A DNA stretch of 64,000 nt, taken from positions 666,638-730,637 of the forward strand of contig NIVC01000197.1 of NCBI GenBank assembly GCA_002269645.1. Direction: 5' to 3'. The DNA comes from Macrostomum lignano. Its lineage: Eukaryota. The first letter of the stretch is position 1. Every line of letters begins with the position of its first letter. This document shows positions 1 through 64,000 of this stretch, in pieces. The notes beneath the pieces are model-generated. The model had not been told where the DNA came from, did no database searches, and saw nothing but the letters and a program-made list of their open reading frames with translations. Both the position numbers and the translations under genes were made by a program.

Positions 1-78
1 AAATGAGTGCCTGTGGCACCAAAATGAGTGCCTGCAGAGCCAAAATGAGTACCTGCAGAGCCAAAATGAGTGCCTGGC
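1..78. repeat. Short ~21-bp tandem repeat (aaaatgagtgcctgcagagcc-like), truncated by the window edge
   Basis: About four imperfect copies are visible. Confidence 0.7.
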
Positions 79-2504
79 TGCGGCGCAAAAAATCAGTACT
101 AACAGCACGGCTTCTCAAAACACAATGAAGGAGAATTTTTCGTTTAGAATTCCTGGTCCCCCATCATAAATTCCATGGCGATATAAAAATAATCAAGTGC
201 ATGGTTCAACCAGAAGAGTCTGCAACAAACTGGTAGGGATTTTCCCACACTTCTTGCGTGACTGAAAGCAAACCGGCACTGCAGAGGCTGGTCTGGAGAC
301 CGTCAAGCATTGAATTAAAGCGGTTTCAGCTACAGCCAGATTAAAAGCCTACAATAGACTGGCAGCAAGATGCTACAGAGAAAGTCGAAGCAGGCAGAGG
401 CTTTTTGGCTGGCACGGATGCGGGACGGCGAGTCAGAGGCTGCACACTTGGCACTTTTGCCCCCCAGATTCTGGACAGCCAAGCTGGCTTACCCAGTATC
501 TGGGCCAAACGTTTCTGCGATGTTGCTCGCTTGCATTCGCTCCCGCATGGCGGCTTGGCTCTCCGGCTCCGTCTTTCATCCGCAGATTATGAAGCAGAAA
601 TATATGATTGTGTATTAACGAGTATTCCTGATCAGTATTTACACTATTGAATACAATATCTAGGCAATCCAAGAGTTAAATTGGTTTTCAATGAGAGTTG
701 ATTTCAATTTTTTAGCCTGAAACCACCACTCATTGCAGTTCACGGGAGGCTGGCCCGCTACATCCGCCACGATGACGCATTCTCGGCGCACAGTAGCTGT
801 TTTATGACTCCTTTCTTAGAAAACAATTGAATCTATCATTAAGTAGCCTAGCTGTGTTCTCGCTGTGCACTAATCAAATTATTGGCATGTAACACTAATA
901 ATTATGTTTGTTCATAGTTTGCAGTGTCTAAAAATGAAATCAGAAAAAATGTTGCCTATTATCTCAGTATTGCCTTTTCCCCTCTCTGTATATTGAAAAA
1001 TCATTTCTGTAATTTAAAATTGTACGCCCGGACCGCTGCATGCTCGCAAGTGCCGGAATCCCAGAACATGCTATACCTCTGTGACTCACCTGTGCTCTAC
1101 CAAGCAGGCTATTTCATTTTGGCGCCTCAGAGCTGTCTCCACAGGCCCCACTATGGACTGCTTGGCAACCGGGTGGAGCCTTGTAAATTCTGCACCCCAA
1201 CAATTATGAAATTTGCTTTCTGTTTATCGGGTACAACTTGATGGCTCCAATACGGTATTGTCGTTTTGTAGCACTTATTGGAGCAGTTGCTCCTTACTCT
1301 GCTTTCATTTTGCAGCAAAAGTCCTAACTTTTGTTTGTTTGTTTGTTATTTTGTTTATCTGACTAGCTTTCACGCTGCTGTTCTGTCTTTTGTCTTGGCC
1401 CAACGTAGATTCACTATTTTGAGCATGCCGGCCTGCACTGCCGTCAGTTGGCCACTTGGTTTGTCACTTAGAAATACAGAATATGAACGGGCTTGTGGAG
1501 TCTGTCCACTGTTCACTTTGCAGTTTATAGTAACTCAACACTTTTATTGCTTTAATCTGCCTCTCGCAACCCGAATCTACCTCTTACTCAAATCTACATT
1601 TTACCCAATTCTACCGCTTACCTAGTTCTACCGCTTACCCGAATCTACCCCTTACCCGAATGTACCTTTTACTCGTATCTACCTTTTCAGATACGAGTTA
1701 AAATTTCACAAAACTTGTGATTAATAATGGTTCGTAAAGTACCAGCAGGTCTACGATATCAAATTTAATTAGTTTACAAGCGGGTTTAAAACATAAGCTT
1801 TAATTTACAATTCAAAACAAAAATACAAGTTTGAATCTAACTATTCTACTGATTTCAGTAGGGTACTAAGAAAAATACGCTGAAAATGACTAAAGATATG
1901 ATCGTGATCTATAATAAAACTAATAACCCTACCACAATGATCCATGAAGATTGGGGAATTAACGCATTGGTATTCCTTCCTGAGCAGCTGGGCTTACCAC
2001 AACTGAGCAAAATAGGGAATTAATTATTTCAGCATTTCATCCCCTTCCAAGCAGCCAGATTCCAGCGTTCGTAATCCCCTCAGCTGCTTGGGCCTCCTGG
2101 ACTGCTCCCGCCTGCCATTCAATTCTGCTCTGCATTGTTCTCAAGCCGGAAATTCGCCACATCTGCCACAGGAATAAACCTTACTGGCCTCGGGCAGACA
2201 GCCTTGAAAAGCCCAGCAAAAATGCGGGATAGGCGCTTTGCAATAAATGACCGCACGCTGAGTTGTACGCTTGCCCAACTATCTAGAGATGAAAACTACA
2301 TGTATCTAGAGATGAAAATGTGTTTCAGTGAACACAGAAAACTGAACGAGTGGGTGGGCCAAAAGATTGCGATGCAATTACATGTATCATTTACATGTAC
2401 ATGCAGTCTTAGTGAGCGCTGCATGATGAATGGGGAAGAAATTTCTAGCAAGATAAGGACGGAGAGGTACAAGTACGAGCGTACATGTACGGAGAGTGGA
2501 AATA

Positions 2505-3085
2505 GAGAAGAGTGGAGAGGGAGAAGGGTGGAGAGGGAGAAGGGTGGAGAGGGAAAAGGGTGGAGAGGGAGAAGGGTGGAGAGGGAGATGGGTGGGAGGG
2601 AGATGGGTGGAGAGGGAGAAGGGTGGAGAGGGAGAAGGGTGGGAGGGAGATGGGTGGAGAGGGAGAAGGTTGGAGAGGGAGAAGGGTGGAGAAGGAGAAG
2701 GGTGGAGAGGGAGAAGGGTGGAGAGGGAGATGGGTGGAGAGGGAGAAGGGTGGAGAGGGAGATGGGTGGAGAGGGAGAAGGGTGGAGAGGGAGATGGGTG
2801 GAGAGGGAGAAGGGTGGAGAGGGAGAAGGGTGGAGAGGAAGAAGGGTGGAGAGGAAGATGGGTGGAGAGGGAGAAGGGTGGAGAGGGAGAAGGGTGGAGA
2901 GGGAGAAGGGTGGAGAGGGAGATGGGTGGGAGGGAGAAGGGTGGAGAGGAAGAAGGTTGGAGAGGGAGAAGGGTAGAGAAGGAGAAGGGTTGAGAGGGAG
3001 ATGGGTTGAGAGGGAGAAGGGTGAAGAGGGAGATGGGTGGGAGGATGATGGGAAGGTGGGAAAAGGGTGGGAAGGAGGTGGATGG
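2505..3085. repeat. Purine-rich minisatellite (ggagagggagaagggt, ~16-bp unit)
   Basis: Direct tandem copies; these explain the RE/G-rich and PLS-rich ORFs in the track. Confidence 0.95.
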
Positions 3086-3654
3086 TAGTACATGTAAACA
3101 TACTCGTACTGTTTAGTGGAAGCAATCAATATATTGTTTAGAAATGCCAGCAATTGAATCGAAATACAATCCGGCTAATCCGCGGGGCTATTGAGGTAAT
3201 CGGTGGGGATGTTCTGAACTTGCTTCTTGTGTTTCCTTGACAACAGTAAGTCAGTTTTGAGTTTCAATCAATCACTTGGCCAATGCCAAGAAATCTTGTT
3301 GTAATTGTGTCGCAGGCTGCATGTCTGGCATCTGAGTTCAGTGCACACATTTGCCTGGCAACGAGTGCCTTGAGGTGCTCAAAGATTTTCTTTTAGCTCG
3401 TACCCAAAATGCAGTCTGCTTGGAAAGGCGCTCGCCTTAGCAACTAATTGGCAGGCTAGAAAGGCAGACGGTCCCTAATTGCTTCTTTTGTTCGTAAAAA
3501 ATTACCGCGATTGGGAAGCTGTCAATTCTTCAAGTGGAGATCAGACAGCGGCACTGGGGAGTGAAAGGGGTCGACGTGTGAGGCAGTGAGACAGTGAAAT
3601 TGCTAGGTAGAGAATGCATGTAGGAGAGAACCGTTATGGACTGAGTAGGGACTC

Positions 3655-4752
3655 GGGAGAGACTGAGCAGAGACTCAGGACAGACTGAGTAGAGACTCAG
3701 GAGAGATTGAGTAGACTCAGGAGAGATTGATTAGACTCAGGAGAAACTGATTAGACTCAGGAGAGATTGAGTAGACTCAGGAGAGACTGAGCAGAGACTC
3801 AGGAGAGATTGAGTAGACTCAGGAGAGATTGAGTAGACTCAGGAGAGACTGAGCAGAGACCCAGGAGACACTGAGCAGAGACTCAGGAGAGATTGAGTAG
3901 ACTCAGGAGAGACTGAACAGAGACCCAGGAGACACAGAGCAGAGACTCAGGAGAGACTGAGTAGAGACTCAGGAGAGATTGAGTAGACTCAGGAGAGACT
4001 GAGCAGAGACTCAGGAGAGATTGAGTAGACTCAGGAGAGACTGAGCAGAGACTCAGGAGAGATTGAGTAGACTCAGGAGAGATTGATTAGACTCAGGAGA
4101 GACTGAGCAGAGACTCAGGAGAGATTGAGTAGACTCAGGAGAGATTGAGTAGACTCAGGAGAGATTGAGTAGACTCAGGAGAGACTGAGCAGAGACCCAG
4201 GAGACACTGAGCAGAGACTCAGGAGAGATTGAGTAGACTCAGGAGAGACTGAACAGAGACCCAGGAGACACAGAGCAGAGACTCAGGAGAGACTGAGTAG
4301 AGACTCAGGAGAGATTGAGTAGACTCAGGAGAGACTGAGCAGAGACTCAGGAGAGATTGAGTAGACTCAGGAGAGACTGAGCAGAGACTCAGGAGAGATT
4401 GAGTAGACTCAGGAGAGATTGATTAGACTCAGGAGAGACTGAGCAGAGACTCAGGAGAGATTGAGTAGACTCAGGAGAGATTGAGTAGACTCAGGAGAGA
4501 TTGATTAGACTCAGGAGAGATTGAGTAGACTCAGGAGAGATTGAGTAGACTCAGGAGAGATTGAGTAGACTCAGGAGAGATTGAGTAGACTCAGGAGAGA
4601 CTGAGCAGAGACTCAGGAGACACTGAGCAGACTCAGGAGAGATTGATTAGACTCAGGAGAGACTGAGCAGAGACTCAGGAGAGATTGAGTAGACTCAGGA
4701 GAGATTGAGTAGACTCAGGAGAGACTGAGCAGAGACCCAGGAGAGACTGAGA
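3655..4752. repeat. Minisatellite with 20-22-bp units (agactcaggagagattgagt / agactcaggagagactgagcag)
   Basis: About 50 tandem units with higher-order repetition of variants. Confidence 0.95.
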
Positions 4753-6783
4753 CGAAATCCAAGAGAAACTTAGGAGAAGCTCAAAGAGACTCAGCAGATA
4801 TGAATGAATGATAAAATTGAAGCTCGTTAAAGAGAAGCTTAACTAATCCCTGTGGATTGGCGCCAAAGCCAGTTGAGCTGCAAGTGACAAACTCCCGTTT
4901 AACGGGAAGCAGAATCCAGCTAATGCCGAGGGGATGCAGTGAAATGGTGTGGTAAAAATCGGATTAAAGGATTACTCTGAAGTATTTTTTGACGAGCCGG
5001 ACTCGAGCTCAATAAAAATTCACTTTTATAATCTCGGAAGAAAAGGGAAATCGATTGAAGATATCAATTGGCAAGCAATGTGTAATGAGGTGGCCCATGA
5101 ACTGATGCTCACTCTCACCTTGCCATCTGCCGGTGGTTAACAATGTCATTTATTTGCATCTTCAGAGCAGGCTTATCTGAAATTTCTTTGGCAGAAAGGA
5201 ACTGCCCGCATGGTGCGCTGTTGTGATGCATTATGATTAAGCGGCAGTGGGACATGCATAATTCATGCCAAATAATGCACACATTACAGCAAACTGGGGA
5301 GGTCTATGGGAGCTCCCCATCTCCATCGGCTCTCCTGGGGGAGGCAGAAGATGGCTATGAAGTCTAAAAGCCTTCATGAATTAGTGCATGCGTACAGACA
5401 CTCAACCAGACACTCAAGCGACGGGGAGACCCCAATAGAACTGAGTCAAAGTCACCGGGTTGCGATTGAAATTTTCAGCATTTTCAAATACATCGGATGA
5501 CCAGACAGTGGCTGGTTCCATGTAATCCGCCTTGCTGAACTTCAATTCCAGGGAGCAACATAGCTAGCTGCTGGTGACACAAGCACCAGAAGACCTTCCT
5601 AGAGGCTCTCCTAGAGCCTGTCGTCCAGGGCCTAGCGTAATGATTTCATTGGAGCAAACTCTGAGATTTTGTTCGTAAATTATACCATACTTATTATTAC
5701 ATGTACATGCAGTTTTTCAGATTCCTTTGAAAGACAAAGGCGACAAGGGCACATCTCGACAGTGCAGCTGTATTATTTTCTCAAGGCACTCAGATGCTTA
5801 CAGTGTTGATCTGTCCCTTCAACTTGAGCGATACAAGAGTTGACAAAGAAGCTACAACATACCGTGTAGTCTTTTTGGCTGAGCAGAGAGGAAAGAATAA
5901 ACATGAAATTAGACACTGCGCATCTCAGCTAGGAATAGCACAGAATTCAGTCAATTCCTTGGCCAACTGATATGCTGTTTATGTTTCCATCTCCGGTATC
6001 TGGCTTCTACGTGCATCAGGCATGGGTATCAAGGTCCCAACTGATGAGAAAGTATTGCAGATAATGAGGCATGCTCAATACAGGTAGCATATCATACATA
6101 CCCTGCGGCGACAAAACTTTTATTGACTTTCTGAAAACAGTCGATCTGCTGAGCTCAGACAGGCTGGAAACGTTTTTTTGACTCGCTTTTGAATGCTCGA
6201 ACTGACTGACACCTGGGGATAAAAGGCCACAAAGGGCTGACTCAAAGGGGTGAGTCAAAGCAGGTGTTTTCAGGTATAGGGGGATAAGAAGGACTTTGCA
6301 GCCTCACCAATCTGCAACATCGAATGCACAGAGAGGAGGACAAAGGATGCTGGAGAAGCTGGAGGTGAGTCGGGGGAAATTCTCCCCTTGGCTAGCGGTA
6401 AACACACGGGAATTCGATGAGTGCACGCAGGCCGCCTTTCCTCGGCTTTGAGAGCGGCAGGCTCTGCCCCTCCCCGAGCATAGGCTCCAGTCGCAATCGA
6501 TCTGAAAATGTCCCTAAAGACTGACAGGGAGAAGAAGGGACGCTTCTTCTAGTGGAAATCCCATCTACGCCTCTCTGTTTCTCTGACGAGGACAAAAGAC
6601 GGTTTGGCACAATCAAGCCTTGCAGCGTTAGGGAGCTTACGTGCGCTTTGACTCCGCCACAGCCTTCGCCATGATTAGAAAGACAGGATAATCTCGCCAT
6701 TATCAAAATTAGTTCCCTCTGCTTCTCCTTCGTTTGATAAGGACGTTTTGTTAGGCTTGTTTAGCTAATTTTTCGTCTAAATT

Positions 6784-7636
<853 letters not shown>

Positions 7637-8712
7637 GTAGGTAGGTAGGTACGAGTAGTAAGTGGAAGTCTGGAGTCTGTTAACCCCGAAATCCCACAGT
7701 CAGAAAGTGAGAGAGCGTGGAGTTTCTTCTCTCCGCTTCTCACTGTCGAAGCGGTGGCTTTTGATCTGTGCCTCAGAAAAAGTGTCCCATTCAGCGCTAA
7801 ATTTAGCAGCTCTGCAATCCACCCGGGCGGTCATCAGGGTGATGAATAGCGGAAATGAGTTCACACTGCTTCTGCGATTCCTGCCAGAATTGCTGGCGGC
7901 AGCATTGATAAAGAGAAGCTCACAGAGACCATCTCTTTCTTTCCGTTCTGTTCCAGCCACGTGCTATTGTATTCTCGATCAAGCACTTGCTGGAAATTAG
8001 GCGAGTAAACTGAATATTTAGGAGTCGCTGTTGACGGGACAATCCCAATCTATTCTCCGACAGGCTCAGAACAATTTTGAAAACTCATTCAAGAGACCCA
8101 ACGGGATCTCTTAGTAAACAAGCGCATACCGGCCTCACCTCAATGTCTACTCGCACAAGCTCTGCTTTGAAGCATTGAAATGTCAGTCTTAAGTCAGCTG
8201 TAGATCCATCAAAGGGAACAGGGGCCTTTGTGTTTGTTCCTTTCTATTCTTCGTTGGCTCGTATTACTTGCGTAATAATTACCAAACCTGATTTATGTCT
8301 AAACTCGTTTATACTTCTCTGAGTTGGACTCAGCGACAGGTATGTTTACTGTGATTCCTCTATACATGTAGGCTTTTCTGCTATTGAGCGCAAGATTTTT
8401 TTGTAGGCTTCACATTCCTGAGTGCGTGAGGTTCAAGGCACAAAAATAATTCCTCTATTCAGTTCAGCTACGCTTCTGCAAGTTTGAAACGGAATACAAT
8501 TACCAGCGCATCTCCTGGACAAATCGATCTTGTGTACTCAGCTCCCTGCAGTCATTGTCGCTAACCCCACGGATTGATTGGCCAGCCCCATTTCACCCTA
8601 TTGAACTCGGCCTTTAGCCAGTGCACCAAGCTCAAGCATAGTAAGAGGGAGCGAGACAGAGAGTAGACAAGCGGAGATCGCCAGGACCCTCCCTTCTCCC
8701 AGCTGGCTCTCA

Positions 8713-11700
8713 GTGAGTCGCCAGGTCGCAGCCATTCTGAGCGTACCTTTGCTAAGGGGCCACGACGAGAGCGGTCCCCAGGCGCCGGGCCTGCAAACCG
8801 GCTCAGCTATTTTCAGAGACCGCACCCGCGGCTCCTCCGTCTCCGGATTGCCATCTGCGTCCTCGCCGGGGTCTGCAGCGCTCGGCGGACGGCCCGGTCG
8901 GTCGTGGTCGGCCGCAGTCGGCGGAAGCAGCGGAATCGGTGGCGGTGGAGTCGGCGAAGAGGACTGGGAGGTGCGGATCGGTCGACCAAAGGATCAGTCG
9001 GTGGGATTCTTTGCCGCCAACGAGAGCAGCCTCGGGGGCGCCGGTGGTGGAGGCGGTGGCTTTGATGACAGCGACGAAGAAGAACGCTTGGTGAAGGCAA
9101 GTGCTTGTACATGTACTGCTTTACTATTCCTTGGAGTCGATTTAGTGCATGCGAGTTAAACGACTATTCCAAATGCTCATATGTAAGTGTGGATTTTCCA
9201 AACCATTTCCTGGGATATCATTATTATGCTGTACATAGATGTTGATACTTCCTATAGCTTACATTGCATACATGAGTCTTAAGTATTGTAACAGTTTATG
9301 TAAATTGACGTCATTTGCTGTACAGTCAGCACTCCGATGCAAAAAATACGCTACATATGTGCTTTTTAAAGAAGCTTTCTGTATTAGTCTTGGAATACAC
9401 ACACAAGGAGCACTGTAGTGCATTACAGGATGTAAAACTCAATGATCGAGTAATTTTTTGAAGGCCACTTTCTTGGAAAAATACACTGTGGAGATAGGAA
9501 AAAATTATCTTCACATAATCTCTTATTGAGTTATACCACAGTGGTCTTTGTCAGTTGTCGCAAGACCAGGTTTCTTCGGGTAGGTACAGTAGTATAGCTT
9601 GTCATGTTCCTCGCAACTGGCTCACTACTTCATCCGCCCTTACGTTCTTCAGCGCCAGGTGTACATCTGCGTAGTATTCATGAAGATCGGCGAGATAGAC
9701 ACCATCAAGGAGCAGTTCGCAGCGGATGTTCTAATCAAGGCCAAGTGGCGGGAGCCCGACCTGGACCACAAAAACATCCAACAGGGCAGGCTGGTGAGAA
9801 GCGAGCCTTTCTTCGAAAATCTTAGTACAGAACACAGTAAAGTTGAAGCGCAAGAGGTGCAAAAGTAGTCTTCAAAATGAAACGCTTCCCAGTTGAACTT
9901 TCCTAAAAATACTATTTTATTTGAGTCAAAACGATTTTTACTCAGTTCAACCTGCGGATGCCTTCTAGCCTAGCTAGACGCTTTTTTCCCAATCCCAATC
10001 CTAATCTCGAAATCCGAAAAATCTACAGAGCTACACACCAAATTAGGCCATGATTAGTCAGGATGGAATATGCTATGAAATGGCATAAATCGATCAGATT
10101 TCCATTTCTGACACACAAGTCGCTGGGATCGCCTCGACTAAAATCGCAAATCACGCAATCTAATTTGGCTTTGCGTGCAGCAAAGCCAATTTTCAGAGCT
10201 GCCGTGGGTGAGGCGAAATTATAACAAAAAATTCGCGTAAACAGTTTCTAATCGATAAACTCTCGCTGGTTGCATAGCTTATAAGCTTTAAATGAATTTA
10301 TTCAATCAGACAGTGGTAAAAAATTTTTACTTTGAATTTCAACATCATATACTGTTCTCAACATTCTAGGACTACGACTGGTCAAAAAGTTGGACCCCGA
10401 AGCTGTACATTGAGAACACTATCGGAGAAGGCAAGGAGCAGGTCTACCAGATGATTTCATTCAATGAAGTTGGTCACGCCTTCCTATTTGAAAAGCGGCG
10501 CGTCTCGGGTGTTTTCCTGGAAAATCTGGAGCTCAACCACTTCCCGTTTGATGTTCAGGTAAATGCATGAAGCCAGCACGATGGCTTGTTGGCCGAATAA
10601 GAGCTTTTGCATGAAATCGACGGGATCGTTATCTCTCTGAAAGGCTGTGCGACTTTTTAAAATCTGCTCACACGCCTACTCGGGGAGTATCCTAATATTT
10701 GCGAGGCAAACGCACGAGTCCGTGTGTTCTTAAGACGTTCTGTGCCCTGTTTCTGTGAAGGTGGATATAAAAGATGCGATGAATCCGTGTACCCATTACC
10801 CTCCCATTGGCATGATATCCGGGCTGGATGCTGCCTAGATGGAATGCTAGCTGAGTGAGCAGCAGAGTACTCCAACCCTCAAGTAAAAGAGCAGATGAGA
10901 AGTGGCATTAGCAACCTTACATGTATTTCTGGCAAGAACAACTAGAGATGGATAGTGGACAGTGGAAATGCATTTCTTAGGTTCATTGTATGCATTTAAA
11001 TTCAATGTGACACAAAATTTGCGCAAATAGAATAGAAAATGAGCTTTCACTACAGTTATAGACAAAAATCATGCTGACCTACTTAAAGTATAATCAGTAG
11101 TTTTTTATATCTTCAAGGACCTGACAATAACGGTGGCATCAAATCTGTCCTCAGCCGAGATTCGCCTGGTCAACGATCCCGACGAGCCCCACCGGATTAA
11201 CAAACAGTCGTTTGTTGGTGAGGAATTAAAACTCAATGAATTAATTCTTCGTTGACTTCCGCTATAAAAAGCCGCTGAAATTGAATAGTTAGCATTATAA
11301 TTTCTGTTTGAAATTTACAACTAAGGATATAAACCAGATAAACCCGGAAATTTTTTTGACTACGAACGAAATATTCATCAGTCTTTTAAAAATTCCACTA
11401 AGGTCTAACAAAGCTAAAAAACACTGAACTTCTCTAATCAACGCCTTAGACGAACAGGAGTGGTTTTTGTACAAGCACATCGACACGGAGCAGCGAGAGC
11501 TGGCCTGCGAGTACGCGGACCAGAGCTCCACCCGGCCTGCGCTGTCCGTGAAGTGTCGCGCCGCTCGAAGACCAGCTTATTTTATCTGGAATATTTTCCT
11601 CGTCACGGTGAGTAGAAGTGCTCCTTCTACTTTTGCTTCAAGTGCTTACCCTCTGACACTACATACAAATTCCATATTTGTATGAAGTTCAACCACTATT

Positions 11701-13592
11701 GAGTTCAGACTGAAGAAAATATTGAGTTATTTTACAGGTCCATTTTGTTGCGCAAAAAGTGTAAGCCCACAACTGTTCGATATGTTTTTATTTAATTATA
11801 TTGCTTGATACTTTTCAATCCATTAACTTCGTTAAAATTCAGTGATGAAAATGAAAAGTTTCGTGTCGCTTATTCATTTGGCAACTGAAACGTACCTGTC
11901 ATCATTAAATTTTGCTTGATTCGGAGTAGGACTCACATGTTAATTGGCAAGCTCGTATACCACAATACAACTACTACAATTGTTGCCAAACTTACCTTAC
12001 CAATGCCTTCTATCAACGCCAACAGTTCCTCATCTGCTCCTTGTCGTTGGTAACCTTCGCAGTGAAGAGGGACCTGCCGCAGAACCGATTGCAGCTGACG
12101 TTCACATTGGTGCTCACGCTGGTAGCATTCAAGTTTGTGGTGAACCAATGCTTGCCAAAGATTTCTTATCTCACGTATCTGGTAAGTTTTTTCGTGCACA
12201 GATAGCTCATAGCATCTAACAAGCTTTGAGATACGTGTTACATTATTGTGTGAAGCTTGGTGCAATTGTATTGTTGTATAATATAATAATAATTGATTAT
12301 ACCTGCCCTAATGGGCACATGTGCAACCGACAACTCAGCCGCAGCTATTGCGCGGCGCATCTAAGGCTACATACGGCTGTTCAGTGCAAGTACTGGGGGG
12401 TCGCCACACACCCTCAATTACCCCAGCTAATGCTGGCACCCATTTTATAACTGGGTGAACTGAAGCAATGCATGCAGAGTTACAGGTAAGTGTCTTGCTT
12501 GAGGGCACAAATTGTTTCGAGGGGATCGAGAATCGAACCCCCGACCTTTTAGTCGTGAGCCCGATGCTCTAAAACCCCTCATGTTGCATAAAATGTGAAT
12601 GTTGTGCTACGATTATTGCAAGTACAAGCCTTATAGGAAATGTCAATAGCAACAGAAAGCAATTTAAAACTGCAGGACAAGTACGTGATCAGCAGCCTGT
12701 TCATTCTGACGCTAATCTGTCTGTGGCACGGCCTAATTGTGGTCATTGACAAGATCATCCTCGAACAGTTTGGCATGGTGTGGGACAGTCTGGAAACTTA
12801 CGTAATCATTGGCATGGCATTCAGCTATGTGGCCTACAACGTTGGCTTTGTCATCATGATTTTTTGCGTGGTAAGCTCGCACGGTGGAGCGGTCTTGTCA
12901 CTGGAATGTACTAAGTAAAATAGAATAATGTGCTCAAAGCTGGAAGCCTAAAAATACTACCTAAATAAAGTCGTTCGTTTAAATTCGATGAAAAACAATA
13001 TAACACTTTACAGGCCTGCAAGAGGCGACGAATAATGAAGCAGAAGGACAAGGAATACACGGTGAGCAAGCCTCAATACGATATTGCACCTACCAGCGCC
13101 TAAAGTGCTAAGTTGGGCAGCTTTTACGAGCGTAACTTTTTAAAAGACAAACTCTGTCAATTTTACAATTTTACAGTCGTCCTCTTTTACAATCTAAATT
13201 TGCCCAACAAACAATAGTTTTGCATAAAAATGTTTAATGATTTAACTTTGTACTCGTAATTAATGTCTACTTCCTCCATATCCGGTTTGATCGCAAGAGG
13301 CTCCAATGCAGAAGTTCCGATTAAACGGTCCCCAGCTTGCTAACTCGTAGCTTGCTGGTTATAATGCAGAGAAGATATTCTCCCTTTTTATATCGCTTTT
13401 AAGCACCGGTGAAGAGTTTTCAGCGCTATCAAAAAGTAATGTAGACTCGCAATAGCTAACCTATATTTTCAGGAGCGAGTGAAAATGCAGGTGCGGTCCA
13501 AGGGAATGCGAACTAAACGGATGCTACAACAGACTCAGCTGCTACACGAGGTCAAGGAGAATGGGCAGTCCACGGCGGTTGCGTTCATTTGA
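8713..13592 (+). CDS. Cys-less (Pro-loop) pentameric ligand-gated ion channel subunit; 5' start unresolved
   Basis: Exons ~8713..9096, 9653..9793, 10370..10558, 11118..11217, 11450..11607, 12026..12181, 12676..12870, 13014..13061, 13473..13592 splice in frame. Translation includes VYICVVFMKIGEIDTIKEQFAADV, WTPKLYIEN, GVFLENLELNHFPFDVQDL (Pro-loop, no Cys pair), RRPAYFIWNIFL (M1), NRLQLTFTLVLTLVAFKF (M2), LPKISYLTYLDKY (M2-M3, like GLIC LPKTPYMTY) and M4. A candidate upstream ATG mini-exon at 8295..8339 is uncertain. Confidence 0.9.
12283..12580 (-). mobile_element. tRNA-derived SINE, family 1 (in a pLGIC intron)
   Basis: The minus strand has a tRNA-like head with B box GGTTCGATTC, a body with gtgccctcaagcaagacactt, and an ATT tail. 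The 3' part matches the copy at 33591-33823. Confidence 0.8.
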
Positions 13593-13899
13593 GTTCGACG
13601 AAATGACTGCTGTGGTATTCATGTCTGACTTGAGAAATTGTGACAAGAGCTGCGCGATCATGCAATGTACGAGGAACAATTACCCATAGTTCAATCAGTT
13701 TCGGCAAATGGGTGTCTTAACAGCGGGAAGGATTTCTCTATAGCTACAAACCGCAAAAAATCGCAGATATTGTACCCTCAGGGAGCTTGAAATCTTGGCG
13801 CGACTGGGATCATAATCAGCCCCTGAACTCAACCAGCAGTCTGTTGCTCAAGATGTTGCTCAAGAACATCAGAAGGACTACATCAGCACGCTTTCTGAT

Positions 13900-14190
13900 G
13901 CTAGCAAAAATGCAGAAGGTTTAACTTCCTGCTTGAACAGATCAGTCTCGCAGTGAAGGAGAAGCATATTAGTCGAATTTATTCATCAGAAGCGACTGTT
14001 TTCTCGGTTTTACTTCAGCTCTGCGACCCACAGAGTGTCGTTGAAAGAGAATATTCTCTGTTTTCCGTCGGTTAAAACCCTGCAAAACGTTACACGGCGG
14101 GTTCAGTGAGAAACTGGGCTTGACAACACCGCCTTTCTGAGTCTCCGTATATCGAAGCTGAATGCCTTGAAGAAAGCAACCTCTGGTGAC
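13900..14190 (+). mobile_element. Degenerate THAP9/P-element-like transposase fragment
   Basis: Frameshifted translation FLLEQISL...YSSEATVFSVLLQL / LKENILCFPSVKTLQNVTRRFSEKLG-DNTAFLSLRISKLN resembles the 'Y..L....L.LPS..TL' N-terminal region of P/THAP9 transposases. Recognised by eye only. Confidence 0.45.
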
Positions 14191-15235
14191 ATCGACTTAT
14201 TACTATTGCAGAAGGTCCAAGATTCAACTTATTATCCAAGATTCTATAAATATATACGAGTACAATGAGACTATAAAATTGAATATTTAGTCAGAATTAG
14301 ACAGGAAAACTGGAATTGTTCCACGGGAAAGATTACAGGGCCATTACGCTCGTACGTGTATAGGTAGGCTAGGCCCCTATATCATGTAGGTACGCCCCAC
14401 AGAGGTTTCTCATCCAGGCTCTACGAGCTAGTTACAAGGACCACTGTAGGTCCTTGGCTAGTTATAGAGAAATCTTTGCCAGGAGGTGAGTCAATGTGTA
14501 TTTAACTTTAAAATAACTTCAAAATTGCTCATTTAAACATTTTTTCTTTTTCCTCATAACAAATAAATTTAATTTTCGGCCTGGTTGTCTCGCTCTAAGC
14601 TAGCTATTGACTCAATACACAAGCTTCTATAAATCTTATTGGGTTATCGTAGTTTTAGCTAACTTTAATTGTAACTGTACTCTCACGAATAGATCCTGTC
14701 GCTTCGGAAACAAGCTTATACAATTGACTTACATGCAGGATGCAGCTCAAATGCGAGCTTTTGTCGAAACGTTGACAATCTCCAATGCCAACCGTTTGTC
14801 TGCGTCAGTTATTTTCTTTTTTGTCCGGTCCTACAGCTAGCAGAACCGTTCTTATATGTTTAGCCGTACCTACAGCTGAGACTCCGCTTGCAACTTTAGT
14901 CACTGCGAATTGCCCTCATTTGACTTTTTCCGAGGCACCTGCTATACACCAATTGGCTTTGAACCCGAATCTCTACTGATTAAACTTCAAACAACAACGC
15001 AGCTCTTTACTGTCCATAAACAGTAAGCTCACATATGCCGCGCGCGCTGTCAGTGCAACTAAATTTCAGGCACCAGCAACTGCATCACACGACACACGCA
15101 ATATTCATTTTACAAATAAAAGATAATTAAATCGATTAAATTTTCAAATGTTTTTTTGAAGTTCAATGTATTTCCGATAGCATCATTGCAGACTTCAAGC
15201 GACACTCAGTCAATTGCAGAGCGTACTTGCAGATC

Positions 15236-18200
15236 TTACTGTGAACCAGAGTTTCCCTTAGTAGCCAGGTAAGGCCTCTGTTCCGTTGGACAGTTCACCC
15301 GGTCGTTCAAGACCCAGTCGGTTCGCTTCTTACCAACGGGTTCCAGCTGAAAGTGTGTAGATGAAGTTGAATGACGCTTGATGCTTCGACTGACATACTT
15401 AGTAGGAAGCTAATAGTTGATTTTGGAGACTCATTAATGAATGAAATTCAAACAATTGATGAATATAAATATCTCGATGCGACGACTCGACTCATGGAGA
15501 TAACTTGAATCTCACCATGGTATTCCAAAGAGCCAGTCCGCCAAGCGCATGTCCTTTGTCGCTCAGGTGGAAGCAGTCGGGCGCAAAGTAGGCCATGTCC
15601 GGCTCTCCCTGCCGTGGATTTTTAGGGTAGAAAGAAGTTTCATTCATGAACGAATGGTTTACAACAATACCTTTTGGACTTATTGGAGCAAATACGCTCG
15701 TATTTATTGGATTTGTTATTTTTTGTATCTGACGATGATGCATCTGCTTGTGCTTGATTGAGAAATTATTTTACGCTTTTACGAGTACTCCTGCTGTAAC
15801 AAACCTTTCATGTATTAAGAAAAATATCGTTGCTTCACTCGAAGTAATCATCTCAAATCTTTAAAAAACATCAAACTTATGTTTGGTTAAATCCTTTAAA
15901 TCTGTACCAAGGATGTCTGCCTTAGCCAATTGTTTGTACCACACATTCAAACTAAAAAACATGCCCTGACGCACATTCGGTAGAGTAGGTGGGGTAATTT
16001 CGCGAAGGAAGGGCTGCAGAACAACAGTGAAGTCGGACTTTCGAGTCCATTTGGGATCTTCAGCAATCCTCCTGGCACGCCGCTGAAGCTCCATCGAGTA
16101 CTCATAGACCTCCTCTTTGGACAATGTGGAACCGCATTTGCACCAGAAAGTCCTGCGCGTTTGTTTGCGAGTGTAATGTACATAGATTAGTTGCCATTAT
16201 ACATCAATTAAAGCTTAGTGCTTTAGTGCTAAGCTACAGATATTAAAAAAACTACATGAGTTGTGCATTACTGGAAATTTCATTCCCAATGCCCTGCCCA
16301 ATACAAACTGAAAACAGTGCAATTTACTCACTGAAGCAAAGCTTTGCAGACAAGACTCTGATCCTTCAGATCATTAACTGCTGCCACATCCATCATCTCA
16401 ATGAGATTGACAAACGCTCGAGGCACATTGTCGTACAGGTAATCCAAAGCAGTTCTAATATGCTTCTCATAGTTTTCTACAGAGAATCTGCTGGGATCCT
16501 TGCAGTGGTCGCAGACGTCGTTGCCTCCGATGAAGAGGTTAATTAGCTTCCAATCGGTCTCGAATGCCACCTTTTTGTCCTTTTTCATCTTTTCCACCAG
16601 TTGTCTGGCTTGGCGAGGCATATCTCTGGAGTAAAGAAATTAAAACAAAGTTGAAACAGTTAAAACAATTGGGACTGCTGATCCTAATAACAATACGAGG
16701 TCGATTTAATTAAGTCGATTCCGATCCTTGCCAATGAAGTCATGCACATTCACAGTTTATCTAACACGATCTAAAAATTTCTATAAGGCCCATCAAAATC
16801 GACTCAGTCGGGATTTTAAACACAGAGTCGATAGCAACAGGCTTACTCAGCTCTGTTGCCCACCACAGCCTCGTTGAAGCCGGCGAAGATGCCGTCCGGG
16901 CCACTAATTCCAGTCGAGAAACCGGTGAGTTTTGGGTTGAACTTCTTCAGCACGGCTGAAATGGTGCGGAACGATTTCTTCATTGGTAACAGCAAAGCAT
17001 AGACATGTGTATTTTTTGCTTGTTAGATGCCAGAAATTACATGTAAACTTTAATTCGACTGATGTCCTCTTAATAGGGGATCACTAGAAATTATGAGTAC
17101 TCATACTAGCATCAGGATCGATTTTTATCTCTAATTTTCGAGTTTGCGTTCATTTTCATAATTTTACATTAATTTTCCGACTTAACTTGGCATAGTAGTG
17201 TGCTGAGACAAGTCTTCTTTGCCGCCCATGGTAAAACTGTGGCCCCGGTATTGCGTAAAGATGGTGAGCAGATTCTTGGAGTAAATGCCCATGCCAGCGG
17301 TGAGAGAGTCGCCGATGGCTCCAACAACATCGATATCAGCTGGCCGCAGTTTGTCAACGCTAGTCGGCGGACTGTGGCTGCGAACGACATCGCAGTTAAA
17401 AGCGGATCCAGTCTGAATTTTTTACCTTTCATAGTTTTAGCTTTTCTTCGACATTAAAATCAACCTGAGCTAGATACATGAGTACGAGTATTTTATCCAC
17501 TATTATTCATTCAAATTATAACATTTAAAGTACATATAGTTGTCAGCATGCAACCGATTCTTTTTAAAAATTAATAAACGGTTAACTGGCAAATATGCAA
17601 CTTTAGTAAAAAGCCAACTTTCAGTTACTTAGAGCTAAATGAACACTCAATGTTTTACCGTTGGAACAGCGGCAACTGCGTGCTTCTCACGGGCGGCGTT
17701 CCACTTGCGCTCGTGCTCAATTCTGTGCCGCTTCAGCTTGTCAGAGGCATACAGTGCGGTCACAGCGCTCTGCAGCACACGCAGATAAGTTTCACCTGTA
17801 GTAATGTGGGATTAGCATGTTGAAAATATATGGCTGCTTAAGTAAGCTTAAGCTTAAGTAAGCTTAAGTAAGCGTAAGCTTAAATGCCATGTTTTTCGGT
17901 TCTAAGGCATTTTAGGTGAGAATAGTCATTCAAAAAACTACAATGAATTGTCTTGAGACAGTTATAGCAACTGCGTGACAGTGACTGGATACAACTAAGA
18001 CCGTTTCCAGTCAACTGTCTCAACAACTAAGACAATTTTTTTAAATTGAATGTGCAGGTAGAAGAACGTAATTTAATCGTTTAATTAAATTTTCTTTGAT
18101 GCAAAATGTCAAAAACGACCCGGCAGAATGCTTGAAGGTCAAAGATCCAGCGCTAGCATCAAGACACCATGGTTTTAGTTCCGGATTTAGGTCCGGATTT

Positions 18201-18612
18201 TGTACATGGTCACCTGGTGGCATCAACTGTTGGGAGCAACATAGAGCCATATAAGACGCGGTTCACGTACCATCCATTATACGACAGAAATAATATGAAA
18301 ATCGGTGCCCAGATTCACTTACCTGCAGGGATGACTTCGTTGTCAAACGGTACCGCTTGCCTCAGAGTATCCACAATTTCCGCAAGATCTTCCTCGGACC
18401 GATCCCGTGATTTTGCGGATTCTGAAGATATGCAATTGAATGACGAAATATAGCATTATTCTAAATCTACAAACTACTATTTGATAAATAAGGTTCTTAA
18501 AAGTACATGCAGTCCTAGCTGTTTCCTTTAGCTTACCCTGAGCTTCAGTCAGTGTCGGCAGCCAACAAGCCAATAAAAGACAAGTAGTCGCAACTAAAAT
18601 ATTCAGCTGCAT
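15236..18612 (-). CDS. PLB1: Secreted phospholipase B1-like GDSL/SGNH lipase, single catalytic module, 9 exons
   Basis: Exons 18612..18537, 18421..18323, 17795..17659, 17412..17187, 16955..16847, 16625..16332, 16152..15975, 15608..15516, 15346..15236. Signal peptide [24 protein letters not shown], then [25 protein letters not shown] (GDSL), [24 protein letters not shown] and [14 protein letters not shown] (DxxH). Confidence 0.92.
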
Positions 18613-19157
18613 CACGACGACTTAATGGTACCTGCTTTTTTGTGGAAAAAACCTTCAAACTTGAAATAAAAGCTGGACTACGCTTATAGGAACCGTCCTT
18701 TACTTTTTATACCCTCATAGCGATGACCTTTGTACTATCAGGAATTGCATATATGATAAGTTTTATCGCTTTACAAACTGCCGCAACAGTTGCACCACCA
18801 ATAGCTACTACAGTGGCGCCACCACACTCAGAAAGAACAACGCAAATGGGAAAACAAATTTGTGACATTTCCTCGTACTGATTATTAATGTGCAGGTCTT
18901 GAGCCGTTTCTCTAACTTTTTTCCGAAAAGCAACTGGTTGTTTCTCATTTATCCTGTCTCACTTAAAACTGCAGGAGCATTCTAGAGTATATAGCTATAT
19001 GTAGATTAGCTAAAACAAGTAATAGTTGAAAGGCTTGTATCATCCTATTATCATAGATGTACAGTGTACATCCAGGCGTTTTCATAAAAACAAAGACATG
19101 TAGCATAAGATCTGCAAGACCATGCAAATAGACTTCAGATACCAATGCTTGCAACTA

Positions 19158-20240
19158 CGAGCCGGTTCTCATTAAGTTCTCAGAAAGATGTACTTCGCAT
19201 TAATTGGGTTCAGTTGAAATTTGATTAAATTTGATCCATCATAAGGAACCTAATTAACTTTCTCAACATACTTTTCACCCAGATCCAAGTATTTTTGCAT
19301 TCGCTGGAACGACGAGTTTAAGCCCCTCCTTAAATCAGCTTTTTGGAACGAGTCCAACTCAGCTCGCAAGGCATCCACGAGCTCCTCCCTTGAGTAAAAT
19401 CGCCTCCCCTTCAAGTTCTTTTTCATTTTGTGCAAGAGGAACGATTCGCAAGGCGAGTAAGCCCGTGCTGAAACTGTGTTGTCTGCAAAAATTGCTGGGC
19501 CAACCCTCCGGTGCGCTGTTGTGGTTAAGGAAGATGCCCTTTTACTCGGTTTTGGCCGCTCTTGAGTAGACGGTGCTGTATCATTAAACATTCATTGTAG
19601 CTCTGCGCTCGAGCAACACCAACCGCAAGATGCCACAGCGACGGAAAAAGATGACGGAAGTACTTCCCAACGCTTCGCTCGCGGCGAACTTTCAGCGGCG
19701 CATCCTCGTCACTGGTGACCCACTGACGGCTGTCTAGTCTCCGGGTCGCAGAATTAGACCCAGGTTTCTTAACCTGTGCGAATATTGTTCAGTAATTTTG
19801 AGGCAAAGCCATCAAATTTGTCGAGCATGAGACGCACGATCTCCATGCGGGCCTGCTTCTGAGCGACACTGAGGGGCACCCAGAGCGCGGACGCAGCATC
19901 CCGACGAGGTGATCGTTTAGGCAGGATCTTAAACAATGGTTGAATCCGACACCCCGACAAGATTCTCTAACCGTCGAATCGTCACTCACCGATCTTCGTA
20001 TAGGTGTCACTACACGATAGCAACGACTTTATCTGTAACGACGAAACTTTGACGGACTTCGCGGGGTTCTCCATACAGACTGGCCGAGTCGCAGCGGAAG
20101 CGGCTGAACTAAGCCGTAGACTATCGCCATAGACGGCCGCTTTGTCACCGAAGGCTGAACAGAGCGTATGATGGCAAGCAGCCGCCGTACTGTGCCCAGT
20201 CGAAACGGGACCAGGATAGCGTTGCGCCTGTCTCAATCAG
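19158..20240 (-). mobile_element. Decayed mariner (Tc1/mariner) DNA transposon
   Basis: Fragments LCSAFGDKAA (HTH region), WVPLSVAQKQARM (WVPHxL), IRTG*ETWV*FCDPETRQ (first catalytic Asp now a stop) and YSP-CESFLLHKMKKNLKGRRFYSREEL...GEKYVEK. One terminus TA|CGAGCCGGTTCTCATTAAG lies at 19156-19176; the matching TIR was not found. Confidence 0.88.
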
Positions 20241-22983
20241 CCAGGGTGGGCACAGTGCAGGGAAAACTAGAACCTTTTCTATAGTTGTCCCTGGGTGGGC
20301 AGTGGTGGCAGCAATTCAGCAGAACTTTGGCCACTTCGGCACATCATGATGGCCGATGAAGCGGAAATTTTGCATTGCCTTGCCCCATTTGCATTGCCCC
20401 TCGTATCAATGGTCATAGCTTGTGCAGAGGGCATAGGGAGAATTTCGTGGTGCTGTACGTCTTTAAATCTCTTATTTCTGAAATTCATGAAGGTTTATTC
20501 AACTAATAAATCGATTCATTCATATTTAAAAATAGGGAAAATTTGTCTTCTGTGTCTCATTTAGTAGTATGTGTAGAGTACGGAGGGAAAAATAAAGTTT
20601 GCAGATATCTTTTGGAACTCTCATCGGACACACTACTAAAATGAATGGCACGGATGCGACTAACGGAGTAATAAACAGCTATAGTATATCAAGATGTTTC
20701 ACAACCGTGCATTAATAGACTGGGACTAACAGAAGAGTTAGGAGTTATAAACTCACAGAGACATTAATAGATCTCATCTCTATGATTCCATCTGCTCCCT
20801 TGGTCCATCTGCTGGCTCCTGTGGTTGTCTCCCTGCTTTGTATCTTGGCTCTCATATCTGACAGTGGATTGGTGTCCTGGGGAATGAGTTCGTCCCGAAT
20901 CGGGAAATACCGGCTGAGTCCGGGTTCCTCTTGCTCCTTGTGCCCCTCACCAACCCCTTGGCTTGGGAGCTTTTAGAGCTGGATAGCGAAAAAGCGTTGA
21001 GGCTTGCAGCCCTATAGGAGGATTTATGCGGTTGCCTACCTGATAGGAGACTCGCCCATCGCAATAAGCTTCCAGACTCGCTCCAATCTAAAGCATTCTT
21101 TCCGTAGACTTCGGGCTTTCCCGCTCTCGGACCGCTTTCCAAAATTTTTACAAAATTTTTCGCGCACTCGGGACTTGTCGCTAGGGTTGCTTGGGTGGAC
21201 TCGGTCCTAGCACCGTCCCTGATTCCACTATGGGTTGGCGGTGTCTTAGTCCATAGGCTTGGGTTAGTAGCGTCCAATAAGGCTCCACCAGGCCTTGAGT
21301 CCTGGTCCCAATCTAGGCTGCTCGGGCTATATGCCCCTGGTAGATAAGCCCCCTACAAGATCCAGCGGCAGAGCCAGAGCCCTCCTCCGGGCTGATCCGC
21401 GGGTAGCACTGCTTCCCACCCCCCGTTTTAACAACAATAGATTGGGACTAATTTCAATTACGAGTACCAGCCAACCGAAAGGAAAACGAGCTAGCTAAGA
21501 CGAGTTATCTAATACATACCCTCCACTGATGTATCTTAATGCATCCTAAGGTATTCTGGCTGGGAATCCCATTCTGTTCAAAAACAGCTTTAATTGTCCG
21601 AGACCGAATACGCAGAATTCTGTTACCGTTTCCGTGGTTGTAATGTTAAGTCTCTACAGCCTCTGTCGTTTAGGGGGAGGGGGCTTGCTCTAGCTGTAGG
21701 ACCAGTTGGAGAGTGAACCCCGTCATTCTGTAAGAGCTAATACTGTAACACTACTCAAATGAACTTATATTTTTTACATGTAGAAAACCAACCCTGTATA
21801 AGATCAATCAATAACTTGGCGACAAGCGGTGCCGATTAAGGGGATGATGAAGCAGTGGGGCAAAGAAATTTGGTTCTGTACGTGTACTGAGAAGATCGAA
21901 GCAAGTCTCTCTTAAAGGTGCAAAACTTTTAATTTTCCACTTGGAGATAATGAGACTAGCTGTAACGGCTTAGCTTCATGTGGCAAGCAGCCTACTCGTA
22001 GACTCCTAGACGCAACTCTAGTGAACAAGAATGTTTTTCTGAAACACTTACTTGCGTACTACATGTATAGGTATGAATGAACCAGAATCCTATATAATTG
22101 AAAACAGACTATACATGTATGCGGCACTGCATGTATAAATCGTTAGTTGTGGCTTCCTCTTACTCCATGATCAGTGTGACCAATTTTTTAGCGACATTAA
22201 CTACTGAATACTACGAGCGTAGCTGTTAACTGCATGCTATTGTAGTTATAGCTCGTAGATGTTAACTGCATGCTATTGTAGTTATATATATGTAGTTATA
22301 GTTAAAACAACGCATTCTAAGAACTTTGGTGAGAGGGGATTCTGGGGTCAAGACCCAAAAGGTGGCCGGTGGGCGGGCCTGTATTATAACGAAAATTCGC
22401 TTGGTTCCCTTTGTAGTTTTTGGAGTCTCCGCCGAAAGAGGGCCCTCCTTGTTGTGCCCCTTGCTCAGAGTTTTGTCGTACCTACATATGTACTGTGTAA
22501 CATATACTGCTGTGTACTCGGCCCACATTAGCTATGCTTTCTGTTCATAAAATAAACGCAGCATACTACTAGAAGTAGATGTAAACACATGACGTCCAAA
22601 AAATAGTGTTTTCATTTTAGTCAACTCTAAGAGATATAGCTGAGAGTTTTCCTCCCATGTAAGAATAACGACCTTGAATGGTAAAAAAGTTAAGCTTGTT
22701 TTTTGCGCTATTTTATCCTTGATTAGCAGTTTTTATAATTTTTTTCAGCGAAAAGCTAAACCCATTTACACAGAAACTAAGCAATTAACGTCAAATATTG
22801 AATGCACTAGTGTAAGCTTTTTAGGATCTACTTTGCGCAACTTCAATGAATGCAAATCGTTCCAAGAAACATGCAATATTTAAGCTTACCCGCAATAATA
22901 TTTTCGGTATCACACTCGAGTCTAATTACGAAGCAGTTTCTGTTTACTCACTGAATTTGACCGACTAACGATCAAAGATCAAA

Positions 22984-24743
22984 ATGTCTGACTGGCTTGC
23001 TTCATCTGGTGTGTCGAACCGTGATGATTTGGTCTACATGGCTAAGCTTGCCGAGCAGGCCGAACGATATGATGACATGGCAGCTGCTATGAAGTCTGTA
23101 ACAGAGAAGGGACAAGAGCTTGGAAACGAAGAAAGGAACTTGCTTTCTGTGGCCTACAAGAACGTCGTTGGTGCCAGACGTTCTTCATGGAGGGTTATTT
23201 CCAGCATTGAGAGCAAGACCGAAGGCCATGAAAGGAAACAGTCCACTGCAAAAGAATATCGTCAGAAGATTGAAGCTGAACTTCAAAAAGTATGCAAGGA
23301 AGTACTGGTAAGTAGGCCTATAGAAACGGCATTATGACTATATTCTCTACTTTACTTTTCGCTCACATTTAGACCATAAAGTATTTATTGATGTAATTTT
23401 AATTTCTCTTAAAATTAACCATTGATAATGGCATTGTATTAATTTAATAAGTTATAAATTATAAAGTAATACATAGTAGATACATATATTTAATTATGGC
23501 TATTATATCAATACTATATATAGTATAGTACATTGTATTAATATATAACTAGCAACTTACTCAGAAAACTGTCATCTATTTTTAGCTTAGTTCAACCTAG
23601 ACAGCATCTTAAAAAAAACAAATATCTACTTGAAAGGTATCTTTTTTTGTATCATTATGATTAATATATTTTTACAACTATATTTATATTTATTTAAATA
23701 TTTATTATATATTTTAGTTTTATATGTATTTGATAGGGCCTAATGTAAACATTAATGTATAATATTTATAATAATTAATACTTATCAAAAAATGAATAAT
23801 GATTGATAGGCTGTTCTATTAGTAGTATTAAATTTAATAACTCATTTTTAGATTAAGAATCTTGATTATATGTCTATAACAATTTCTATTCTATTTAATA
23901 TTATATATTATCAAATATATATATTAACCAAAAATAAACCTTTCTCTAGCTAATAAATGTTGTTGTGACTTATATGCTTTATACAAAGAAAATAGACTAT
24001 ATCAAAATCATTTTCCTATCTTTAAAGACTGAAAAAATAGCCTTTTGTAATAAAACAAGTATTATCATTACTATGCATTATATTTAACATTTGTATAACT
24101 TATCTATCATTTTCTTTCATTTTGTAGAATCTGCTTGATGACTTTCTGATCAAGCAAGCTTCTACCCCAGAGTCGAAGGTCTTCTACTACAAGATGAAAG
24201 GTGATTATTACCGTTATCTGGCTGAAGTTGCCACTGGTGATGAGCGCAAGGATGTCATTGACCAGTCTGAGGGTGCCTACAAGGCTGCCACTGAGCATGC
24301 TGAGTCTGAGCTGCCAACCACTCATCCAATTCGGCTTGGCCTGGCCCTCAACTACTCTGTTTTCTTCTATGAAATCAAGAGTGAATCTGACAAGGCCTGC
24401 CAGCTGGCAAAGAAGGTAAATGAGGCTAATATATTAGCAATTTGATTGTCTCCTCAACTAGCTGGCAAGTAGCTAAGCTATTAATCAAACCACTCGTCTG
24501 ATTTCCAGGCCTTTGACAATGCAATCGCCGACTTGGATGAAATTGGCGAGGATTCCTACAAGGATTCGACACTCATTATGCAGCTCCTGCGAGACAACCT
24601 GACTGTAGGTTTACTCCATCTATTACATGGTGTTTTGCTGTACACTTCAGTGTTTTAAATAACTTTATTTGTATTTGAAACCTACTCCATTTTAGCTGTG
24701 GACATCTGAGCAAGGCGGAGAAGACGGAGAGCAGGATCAGTAA
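22984..24743 (+). CDS. 14-3-3: 14-3-3 protein, 4 exons
   Basis: Exons 22984..23307, 24128..24415, 24509..24604, 24696..24743. Motifs [65 protein letters not shown] and [20 protein letters not shown]. Confidence 0.98.
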
Positions 24744-26904
24744 AGTCTACACACCCAGCTCTGGCCACCAGCAGTACCGACTTATTTACTGTACTAATGA
24801 CTTGATTAGATTGCATCAGTTGTCATTCTCAAATTTGTCCTACTCGGTATTAGTATTAATAAAAATTCCTTACTTATCTTACTACTATTATTATTATCGT
24901 TTATTCATGCTACCCTATGCTTTATACGATTCCTTAAATTCATCAACACAAACTAAAATTTAGGTGTTGATTTGTGTTGTGTTTTCGGACAGCACAGATA
25001 CTATTAGCTATTCATTTTTTATTATCTAATCGTTTCTTCTCTGATGAAAAACGAAAGCTATAAAATTTAGGATTTATTCGTTATTAGTCAACTATTCGTG
25101 TCTGTTGGTAAGGCTTACAATTAGACTAACTTTGAATTAAAATTAATGTAATGATCCGAGAGCGATTTATTGTACATGTCAGCTGGCCAGTCTTTGCGCA
25201 AGTGCAGGATTCAAAAGCAGTAATTTTTTGTTAACTATTGGCTAAAAGCTGCTATTAGGCTTCGAATCTGTAGTTCATCTGATTGATTAGTTTCACAAAA
25301 TTATGCTTAATTGATCAGTACTATAATACTGATCTATTTGTCCGTCTCAGCAACTCTGCCATGAAACTTAGTCAAGCTAACAGCGTTGTAATCTGCTGTG
25401 ATTTTATTAATTTTATTGTGTATTTATTAGTATGGCACTATTCTGTCAGTATATACAAACGTATACTATATATTATAATGCTATTTCTCAGCAGCAGGGC
25501 GCAGGTAACAAAACTGACAAATTGCATAAGCTCTACATTTTCCACAGTTTGCAAGTTTGCAACTTTAAAAATTAAACTACGAGCGTATGAATACGTGTAG
25601 AACTTTCGATAATTTTTGTCTCAATAAAACTGCTTTTGGTAATTATTTTTGATTCCTTAAGACTTTGTCCTTTTTATTGCTTTTCTACGAGCATAAAGTG
25701 ATTTTAAGATCAACGGAAATGATTATAGGCTGCATGCAAGATAACCCTTTAAAATTAAAGTCTTGGTGAATGTTGTACTTTGAAACCGAGTATTCAGCTC
25801 CATTCTTGTTAAAGCGTTCAGTTGGATACTGTAATGTAGCAGAGGCTCATCACAGAATCTACAAGCAAAGGCGTCGCCATGGATTTCATGGTGGAGAGGG
25901 GGCAAAGCCAAGAATTCTACATGTACATTTATGACCATTTAAATTTCTACATGTACATTATTTATGGAATCTGTGTCAGCGATCATTTTAGCGCCGCAGG
26001 TATACTCTTGGCGCCGCAGGTACATGTACCAGCTCATTGTGGTGGCGCGCAGGCGCTATGTTTTGTATAGCTGAAGCAAAACTATTGATTTCCATAACGG
26101 GTCACAAAGTGGGGTGGGGGACAACGCGGTAGCAGGCCACATCATCTGTGCTTAGCCGTGGCTAACCGCAGACCGTTCTGCTAGAGGCTGTTCATTATGA
26201 TGTTTCAATTGCACCCTCACCGGCATGCACGTGCACTGTGTTTCATGCCAAATGCGTACGTGCACAGACATGAAGTCCTATAATCAAGGAGGATAACTTT
26301 CTTATACGAGCGTATCATTGGGTCAGAAGAGATTGGTAAAAATAGCTCGGAAAATGACAGAAAATTGATACAACTCATGAGTGAATTGTTCCTTTATTAC
26401 TCCATAAATTTAATCACTTATTGTCACAGGAGGAATGTAAGACCGGTTTTGTTGTTGAGCCTATTAATTTTGCAGCCTTCAACAAGAATGTTTCGCAGCT
26501 TCGATGTGCTACTTGCAGTAGAAACTATAGCACGTATATTTTTTTCGTACGAACACCACGCATCCGTTTTCGTATGAGGCTGCGGTGAAAATGTCACATT
26601 AACTCATTTATACGTCTAATTTGGCTAATCTCTGTTCCATCTTCGCTTTCGTTTTCCGCTAATAACTATTTGAAGAATGATTTCGATTTATACATTACGA
26701 GTATATGCTTCGTGTATTTTTGGCTTCTAAGAACAAAACATCTGAGTGTTACTCATAAATCAGATCCAGAGTCAGATGAATCTGACCTCCAACCCCTCGT
26801 TCAATTAAAACGGTTTTTTATTATTTACCTAAACCACGGGTCGGTAAGCTTTTTTACCTCAAGGCCCAGATAAAGAACCTATAGCGCATAACTGCGAGCC
26901 AGAG

Positions 26905-27110
26905 AGTAGGGAGAGAGAAGGGAGAGAATAAAGAAGAGAGACAGGAGAAAAGAAGTGAGGGAATAAAGGAGAAGAGAGGAGACAAGAGGAGGGGTTAAAT
27001 CGAAGAGGGGAGAGAGAAGGGAGAGGAGAGGAGTGAAGAGTAGAGATGTCGAGAGGAGATAAGAGAAGGATATGAGAGAGGAGATTAGAGAGGAGGGAGC
27101 TGAGAAAAGA
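26905..27110. repeat. Low-complexity GA-rich tract
   Basis: Nearly pure purine sequence without a fixed period. Confidence 0.8.
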
Positions 27111-28090
27111 CACAAACCTTGAGCGGGCTGGATTGCTTTTGTGTTAAGTTTCAAAGGGCCGGATAGAGACAGATTTCGCAGGCCGCATGTGGCTCTTTTC
27201 TTCTTTTGTCGGAACCCCATTCCTTCTCACTTTTTACCTCTACAGTGAATGTAATTGGAGCTTTGCTCACATCACACCTCACTCTTTAATAGCAGTTTTG
27301 TATTTTGAATAGCAATTTTTATTATCCTACGGCAAAGGTTCTGTTCTGATGCAGTGCTGATCGCCACGGCCTATAGAAATTTCTAGATACGAGCCCGTAG
27401 CTCTATAAAACTTTCGTTATTGTTTGTTACACTTGTTGCAATGCGTCTAAATGGGATCGCTGAGTTATATTTATTACAGCTTAAAGTACATCCGAAATGC
27501 ATCTGAGTGGGTAGAGATTAATATGCTTTCTAAAATGCATACTAAATGGTCATGGTGCTAATAATTTCATTTCTGCATTTGCGCCTCAAAGCCAATTATT
27601 TAAATGCGCTTCCTTTATTCATGCAGCGGGCCCTAAATCTCGCAGCCCTTTTTTGTGTGACTGTTGAAAATTTATGAATTAATATTTGGATTGAAATTAG
27701 GGGGGGGGGGATTTCACTGCATGACTTGCTTTTGCAGCACTGCAGTTTCGAGTCAGGTCAGGAGTTGAAGGGTTTCAGAGAAGAGCGATTTTTCATTGAA
27801 TATTTAGGCGACGAGCCTGGAGTATATCCAGGTGCTCGAGTCCCTTTGTATTTGAAACAATACCATATATGCAGTTTGATACAGGTAAGTTGAATGCAAT
27901 CATATTTCATACGTAAGAACCCTTTCGAATTTTAGAAGATGCAATCGTATCAAGCTTAAGGAAAACGTTGTTACGAAGACAAAGACGTCATGTTAGTTTT
28001 TTTCACGAGTATCATTAGTATAGCGGACAAATAGATGTCGACAACTATAGTACATGAACTTCGATCTACTTTGGTCAACCTACCAAGGAC

Positions 28091-28707
28091 CAGGGGCGTA
28101 GCCAGGAATTTTGATTGGGGGGGGGCCCGTGAGTTAGGGTGCGCCAGCTTCTTATAGGGGGGGGGCGCCAGTTTCTTTTAGGGGGGGGGGCGCCAGTTTC
28201 TTTTAGGGGGGAGCGCCAGTTTCTTTTAGGGAGAGCGCCAGTTTCTTTTAGGGAAGGCGCCAGTTTCTTTTAGGGAAGGCGCCAGTTTCTTTTAGGGGGG
28301 GCGCCAGTTTCTTTTAGGAGGGGGGGGCGCCAGTTTCTTTTAGGGGGGGCGCCAGTTTTTTTTAGGGGGCGCCAGTTTCTTATAGGGGGCGCCAGTTTCT
28401 TTTAGGAGGGGGGGCGCCAGTTTCTTTTACCGGGGGGGCGCTAGTTTCTTTTAGGGGGGGCGCCAGTTTCTTTTAGGAGGGGGGGCGCCAGTTTCTTTTA
28501 GGGAGGGCGCCAGTTTTTTTTAGGGGGCGCCAGTTTCTTATAGGGGGCGCCAGTTTCTTTTAGGAGGGGGGCGCCAGTTTCTTTTACCGGGGGGGCGCTA
28601 GTTTCTTTTAGGGGGGCGCCAGTTTCTTTTAGGGGGGGCGCCAAGGCCAGAGTTGGTGATTATGGGGGGGCCACGGACCCCCTTGCCCCCCTCTGGCTAC
28701 GCCCCTG
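28091..28707. mobile_element. Non-autonomous hAT-type MITE with an internal minisatellite
   Basis: Perfect 15-bp TIRs CAGGGGCGTAGCCAG / CTGGCTACGCCCCTG and an 8-bp TSD CCAAGGAC at 28083-28090 and 28708-28715. The interior is tandem gcgccagtttctttta-G(n). Confidence 0.92.
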
Positions 28708-28795
28708 CCAAGGACGACTAATATATAAGTATGTCTTTTAAAATTTAGTTATGATAGCCAGGGTGTGGGCTATGTGGGTTAACACGAATGTATAC

Positions 28796-29366
28796 CAGGG
28801 GCCAATTTCATAAAGAAGCTACAAATGACACGTGACAAGCGTCAACGATTTTGGTCTCATAAATATGGGATCTTTATACGAGTATTAACGGCGCCCTCTG
28901 AATTTCCCATTCTTAAAGCAGGGTATTACTATTATTGTGCCATAGACATTTGTGTCCTTGACAAAGTGGGACAAAATTAGCGGGCAGTTAATGATATTAA
29001 CTGCCCGCTAATTTGCATTAGAGTAAGTTTGAAATAGGATTAATAGAAGTTAAATGAAATACCGACCTCAAACCCATAGAATATCTTATACATATTAGGA
29101 AGGCAATACAAGCTACAAGTGTCCCAGCAGCGACTTGTCAAAGCACATGACAAGAGGAAGTATTTTAACACAAAGGCGTCCATTTTAGTGCATGTCTATG
29201 GAACAAACCCCTGAAAAGCGCTTATAATTGGTTAAATTTAGCTTGCCACCTGTCACTTGTCGAAATGTCAAGTTGGACCCGTTTTTTTATGAAACGCATT
29301 ATTTTGCAGAATTGTCACTTTTCACTTTTAATTTGTCCGACAAGTGCTTTATGAAATGGGCCCCTG
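28796..29366. mobile_element. MITE with 20-bp TIRs, possibly Harbinger/PIF-like
   Basis: CAGGGGCCAATTTCATAAAG ... CTTTATGAAATGGGCCCCTG (1 mismatch). No clean TSD, so the superfamily is uncertain. Confidence 0.7.
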
Positions 29367-30099
29367 AAGTCTAATAAATAAATTGCTATAGAACTCCAGC
29401 ATTCGAGTGCAAATTCATATGGACTTTATGAGATCATGTGATTCGGCAGTTGTACCAATATATCATTGCATTAATGTATCATAACGGAGAACAGTGATTG
29501 ACAGTTGAGCAAGCCTTAGAGAGGGGATTAATGCTTCTCAGTGATGCATACATCTTTCGCAATATCTGCAAGTTGCTGGTACACTATGTGCGCTGAATGG
29601 CGAAAAAAATTCAAAGAGCCACATTGTCTGTCAAAATTTTGCTGCGAGCATTTTCTAAATGAATTTATCGTTCCAATAGGTTGAATAGCTAGACTGTTGA
29701 AAATGTATTCAGCGACAGTGAATCTCTTCAATAGCTTCTCGGGCACCGAGTGGCACGCTATTATGCACTGCATGCTTCTCGGCTAGAAGGCCTGAAGCCA
29801 GTACGAACCACGGTCCAATCAGGCGTCTCCCAACCAAGTCAGGCGCCCAAAATTCACCGTTACAAGTGGCCCAGCATCTCTGCTCCCGCTCACGCCCCCT
29901 GCGCCTGACTCTGTCACTGTTCTCCAGGCAAACTGTTGCTGACGGAATCTTGCCCTTCAAGTTCGGTACTTTCTGATAGCACGACGGTAAGTTTTGGCTT
30001 GATTTCATTCGAGTGACCTGATCATATTTCTTTGCGTCGGATCCATTTCTTCCGAAGTTAGAACTTGTGCTCTTGTTGCACTGCCAGAAATGATAAGAT

Positions 30100-30480
30100 A
30101 GAATTGGTCTGACAGAATTGGTTTGACAGAATTGGTCTGACAGAATTGGTCTGACAGAATTGGTCTGACAGAATTGGTCTGACAGAATCAGTTTGACAAA
30201 ACCGGTCTGGCAGAATTGGTCTGACAGAATTGGTCTGACAGAATTGGTCTGACAGAATTGGTCCGACAGAATTGGTCTGACAGAATTGGTCTGACAGAAT
30301 TGGTCCGACAGAATTGGTCTGACAGAATTGGTCTGACAGAATTGGTCTGACAGAATTGGTCTGACAGAATTGGTCCGACAGAATTGGTCTGACAGAGTTA
30401 GTCTGACAGAATCGGTCTGACAGAATCAGTTTGACAAAACCGGTCTGACAGAATCGGTCAGACAGAACCGGTCAGACAGA
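30100..30480. repeat. 14-bp minisatellite (ctgacagaattggt)
   Basis: More than 20 tandem units. Confidence 0.95.
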
Positions 30481-33303
30481 TTCGAACAAGCAGATGGACC
30501 GAATAAGATTCTACAGGCCAGAAATCACTCGCAGAGAAAATGGCCCAGTTTATGTTAGAAATAAAAGCATTTGTCAATATTTGATCCAATAACTCATAAA
30601 GCGGCTGCGAACTTGCCTGCTGGATTTGCAGAATTGAAAATGGCATTATTTGCGCATGCATGTACGAGCGTTGCAAAGATTTAGCAATAAAAGCAGGAGT
30701 CCGATAGACTAAAATCGAATGCCATTGTAGCTGGATGGTGTTCTCATCTCAAACGCTATTTTACTCGTTAGGTGATATCAGCTCAAGAGCCTTGATGCAG
30801 TGGATAAGCAAACAGAGCTGTGCCTGCCCCTGACATTCGCTTGCAATGGGGAGACGAAATTTAAAATCCCCTATGACCGGATCTAGCTTATTGCCGTCAA
30901 GGGCCGATCAAGATTTGTGATATGGCAGCAGATATGATGGAGACTCAAGCATCTGTCCTTAACCGGGCAGGCAACCCTGCAGCAAAGAGATTGTCACTGC
31001 TTTCAAATCTACCGATGAGGGGTAGAAGCTATCGAGGTTGATGGAGCATGCTCGAACTGCAGCTAAAGTGAGTGGCCAGATGCACTTTAAGAGGCTGATC
31101 GATTCAGAAAAATGCCCATTATCCTTCAATATTTGCCTTCACCGAAATTCAATCAGTAACCGGGCGATCAGACGAGCTGCCCGACCCCGATGCTCGGAGA
31201 CTGAATCCAGTTTTTGGCTTGCAGAGCCGCAAAATGCAATTTGCTGCATTCAAATTTCTTTGCAGCCGAATGTCATTCTTGGGGTATTGAGTTATGACAG
31301 GGATCGGCAAGGACATGCGGCCCGCGAAGCCTCTCTATCCGGCCCTCGGGTCCTTTGAAACTTCATAATAGCAATCCGGCCCGCTCAAGGCTTGTGTCTT
31401 CTTAACTCTCTTCTCTCCTCTCGCTTCTCTCGCCTTTCCTCTCTCATCTACCATTCTCTCTCCTTTCCACTCTCATCTGGCCCACACTGTGAGCTTAGAA
31501 ATTAAGAAATTAAGACATCCCTAAGCCTGTGATTTTAAGCCACCAAAGACTTAAATTGAAACTTCAAACCACCGCAGTTGCATTAAGCTTCTACCTATCG
31601 CCTCAGTACAGATCCTGAAATACTGACACTGAGAGCATTCACGGACACCCAAAATTTCCTTTCTCTTAATTTCTAGTCCCGCGCGGCAGCCCGCAAATCC
31701 GTTCATTATCTGTGAATGTTGTACGGCTGAGCACTGTTTGAGCTGCATGCAGCACGGGTTTGTTGGCTGAAGAGTGGAATATCGTTAATGGCTCTGTTAG
31801 GCCTCTGCTGGGCCTGCTCTGCTCTCAGACTCTCCTCGCATGCCTAATGGCATCTCAGCCCTACATTGTACGGAAATAACAATGCCAGCTCGTAGATCAA
31901 CCCAACGCCTCGTCCTGTAGCTCTCAGGCATTTTATCAATAGAGAACAGGGCACACTTGGTGTAGGCAGGAAATTTATGGCTATAAGAAAGCCACACCTG
32001 GCCTCTAACGTGCCCCTTCCAGAAACTTAAGCACCCATTAGCCATTGTTAATTTGGCAATAATGGGACACCTATTCTTTATAGATGAAGCCGATTAAGTC
32101 AATATCGCCACCAGTCAATGTCCGAAAGAATTCCTGTCACGTTGAAAGCATTTGCATGGCAAAATGACTTTTTTTCTGATCGAGCAAGGAAAACCCGCGC
32201 GAACAGATGAGCGGCGGCAACTCAGGCTCTTCGTCAGCTCTTGCTGCACACTTGAGTCTAAAAATTTCACTTCCATAGCCAGGCCTGTGGCGGCATGCCA
32301 AGGCGCTGAGAGCATCGATTTTTTGTCTCTTTCACCTTTCCCCTCTCATTTCTGCCAACAATTTTGAGGGGACGAACTCCCTGACTGAAACAATGAGGCT
32401 GCCATCTGTTTGTTAGGTGGCAGATGGGGCGGGAGAAGCTGCACTGTAGCCCTCCCCCCAAATCTTCTCAAACAGTCCCGAGCGTTTCCTTTCTCCGCCT
32501 CGCATGCAAACAGGGACAGCCGCAGTGAAAGTTTCTCCCAGCCTCCTTGGGCTTCATCTCGGGGCCTAGTGAGGATACTCAGACTCCGCCTCGGCAGCAG
32601 CAGGAAGGAAACGCAAAGAGGCTGCAGAAGACAGAGCGAAGTAGGCGTGGAAACTAACTAAGAAAACATTTCTGCTTAACGTCTCGGCTTGGTTTTGCTC
32701 CTACTCGAGTCTTACATGGCCGAATTAAGATTCAAAACAGGCAGTGATCGCTTAGAGAGACCTCAGCAGAGCACTGCGAACTCTGCTTGCCAATGATCTG
32801 TATAGCCAAGTGACTGCTTGATTAGTGCCCTGGGTTCATCCGGGATCTCTTCTGCATTGCCACCTCCTTACCTCTTGCAGAAGGCAGCAACAGCTGGTAG
32901 GGGACCCGCGGCAGAAGGCATGCAGCATGAAAATCAACGGGTTAGCAGTTTGAGGGGCCACTCGTAGCGGCCTTAGAACGGAATGTGTTAAGTCCATGCC
33001 AGGCGCCTAAATTACTAGGTAGGCGGGGCGAGTCTGGGGCGCACTGAACTGGCAATAGTAGCAATGGTGATGAAGACTGCCGCGGAGACTGCGAGCGCAA
33101 ACGCATAAATCAGATCACTGCTTTTCGTCGCACGTTCTTCCCAATCATATTTTCTAGCCTTGGCACTTCTTCCTCTTCAGTTTGAGGACTCGTCGCCGGT
33201 TGCTCCATCAGGTTCCTCGCAGCCTCCGCAAGTTCATCTCAAGGGAGTTTGCTCTTCCACCCCAGCCTTCTGAAGTGCTCCCCGAACTGCGAAACCGGCG
33301 GCG

Positions 33304-41712
<8,409 letters not shown>

Positions 41713-41723
<11 letters not shown>

Positions 41724-41838
41724 GCGGCGAGTTCTGAGCAGGGAGTTCTGAGCAGGGAGTTCTGAGCAGGAAGTTCTGAGCGGGGAGTTCTGAGCGGGGA
41801 GTTCTGAGCGGCGAGTTCTGAGCGGCGAGTTCTGAGCT
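41713..41838. repeat. 14-bp minisatellite (ggcgagttctgagc) overlapping the P2X stop codon
   Basis: About nine units; the first contains GGC GAG TTC TGA. Confidence 0.9.
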
Positions 41839-42971
41839 GGGACAGCTCGAGTGCATGTAGAGAGAGGGCCGCGAAATCATGCAAAATTTCACTTGAAGGC
41901 TGCTTTTCGCTGCAGAAAAACAAAAGTTTTCAGCTTTATCAGCACAAATCATTATCCATACTTCACTTTCCGAACTGCCGCATTGCAAATGAAGCAATTT
42001 AAAGTTTTTTGTCAAGCCTTTCGAAATTTCCTGATTTGCAGCGAGTCCTGCATGTTCGAGACAGCCTACTGACCGGAGAGGCCAGTAGTAGGCTCGTAGG
42101 CGTGGAGTGTTAAAACCAGAATCACGTGACTTCGGCTTAGCTAGTAGAATTAAAGGACACGGATGTACTAAATTTCGATTTCGTATCATCTATAAAATCT
42201 TATTTTCGTCGCAGCTAAAGGCCCAAAGATTTGTGTTTGTCTGGCATGTCACGCCGAAGATGTGTTTTGTGTGCCCCCATATTAAATTGAATTGTAATTT
42301 CTATGAAGTAAGATTCTTTGACTTTGTCAGAAAATCTTTTTGATATAAACAATTGAACTGCATCATTTTTATCATGTTCTAGCTGTAAAAACACTACTAA
42401 TTGTCAGTAGTCTATGCCTATTGTAAAACTGTTATAATTATTCTGTCAACTGCACTGCCCAATCCTCTATTGTTGTTTCAATGTATTACAAAAGCGTTTA
42501 GCCATTCATCCCAACTTCTGTTCCCACATTGTCACTACAAAAATTCTTGATTACTGTATATTATTTCTTCGATTTTGAGATAATAAGTCATTTTCATCGC
42601 ACTATAAATTGCCTACATAAGATTCATTGCATTCATCAACACATTGAAATAAAGATTTTAGTTAAAAAGTTTTCCATTGTTTACATGTTTGAGTAACAGG
42701 CAGCGACATGTTGCATTGAGTGACATGATGCATTGAATCACAGGTATCAATAAAGACTTCCACCAATGATCAACAACACTTCGAGTTAAAGTGCAATAAG
42801 CAAACTGAAGTTGCTAGAAATTTGCACTGGTAAAAACGATGCTAGCCTACTCAACACCAGACATGTTTTTCATGCGGGTGGCACTGCTATAAAAAGTTAT
42901 TTTGAATGAAATATGTGACAAAAAATAGAAAATTATAAAAATACAAAACACAAGTTAAGGGTGGACCCACC

Positions 42972-43425
42972 CTGATCCCACTGCTTACACCAGTGATCCC
43001 ACTGCTCACATCTTTGATCCCACTGCTCACATCTCTGATCCCACTGCTCACATCTCTGATCCCACTGCTTACACCTGTGATCCCACTGCTCACATCTTTG
43101 ATCCCACTGCTCACATCTCTAATCCCACTGCTCACATCTTTGATCCCACTGCTCACATCTGTGATCCCACTGCTCACATCTCTAATCCCACTGCTCACAT
43201 CTTTGATCCCACTGCTCACATCTGTGATCCCACTGCTCACATCTCTAATCCCACTGCTCACATCTGTGATCCCACTGCTCACATCTGTGATCCCACTGCT
43301 CACATCTTTGATCCCACTGCTCACATCTCTGATCCCACTGCTCACATCTCTGATCCCACTGCTCACATCTCTGATCCCACTGCTTACATCTCTGATCCCA
43401 CTGCTCACATCTCTGATCCCACTGC
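42972..43425. repeat. 21-bp minisatellite (tgatcccactgctcacatctc), downstream of the GPCR
   Basis: About 21 units; the same unit as 45856-46475. Confidence 0.96.
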
Positions 43426-43467
43426 TCGGCTCTCCACGCTCCTAAGCTACTGGTAGTTCAAAGGTAA

Positions 43468-45817
43468 TCAGCGACTGAGGCAGCCTCCATCCCCGCCTCC
43501 TTGGCGCAAGTCACCGGTGGCCCCGGCAGTTGCCACCAGTCCTGAGCCGACCAACGGCAGCGAGACGCCGCCAGCGCAGTCCCCGCCGCAGTCGACGCGC
43601 CCAACTCCAATGCCTGCATCGCCTCCAGGAGGTCGGCAGCGGCAGATCAGCCGGCGCAGGTCGTCGCGAAATCTCGCCGACGACGCTGAGTAGACGAAGA
43701 AGTTCATCAGCGAATCGGTGACGGACAGCACGTTGGTGACGATGTCCGGGTGGAACGGCAGCCACTTCAGCAGCTCCGGCCAGAGCCCCAGCGCCGTTGT
43801 GGACACGAAGGTTGGAAACTCGAGCACGCAAAAGACGGCCGCCAGGCTGAGGACCATCCAGCTGGCTCGCTGGGACGCCGCCTGACTTGACAGCCGCCTG
43901 TGCTGACACTTGGCGAGGCTGCGGCGGCTGCGGCGCAGCTGATGCCACATCACCGCGGTGGGCACCGGGATTAGCAGGGTCGGCACCAGAGACTGCGAGT
44001 TTCAGGGATTTATTGGGCTTTAGGCTTTGCCAGCAGCTCACCATTCTCATCATTTTTGGCTTTGTGGCAACTGATGGGATCAGTGATGAGCAGAGATGGG
44101 CAGCGGCGGGATCGGATGCCCAGTGAGGTTGGATCAGAGCTGGGATTTGAGAGTGGTGGGATCAGAGATGAGATTTGAGAGTGGTGGGATCAGAGATGAG
44201 ATTTGAGAGTGGTGGGATCAGAGATGGGATTTGAGAGTTGCGATGGGATCAGAGATGGGATTTGAGAGTTGCGATGGGATCAGAGATGGGATTTGAGAGT
44301 GGTGGGATCAGAGATGGGATTTGAGAGTGGTGGGATCAGAGATGGGATTTGAGAGTGGTGGGATCAGAGATGGGATTTGAGAGTGGTGGGATCAGACATG
44401 GGATTTAAGAGTGGTGGGATCAGACATGGGATTTGAGAGTGGTGGGATCAGACATGGGATTTGAGAGTGGTGGGATCAGACATGGGATTTGAGAGTGGTT
44501 GGAATCAGAGATGGGATTTGAGAGTGGTGGGATCAGAGATGGGATTTGAGAGATGATGGATCAGAGATGGGATTTGAGAGTGATGGGTCAGAGATGGTGG
44601 GGTCAGAGATGGTGAGATCAGAGATGGTGAGATCAGAGATGGTGAGATCAGAGATGGTGGGGTCAGAGATGGTGGGATCAGAGATGGTGAGATCAGAGAT
44701 GGTGGGATCAGAGATGGTAGGATCAGAGATGGTGGGATCAAAGATGGTGGGGTCAGAGATGGTGGAATCAGAGATGGTGGGATCAAAGATGGTGGGATCA
44801 AAGATTGTGGGGTCTGAGATGGTGGAATCAGAGATGGTGGGATCAAAGATGGTGGGGTCAGAGATGGTGGGATCAAAGATGGTGGGGTCAGAGATGGTGG
44901 GATCAAAGATGGTGGAATCAGAGATAGTGGGATCAGAGATGGTGAGATCAGAGATGGTGAGATCAGAGATGGTGAGATCAGAGATGGTGGGATCAAAGAT
45001 GGTGGGATCAGAGATGGTGGGATCAAAGATGGTGGAATCAGAGATAGTGGGATCAGAGATGGTGAGATCAGAGATGGTGGGATCAGAGATGGTGAGATCA
45101 GAGATTGTGGGATCAGAGATGGTGGGAGCAGAGATGGTGGGATCAAAGATGGGATAGGGAAGATTTCACGAGAAGATTCAGAGGATTCGAACTGGAACTC
45201 GCCTGGAAGGCGTACACCGCCCAAGTCAGGGCCTGGTTTCGCAGCAGCGGCCGGGCCACTACGCTGCCTGGCTCCAGGTTGGTGCACAGGACGCCGGCCT
45301 CAGCGAGGTTGGCCGCCGCAGCCAGGCCGATCGCTAGCGCCAGCGCCACGCCGAAGGCGGCGGCCAGGCGGCTCCGGTTGAACAGCAGGCAGCGTCTGAC
45401 AGCCAGCGGCCGGGCAACCGCCTCGCAGCGGGCAGAGCAGATCAGCAGCACCGTCCAGTTGCGGGCCGACACCAGCGCGTTGATGGCAACGTGGACGCAG
45501 CTGGTGATGGCGAAGCTGGCGACGGTGTGCCAGTGCTCGAGGCCGGTGCGCACGATGGCGGCCTCGGCCAGCAGGGCGCACTGCAGGCACACCTCGGTGC
45601 AGGAGATGTACAGCAGCGACAGGCGAACTGCGCGATTGTCGAAGCGCTGTCTGGCGAAGATGTACAGCGCCAGGGAGTTGGCGACCAGTGCAGTCGCGGC
45701 GATGGGCGCTATGACCAGGCAGGTGGCACGCTCAGTGTCCAGGTAGTCATGCTCGTGCTCGTCCAGCGTCCGGTTCAGCTCGGACTGGTTGCAGCGGTCG
45801 CGGAAAAAATACAGCAT
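43468..45817 (-). CDS. Orphan rhodopsin-like (class A) GPCR, 2 coding exons, ~379 aa
   Basis: Exons 45817..45203 and 43992..43468, joined by a GC-AG intron to give AVYAFQ|SLVPTLLI. Seven hydrophobic segments; TM1 ANSLAL, TM3 ARNWTVLLICSARCEAVARP, TM6 AVFCVLEFP, TM7 DSLMNFFVY and helix 8 SARFRDDL. Confidence 0.88.
44140..45152. repeat. 27-bp then 15-bp minisatellites (gagatggtgggatca) in the GPCR intron
   Basis: Directly visible; related by inversion to the flanking 21-bp unit. Confidence 0.95.
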
Positions 45818-45855
45818 GCCGAGCTGATGGGGACGGTGCGTTGAGGACTTCTGCA

Positions 45856-46475
45856 GTGATCCGATCCTACTGCTCACATCTGTGATCCCACTGCTTACAC
45901 CTGTGATCCCACTGCTCACATCTCTGATCCCACTGCTCACATCTCTGATCCCACTGCTCACATCTCTGATCCCACTGCTCACATCTCTGATCCCACTGCT
46001 CACATCTCTGATCCCACTGCTCACATCTCTGATCCCACTGCTCACATCTCTGATCCCACTGTTTACATCTCTGATCCCACTGTTCACATCTCTGATCCCA
46101 CTGCTCACATCTCTGATCCCACTGCTCACATCTCTGATCCCAGTGCTCATATCTCTGATCCCACTGCTCACATCTTTGATCCCACTGCTCATATCTCTGA
46201 TCCCACTGCTCATATCTCTGATCCTACTGCTCACATCTCTGATCCCACTGCTCACATCTCTGATCCCACTGCTCACATCTCTGATCCCACTGCTCACATC
46301 TCTGATCCCACTGCTCACATCTCAGATCCCACTGCTCACATCTCTGATCCCACTGCTCACATCTCTGATCCCACTGCTTACACCTGTGATCCCACTGCTC
46401 AAATCTCTGATCCCACTGCTTACACCTGTGATCCCACTGCTCATATCTCTGATCCCACTGCTTATATCTCTGATC
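45856..46475. repeat. 21-bp minisatellite (tgatcccactgctcacatctc), upstream of the GPCR ATG
   Basis: About 29 units. Confidence 0.96.
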
Positions 46476-47366
46476 CTTATTAATGTTGAGATACGAGCGA
46501 AAAATATCATTTTCCATGCTTTCAATTTAACAGCGCAACAAGCTGCAGTTCAGAAAATTTGTTTGTATTTCCAAATCTCCTTCGATCTCTTTCTACGAGA
46601 TGGAATCAAAAGCTCTAGATAATGACCAGCGAAAACTGGATTGATGAAGAAGCAGCAAGGACTTGTGAATCATTCAGAATTGTTTTGATCTTCTTTCAGA
46701 AAGCTTCACTCTTATCGAATTCATTGTATTCCTGCTTTCAGTGCGTTCAGTTCGAGCTCATATGAGCCGCAATCTCTCTCCTCTCTGTGTCAGCCGTATC
46801 TTTCAGGCACTTACAACTTACAACTACATAAATATGATTGATTGAGCAGTTCTCCTTCCTAATAATTCCTTGTCTATCTCTTATCCTTTGTCGGAAACAC
46901 TTGAAGCCGACTGTGCCACCCGGGCATGCAAAACACGCGCACTTATCACAGCCGTACCTGTACCACTATTGCACTGGCAGCAGATCTGGAAGCGCGGGCT
47001 CTCAGTTCCTGTTGAATTTATGACCCGTTACGCTCCGCGGGGTGGATAAGGGGAAGCGATATAAAACTCCGGGAGAATGGGGAACCAAACAAGGCAAAGC
47101 GCACCGGTGCAGCGGATCAGTAAAAAGATGGGATGCAGCGGCCTAAGTGTGACGCCCCAGCTTAAAGTCCCGGTTTATCGGGCATCAGCAGCGGGTCACG
47201 CCGGTGTCAAGTCATAGAAATGCGCCGCCATTCGGTAGAATAATGAAAACTAAACATTGCCGAAAGCAGACAGCCGACAGATCATAAAAAGTACAACGCC
47301 TACAATAAGCTTGGAACTCTCGCTAGACCTTGCTGGAAACTTTGCTTTTATTTTTTCCTTTTGCTG

Positions 47367-47945
47367 GGATCAGAGAGCTCAGAAAGAGATCAGAGAGAGA
47401 TCAGAGAGATCAGAGATCAGAGAGGTCAGAGAGATCAGAGAGGTCAGAGAGATCAGAGAGATCAGAGAGATCAGAGAGGTCAGAGAGATCAGAGAGAGAT
47501 CAGAGAGATCAGAGAGATCAGAGAGATCAGAGAGATCAGAGAGGTCAGAGAGATCAGAGAGGTCAGAGAGATCAGAGAGATCAGAGAGATCAGAGAGGTC
47601 AGAGAGATCAGAGACCAGATAGATCAGAGACCAGATAGATCAGAGACCAGACAAAGATCAGAGAGATCAGAGACAGATAGAGATCATAGATCAGATAGAG
47701 ATCAGAGATCAGATAGAGATCAGAGACCAGATAGATCAGAGACCAGACAAAGATCAGAGAGATCCGAGACCAGAGAGAGATCAGAGACCAGACAAAGATC
47801 AGAGATTCGAGACCAGAGAGAGATCAGAGACCAGACAAAGATCAGAGATCCGAGACCAGATAGAGATCTGAGACCAGACAAAGATCAGAGATCCGAGACC
47901 AGATAGAGATCAGAGACCAGACAAAGATCAGAGAGAGATCCGAGA
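47367..47945. repeat. GATCAGAGA-based minisatellite
   Basis: 9-11-bp units grading into longer ~30-bp composite units. Confidence 0.93.
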
Positions 47946-48444
47946 GATATGGATATCAGAGAAGTATCAGAGAAACCAAAGAAGAATCAAAGGAAATCAA
48001 TGGCTGAGAAGGAAAAGCAGGGGCAGTGGAGCCTGCAATGCTTTAGATGGCCACCAGTAGAAGGGAAACAAGGCTCGAGGCCAAAAAGGTGAGCCAACAG
48101 CAACGATGCGTCAAGAATACGACTAAAAGAGAGAGGGGGGGCAAACCCTGGATAGCGGATCTGTGAAGGTGAAACTGCAGGTGATGTAGCAGCGATCGGC
48201 GATGGCTAGAAAATCAGAGAAAGAGACAGATGGGGCTCGGGAGTGCGGCAGACACTGGAGTGCGCTCCAGTGGTTCCGCTTTAGTTGCCGGGCAACTTCC
48301 AGCCTATGTGGCTCTTCCAGTTGAAGATTTGAAAAATGCGCTTGACAGAAATGCGGGGCCTGTCAGACAGCGGATTAAGGGTTGAGAGCAGCTGACGTAT
48401 GATGGCGCTGCTGCTGCGGTTTCAGGCCCAGGAAACTGCACTTA

Positions 48445-48972
48445 ACTGACTGACTGACTGACTGACTGACTGACTGACTGACTGACTGACTGACTGACTG
48501 ACTGACTGACTGACTGACTGACTGACTGACTGACTGACTGACTGACTGACTGACTGACTGACTGACTGACTGACTGACTGACTGACTGACTGACTGACTG
48601 ACTGACTGACTGACTGACTGACTGACTGACTGACTGACTGACTGACTGACTGACTGACTGACTGACTGACTGACTGACTGACTGACTGACTGACTGACTG
48701 ACTGACTGACTGACTGACTGACTGACTGACTGACTGACTGACTGACTGACTGACTGACTGACTGACTGACTGACTGACTGACTGACTGACTGACTGACTG
48801 ACTGACTGACTGACTGACTGACTGACTGACTGACTGACTGACTGACTGACTGACTGACTGACTGACTGACTGACTGACTGACTGACTGACTGACTGACTG
48901 ACTGACTGACTGACTGACTGACTGACTGACTGACTGACTGACTGACTGACTGACTGACTGACTGACTGACTG
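48445..48972. repeat. (ACTG)n microsatellite
   Basis: About 130 perfect units. Confidence 0.98.
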
Positions 48973-49272
48973 GATAATATTGTCTCACCTGTTGATTTTA
49001 GCAAAAAGGCGATTGTCTCTTCCTTCTTTGAAAGTTGTGCGCGATTCCAAAGCTATAGATATGTTTGTATGATAAAACAGAGAGTGCCCTTTTATAGACA
49101 CTGTTTACTGTGCGCCAGGGGAGACTTTGTTATACTGCGGAAAACGACCAGTGCGGCACGTATCGTCCTCATTTCGCGGGTAGTCGCTGAGCGATAAAAA
49201 TCCAGCCAATGGGATTCCGGGGCAAAGTTGCAGGGGCATTAAGGCAAGCAAGTCCTAAACTGATTCGGAACG

Positions 49273-49755
<483 letters not shown>

Positions 49756-50276
49756 GTTAATTCATTCCGGTTTTTCTACTATAAGTAGAATATTGGGGTT
49801 AGTTAAGCATTTCTACTGCATTTATTGAAACATCCCACTATCGAAAGCACCATGCAAATGAAGGTCAAGTGCATTTTAAAATAGCCCAGAGGGCAACTGC
49901 TTAATCACTGATGTGTAAAAGCAGGCGTTTTTTCGAAATTTCTAGGCTCAATAAAGGATGCGATAATTAATTATGCTTATTAAAAAGGATTTTGCTTATT
50001 AAAAATTGGGAAAATTCTCAAATGAAGATGTTCTGGAAAAGTAGACAAGGAAGGTATGCAATGAAAAAAAATGAAATTCGCTGCTTCGTTTGCGGGAAGT
50101 GAAATTTTCTTACTGTCGTCAAAAATCTGTATTAGCAAGCGCTGCAATTTGCTATATAAGATTAAAAATTATTTACTAGATGCAACATTGCCCCCGCTGT
50201 GAGCAACTTAATTGCTGATGCACCTACCGAACTGTGCAGTATTTGAGTCTGAAAGTCTGTAGCAGGGGAGACAGTT

Positions 50277-50857
50277 GCCCATTCACTGGAGGCAGTTGCA
50301 CATTCACTGGAGGCAGTTGCACATTCACTGGAGGCAGTTGCACATTCACTGGAGGCAGTTGCAAATTCACTGGAGGCAGTTGCACATTCACTGGAGGCAG
50401 TTGCAAATTCACTGGAGGCAGTTGCAAATTCACTGGAGGCAGTTGCACATTCACTGGAGGCAGTTGCACATTCACTGGAGGCAGTTGCACATTCACTGGA
50501 GGCAGTTGCACATTCACTGGAGACAGTTGCAAATTCACTGGAGGCAGTTGCACATTCACTGGAGGCAGTTGCACATCTACTAGAGGCAGTTGCAAATTCA
50601 CTAGAGGCAGTTGCTCATTCACTGGAGGCAGTTGCACATTCACTGGAGGTAGTTGCACAACTACTAGAGGCAGTTGCAAATTCACTAGAGGCAGTTGCAC
50701 ATTCACTGGAGGCAGTTGCACATTCACTGGAGGCAGTTGCACATTCACTGGAGGCAGTTGCACATTCACTGGAGGCAGTTGCACATTCACTGGAGGCAGT
50801 TGCACATTCACTGGAGGCAGTTGCACATTCACTGGAGGCAGTTGCACATTCACTGAA
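50277..50857. repeat. 21-bp minisatellite (cacattcactggaggcagttg)
   Basis: About 27 units. Confidence 0.96.
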
Positions 50858-51825
50858 GCAAGGAAGGTAACCGAGCATTAACTAACTTACTCGAGTCTCA
50901 AGGACAATTACCAAGGTAATGTTAGAAATTGATCAATTTTATCTATACGTATACAAACTCTCGTATGCAAGGTCGATTCAAGATTAAAATTTTATGACCC
51001 TGGAATCTTTCACGCCGGTGCAGATCTCAGGAGGAGATAAAATGTCAACCCGGAAGCGATAAGTTCACTTATCAAAATGAATAGACATTGCATAACTGAT
51101 TGAAGACGGTCTGAGGAAGTAAGTTCGACCTTTGTTCAACCGCAGTTTGCTGTATATCCTTCACCTAATCTCCTAAAGTGTGCACCAACTAATCTAATTG
51201 ACTGTCTTATTGTCCTGTTTTTCGCTTATATATCTGTTTTCATGAGCTGACCAAGCTCAACCTTCAACTTTGAACTCTTGGGACGACAGCGAAAAAAACA
51301 AAAAAGCATCACGCAACCGGGCAAAACACTTTCAACAGAAACAGGTCTTTCATTCAGTACCGCCTGTGATCAGTAGGGTAGACAGTACGGCTGTCTCCGA
51401 GCAGAAAATTCAATCAGCATCTATAAAAATGGCTGCTTCATCGGACAGATTAATTTTAGCAAACACTCGCTGCCTTTCATTCCGTGTTCTATTCAATTTT
51501 GCCACTTTATCGATGCGTCTCGCAGAATCCTTGGGGATTTAGCAGATGATTTTTGCTTGTTCCAATCGCCTTGGAAATCTGAATGCGCAGTTCGCAACAG
51601 GTTTGCGTGCAATTCGGGCAGGTGCACTAGTTCGACTGGTTGTGTCATGTGACCTGAACTATAGCGATTCGTACGGTTGGAATATTGAGTTACACTACCC
51701 TGTCATGTCGCTTTTTATGTTGAAAGTTTCAAGCAAATCTTTGATCTGGGCAGGGGTAAGAGTTGCTTCTCTGTGAATAGTTGCGTAGACGTCCACAAGG
51801 ATCTGCAGCCCAAGCAAGTGAGTGT

Positions 51826-52524
51826 GGACAATGTGGGCAGTTGGTTAGTTATCCGTCATGGACAGTGTGGGCAGTTGGTTAGTTATCCGTCATGGACAGT
51901 GTGGGTAGTTGGTTAGTTATCCGTCATGGACAGTGTGGGCAGTTGGTTAGTTATCCGTCATGGACAGTGTGGGTAGTTGGTTAGTTATCCGTCATGGACA
52001 GTGTGGGTAGTTGGTTAGTTATCCGTCATGGACAGTGTGGGTAGTTGGTTAGTTATCCGTCATGGACAGTGTGGGCAGTTGGTTAGTTATCTGTCATGGA
52101 CAATGTGGGCAGTTGGTTAGTTATCCGTCATGGACAGTGTGGGCAGTTGGTTAGTTATCCGTCATGGACAGTGTGGGTAGTTGGTTAGTTATCCGTCATG
52201 GACAGTGTGGGTAGTTGGTTAGTTATCCGTCATGGACAGTGTGGGCAGTTGGTTAGTTATCCGTCATGGACAGTGTGGGTAGTTGGTTAGTTATCCGTCA
52301 TGGACAGTGTGGGCAGTTGGTTAGTTATCTGTCATGGACAGTGTGGGCAGTCGGTTAGTTATCCGTCAAGGACAGTGTGGGCAGTTGGTTAGTTATCCGT
52401 CATGGACAGTGTGGGCAGTCGGTTAGTTATCCGTCAAGGACAGTGTGGGCAGTTGGTTAGTTATCCGTCAAGGACAGTGTGGGCAGTTGGTTAGTTATCC
52501 GTCATGGACAGTGTGGGCAGTTGG
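51826..52524. repeat. 34-bp minisatellite (gacagtgtgggcagttggttagttatccgtcatg)
   Basis: About 20 units. Confidence 0.96.
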
Positions 52525-53027
52525 TTGTCCATCGAGAAGCACTGCTGGACTAAGACTTTTTTCGTTGTTGCGGCGTACGAGAGGCAAGTTTCCATTCTCT
52601 GTGATAAAAAAGGATTCTACACGTCAGTTTTTCGGACTGAAGAAATCATTTTTCAACACTCAGGACCCGAAAAGCCAGAAAAAATATGAGCAGGTGCGGC
52701 CAAATCCAGCCTTCAGTCAGTCATCCGCTTCCAAACTCGGTTTGTTCCGGTTCGGAGAGCCGGAAAAAATCAAAATTCGAAAAATCCAATCAGATGAAAC
52801 TCGCAAGGTCTCCGATTTTGACTTCTAAAGATAAGGATTTGCTGCCCATCGCAGAATCGAATCACGCAGAAAACTCTCCAAACTGGGCTCCGTCGTCACT
52901 GGGCCATTTCCTCTTTCTCACGGGATTGTTTGTCACCATGAGCAAACTCGAGGGGGGAGATTAAACTGATTGGACGGTCAACTCCCACCTGGCCAGTTTT
53001 TCTCTCGGGTGCTCTCTCGATCGCGCT

Positions 53028-53035
53028 TATAAATA
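53028..53035 (+). promoter_or_regulatory. Probable TATA box of peptide precursor 1
   Basis: TATAAATA lies ~30 nt before a likely non-coding first exon ending GAG|GTAAGC at 53100; the acceptor CGCAG ends at 53295. Confidence 0.6.
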
Positions 53036-53328
53036 GAAGAGCAGCGGAGATGGGCTGATCGGATCATTTTTGGTTCGGACGAAATCAATCGACGCTGGAG
53101 GTAAGCGTTGCTCATTTTTAAGCTTTGGAGACAGATTCAAGGCAAGCTTGCTAGGCCAAGAATTTAGTTCTCTAAGTATTCCTTCTTGCCACGGTACTGG
53201 GAGTTGTCCGTGCCAAAACTCATTGCAGGATTTCTAAAACGTTTTAGACCTAAATGCACGGGGCGATTAATTTTCTTCCTTGATCCTTATCGCAGATTTC
53301 AAGCCACTTTTCAACGCGACGACAAAAA

Positions 53329-53733
53329 ATGCAGTCGCACATTTTCATCAGCCTGTGCCTTGGCCTGGCCGCGGCAACCGTCGCCGTGTCGGGTGCCTCC
53401 ATCGGCAACTACGAGATGTCGAAGCGGCAGACGGACGCCTGGAGCGGCCACAAGCTCGAGGTGCCGATCAAGTGGCGCAAGCGTGGCCCAGAGCTCATCA
53501 TTGACCGGCTAGACAAACGCGGCCCCGAGATGCTGCTCCAGCGCCACTTGTCTGGCAAGCGATTCCACAAGCGCGGCCCGGAGCTCATCATCGACCGGCT
53601 AGACAAGCGCGGCCCGGAGCTCATCATTGACCGGCTGGACAAACGTGGCCCCGAGATGCTGCTCCAGCGTCACTTGTCTGGCAAGCGATTCCACAAGCGC
53701 GGCCCAGAGCTCATCATCGACCGGCTGGACTGA
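53329..53733 (+). CDS. Secreted multi-copy (neuro)peptide precursor, 134 aa
   Basis: Signal peptide MQSHIFISLCLGLAAATVAVSG. KR/RKR-flanked peptides: QTDAWSGHKLEVPIKW, GPELIIDRLD x4, GPEMLLQRHLSG x2 (amidation Gly) and FH x2. GC3-rich codons, with only synonymous differences between repeats. Confidence 0.9.
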   Translation: MQSHIFISLCLGLAAATVAVSGASIGNYEMSKRQTDAWSGHKLEVPIKWRKRGPELIIDRLDKRGPEMLLQRHLSGKRFHKRGPELIIDRLDKRGPELIIDRLDKRGPEMLLQRHLSGKRFHKRGPELIIDRLD

Positions 53734-53826
53734 GCCAAAGCTGAGGCGCAGTGCTCACTATGACTTCGATGCTGGACACTGGTTTTTCCCTGCTTGTTTC
53801 ATCGTCTGGATCAGCTGGCAATTTAA

Positions 53827-53832
53827 AATAAA
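53827..53832 (+). terminator. Candidate polyadenylation signal (AATAAA) of precursor 1
   Basis: AATAAA ~95 nt after the stop codon. Confidence 0.45.
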
Positions 53833-56800
53833 TATACCCTTTAGCTTAAGGCATCGTGCTTGCACTTCTGATATACCATCTTGAGTGGCTGATAGCAAAA
53901 GCTAGACTGGTTCAGTAACAATTCACAAACATTAACGTGTGCCCATGAGCTATGCAACTTTTACTTAAAGAAGTCAGCAAACAAGCCACATATTCAAACA
54001 CTGCGAGTAGTGTATTTCTGGTGGTTACTCTGCGGTCAGTGTTACTGATTTTGTAAGGGGAGGGTCTGTAAAACTACAAAAAATATCGGCGGCTAAGGCT
54101 TTTAGTCACGGATAGCTCTGTCGGCCATCCGTTAAAAATTTACTTTTAACTTCATACGATAGAAAAACCTTCCGTAAAAGTGATTTTGTCACTGGACGAG
54201 TGACATTCAATGCAAACCTCGATGGGCCACTCAATACATTTGCATGCATGCTATTTTCAGTTCAGTAGTAAGTTAAACTGAACCATTTAAATGTATTTTT
54301 AAGACAAGACTCATTTATTTACTCTTACCCCCCTTAAACCCTCAAACTCCACACTGAACCTCTGCTTCAGTCTAAATCTGCCATGTACATTTTAGTGGCT
54401 AATGTACATTATGTCTAAATCTGCCATGTACATTTTAGTGGCTAATGTACATTATGGCTGAACCAATACCAATTAGCAAGCTGTTTACGCCTGCAAGCTT
54501 GGCTTCTAAACTTATCAGTCATTTCAGCTGCTATTCTTGTATGTATTATGTATTATGTATTGTGATAAATAGGCAATTAGATAATAGCATGCACGGTAAG
54601 CAATTAATTAGGCCCTAGACAAACCTACTTGGAGCGTTTGGAGATTTTAAAGCTATTAATCCTAATCGCCTATCGCCGGTCGGCGAGTTCTACCAGTCTT
54701 TCTCCAATAGCCGCAGGTACAGTACAAGAAAATAAAGAACACGAGAGAACACAAACCGAAAGATTTAGAGAGTGATAATCCTATATGATACAACTGATAA
54801 TTGGCTAGACGATTTAATTTGATTATTCAGGCTACAGGATTCAAGCAATTCGCGGCGCAGATAATTAGACTGATGATAACGAATAATAACGATTAATAAT
54901 AATGATTATATTACGCACTGACAAGCGGATCTCAGCTTGAAGAAGAAGAAGGAGGCACCGAACACAGGACCACGGAGAAAGACTCCTAACCCCTGGCCTA
55001 AGCCAGAACCTACTCTCAAACGAGAGCCCTGCCGAATCGACCGTTCAACGGAGTACCGACTGAATTCTATCGGCACTGCCCTTCAGTGTAACACTGAGGC
55101 CCTCGGGGTCGAGGCCGCGTACTTGATCAGATCCGACAGTCTCTATCTAACCGCGCTTGATAGCGACGACGTCAGACAAGGATGCCGAATCGTTACGCTA
55201 TAAGACTGAAGCGGTTGGGCGGGGAACAAAAACACGGACCGGGGGTGATGAATTCAGGCGCCTCAAAGCGCGAACCAACAAGAGAGGAGAAATCGGGCCA
55301 CCGGCCGGGAAGCTGGACAAGACAAAACCGGGGAAAGAGAGGCGAGAAGTGAGATCCGATTGCCAAATACACTTTCATATATAGTCAGAGTCACAAGCCC
55401 TCAAAACCCCCCTCAAGCCGGGTGGTGGTCGTCTGGCCGGCCGCTTGCTTAAGCCGAATTGCACCGTGCCCGCGGCGCCGGGTAGAATTGAAACTTGCCG
55501 CGTGCCAGGGTCCAGGCCGGTTCTGATTGGCTGGCCGCGCAAAGCTGGGGTTCGCAGACAAACTCAATCCTCCGCTGAGTCACAAATTTGGCGTCTAACT
55601 CTAACCTGTTTACACAAAATTGATTCTAACTAACAAGGAAAAAGTACACCAAAAACGTATGACTAAACTAAAGCAAAATAACAATTCAATAACAATATAG
55701 AAACGAATGCAGTCAATTTACAACAAAATACACGCAAAGATGCTCACACTACAGTATTCTTCTTTGCTACTGAACTGAAAGTAGAAAGCTGTTTTGCTAA
55801 TTATATATGCCTGAGTGGCCCATCTAGTTTTTCTAGTATCCGTGCACAAACCCGAGAAGTTATAAATGCCTCGAGAAAGTTTTCTAAAAATCTGCGAGGT
55901 CAGTTGGCATCGGATTAACAACGTCCGCCTGGAAGTCGGACTGGGAGACATTCGAATATTGAGCTAAGCATAGGCTAAGATGTAACAGAAACAGCTGGAA
56001 CGAGAAGGAATTGCATGTTATTTTAAAGAATAACTTAAGTCTTATTCAACTCCTAATCGCAAGATACTCAGGTCAGTTTTTACCGACTCACTGTGTGTCA
56101 AGATTGCCTGGCCAGGGTATGCTACTATACTCCCATTGACTGCAGCGGGTTGTTTTTGTTTCTGTACGCGTATCTTTCTTGCCACCAAACGCTTGGCTAG
56201 CTAAGTTGGGGCTCAGGAGCCCACAAATATATGGTAAAACTGGACGGCCGGCCTCCAGTCTTGGACACGTCTCATTCGTCTGTGCCACCTCGGGAGCCAC
56301 TTCCCATGGAAAATACTCGTAGCTACTCGAACACTTGCAATCTGACTTCGTCATCAGAAAGATCATCAGGGACCTCTTGCTTACTGCAACCGGTACCAGC
56401 TCTGCATTTCCTAAGGGAGTTTTTCAAGCGTAAAAAGCTTTGAGGTTACTTGCAGTAGTCACTTGCTAAAAGATACAAGCTATACTGTTGACTTTGCAGA
56501 GAAAATGTTTCCGCTTTTGCGCTTCTATTCGCTTAAAAATAATTTCATTTAAAGCAAGTCGTTTCGGAATTGAAGGGCTGGGAGATGTGCAAAAATAGTG
56601 AAGCAGAGGGTGCTTGTCCTCGTGCTCAATGGGGGCGGAGGCAGTTTTAGAGCAGTTTCCCTACTGCAACAGGCGATTGGCCCGGGAAGTGAAGGAGAGA
56701 AGGTCTACCATCCCCCAGTGCGACTTCTCCGAGGAATAAATTTCTCCAAAACGGGGCGCTGCGTGGGAGTCGCTGCTGTTGCTGTTTCTATCGCTGACAC

Positions 56801-57169
56801 TGCCGCGCGAGTTGCTCATCCGCCCTGCCTCTTTCTGCTAGCTGCAGCGAGTTCGAAGTATTGGGTAAGCTGCGACGCTTGATGAAAGTGGGGGGGGGGG
56901 GCGGGGAAGTCAGCGGCTGGTGCTTTCTAGATGAGCTGCAATTTCCAGAAAAGTTCTGACCCGGATGCAGCTCTGCACTATTGAACTTTGGACAGTTAAT
57001 CCGAAAAATTGCTTTACTGCTGTTTTAAGGCTAGAAAAGAGCTGGCTTGCAAAAATAACCTGCAAAAACATGGCAGTGTGAAACAAGCTGATTTATGCTT
57101 TGATTGACCTCGCATGACCTCACATAAATAAAAAGCGACGAAAAATTAGCCCCATATATCAAAACGTTT

Positions 57170-57558
57170 TTTGAGTATGCGCATCCGTGATCCCAAGAAG
57201 CAGTTTAGAATGTGCATCCGTGATCCCAAGATGCAGTTTAGAATGTGCATCCGTGATCCCAAGATGCAGTTTAGAATGTGCATCCGTGATCCCAAGATGC
57301 AGTTTAGAATGCGCATCCGTGATCCCAAGAAGCAGTTTCGAATATGCATCCGTGATCCCAAGATGCAGTTTAGAATGTGCATCCGTGATCCCAAGAAGCA
57401 GTTTAGAATGCGCATCCGTGATCCCAAGATGCAGTTTAGAATGCGCATCCGTGACCCCAGATGCAGTTTAGAATGCGCATCCGTGATCCCAAGATGCAGT
57501 TTAGAATGCGCATCCGTGATCCCAAGAAGCAGTTTAGAATGTGCATCCGTGATCCTAA
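57170..57558. repeat. 33-bp minisatellite (gcatccgtgatcccaagatgcagtttagaatgt)
   Basis: About 12 units, just upstream of the acceptor for precursor 2. Confidence 0.95.
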
Positions 57559-57610
57559 ATGTATGATCTTAAATTTCCTCTTATCCATTGCCTCAGCAGG
57601 CAAAAGGAAA

Positions 57611-57901
57611 ATGTCAGCTTGGCTCCCAGTTCTCTTGGGCCTAGTGCTCCTTGTCACTGTGTCAGCTGCTCCGGCCGCCAACGCCGACAAGCTTCAGGCT
57701 GCCTCGGGCCATCGGATGAAGCGGCAGACGGACGCGTGGAACGGGCACATCATCGATCTTGGCCGCAAACGTCGCCGCTGGACCAGCAGCGAAGCCGTCG
57801 TCGAATCGCCGCGTTGGCGTCGCGTCCCCTCGCGCTTGGGACCGCGCCGCGGATGGCTGCACGACAACGACGGCGACCTCTTGGTTATGGAAGACTATTG
57901 A
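57611..57901 (+). CDS. Secreted peptide precursor 2, 96 aa, paralog of precursor 1
   Basis: Signal peptide MSAWLPVLLGLVLLVTVSA; KR-QTDAWNGHIIDLG-RKRRR, predicting pQTDAWNGHIIDL-amide. Acceptor CTCAG ends at 57596; candidate donor of a non-coding exon at 56864 (GTAAGC). Confidence 0.82.
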   Translation: MSAWLPVLLGLVLLVTVSAAPAANADKLQAASGHRMKRQTDAWNGHIIDLGRKRRRWTSSEAVVESPRWRRVPSRLGPRRGWLHDNDGDLLVMEDY

Positions 57902-58374
57902 AAGAGACTGTCCTGAGCACTAAGGGCTAAAATATATCAATTAAGCATTGCAGATGGCTTAGAAATAGAATCGGATAAATGTGATCTCTTCTGACAGAAC
58001 CGATCGGCTTTGTTGTTGTTCGAATTTGCTCGAGTCGAGTTCTGCAGATTCTCATCGCTGATGCCATTGTGTGCTCAAGGCTTTACCTGAGTAATTGCAG
58101 TCAGATAATTCACAATCTCCAGTGTCTGAAATCAACTCGAGCATGAATTGCAACTCGTTAGCGAGAGTACCATTGTCACTGCAAGTCGCTATTGTCAGTG
58201 TTAGACTGCTGTTATCAATAGAACTCTGATATTTTTGGCCCGCTGGATACATTTTTTATGAGTATTTTTCATCCCTGGAAAGTCAGGCGTGAAAATGGGG
58301 ATGCCAGCTTTGCAAGCCAAGGGTTTCCTATGGTTCCAGCTATACGAGTGCTGACAGCCTTGAATGCAGCGCAA

Positions 58375-58590
58375 TAGAGGGGCAGAACAGCTCAGCGGTA
58401 ACGACTGACTCTCGCGCCACCGACCCCTGGTTCGATTCCGTGCGCGGCCCGCATTCATTGGGGGCTTGTCGTGGAAAGTCAAAGAGCCGCTGTGCACCCT
58501 GTGTGAGCGTGTGCATGAGGGCGTGCCTGCGTACAGTATTGGCGCCCAAAACAGCGAAGCAATGAACGCAAGTTCTCAATGAATACAAGA
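58375..58590 (+). mobile_element. tRNA-derived SINE, family 2
   Basis: A-box-like AGCTCAGCGGTA, B box GGTTCGATTCC, and body gccgctgtgcaccctgtgtgagcgtgtg shared with the copies at 60.4-60.8 kb. Confidence 0.7.
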
Positions 58591-59137
58591 ACAGATCCAA
58601 TGTCAGGAGTGCAAGATGGCGATGTCCAAAAATAACATTGCTCCAGTATGCTCGCAGTCTCAGTCAACAATAGGACACTTGCATGTTTACACTGAGAAAG
58701 CTGGTGAAGAGGTCCGCAAGTGACTATCATTTTACCGACGCGGATGCCCCCGGACATAGCTACTCACTACGCGAAAGGAACTTCTGTATACCTCAGGCCT
58801 CTGCGATGATTCTTCAAATTTGCAGTAAACTGCTCATACATGTAGTGAAGCGTCCTTCAAAGCGACCTGCTGCTCCATCGGCAACTCCAGCTGACGCTGA
58901 CGCTGCAGGCACCCTATTCACCGACTGCCTGCTGGCTGTGATTCTTACGATTCTTCGGTTTAAGACGCGTCTTGTGATGTTGTTTGTAAAGATATTCTAT
59001 ATTGTTTTCTAATTACCGGTATATTTTCAACGGCCTACTTTGCTGTTGCATTTTGCACCAAGAGCAGTAAAGTGTTAGAAACACTGAGTAGCTGTCACGG
59101 TACTGCCACACTACCCCTTGATGCTCACTCCCTTTTT

Positions 59138-59138
<1 letters not shown>

Positions 59139-59173
<35 letters not shown>

Positions 59174-59425
59174 CTCTTTCTCTCTCTCTCCTCTCTCTCT
59201 TTCCCTCTCTCTCTCTCGGTTCGATCTTATTCTTATGCTCGTAGAAGCCCCTTCGGGTCATCAACCGATAACTAAAGTTAGTGACAACCTAGCCTAACCT
59301 AACCTTACCTAACCTAATCTAACCTAACTTAACCTAACCTTACCTTACCTTACCTAACCTTACCTTACCTTACCTTACCTTACCTTACCTTACCTTACCT
59401 TACCTTACCTTACCTAAACGAACCT
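59139..59425. repeat. (CT)n tract at 59139-59217 and (CCTAA)/(CCTTA)n pentamer tract at 59288-59425
   Basis: Directly visible. Confidence 0.9.
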
Positions 59426-60094
59426 AACTCGGATTGCAGGTCAACTGGCCTCTATCCAATTCAAAGACATGACATTGACTGCTACGGTAGGCCGGCAACG
59501 GTCTGCAGCTAATTAAAAAAAGCCAAACCTACGTGAGACTCTCAGCTGTGAGGGTCTCATGTGGCCGGGCGAAATTTTGAGTTGGCCAAAAAATTCTTGA
59601 AAGCAATTATTAAAAAATAGAAGACGAGGGGGCACTTGGAGAGAGATGAAGAGCATTGAGCCAACTGCTGATGAGGCTCGCGGAGGCGGCTGAAGATGCT
59701 CGGAAAATTTGCTGCCCGAGGGAGGCTCTTGCGACTTGGCAACACGAAAGCCGCCTCATCAGTAAAGTTGGCCTACAGAAAACTAGAAGCTATTCGACAA
59801 GTTAATGCGAAATTTGTTTGCGCGTTAGAGAAATTTCTCCGTTTATCTATTTAGAAGACATTTCAAGGGCGCGAATTTCAGCACAAAAAATATTCAGTCT
59901 TTATCAGCTGCCGCGGCTGGGTGAAAAGCATAGCAAAGCCGCACATAAAAACTGGTACACGCTGCACCGCACCCTCCCCACGGTGTCCAGCTGGGCTTTG
60001 CTTGAACTGCTTTTTAACTTGACCTTGACCAGCCTCCAGACTAAGGCAGATTCGACTCTGCGCTCTCTCGCCTGGCTTTCTAAGCAAAGTAAAG

Positions 60095-62777
60095 ATGAAC
60101 AGTCTGGAGTACCGCCTTGCCGCTCTGGCTGACAAGGAGCAGGTGTCCGTGTGCCACGGGGACGATCCCGGCACCATCTACAATGGCCTGGACTATGTGC
60201 CGCAGAGGTACCGCATGGCCCTGTCCAGCAGTAACAAAATCTGCGGCCTCTGCTTTGACAGGCAAGCTGGTAGAGTGGTGAGTGGAACTCGCCGATCAAA
60301 AGAGTCAACCAACATTTGCTGAATGTTTCACAACAAACTGACTACGAGCCGTATTCGTACCAGGGTTGCGGGCATCCTGGTCAAACGTCCACAGTGTCCA
60401 TCGTCTCAAAATCAGAGCTGAGGCAGTTTTGGCCATTCCCCTGACTCCTGAGTGCATGTGCTTCGAGTGCGCAGATAGTGTACACAGACACAAACTCATT
60501 CACACGTTCGCACAGCGTGTACAATGGCCTGACGACCTCTGGTTCGACTCCGTGTGTGGCCGAATTCATTTCCGGGCTTGTGCACGACAGTAGGCCGGCG
60601 GTTGTCGTTCGATCCGCACCCATGAGGGCCAGCCTCCAAGGCACAGAGACTGTACATGCCTGACGATTAGAAAATCGGGGCCGCTGTGCACCCTGTGTGA
60701 GCGTGTGTGCGAGTGCGTGCCTGTGTACAGTACGCTCGTATTAACGCGCTTGTATGCGTGCTCAGGAGTCACACGGACGGGCAGAATTGCCTCAGCGCTT
60801 TCAGTTCAGAGTGCCCGCAGCTTGCCTGCGAGTGTTTATTTTTCTAATCAATCAGTCAGTCAGTCAGTCAGTCAGTCCATTCTTCACAAGTTCAGGTGGC
60901 CTACGGTCAAATCTTCGTATTCGACGGCGGGCGCCACATGCTGCTGACAGGCCTGCGGGTGCATCCGCTCTACCAGGGCCGCGGAATCGCCACCGAGCTT
61001 CGCAACTTTCTCTGCCGCGAGACGCGCAAGAAATTTCCGGAAGTGAGCCCGGAAGTTCGATTCGGCGTCTACAAGCCGCAGTTCAGCAGCGCGGAGTTCT
61101 TCGCTCAGAACTTGGACTACACCCTGATCTCGAAGAGGGTGAGAAATTTTATTGAGGCGGCAAAATATCCCCTATTTCTAACTCTTATAAGCATAACTGG
61201 GGCATTTTGTTATTTCTCTTTTCAGCACTATTACGTGGTAAGCCGCACGGAAGTTAAAGTTGTTTCAATATTTTGATTGGAGTCAAGGGAGACGCAGAGA
61301 GACATGGTGAGACACTGTGAGACACTGTGAGACACTGTGAGACACGTTGAGACACTGTGAGACATTGTGAGACACTGTGAGACATGGTGAGACACTCTGA
61401 GACACTGTGATACATGGTGAGACATTGTGAGACACTGTGAGACACTGTGAAACACTGTGAGACACTGAGACACTGTGAGACACTGTGATACATGGTGAGA
61501 AACTGTGAGACACTGTGAGACACTGTGAGACACTGAGACACTGTGAGACACTGTGAGACGCTGAGACACTGTGAGACACTGTGATACATGGTGAGACACG
61601 GTGAGACACGGTGAGACACTGTGAGACATGGTGAGACACTCTGAGACACTGTGAAACACTATGAGACACTTACAGTCTCACAATAGTCAACTTCACAATG
61701 CCTCCCTCGCTAGACGGAGTTTCCCCTGTCCCAGCTGTCGCAGCTCCGTGACGCAATCTCCAGAGCCCGCAGCGCATCCGAGCTGCGCCATGCTCAGGAG
61801 GTCGTGTGGACCACCCGCAGCCGCCTGTACACCGCGATGCTGAAGGACTCGGCATTTCAGCAACTGTATAGTGGCTCCGTTATCTCCATCAACTTTGAGC
61901 TACTTGAACTGGACGAGTCTAACCTTGCTGTGCTGCCGGGAGACAGCGGAAGCGGCCCCGAAGGCGATGACAACGCTCCGAACAGCGTCATGGTCGCCAC
62001 GAACGACGGGCAGCTGGTGCTGGGGTACGGAAGCACTTTGTACTGCCGGAAGGGCCTGCGCGCGGACTTTGACTTGTACTGCAATGGACTGGATAGGGGT
62101 GAGACCGGCCTGGATTGGTTGAATTGTGACCGGATTGAGATGTGATGATGGATGTACTTACTCACTGGCCTGGGACATTGGGGCGCCAACCGACAGGAGC
62201 GGCCCACAAAGAGATAGGGGCGCCTACCAAAAGACAGGGGGGCCAACCAAGTGACAGGGGCGCCCACCAACTGACAGGGGCGCCAACCAAGAGACAAGGG
62301 CGCCAACCAAGTGACAGGGGCGCCAACCAAGAGACAAGGGCGCCAACCAAGAGACAGAGGCACCCACCAAGAGGCCAAATATTTGCACCCATTGAGGTTG
62401 CAGCCCGTCCAATTAAAGTTCCCGCACTGTTTTTCAGTCCCTACATATAATTGCGAATTCTTTGCGAATTTTCAGCGGACTTCTCATCCGAGACCCTAGC
62501 TGGTCTGTGCTCAAGCCTGGTGATCGGCTTCCTGTCTCAGCTTCTAGCCACCGATGGTGAGCAACTGGCCGCAATTCCTGAGCAATCGTTGTCGTTGTTC
62601 GTTTCGCTCGACTGTTTCAGCGGCACCAGTTTGAGTCCGTGCTCAAACTGCGATTTGGAGTCGCGATTGTCTGCCAGTCTCCAAAGCCTCATCAGCGAGG
62701 AGCTGATGCTCAGGCATCCGTTCTATTCCGAGGGCTGCCCCTACGCTCTGCTGAAGAGGAGAGTGCGATTGGATTGA
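60095..62777 (+). CDS. GNAT acetyltransferase, NAT16/histidine N-acetyltransferase-like, 5 exons, ~367 aa
   Basis: Exons 60095..60277, 60896..61138, 61226..61237, 61735..62098, 62476..62777 join in frame. IYNGLDYVPQRY; acetyl-CoA motif A GLRVHPLYQGRGIA; the C-terminal half ('ELLELDESNLAVL') resembles the NAT16-type extension. Confidence 0.82.
60416..60796. mobile_element. Two SINE family-2 copies in opposite orientation inside intron 1 of the GNAT gene
   Basis: Plus copy ~60535-60800 (B box CTGGTTCGACTCC, body gccgctgtgcaccctg); minus copy ~60416-60529. Confidence 0.7.
61287..61668. repeat. 10-bp minisatellite (gagacactgt)
   Basis: Fills GNAT intron 3. Confidence 0.95.
62180..62370. repeat. 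~20-bp minisatellite (gggcgccaaccaagagacag)
   Basis: About nine units in GNAT intron 4. Confidence 0.88.
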
Positions 62778-62892
62778 TGAGAGGAGGGTATCATGCACCT
62801 GATTGCACTGCTAATTGCACCGGATGCTTGCCTATGAGCTTACTGTGCTCAATGTACTGTCAAATAAAGTTAATAAATAACCTTTCATATGC

Positions 62893-63853
62893 GATGAGGC
62901 ACAAAAAGACACGGTCAGGCACAGAAAGACACGATGAGGCACAGGGAGACACGATGAGGCACATGGAGACACGGTGAGGCACATGGAGACACGGTGAGGC
63001 ACATGGCACATGGAGACACGGTGAGGCACAGAAATACGTGGTGAGGCACAGGGAGACACTGAGAGGCACATGGAGACACGGTGAGGCACATGGAGACACG
63101 GTGAGGCACAGGGAGACACGGTGAGGCACAGGGAGACACGGTGAGGCACAGGGAGACACCGTGAGGCACAGTGAGACACGGTGAGGCACATGGAGACACG
63201 GTGAGGCACAGGGAGACACGGTGAGGCACAGGGAGACACCGTGAGGCACAGGAGACACCGTGAGGCACATGGAGACACCGTGAGGCACAGGGAGACACTG
63301 AGAGGCACAGGGAGACACGGTGAGGCACAGGGAGACACGGTGAGGCACAGAGAGACACGGTGAGGCACAGGGAGACACTGAGAGGCACATGGAGACACCG
63401 TGAGGCACAGGAGACACGGTGAGGCACAGGGAGACACGGTGAGGCACAGGAGACACCGTGAGGCACATGGAGACACCGTGAGGCACAGGGAGACACGGTG
63501 AGGCACAGGGAGACACCGTGAGGCACAGGAGACACCGTGAGGCACATGGAGACACCGTGAGGCACAGGGAGACACTGAGAGGCACAGGGAGACACGGTGA
63601 GGCACAGGGAGACACGGTGAGGCACAGAGAGACACGGTGAGGCACAGGGAGACACTGAGAGGCACATGGAGACACCGTGAGGCACAGGAGACACGGTGAG
63701 GCACAGGGAGACACGGTGAGGCACAGGGAGACACGGTGAGGCACAGGGAGACACGGTGAGGCACAGGGAGACATGGTGAGGCACAGGGAGACACGGTGAG
63801 GCACAGGGAGACATGGTGAGGCACAGGGAGACACGGTGAGGCACAGGGAGACA
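62893..63853. repeat. 20-bp minisatellite (gtgaggcacagggagacacg)
   Basis: About 48 units. Confidence 0.96.
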
Positions 63854-64000
63854 GATTCTCTGGCATATTTGAAGTCTTAATGTGGCCCCTTAATTATCTT
63901 ACAGAATAGAATGTACGTATTCACCACAGGTAACTAATTTTAATTGTAAGATAAACGCTTGAGTTAAAAAATAAAAGTACACAATTGAACCGTTTTAAGT

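Follow-up and report, generated by a model that had tools for sequence, protein, structure and literature searches.

The question that this locus raises is why, in a stretch of 64,000 nucleotides (the window) from a Macrostomum flatworm, a few short words bounded by TA on both sides occur far more often than expected. The first-pass annotation had proposed that they record insertion–excision cycles of a mariner with CGAG ends. We consider it likely (about 85%) that the CGAG-class words, together with a second word, TACATGTA, are scars left by the excision of Tc1/mariner elements that target TA. Excision at the CGAG-class sites, which we infer from sequence, is supported by the enrichment of the words, by a prefix series and by five empty states; what makes the case notable is that the scar density is unusually high and that the scars are longer than the textbook form.

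The 10-mer TACGAGCGTA/TACGCTCGTA has nine exact copies in the window (2474, 7328, 13125, 14345, 15693, 22212, 25578, 26305 and 60731), all of them where they had previously been located, against 0.01 expected (the earlier estimate was about 0.1); this count is reached in none of 100 dinucleotide shuffles. The 8-mer TACGAGTA/TACTCGTA, formerly put at 14 or more copies against about 2, is indeed enriched, the recount giving 15 where 0.86 are expected and no shuffle exceeds 3. Its copies at 7376, 7470 and 7572 are a single event, multiplied with a CATA-array unit of about 100 bp, and the number of independent 8-mers is therefore 13. Across counts, the 10-mer ranges from 7 to 9 (0.01–0.04 expected) and the 8-mer from 10 to 15 (0.5–0.9 expected). 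The further variants already mentioned exist, TACGAGCTA four times (about 0.2 expected) and TACGAGCCGTA once, and there are two more, TACGAGCCTA at 42089 and TACGAGCCCGTA at 27388.

When tandem arrays are masked, which leaves 49 kb, no 10-mer is more over-represented than TACGAGCGTA, and TACGAGTA ranks third among 8-mers, after TACATGTA and a poly-C/G run. The comparison with shuffled controls that had been suggested, run on the window, gives an extreme enrichment. The enrichment is specific to TA..TA flanks: 9 of the 22 CGAGCG cores have TA on both sides and, when all 256 4-nt cores are compared, CATG and CGAG/CTCG have the largest TA..TA excess. One-mismatch variants of the 10-mer are about 3 in excess, against 9 exact copies. 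That these words stem from composition, from chance, or from an artefact of sequencing or assembly (adapter remnants, for example) is extremely improbable: we found no point in support of this, the observed counts are reached in none of 100–200 dinucleotide shuffles, the same word classes occur in the independently produced M. lignano assembly, and the inserts lie exactly at TA, with the repeat phase kept. The candidate scars of the CGAG class are the following.

1670–1677, minus: TA-CGAG-TA (8-mer); word match, unique flanks
2474–2483, plus: TA-CGAGCG-TA (10-mer); right TA common to TACATGTA at 2482
3101–3108, minus: TA-CGAG-TA; word match
3394–3402, minus: TA-CGAGC-TA (9-mer)
7328–7337, minus: TA-CGAGCG-TA within (CATA)n array; taking out 8 nt restores array phase
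7376–7383, plus: TA-CGAG-TA within (CATA)n; taking out 6 nt restores phase
7470–7477, plus: the 7376 scar again, copied along with the array unit of about 100 bp
7572–7579, plus: the 7376 scar a third time, copied along with the array unit
7650–7657, plus: TA-CGAG-TA, end of (GGTA)n; removal restores phase
13125–13134, plus: TA-CGAGCG-TA; intron of Cys-loop channel gene
13251–13258, minus: TA-CGAG-TA; word match
14255–14262, plus: TA-CGAG-TA; word match
14345–14354, minus: TA-CGAGCG-TA; TA common to TACGTGTA at 14353
14422–14430, plus: TA-CGAGC-TA
15693–15702, minus: TA-CGAGCG-TA; word match
15780–15787, plus: TA-CGAG-TA; word match
17483–17490, plus: TA-CGAG-TA; word match
21459–21466, plus: TA-CGAG-TA; word match
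21993–22000, minus: TA-CGAG-TA; word match
22212–22221, plus: TA-CGAGCG-TA, followed by 36-nt flank duplication (22218–22286)
22249–22257, minus: TA-CGAGC-TA, at junction of the 36-nt duplication
25578–25587, plus: TA-CGAGCG-TA; word match
26305–26314, plus: TA-CGAGCG-TA; word match
26696–26703, plus: TA-CGAG-TA; word match
27388–27399, plus: TA-CGAGCC-CG-TA (12-mer)
28877–28884, plus: TA-CGAG-TA; word match
42089–42098, minus: TA-CGAGCC-TA
49343–49351, minus: TA-CGAGC-TA within (GTTA)n; taking out 7 nt restores phase
56314–56321, minus: TA-CGAG-TA; word match
60343–60353, plus: TA-CGAGCCG-TA (11-mer; 5+2 or 6+1)
60731–60740, minus: TA-CGAGCG-TA in SINE-like copy; two other copies lack the 8-nt insertion

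These 31 sites form a graded series: TA, then CGAG, CGAGC or CGAGCC, then nothing, G or CG, then TA. Four to six element bases are retained on one side and none to two on the other: 4+0 at 15 sites, 5+0 at 4, 6+0 at 1, 4+2 or 5+1 at 9, 5+2 or 6+1 at 1, and 6+2 at 1. No combination with three or more bases on both sides occurs in this matrix, and the CGAGG-type variant is absent among the 31 sites. The inserted bases CGAG, CGAGC and CGAGCC are prefixes of one end of a mariner relic that resides in the window. That the footprints exceed the textbook 3 nt, as first proposed, is borne out, since words that keep fewer than four bases (TACGTA, TACGCGTA, TACGATA, TACGATCGTA) are not enriched in the window; at least one end was presumably cut at least 4 nt inside the element.

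Such short remnants might also come from MITEs with CGAG...CTCG ends, whose interior was lost by replication slippage or break repair instead of transposase excision. A transposase cut and a deletion ending in the termini are inseparable by sequence alone, and untidy local repair is apparent from flank duplications (22218–22286 and 25991–26022). Random deletions, however, should give remnants of continuously varying size that include sequence from inside the element, whereas 31 of 31 sites keep 4–8 nt, always long on one side and short on the other, no TACGAG...CTCGTA pair surrounds element-like sequence in the window, and the self-complementary TACATGTA comes without any length variants; we regard this origin as unlikely.

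The plain-TA empty state, which the first-pass annotation had proposed to look for in repeat copies, can be deduced at five independent sites, four in microsatellites and one in a SINE-like copy. At the microsatellite sites, in (GTTA)n, (CATA)n (twice) and (GGTA)n, perfect phase is recovered when the insert is taken out and one TA is kept. In the SINE-like pair, the copy at 60725 has the insert and the copy at 58531 has a plain TA:

58531–58540, plus: gtacagTAtt, the corresponding empty site in the second SINE-like copy

From the two window copies alone, the homology appeared to end at the TA. Once an M. lignano copy is aligned with these two, the repeat is seen to extend beyond the TA, and CGCTCGTA stands out as a clean insertion of 8 nt at TA, so that the insertion originally read from two copies is upheld by a third.

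These clean insertions within microsatellites and a SINE-like repeat also bear on the idea of a short cis-regulatory or protein-binding motif under selection. Short and in part palindromic, the words lie mostly in the gene-rich first half of the window, but the CGAG class is present in both orientations, its flanks are mutually unrelated and resemble ordinary TA sites, and no wider conserved motif was seen around any site. The length series fits a transposon end, and the blocks conserved with M. lignano contain none of the sites; the positional conservation by which a binding site had been expected to betray itself is thus not found, and a selected motif is very unlikely.

A second class, equally strong, had been missed by the first-pass annotation. 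TACATGTA occurs 18 times in the window against 0.6 expected, which makes it the strongest 8-mer outlier. The word is self-complementary, none of its 18 copies lies in tandem arrays, and they cluster with the CGAG class along the window. No length variants were found, and TACATA, which would be the one-sided form, shows no enrichment in the window. TACATGTA (TA-CATG-TA) is best read as a second scar class that behaves like the CGAG class; its copies, which have no strand, are:

2297–2304: TACATGTA, scar class 2
2379–2386: TACATGTA
2392–2399: TACATGTA
2482–2489: TACATGTA; TA common to the 10-mer at 2474
3089–3096: TACATGTA
5698–5705: TACATGTA
8363–8370: TACATGTA
9108–9115: TACATGTA
10918–10925: TACATGTA
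17038–17045: TACATGTA
21775–21782: TACATGTA
22060–22067: TACATGTA
22112–22119: TACATGTA
25918–25925: TACATGTA
25948–25955: TACATGTA
26021–26028: TACATGTA; preceded by duplicated left flank (GCGCCGCAGGTA twice)
40796–40803: TACATGTA
58837–58844: TACATGTA

The flank duplications at 22218–22286 and 25991–26022 adjoin scars. We count them in favour of excision, as probable signatures of repair.

Regarding the source of the CGAG class, the window contains one candidate relative:

19156–20405, minus: decayed mariner relic, TA on both sides; element 19158–20403, 1246 bp

Its termini are CGAGCCGGTT... and, reverse-complemented, CGAGGGGCAA...; its boundaries read TA|CGAGCC at 19156, which confirms the TA|CGAGC formerly noted there, and CCCCTCG|TA at 20397–20405. 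A remnant of the transposase, in three frames with many stops, is encoded on the minus strand. Its stitched translation matches the SETMAR/Hsmar1 transposase in two collinear stretches (E 0.0019), and also Mos1 at the correct positions; Pfam does not recognize it. Judging from transposase similarity (E about 0.002), TA duplication and size (about 1.25 kb), the relic is a mariner, and we infer that the scars are tied to its family. Compared with the TIRs of known mariners, one end is in the canonical NNA|GG register and the other has about three extra terminal bases ahead of the conserved GGTT block. The predicted CGAG...CTCG termini are thus present on a decayed element; the two ends have only CGAG (4 nt) in common, the CGAGG end is unseen in scars, and the longer scar variants are accounted for only by the 19158 end. 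The relic is far more decayed than the scars, and is therefore a relative of the source and not the source itself. Neither the window nor the syntenic contig of a distant Macrostomum genome (M. lignano, L001) contains an intact or young family member.

In that contig, TACGAGTA occurs 3 times (0.46 expected), TACGAGCCGTA once (0.01 expected) and TACATGTA 7 times (0.22 expected); the enrichment is clear for TACATGTA and only modest for the CGAG words. In the window, the scar-to-copy ratio is about 30:1, which is unusually high. Both classes are concentrated in the gene-rich first half: within the first 32 kb, about 1–2% of TA sites carry a scar and, with both classes combined, there are 36 scars per 1877 TA in 1–32 kb versus 6 per 947 TA in 32–64 kb. 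Few decayed variants are seen, which suggests that the activity was recent; two 10-mers have probably decayed:

25686–25695, plus: probable decayed 10-mer TACGAGCATA (CpG to CpA)
59234–59243, minus: probable decayed 10-mer TACGAGCATA

The very high density, the undecayed state of nearly all scars, and the fact that the window has kept a relic whose ends do not match but no excisable copies, would also suit a programmed or host-directed removal, in which the germline keeps the elements and the sequenced, mostly somatic DNA has lost them, as with the TA-bounded sequences of ciliates. Ciliate excision is known to be precise and programmed, and to leave one TA. Here, on the contrary, sites with identical TA flanks have differing fixed forms (8-, 9-, 10-, 11- and 12-mers), one scar is present in three copies through duplication of an array unit, and two scars appear decayed by CpG transitions; this points to inherited alleles, not to scars remade each generation, and programmed removal is very unlikely.

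Transposase excision could proceed as follows. The source would be a cut-and-paste mariner lineage that targets TA and whose ends start with CGAG(CC). The element would insert at a TA, duplicating it; the transposase would then excise it, element-end bases staying on the flanks as 3' overhangs, and end joining would seal the break, the residue being two TAs with 4–6 bases of one end and 0–2 of the other. In our working model, each end is nicked on the non-transferred strand, immediately 5' of the conserved GGT block; a 19158-like end would then leave a 6-nt overhang, CGAGCC, and the canonical end one of 3 nt, CGA. Two self-annealing registers may then yield the two main products: C:G / G.A / A.G / G:C would give TACGAGTA, and G:C / A.G / G.A / C:G, with 1-nt fills, TACGAGCGTA. 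Scars would build up like neutral indels while the elements move on, and a small, very mobile population could therefore yield far more scars than copies. Characterised Tc1/mariner transposases cut 2–3 nt within the element; the products of that geometry (TACGCGTA, TACGATCGTA) are absent in the window, and the required cut geometry would therefore be without precedent.

Among known systems, Tc1/Tc3 of Caenorhabditis elegans leave the scar TACATGTA, by a 2-nt stagger (CA + TG). This word is identical to the strongest 8-mer outlier of the window and of M. lignano. In the window we found no Tc1-like element ending in CA...TG, and a self-complementary 4-nt overhang, CATG, explains TACATGTA equally well. 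Excision by Tc1/mariner elements makes staggered breaks, of 3 nt for Mos1 (PMC4505599). The resident relic resembles Mos1, Himar1 and Hsmar1 in transposase similarity, TA duplication and size, but their 3-nt stagger, which is on the non-transferred strand, predicts TA-CGA-TA and TACGATCGTA, neither of which is enriched here. Sleeping Beauty leaves TA-flanked scars of several forms, the canonical TAC(A/T)GTA arising when two identical 3' overhangs pair in register with a central mismatch (bioRxiv 10.1101/659086). Its footprint, like ours, combines the TA duplication with terminal element bases; Sleeping Beauty keeps 3 nt (CAG/CTG), whereas here 4–8 nt starting with CGAG are kept, unequally on the two sides. 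The non-autonomous Stowaway MITEs, with Osmar, are described as leaving the TA duplication and a few end bases (PMC4561436). That system is from plants and has CTCC.. ends, in contrast to the CGAG of this flatworm, and the searchable literature reports no comparable genome-wide scar density for it. The internal eliminated sequences of Paramecium are TA-bounded, of Tc1/mariner-like origin and removed on a massive scale (PMC3464196). Here, in contrast, extra bases stay and the alleles look inherited.

The 10-mer TA-CGAGCG-TA (TACGAGCGTA) occurs 9 times in the window for 0.01 expected and the 8-mer TA-CGAG-TA (TACGAGTA) 15 times for 0.86 expected; the positions that the first-pass annotation listed for these two words are all correct, according to an exact-match recount. 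In an unbiased scan of the 49 kb that remain once arrays are masked, TACGAGCGTA ranks first among 10-mers (7 vs 0.03) and TACGAGTA third among 8-mers (10 vs 0.9), behind a homopolymer and TACATGTA (TA-CATG-TA). The CGAGCG core is flanked by TA on both sides in 9 of its 22 occurrences, and among all 256 four-base cores the excess of the TA-bounded form is largest for CATG and CGAG/CTCG. These words cannot be put down to chance or artefact: shuffles fall short of the observed counts, and the same words are present in an independent M. lignano assembly. In the contig that is syntenic with the window (NIVC01001686.1, 40001-63726, hereafter L001), TACGAGTA is found 3 times for 0.46 expected, TACGAGCCGTA once for 0.01, TACAGTA 8 times for 2.2 and TACATGTA 7 times for 0.22, the latter being the top non-satellite 8-mer of L001.

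A duplicated TA bounds the insert at each of the 31 CGAG-type sites, which are hereafter called scars since we read them as Tc1/mariner excision footprints. The scar flanks are mutually unrelated and their base composition is that of ordinary TA sites, so that no target preference wider than TA is detectable from the flank composition of the window scars. The 8-mers at 7376, 7470 and 7572 represent a single event, copied with the ~100-bp unit of the CATA array. That these words are a regulatory motif is contradicted by their insertion into microsatellites and repeats, and by the lack of any shared context or conservation.

The genes of the window are the following.

Genes and candidate genes of the window
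~9600-13600, plus strand, Cys-loop channel gene
~15500-17400, minus strand, phospholipase-B-like gene
22984-24613, plus strand, 14-3-3 gene
33304, plus strand, P2X exon
53329-53733 and ~57610-57901, plus strand, peptide-precursor-like ORFs (from sequence features)

The best match of the 14-3-3 exon at 22984-23307 is an M. lignano protein (86% identity), and L001 encodes this relative next to a Cys-loop channel gene, as in the window. The synteny extends over 9600-24613 of the window and 2382-15006 of L001; the phospholipase-B-like gene that lies between the two other genes has no aligned counterpart in L001. The exons are 90-100% identical in protein but only 72-85% in DNA, so that synonymous sites are near saturation, and the introns cannot be aligned. 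This exon divergence, together with the unalignable introns, suggests that the window comes from a Macrostomum species other than that of L001 or is a very old duplicate. Searches for alleles with the 14-3-3 and Cys-loop channel exons returned only M. lignano relatives, with 86-91% protein identity. Regarding the two ORFs, that at 53329-53733 encodes a signal peptide and, within a 126-nt tandem unit, repeats flanked by KR (GPELIIDRLD and GPEMLLQRHLSG), and it shares the motif KRQTDAW(S/N)GH with that at ~57610-57901; both are possibly secreted-peptide precursors, encoded by neuropeptide genes. An exact-match look-up of the 53329-53733 protein gave no record in the collection.

The state of the site before insertion can be read in two kinds of context. 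In microsatellites, a perfect repeat phase is recovered at the following scars once the insert is taken out and a single TA is kept.

Microsatellite scars with a readable empty site
49343, within (GTTA)n
7328 and 7376, within (CATA)n
7650, at the end of (GGTA)n

Because the introns cannot be aligned with those of L001, the cross-species empty-site test is only possible through a repeat that the window (58380-58545 and 60520-60800) shares with L001 (2600-2790). This repeat has a B-box-like GGTTCGAnTCC; Rfam and ARAGORN found in it neither a tRNA nor a known SINE model, hence we call it only SINE-like. The first-pass annotation used the copy at 58531 as the empty counterpart of the scar at 60731. 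This control looked weak at first: the homology between the two window copies covers 53 bp and ends exactly at the TA. The third copy, in L001, settles the matter because it shows that the repeat goes on beyond the TA, with TTGGCGC... and then CTCAGGAG...GAATTGCCTCAGCGCT. With respect to both other copies, that at 60664-60800 has CGCTCGTA as a clean 8-nt insertion, as was claimed. A single TA is thus the ancestral state at five independent sites, four in microsatellites and one in a repeat family. The scars consist of bases from transposon ends, bounded by TA and inserted where there was previously a single TA.

A relative of the source of these bases resides in the window, at 19158-20403 (minus strand, 1246 bp). 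It reads caac-TA followed by CGAGCCGGTTCTCATTAAGT at one end, and GCCCCTCG followed by TA-tcaa at the other, so that, between the two TAs, it starts with CGAGCC and finishes with CCCCTCG; the scars carry CGAG, CGAGC or CGAGCC, the terminal bases of this element. The TA duplication and the length are those expected of a mariner (~1.3 kb). The transposase remnant on its minus strand is spread over three frames with many stops, and the spacing of the D,D(34)D triad is unreadable, the frame being broken at many places. The frame-stitched translation matches the Hsmar1-derived transposase domain of SETMAR in two collinear stretches (E 0.0019), a piece in one frame matches the corresponding region of Mos1, and Pfam recognised no domain in the relic. 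This weak transposase homology points to a decayed mariner.

No terminal inverted repeats of ~28-30 bp are reported for the relic, whose ends share only CGAG; this could result from decay, or the ends could be genuinely different. Compared with what we take to be the reference mariner ends, the 20403 end (CGA followed by GGGGCAATGCAAA) is presumably in the canonical register, while at the 19158 end (CGAGCC followed by GGTT) the conserved GGTT...TTAAGT block would lie ~3 nt further in. All the long scar variants are explained by this 19158 end. Decay has gone much further in the relic than in the scars, so the relic is related to their source without being that source. No intact family member turned up when the decayed transposase served as query in a protein search, blastn and tblastn revealed no second copy in the window or L001, and other elements with TA-flanked inverted repeats are absent from the window. 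Scanning metagenomes with the relic end TACGAGCCGGTTNNNATTAAGT returned three mutually homologous AT-rich coding contigs, which are not mariners and were discarded as chance matches.

When all occurrences of TACGAG in the window are tabulated, every site has the form TA, then CGAG, CGAGC or CGAGCC, then nothing, G or CG, then TA.

Bases retained in the scars (long side + short side)
4+0, 15 sites
5+0, 4 sites
6+0, 1 site
4+2 or 5+1, 9 sites
5+2 or 6+1, 1 site
6+2, 1 site

None of the 31 sites retains three or more bases from both ends. Words with fewer than four bases (TACGTA, TACGCGTA, TACGATA and TACGATCGTA) are not enriched in the window, and the minimum retained is 4 nt. The fifth base, where it can be assigned, is C at 7 sites and T at 2, never G or A, and no scar of the window has CGAGG. 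Two simple geometries were considered and rejected: the words predicted from a symmetric 2-nt or 3-nt stagger with both overhangs kept are absent from the window, as is the full junction TACGAGCTCGTA (0 occurrences) that a symmetric 5-nt overhang joined at perfect GC microhomology would give. The graded series also bears on the idea that the scars are what is left of MITEs whose interiors were deleted by host processes, since such deletions predict remnants that vary continuously in size, which the window does not show. Besides, TACGAGTTA is found twice (1692-1700 and 13341-13349), the first copy facing the scar at 1670-1677 across 14 bp; it may be an 8-mer scar lengthened by one T, or a variant due to decay.

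In every scar one of the ends contributes 4 bases or more, and half of the scars require 5-6, from which we infer that at least one end would be cut at least 4 nt inside the element. In a working model, the nick in the non-transferred strand would fall, at either end, immediately 5' of the conserved GGT block, leaving overhangs of 6 nt (CGAGCC) and 3 nt (CGA). These could pair in two registers, in both of which a tandem G.A mismatch is enclosed by two Watson-Crick pairs; the first would give TACGAGTA, and the second, with 1-nt fills, TACGAGCGTA. Such nicks would account for a long side that does not exceed 6 nt and is always CGAGC(C), for a short side of at most 2 nt, and for the missing CGAGG variants. 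A symmetric family with CGAGCC at both ends would fit the scar spectrum almost as well. The duplications found directly beside scars, at 22218-22286 (a 36-nt unit, 1.9 times) and 25991-26022 (GCGCCGCAGGTA twice), resemble the templated insertions of error-prone end joining.

We would give about three chances in ten to the proposal that this mariner lineage cuts the non-transferred strand 4-6 nt inside the element and that, in these genomes, a large share of small indels stems from its excision. To our knowledge, this geometry is undescribed for any Tc1/mariner transposase. It is nevertheless more likely than wholesale removal of Tc1/mariner elements under the control of the host, possibly developmentally programmed, of which the near-pristine TA-CGAG-TA and TA-CATG-TA scars would be the trace, instead of a by-product of selfish transposition; we consider this very improbable. 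Programmed or somatic elimination of the ciliate type is indeed disfavoured by three observations: identical TA contexts carry differing fixed scar forms, one scar was copied along with its array unit, and some scars are decayed.

The CGAG scars are not the only ones. With arrays masked, no 8-mer of the window is as over-represented as TACATGTA, the classical Tc1/Tc3 scar word; it occurs 18 times for 0.6 expected, from 2297 to 58844, in dispersed and unrelated contexts that are all outside arrays, the CATA array included. A second family that targets TA has probably left this scar, which fits two self-complementary CATG overhangs as well as a 2+2 scar of the Tc1/Tc3 type. At two compound sites, 2474-2489 (TACGAGCGTACATGTA) and 14345-14360 (TACGCTCGTACGTGTA), the adjoining scars have a TA in common. 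TACGTGTA is found three times for 0.5 expected (25578-25599 and 21879-21886 are recorded with it), twice adjoining a 10-mer; it may be a third end type or a decayed TACATGTA.

The two classes cluster with each other: there are 36 scars for 1877 non-array TA in 1-32 kb, vs 6 for 947 in 32-64 kb, and ~1-2% of the TA sites of the 32-kb gene-rich stretch are scarred. Arrays concentrate in the GC-richer second half of the window, where scars are rare. The window has 31 arrays of mini- or microsatellites, with periods of 2-43 nt and lengths of up to 1.2 kb, which make up ~23% of it; examples are at 2505-3044, 3650-4751, 34508-35620, 36959-38176, 44141-45152 and 62895-63853. Some scars are less than 150 nt apart (13125/13251, 14255/14345/14422, 15693/15780, 22212/22249 and 7328/7376); in the first 30 kb, a rough estimate with weak statistics gives ~6 such pairs for ~2.7 expected. 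This pairing fits the local hopping of Tc1/mariner elements.

Regarding age, there are 9 exact copies of the 10-mer and 5 with one mismatch (1.8 expected by chance), two of the latter having CpG to CpA changes; the 8-mer is useless for this purpose because of its high background. A long steady state would give about equal shares of exact and one-mismatch copies, so the activity that produced the scars looks recent, on small numbers. The ratio of scars to element copies (~30:1) could be explained by a few very mobile copies that leave a scar at each jump, the scars then drifting as neutral indels.

In 64 kb of wild-type genome, no k-mer signal is stronger than that of the scars, and the scar words appear again in a second Macrostomum genome that is deeply diverged. 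If this holds genome-wide, cut-and-paste transposons have moved far more in these flatworms than one would guess from their low resident copy number, excision followed by end joining is a quantitatively important source of small insertions at TA, introns and microsatellites included, and the scar spectrum is a natural read-out of the germline repair of breaks with defined 3' overhangs in a model animal for regeneration. The spectrum gives a hint that a mariner lineage cleaves at a non-canonical offset, and the scar words provide a simple marker to date and map former transposon activity after the elements have disappeared.

Excision scars are textbook, and they are usually recorded experimentally, locus by locus. 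What appears to be new is the density of the scars across a gene-rich stretch, their place at the head of the k-mer outliers of a genomic region, their asymmetric 4-8-nt spectrum, and the presence of the same words in the window and L001, taken as two distant Macrostomum genomes. A search for the scar words, and for Macrostomum with mariner or footprint, found no prior description in the searchable literature; the Macrostomum assembly paper did not analyse repeat content in detail. The double-strand breaks made by Tc1/mariner transposases are staggered, so that bases of the element stay on the donor flanks as 3' overhangs; Mos1 has a 3-nt stagger (PMC4505599), and end joining of such breaks gives TA-flanked scars of several forms (bioRxiv 10.1101/659086; PMC3770610). 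The bases retained in the window scars do not match the known 2-3-nt stagger, and we argue that it is the textbook geometry, and not the scar mechanism, that this discrepancy speaks against.

What the first reader, a model, noticed from the sequence alone, without database searches (positions are those of the whole stretch)
53329..57901. Tandem pair of paralogous secreted peptide precursors defining an unrecognised pyroGlu-QTDAW[S/N]GH peptide family
Seen: two signal-peptide ORFs ~3.9 kb apart on the same strand share KR-QTDAW[S/N]GH after the first dibasic site (27/30 nt identical: aagcggcagacggacgcctggagcggccac vs aagcggcagacggacgcgtggaacgggcac), while the rest diverges. Both appear to have a non-coding first exon with the ATG just after the acceptor. 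Established: N-terminal Gln after KR forms pyroglutamate, and G-K/R signals amidation. This predicts pQTDAWSGHKLEVPIKW (free acid) and pQTDAWNGHIIDL-NH2. Inference: I cannot assign the motif to GnRH/AKH/corazonin, NPY/F, FMRFamide, pedal peptide or the flatworm spp-type families I know, so it may be an undescribed signalling-peptide family. It could alternatively be a gland or seminal secretion.
Basis: partly seen in the sequence, partly recalled or inferred. Interest (0 to 1): 0.8.

Follow-up and report, generated by a model that had tools for sequence, protein, structure and literature searches.

The report
Paired flatworm secreted-peptide precursor genes
Two neighbouring genes of the flatworm Macrostomum lignano encode small secreted precursors that share one ten-residue block (KR-QTDAW[S/N]GH) and are built like neuropeptide or peptide-hormone precursors with no detectable relatives; this is a real but modest addition to the flatworm peptide catalogue, and it still lacks expression-site and peptide evidence.

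Summary
Two same-strand ORFs 3.9 kb apart (53329-53733 and 57611-57901) have hydrophobic signal peptides. After their first dibasic site they share KRQTDAW[S/N]GH (27/30 nt), and nothing else in them aligns. The window is the end of contig NIVC01000197.1 of Macrostomum lignano (assembly Mlig_3_7). Both genes are annotated there from transcript evidence as "hypothetical protein". A partial CDS on a third copy of the locus reads through the exon 1-exon 2 junction of gene 1, which confirms its non-coding first exon.

All six nucleotide differences between its repeat copies are synonymous. Gene 2 predicts pQTDAWNGHIIDL-NH2.

I found no homologue in 5.8 billion or 1.84 billion proteins, in Pfam, in the planarian and schistosome prohormone tables, or in full-text literature. 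Resemblances to eye53, npp-8 and GnRH-like peptides are weak and fail their defining features.

The best reading is a lineage-restricted pair of orphan prohormone genes (about 0.6). The "family" so far is two paralogues in one species. Cell type, mature peptides and orthologues remain untested. Interest is modest.

The parts
53028..53036 (+). TATA box (TATAAATAG) of gene 1
   Evidence: Sequence read. The annotated transcript-derived CDS of the third copy starts about 23 nt downstream, equivalent to window position ~53059.
53059..53100 (+). Gene 1 exon 1, non-coding (5' end approximate)
   Evidence: GenBank partial protein PAA74283.1 (P0006) begins SDHFWFGRNQSTLE|ISSHFSTRRQKMQSH. This is the in-frame translation of exon 1 joined to exon 2.
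53101..53295 (+). Gene 1 intron (195 nt, GT...AG, polypyrimidine tract before the AG)
   Evidence: the junction is confirmed by P0006.
53329..53733 (+). Gene 1 CDS, 134 aa in this assembly (BOX15_Mlig017097 group). The annotated product is 92 aa, one 126-nt repeat unit fewer.
   Evidence: GC3 is 0.86 and ORF GC 0.64, against 0.40-0.48 in the flanks. The 126-nt gap cannot have GT-AG or GC-AG ends.
53329..53394 (+). Gene 1 signal peptide MQSHIFISLCLGLAAATVAVSG (predicted cleavage VSG|AS)
   Evidence: Hydrophobicity and (-3,-1) heuristic.
53422..53451 (+). Shared block KRQTDAWSGH (copy 1)
53428..53475 (+). Predicted peptide pQTDAWSGHKLEVPIKW (free acid, [M+H]+ 1877.954), followed by RKR
   Evidence: Processing is inferred from standard prohormone rules.
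53485..53730 (+). Multi-copy region: 4x GPELIIDRLD, 2x GPEMLLQRHLSG (giving -S-NH2) and 2x FH, all separated by KR. It is built from a 126-bp tandem duplication.
   Evidence: TRF finds period 126, 2.0 copies, 94% match. The 6 variable nucleotides among the copies are all synonymous third positions.
53827..53832 (+). Gene 1 polyadenylation signal AATAAA, 94 nt after the stop
57177..57555 (+). 33-bp x 11.5 minisatellite immediately upstream of gene 2 (putative intron or outron). It creates the spurious upstream extension of ORF 2.
   Evidence: Its length varies between genomic copies.
57595..57596 (+). Gene 2 splice acceptor AG (tandem CAG|CAG), 14 nt before the ATG. Whether it is cis- or trans-spliced is undetermined.
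57611..57901 (+). Gene 2 CDS, 96 aa (BOX15_Mlig028894 group)
   Evidence: Exact product on record in GCA_002269645.1. GC3 is 0.73.
57611..57667 (+). Gene 2 signal peptide MSAWLPVLLGLVLLVTVSA (predicted cleavage VSA|AP)
57719..57748 (+). Shared block KRQTDAWNGH (copy 2), preceded by R at -4 (RMKR, a furin-type site)
57725..57763 (+). Predicted peptide pQTDAWNGHIIDL-NH2 ([M+H]+ 1364.659). The Gly donor is followed by RKRRR.
57779..57898 (+). Gene 2 C-terminal part: WTSSEAVVESPRW / VPSRLGP / GWLHDNDGDLLVMEDY, separated by RR
   Evidence: The only amino-acid difference between genomic copies (S59N) lies here.

Best explanation
These are two tandemly duplicated, independently annotated genes of Macrostomum lignano (Mlig017097 and Mlig028894 groups). 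Each encodes a small preproprotein of the prohormone type. The following steps are inferred from standard prohormone processing. After the signal peptide is removed, prohormone convertases cut at KR/RKR/RR sites and a carboxypeptidase trims the basic residues. C-terminal Gly is converted to an amide and N-terminal Gln cyclises to pyroglutamate. Gene 1 would yield pQTDAWSGHKLEVPIKW plus four copies of GPELIIDRLD and two of GPEMLLQRHLS-NH2. Gene 2 would yield pQTDAWNGHIIDL-NH2 plus two or three C-terminal peptides. The only block retained by both paralogues is the cleavage site plus the first eight residues of the peptide. This suggests that the N-terminus of a processed peptide is what selection preserves. 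The products most likely act as intercellular signals (neuropeptides or peptide hormones) on unidentified receptors. The genes are lineage-restricted orphans. Shown here: gene structure, transcript-based annotation, coding constraint, shared block, absence of detectable homologues. Inferred: processing, secretion route, cell type, signalling role.
For: The shared block is far beyond chance. A six-frame scan of the 64 kb for ORFs with an N-terminal hydrophobic core and at least 2 dibasic sites returns only these two plus one unrelated ORF at 40622 that I did not examine further. The contig belongs to GCA_002269645.1 / NIVC. That annotation was built only from RNA evidence: StringTie/TACO, BLAT-mapped de novo transcripts and TransDecoder (PMC5730564). 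Both CDSs are called on three contigs. PAA74283.1 reads through the exon 1-exon 2 junction, which is evidence for a spliced mRNA. Coding signature: GC3 of 0.86 and 0.73, and ORF GC of 0.64 against 0.40-0.48 in the flanks. All 6 nucleotide differences among the internal peptide copies are synonymous, which I roughly estimate at about 2e-4 by chance assuming about a quarter of random changes are synonymous (the estimate is mine, not computed). Architecture: short peptides flanked by KR, repeated copies and G-KR/G-RKR amidation signals. This is the same layout as the mass-spectrometry-validated planarian prohormones (Collins 2010 Table S5). M. lignano has a PC2 homologue expressed in the nervous system and essential in RNAi (PMC4490696).
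Against: There are no data on where the genes are expressed and no peptide detection. No orthologue was found anywhere, so conservation of the motif is untested. The signal peptides were judged only by heuristics. Gene 1's QTDAW peptide is not amidated and the two peptides differ after residue 8. GPELIIDRLD is acidic and unamidated, which also fits non-neuronal secretory products. The gene IDs were not found in any of the supplementary tables searched: germline/neoblast (PMC5816591), positional/orthologue (PMC7336406) and aneuploidy differential expression (PMC12896417). That neither supports nor excludes neuronal expression.
Confidence: 0.6

Rival explanations
1. The genes encode secreted peptides of non-neuronal gland cells (prostate/seminal fluid, adhesive, pharyngeal or epidermal glands). 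Their products would act outside the body or in the mating partner rather than as internal signals.
For: Signal peptide plus dibasic processing is not specific to neurons. RMKR in gene 2 is a furin-type site usable in the constitutive pathway. The genes are lineage-restricted with no detectable homologues, as is typical of reproductive and gland products. The main product GPELIIDRLD is acidic and unamidated.
Against: Multi-copy short peptides with precise KR spacers and Gly-KR amidation signals are the hallmark of the regulated secretory pathway. The IDs are absent from the tables of the Macrostomum reproduction-related RNA-seq study that I could search (weak, because files may be incomplete).
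Confidence: 0.2
2. The shared KRQTDAW[S/N]GH block is a conserved pro-region element (a processing or sorting signal). It is not itself a bioactive peptide. The bioactive products would be the divergent downstream peptides.
For: Only 8 residues after the cut are conserved and the remainder of the two 'QTDAW peptides' differs in length, charge and C-terminal chemistry. Gene 1 invests most of its coding length in other repeated peptides that show no amino-acid change between copies.
Against: The signal peptides and the spacers before the KR are not conserved at all. In families with a conserved pro-region, from my own knowledge of cone-snail toxin precursors, the whole signal and pro part is usually conserved. 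The conserved block starts exactly at a cleavage site with Gln at P1', which fits a mature peptide N-terminus.
Confidence: 0.1
3. They are highly derived members of an already named family: GnRH/AKH/corazonin-type, planarian eye53, or npp-8.
For: pQTDAWNGHIIDL-NH2 is a 12-mer with pGlu and an amide, like GnRH-superfamily peptides. Q-[ST]-x-x-aromatic-S is shared with Smed-grh-1, pQSYHFSNDWLP-NH2. DAW is shared with eye53-2, A[LV]VPDAWDDWEI. D.AW.SG[YH] resembles npp-8, DQAWYSGY-NH2.
Against: Each family's defining features fail (see the membership test). The peptide is not directly behind the signal peptide. It lacks the HFSN.W core, the PxxWDDWE core and a C-terminal SGY-amide. None of the tripeptides AWS, AWN, WSG, WNG, SGH or NGH occurs in the planarian or schistosome tables. 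A profile of the motif gives npp-8 and eye53-2 negative scores. One or two tripeptide coincidences are expected when screening about 50 precursors.
Confidence: 0.07
4. The ORFs are not functional protein-coding genes. They would be chance ORFs in GC-rich repeats or non-coding transcripts.
For: The window is full of minisatellites that create long spurious ORFs. The annotated product of gene 1 disagrees with the genomic ORF by one repeat unit.
Against: Differences between repeat copies are synonymous only. GC3 is strongly elevated. Signal peptide, dibasic sites and amidation signals occur in one frame in both genes. The shared block is in frame in both genes. There are transcript-derived CDS calls and a spliced 5' exon.
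Confidence: 0.03

Closest known systems
Orphan 'spp/npp' prohormone genes of planarians (Collins et al. 2010, PMC2953531)
   Same: Small (<150 aa) preproproteins with a signal peptide and short peptides bounded by KR/RR, often in several copies. They carry Gly-KR amidation signals and some pGlu N-termini, and many have no homologues outside flatworms.
   Different: No sequence relationship was detected. The planarian genes have mass-spectrometry and in situ evidence, and these two have none.
Smed-eye53-2 / eye53-1 peptides (A[LV]VPDAWDDWEI; LSVPTYFDDWES)
   Same: KR-flanked, non-amidated, Trp-containing acidic peptides of about 12 residues. The tripeptide DAW sits near the N-terminus and an acidic-aliphatic pair at the end.
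   Different: The eye53 core P-x-[YA]-[WF]-D-[DE]-[WI]-[ED] is absent here. eye53 has 2-3 copies per precursor, whereas the QTDAW block occurs once per precursor. The motif profile gives eye53-2 a negative score.
Smed-npp-8 (…DQAWYSGY-NH2, three copies)
   Same: D-x-A-W-(x)-S-G-aromatic/His string.
   Different: In npp-8 the motif is the amidated C-terminus of each peptide. Here it is the N-terminus after KR-Q and is not followed by Gly-KR. A one-residue gap is needed to align them, and the profile score is negative.
Lophotrochozoan GnRH-like peptides (Smed-grh-1, pQSYHFSNDWLP-NH2)
   Same: pGlu N-terminus. Gene 2's peptide is a 12-mer amidated through G-RKR. It has an aromatic residue at position 5 followed by Ser or Asn.
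   Different: GnRH-type peptides lie directly after the signal peptide, but here a 9-17-residue spacer and a KR precede the peptide. The H-F-S-N-x-W core is absent. Gene 1's peptide is 16 residues and unamidated.
Multi-copy non-amidated precursors such as orcokinin / pedal-peptide type (from my own knowledge, not tested)
   Same: Gene 1's GPELIIDRLD is a repeated, acidic, unamidated, KR-flanked peptide. 'IIDR' recalls orcokinin 'EIDR'.
   Different: It lacks the N-terminal x-F-D and the C-terminal G-F/G-L hallmarks and is shorter. No sequence test was run against that family.

Membership tests
Generic neuropeptide / peptide-hormone precursor (prohormone architecture) | N-terminal signal peptide | tested here: met
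   Hydrophobic core score of 2.6 and 3.05, and (-3,-1) sites VSG|A and VSA|A. This is a heuristic only; SignalP was not available.
Generic neuropeptide / peptide-hormone precursor (prohormone architecture) | Short peptides delimited by dibasic sites, often in repeated copies, with Gly-basic amidation signals | tested here: met
   There are 10 dibasic sites in gene 1 and 7 in gene 2. Products are 4x GPELIIDRLD, 2x GPEMLLQRHLSG-KR and IIDLG-RKRRR.
Generic neuropeptide / peptide-hormone precursor (prohormone architecture) | Expressed as mRNA | tested here: met
   Indirect evidence. The CDSs come from an annotation built from RNA evidence only, and PAA74283.1 spans a splice junction. No read counts were seen.
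Generic neuropeptide / peptide-hormone precursor (prohormone architecture) | Expression in neurons or endocrine cells with the processing enzymes; mature peptides detectable | not testable with these tools
   This needs in situ hybridisation or scRNA-seq, and LC-MS/MS.
GnRH / AKH / corazonin superfamily | Bioactive peptide starts immediately after the signal peptide with pGlu | tested here: not met
   Spacers ASIGNYEMS-KR and APAANADKLQAASGHRM-KR precede the Gln. In Smed-grh-1 the Gln follows the signal peptide directly.
GnRH / AKH / corazonin superfamily | C-terminal amidation via G-K/R-R after 8-12 residues | tested here: inconclusive
   Met by gene 2 (12-mer, G-RKR). Not met by gene 1 (16-mer ending W-RKR).
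GnRH / AKH / corazonin superfamily | Conserved core (lophotrochozoan pQ-x-Y-H-F-S-N-x-W) | tested here: not met
   Only Q1, S/T2, aromatic 5 and S6 (gene 1 only) coincide with Smed-grh-1.
Planarian eye53 family | Two or three copies of P-x-[YA]-[WF]-D-[DE]-[WI]-[ED] peptides | tested here: not met
   Only DAW is shared, there is one copy per precursor, and the profile score is -8.3 bits.
Flatworm npp-8 | Repeated peptides ending [AV]-W-[HY]-S-G-Y-amide | tested here: not met
   The motif here is N-terminal, is not followed by Gly-KR, and needs a gap to align. The profile score is -0.6 bits.
Other flatworm npp families (McVeigh 2009; Koziol 2016 catalogues) | Sequence match to a catalogued M. 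lignano or cestode npp precursor | not tested
   McVeigh 2009 is not held in the library under either identifier tried. I did not look up Koziol 2016 by identifier; it appeared in none of the keyword searches. Full-text search for the peptide strings found 0 papers.

The most novel reading that the evidence does not exclude
The QTDAW peptides are the ligands of a Macrostomorpha-specific (or more widely distributed but unrecognised) pGlu-peptide signalling system. One possibility is a strongly derived offshoot of the GnRH/corazonin-type lineage that has moved behind a propeptide. The cognate receptor might be the divergent peptide-type class-A GPCR encoded 7-10 kb upstream in the same window, which would make this a ligand-receptor gene neighbourhood.
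Probability: 0.07. Interest if true: 0.6.

Novelty: new member of a known kind. Interest (0 to 1): 0.3.

Why it matters
Macrostomum lignano is a transgenic flatworm model for regeneration, ageing and sexual selection. In the literature I could search, no neuropeptide catalogue for this species turned up. Two well-defined candidate prohormone genes, with gene IDs, exact gene structure, predicted peptides and masses, can be tested directly by in situ hybridisation, RNAi, peptidomics and receptor deorphanisation. If orthologues with a conserved QTDAW core exist in other macrostomids, this would add one more lineage-restricted peptide family. It would also give a clean example of paralogues that retain only the N-terminal part of a peptide. 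It would not change current views of peptide signalling, because orphan prohormones are found in every flatworm that has been examined closely.

Tried and rejected
1. Whole-protein searches with both precursors in 5.8 billion proteins returned only the proteins themselves.
2. HMMER with gene 1 against 1.84 billion representatives gave self plus three unrelated repeat proteins at E of about 1e-5. These align to the KR-spaced repeat through compositional similarity and are not homologues.
A 45-column profile with randomised flanks detected motif-only targets in my local test. In the database run it gave '7 candidates, none E<=10'. Even the two source proteins failed to score, so the positive control failed and this search says nothing about further members.
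4. Pfam gave only noise below the cut-offs.
5. A degenerate DNA pattern and a protein-guided scan of JGI metagenomes found nothing, as expected for an animal gene.
6. Gene conversion was tested as the cause of the 27/30 nt identity. Six of 8 degenerate codons are identical against 4.5 expected from local codon usage (P = 0.22), so no special mechanism is needed. The shared rare codons CGG and ACG leave it open.
7. The other genomic copies (L001, L003) were examined for evolutionary signal. They are 98-100% identical, with 0 substitutions in gene 1 and 2 synonymous plus 1 non-synonymous in gene 2, which is too few for dN/dS.
8. The 126-nt 'intron' implied by the 92-aa annotated product was tested. 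No GT-AG or GC-AG placement exists, so I reject it as an intron.
9. A search for further motif copies in the window and in L001 found none.
10. Literature: the peptide strings and gene IDs occur in no paper's main text. The IDs are absent from the supplementary tables of three Macrostomum papers. A first search for 'QTDAW' returned only MathType artefacts.
11. A polycistronic reading, with gene 2 trans-spliced from gene 1's transcript, was considered. The two genes carry different transcriptional-unit numbers in the annotation and gene 1 has its own AATAAA, so it is unlikely but not excluded.

Full report

Yes. The two 30-nt strings lie at 53422-53451 and 57719-57748 on the + strand and differ at three positions, so 27/30 are identical. 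None of 100 dinucleotide-preserving shuffles of the window gave a match. BLASTN of the two loci (2.6 kb against 3 kb) extends the match to 29/32 nt (E = 3e-7) and finds nothing else alignable. BLASTP aligns only KRQTDAWSGHKLEV with KRQTDAWNGHIIDL.

ORF 1 is 53329-53733 (134 aa). ORF 2 as listed mechanically starts at 57461, inside a 33-bp minisatellite. The biologically sensible and annotated start is 57611 (MSAWLP..., 96 aa). A six-frame scan of all 64 kb looked for ATG-ORFs with an N-terminal hydrophobic core and at least two dibasic sites. It returned only these two ORFs plus one unrelated 60-aa ORF at 40622 that I did not examine further.

**2. Where the window comes from**

The exact 96-aa product and a 92-aa version of ORF 1 are on record in NCBI assembly GCA_002269645.1, on contigs NIVC01000197.1 and NIVC01003721.1. 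The window is the last 64 kb of NIVC01000197.1, as the coordinates show. NIVC is the annotated Mlig_3_7 genome of the free-living flatworm Macrostomum lignano (PMC5730564; taxonomy).

A third copy lies on NIVC01000959.1. Its proteins are PAA74283.1 (BOX15_Mlig017097g3) and PAA74284.1 (BOX15_Mlig028894g3), both named 'hypothetical protein'. The three genomic copies are collinear and 98-100% identical outside minisatellites. Against the third copy, gene 1 has no substitution. Gene 2 has two synonymous changes and one S59N change outside the QTDAW peptide. These copies are haplotypes or very recent duplicates of a neopolyploid genome and carry no usable evolutionary signal.

**3. Are they real genes?**

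The Mlig_3_7 annotation was derived only from RNA evidence: StringTie/TACO on RNA-seq, BLAT-mapped de novo transcripts and TransDecoder. The CDS calls therefore imply transcripts.

PAA74283.1 is a 5'-partial product. Its first 25 residues (SDHFWFGRNQSTLE|ISSHFSTRRQK) are the in-frame translation of window positions ~53059-53100 joined to 53296 onward. It also places the transcript start about 23 nt downstream of a canonical TATAAATAG (53028-53036). An AATAAA follows 94 nt after the stop.

For gene 2 I see a strong acceptor (polypyrimidine tract, CAG|CAG at 57595-57599) 14 nt before the ATG, but no convincing first exon. With 39% of M. lignano genes trans-spliced, a spliced-leader acceptor is equally possible.

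Both ORFs stand out compositionally. Their GC is 0.64 against 0.40-0.48 in the flanks, and GC3 is 0.86 and 0.73.

The strongest internal evidence for coding constraint is in gene 1. The four GPELIIDRLD copies and the two GPEMLLQRHLSGKRFH copies differ at six nucleotide positions, and all six are synonymous third positions. Assuming about a quarter of random changes are synonymous, I estimate this at roughly 2e-4 by chance; that figure is my own rough estimate, not a computed result.

The annotated 92-aa product lacks one 126-nt repeat unit relative to all three genomic copies. No placement of that gap has GT-AG or GC-AG ends. It is therefore a copy-number mismatch between transcript evidence and genome (a collapsed repeat or a polymorphism), not an intron.

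**4. Anatomy of the two precursors**

| Part | Gene 1 | Gene 2 |
|---|---|---|
| Signal peptide | MQSHIFISLCLGLAAATVAVSG | MSAWLPVLLGLVLLVTVSA |
| Spacer | ASIGNYEMS | APAANADKLQAASGHRM |
| First cleavage site | KR | KR (RMKR, furin-type) |
| QTDAW peptide | QTDAWSGHKLEVPIKW, then RKR | QTDAWNGHIIDLG, then RKRRR |
| Remainder | [GPELIIDRLD-KR-GPEMLLQRHLSG-KR-FH-KR-GPELIIDRLD-KR] x2, the second unit ending at the stop after ...DRLD | WTSSEAVVESPRW-RR-VPSRLGP-RR-GWLHDNDGDLLVMEDY |

Standard processing predicts these products:

| Gene | Predicted peptide | Copies | [M+H]+ |
|---|---|---|---|
| 1 | pQTDAWSGHKLEVPIKW | 1 | 1877.954 |
| 1 | GPELIIDRLD | 4 | 1140.626 |
| 1 | GPEMLLQRHLS-NH2 | 2 | 1279.694 |
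| 1 | FH (dipeptide) | 2 | 303.145 |
| 2 | pQTDAWNGHIIDL-NH2 | 1 | 1364.659 |

By eye, the C-terminal HIIDL of gene 2's peptide resembles LIIDRL of gene 1's repeat. I did not test this.

**5. Paralogy and the nucleotide identity**

Several features make tandem duplication the simplest account, at least for the shared block. The genes have the same orientation, are adjacent, and each has a single coding exon with an acceptor just upstream of the ATG. The identical block also sits at the same relative position (residue 32 against 37).

The near-identity at DNA level does not require gene conversion. With codon usage estimated from 587 local codons, 4.5 of the 8 degenerate codons are expected to be identical, and 6 are observed (P = 0.22). 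The shared rare codons CGG and ACG leave a recent exchange possible.

**6. Comparison with what is known**

- **Pfam:** nothing above noise.
- **5.8-billion-protein search with each precursor:** self only.
- **HMMER against 1.84 billion representatives with gene 1:** self plus three unrelated repeat proteins.
- **Sharpened motif profile:** the run was uninformative because even the source proteins failed to score.
- **Metagenome scans:** empty.
- **Full-text search:** the peptide strings and gene IDs occur in no paper.
- **Reference flatworm prohormone set (Collins et al. 2010, Tables S5 and following; planarian and schistosome precursors):** none of AWS, AWN, WSG, WNG, SGH, NGH, IDR, RGPE, QRH or RHL occurs.

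Three weak resemblances emerged:

- eye53-2, KR-A[LV]VPDAWDDWEI-KR.
- npp-8...DQAWYSGY-NH2.
- The GnRH-like grh-1, pQSYHFSNDWLP-NH2, directly behind its signal peptide.

Each fails that family's defining features (see the membership test). The motif profile gives eye53-2 and npp-8 negative scores. McVeigh 2009 is not held in the library, and Koziol 2016 did not surface in any search and was not looked up by identifier. 'Not previously named' is therefore likely but not proven.

**7. Most likely mechanism**

Signal-peptide cleavage would be followed by prohormone-convertase cleavage at KR/RKR/RR. A nervous-system PC2 homologue exists in M. lignano and is essential (PMC4490696). Carboxypeptidase trimming, amidation of Gly-extended peptides and pyroglutamate formation would then follow, with release as intercellular signals.

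What both paralogues kept is the cleavage site plus the first eight residues. This is what one expects if the N-terminus of a mature peptide is recognised by a receptor. These steps are inferred, not shown. I put about 0.6 on a neuropeptide or peptide-hormone role. About 0.2 goes to a non-neuronal gland secretion and about 0.1 to the block being a pro-region element. Less than 0.1 goes to membership of a named family, and about 0.03 to a non-functional ORF.

**8. Verdict**

These are good orphan prohormone candidates, but the 'family' is two paralogues in one species. Orphan, fast-evolving prohormones are routine in flatworms; Collins et al. list many. I therefore rate this a new member of a known kind, with interest of about 0.3.

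Noticed in passing
window 43468-43986 (-) and 45143-45817 (-): There is a divergent class-A (rhodopsin-type) GPCR gene 7-10 kb upstream of gene 1 on the opposite strand. The C-terminal exon matches Pfam 7TM_GPCR_Srw above its gathering score (28.5 against 22.2 bits), matches 7tm_1 weakly, and its best PDB relative is galanin receptor 2 (E = 0.025). The N-terminal exon has NxS/T sites and a TM3-like xRCxxVxxP motif by eye, but no Pfam hit. An intron with a minisatellite separates the exons. Adjacency to the peptide genes may be coincidence.
   Followed up: partly
L003 (NIVC01000959.1) 5382-6056 and 10001-10291; L001 (NIVC01003721.1): The whole locus is present on three contigs of the same assembly at 98-100% identity. 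L001 carries a 1-bp homopolymer deletion in gene 1 (GGCCCC to GG-CCC) that breaks the frame and is probably a sequencing error. L003 gene 2 has S59N.
   Followed up: yes
window 53478-53730: The GenBank product of gene 1 (92 aa) is one 126-nt repeat unit shorter than the genomic ORF (134 aa) on all three contigs. The implied gap has no possible canonical splice ends, so it reflects a repeat collapse or copy-number polymorphism in the transcript evidence.
   Followed up: yes
window 57177-57555: A 33-bp x 11.5 minisatellite lies directly upstream of gene 2. It is open in frame with the gene, which creates a false 146-aa ORF. Its length differs between the genomic copies (131 indel columns against L003).
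   Followed up: partly
window, throughout (e.g. 2135-3150, 6750-7740, 34355-35630, 42887-43445, 44505-46620, 48375-49004, 50224-50881, 51825-52526, 61231-63866): There is an extreme density of minisatellite arrays. They generate most of the long ORFs in all frames. None of ten non-repeat ORFs tested had a Pfam hit.
   Followed up: partly
L003 17333-20291 (+), beyond the end of the window's contig: A Fasciclin-domain (PF02469) gene of more than 828 aa lies about 7 kb downstream of gene 2 on the third copy.
   Followed up: no
window 57743-57760 vs 53494-53514 (and repeats): The C-terminal HIIDL of gene 2's QTDAW peptide resembles LIIDRL of gene 1's repeated peptide. This hints that gene 1's repeat unit and the tail of the ancestral QTDAW peptide may be related. 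It was seen by eye only.
   Followed up: no
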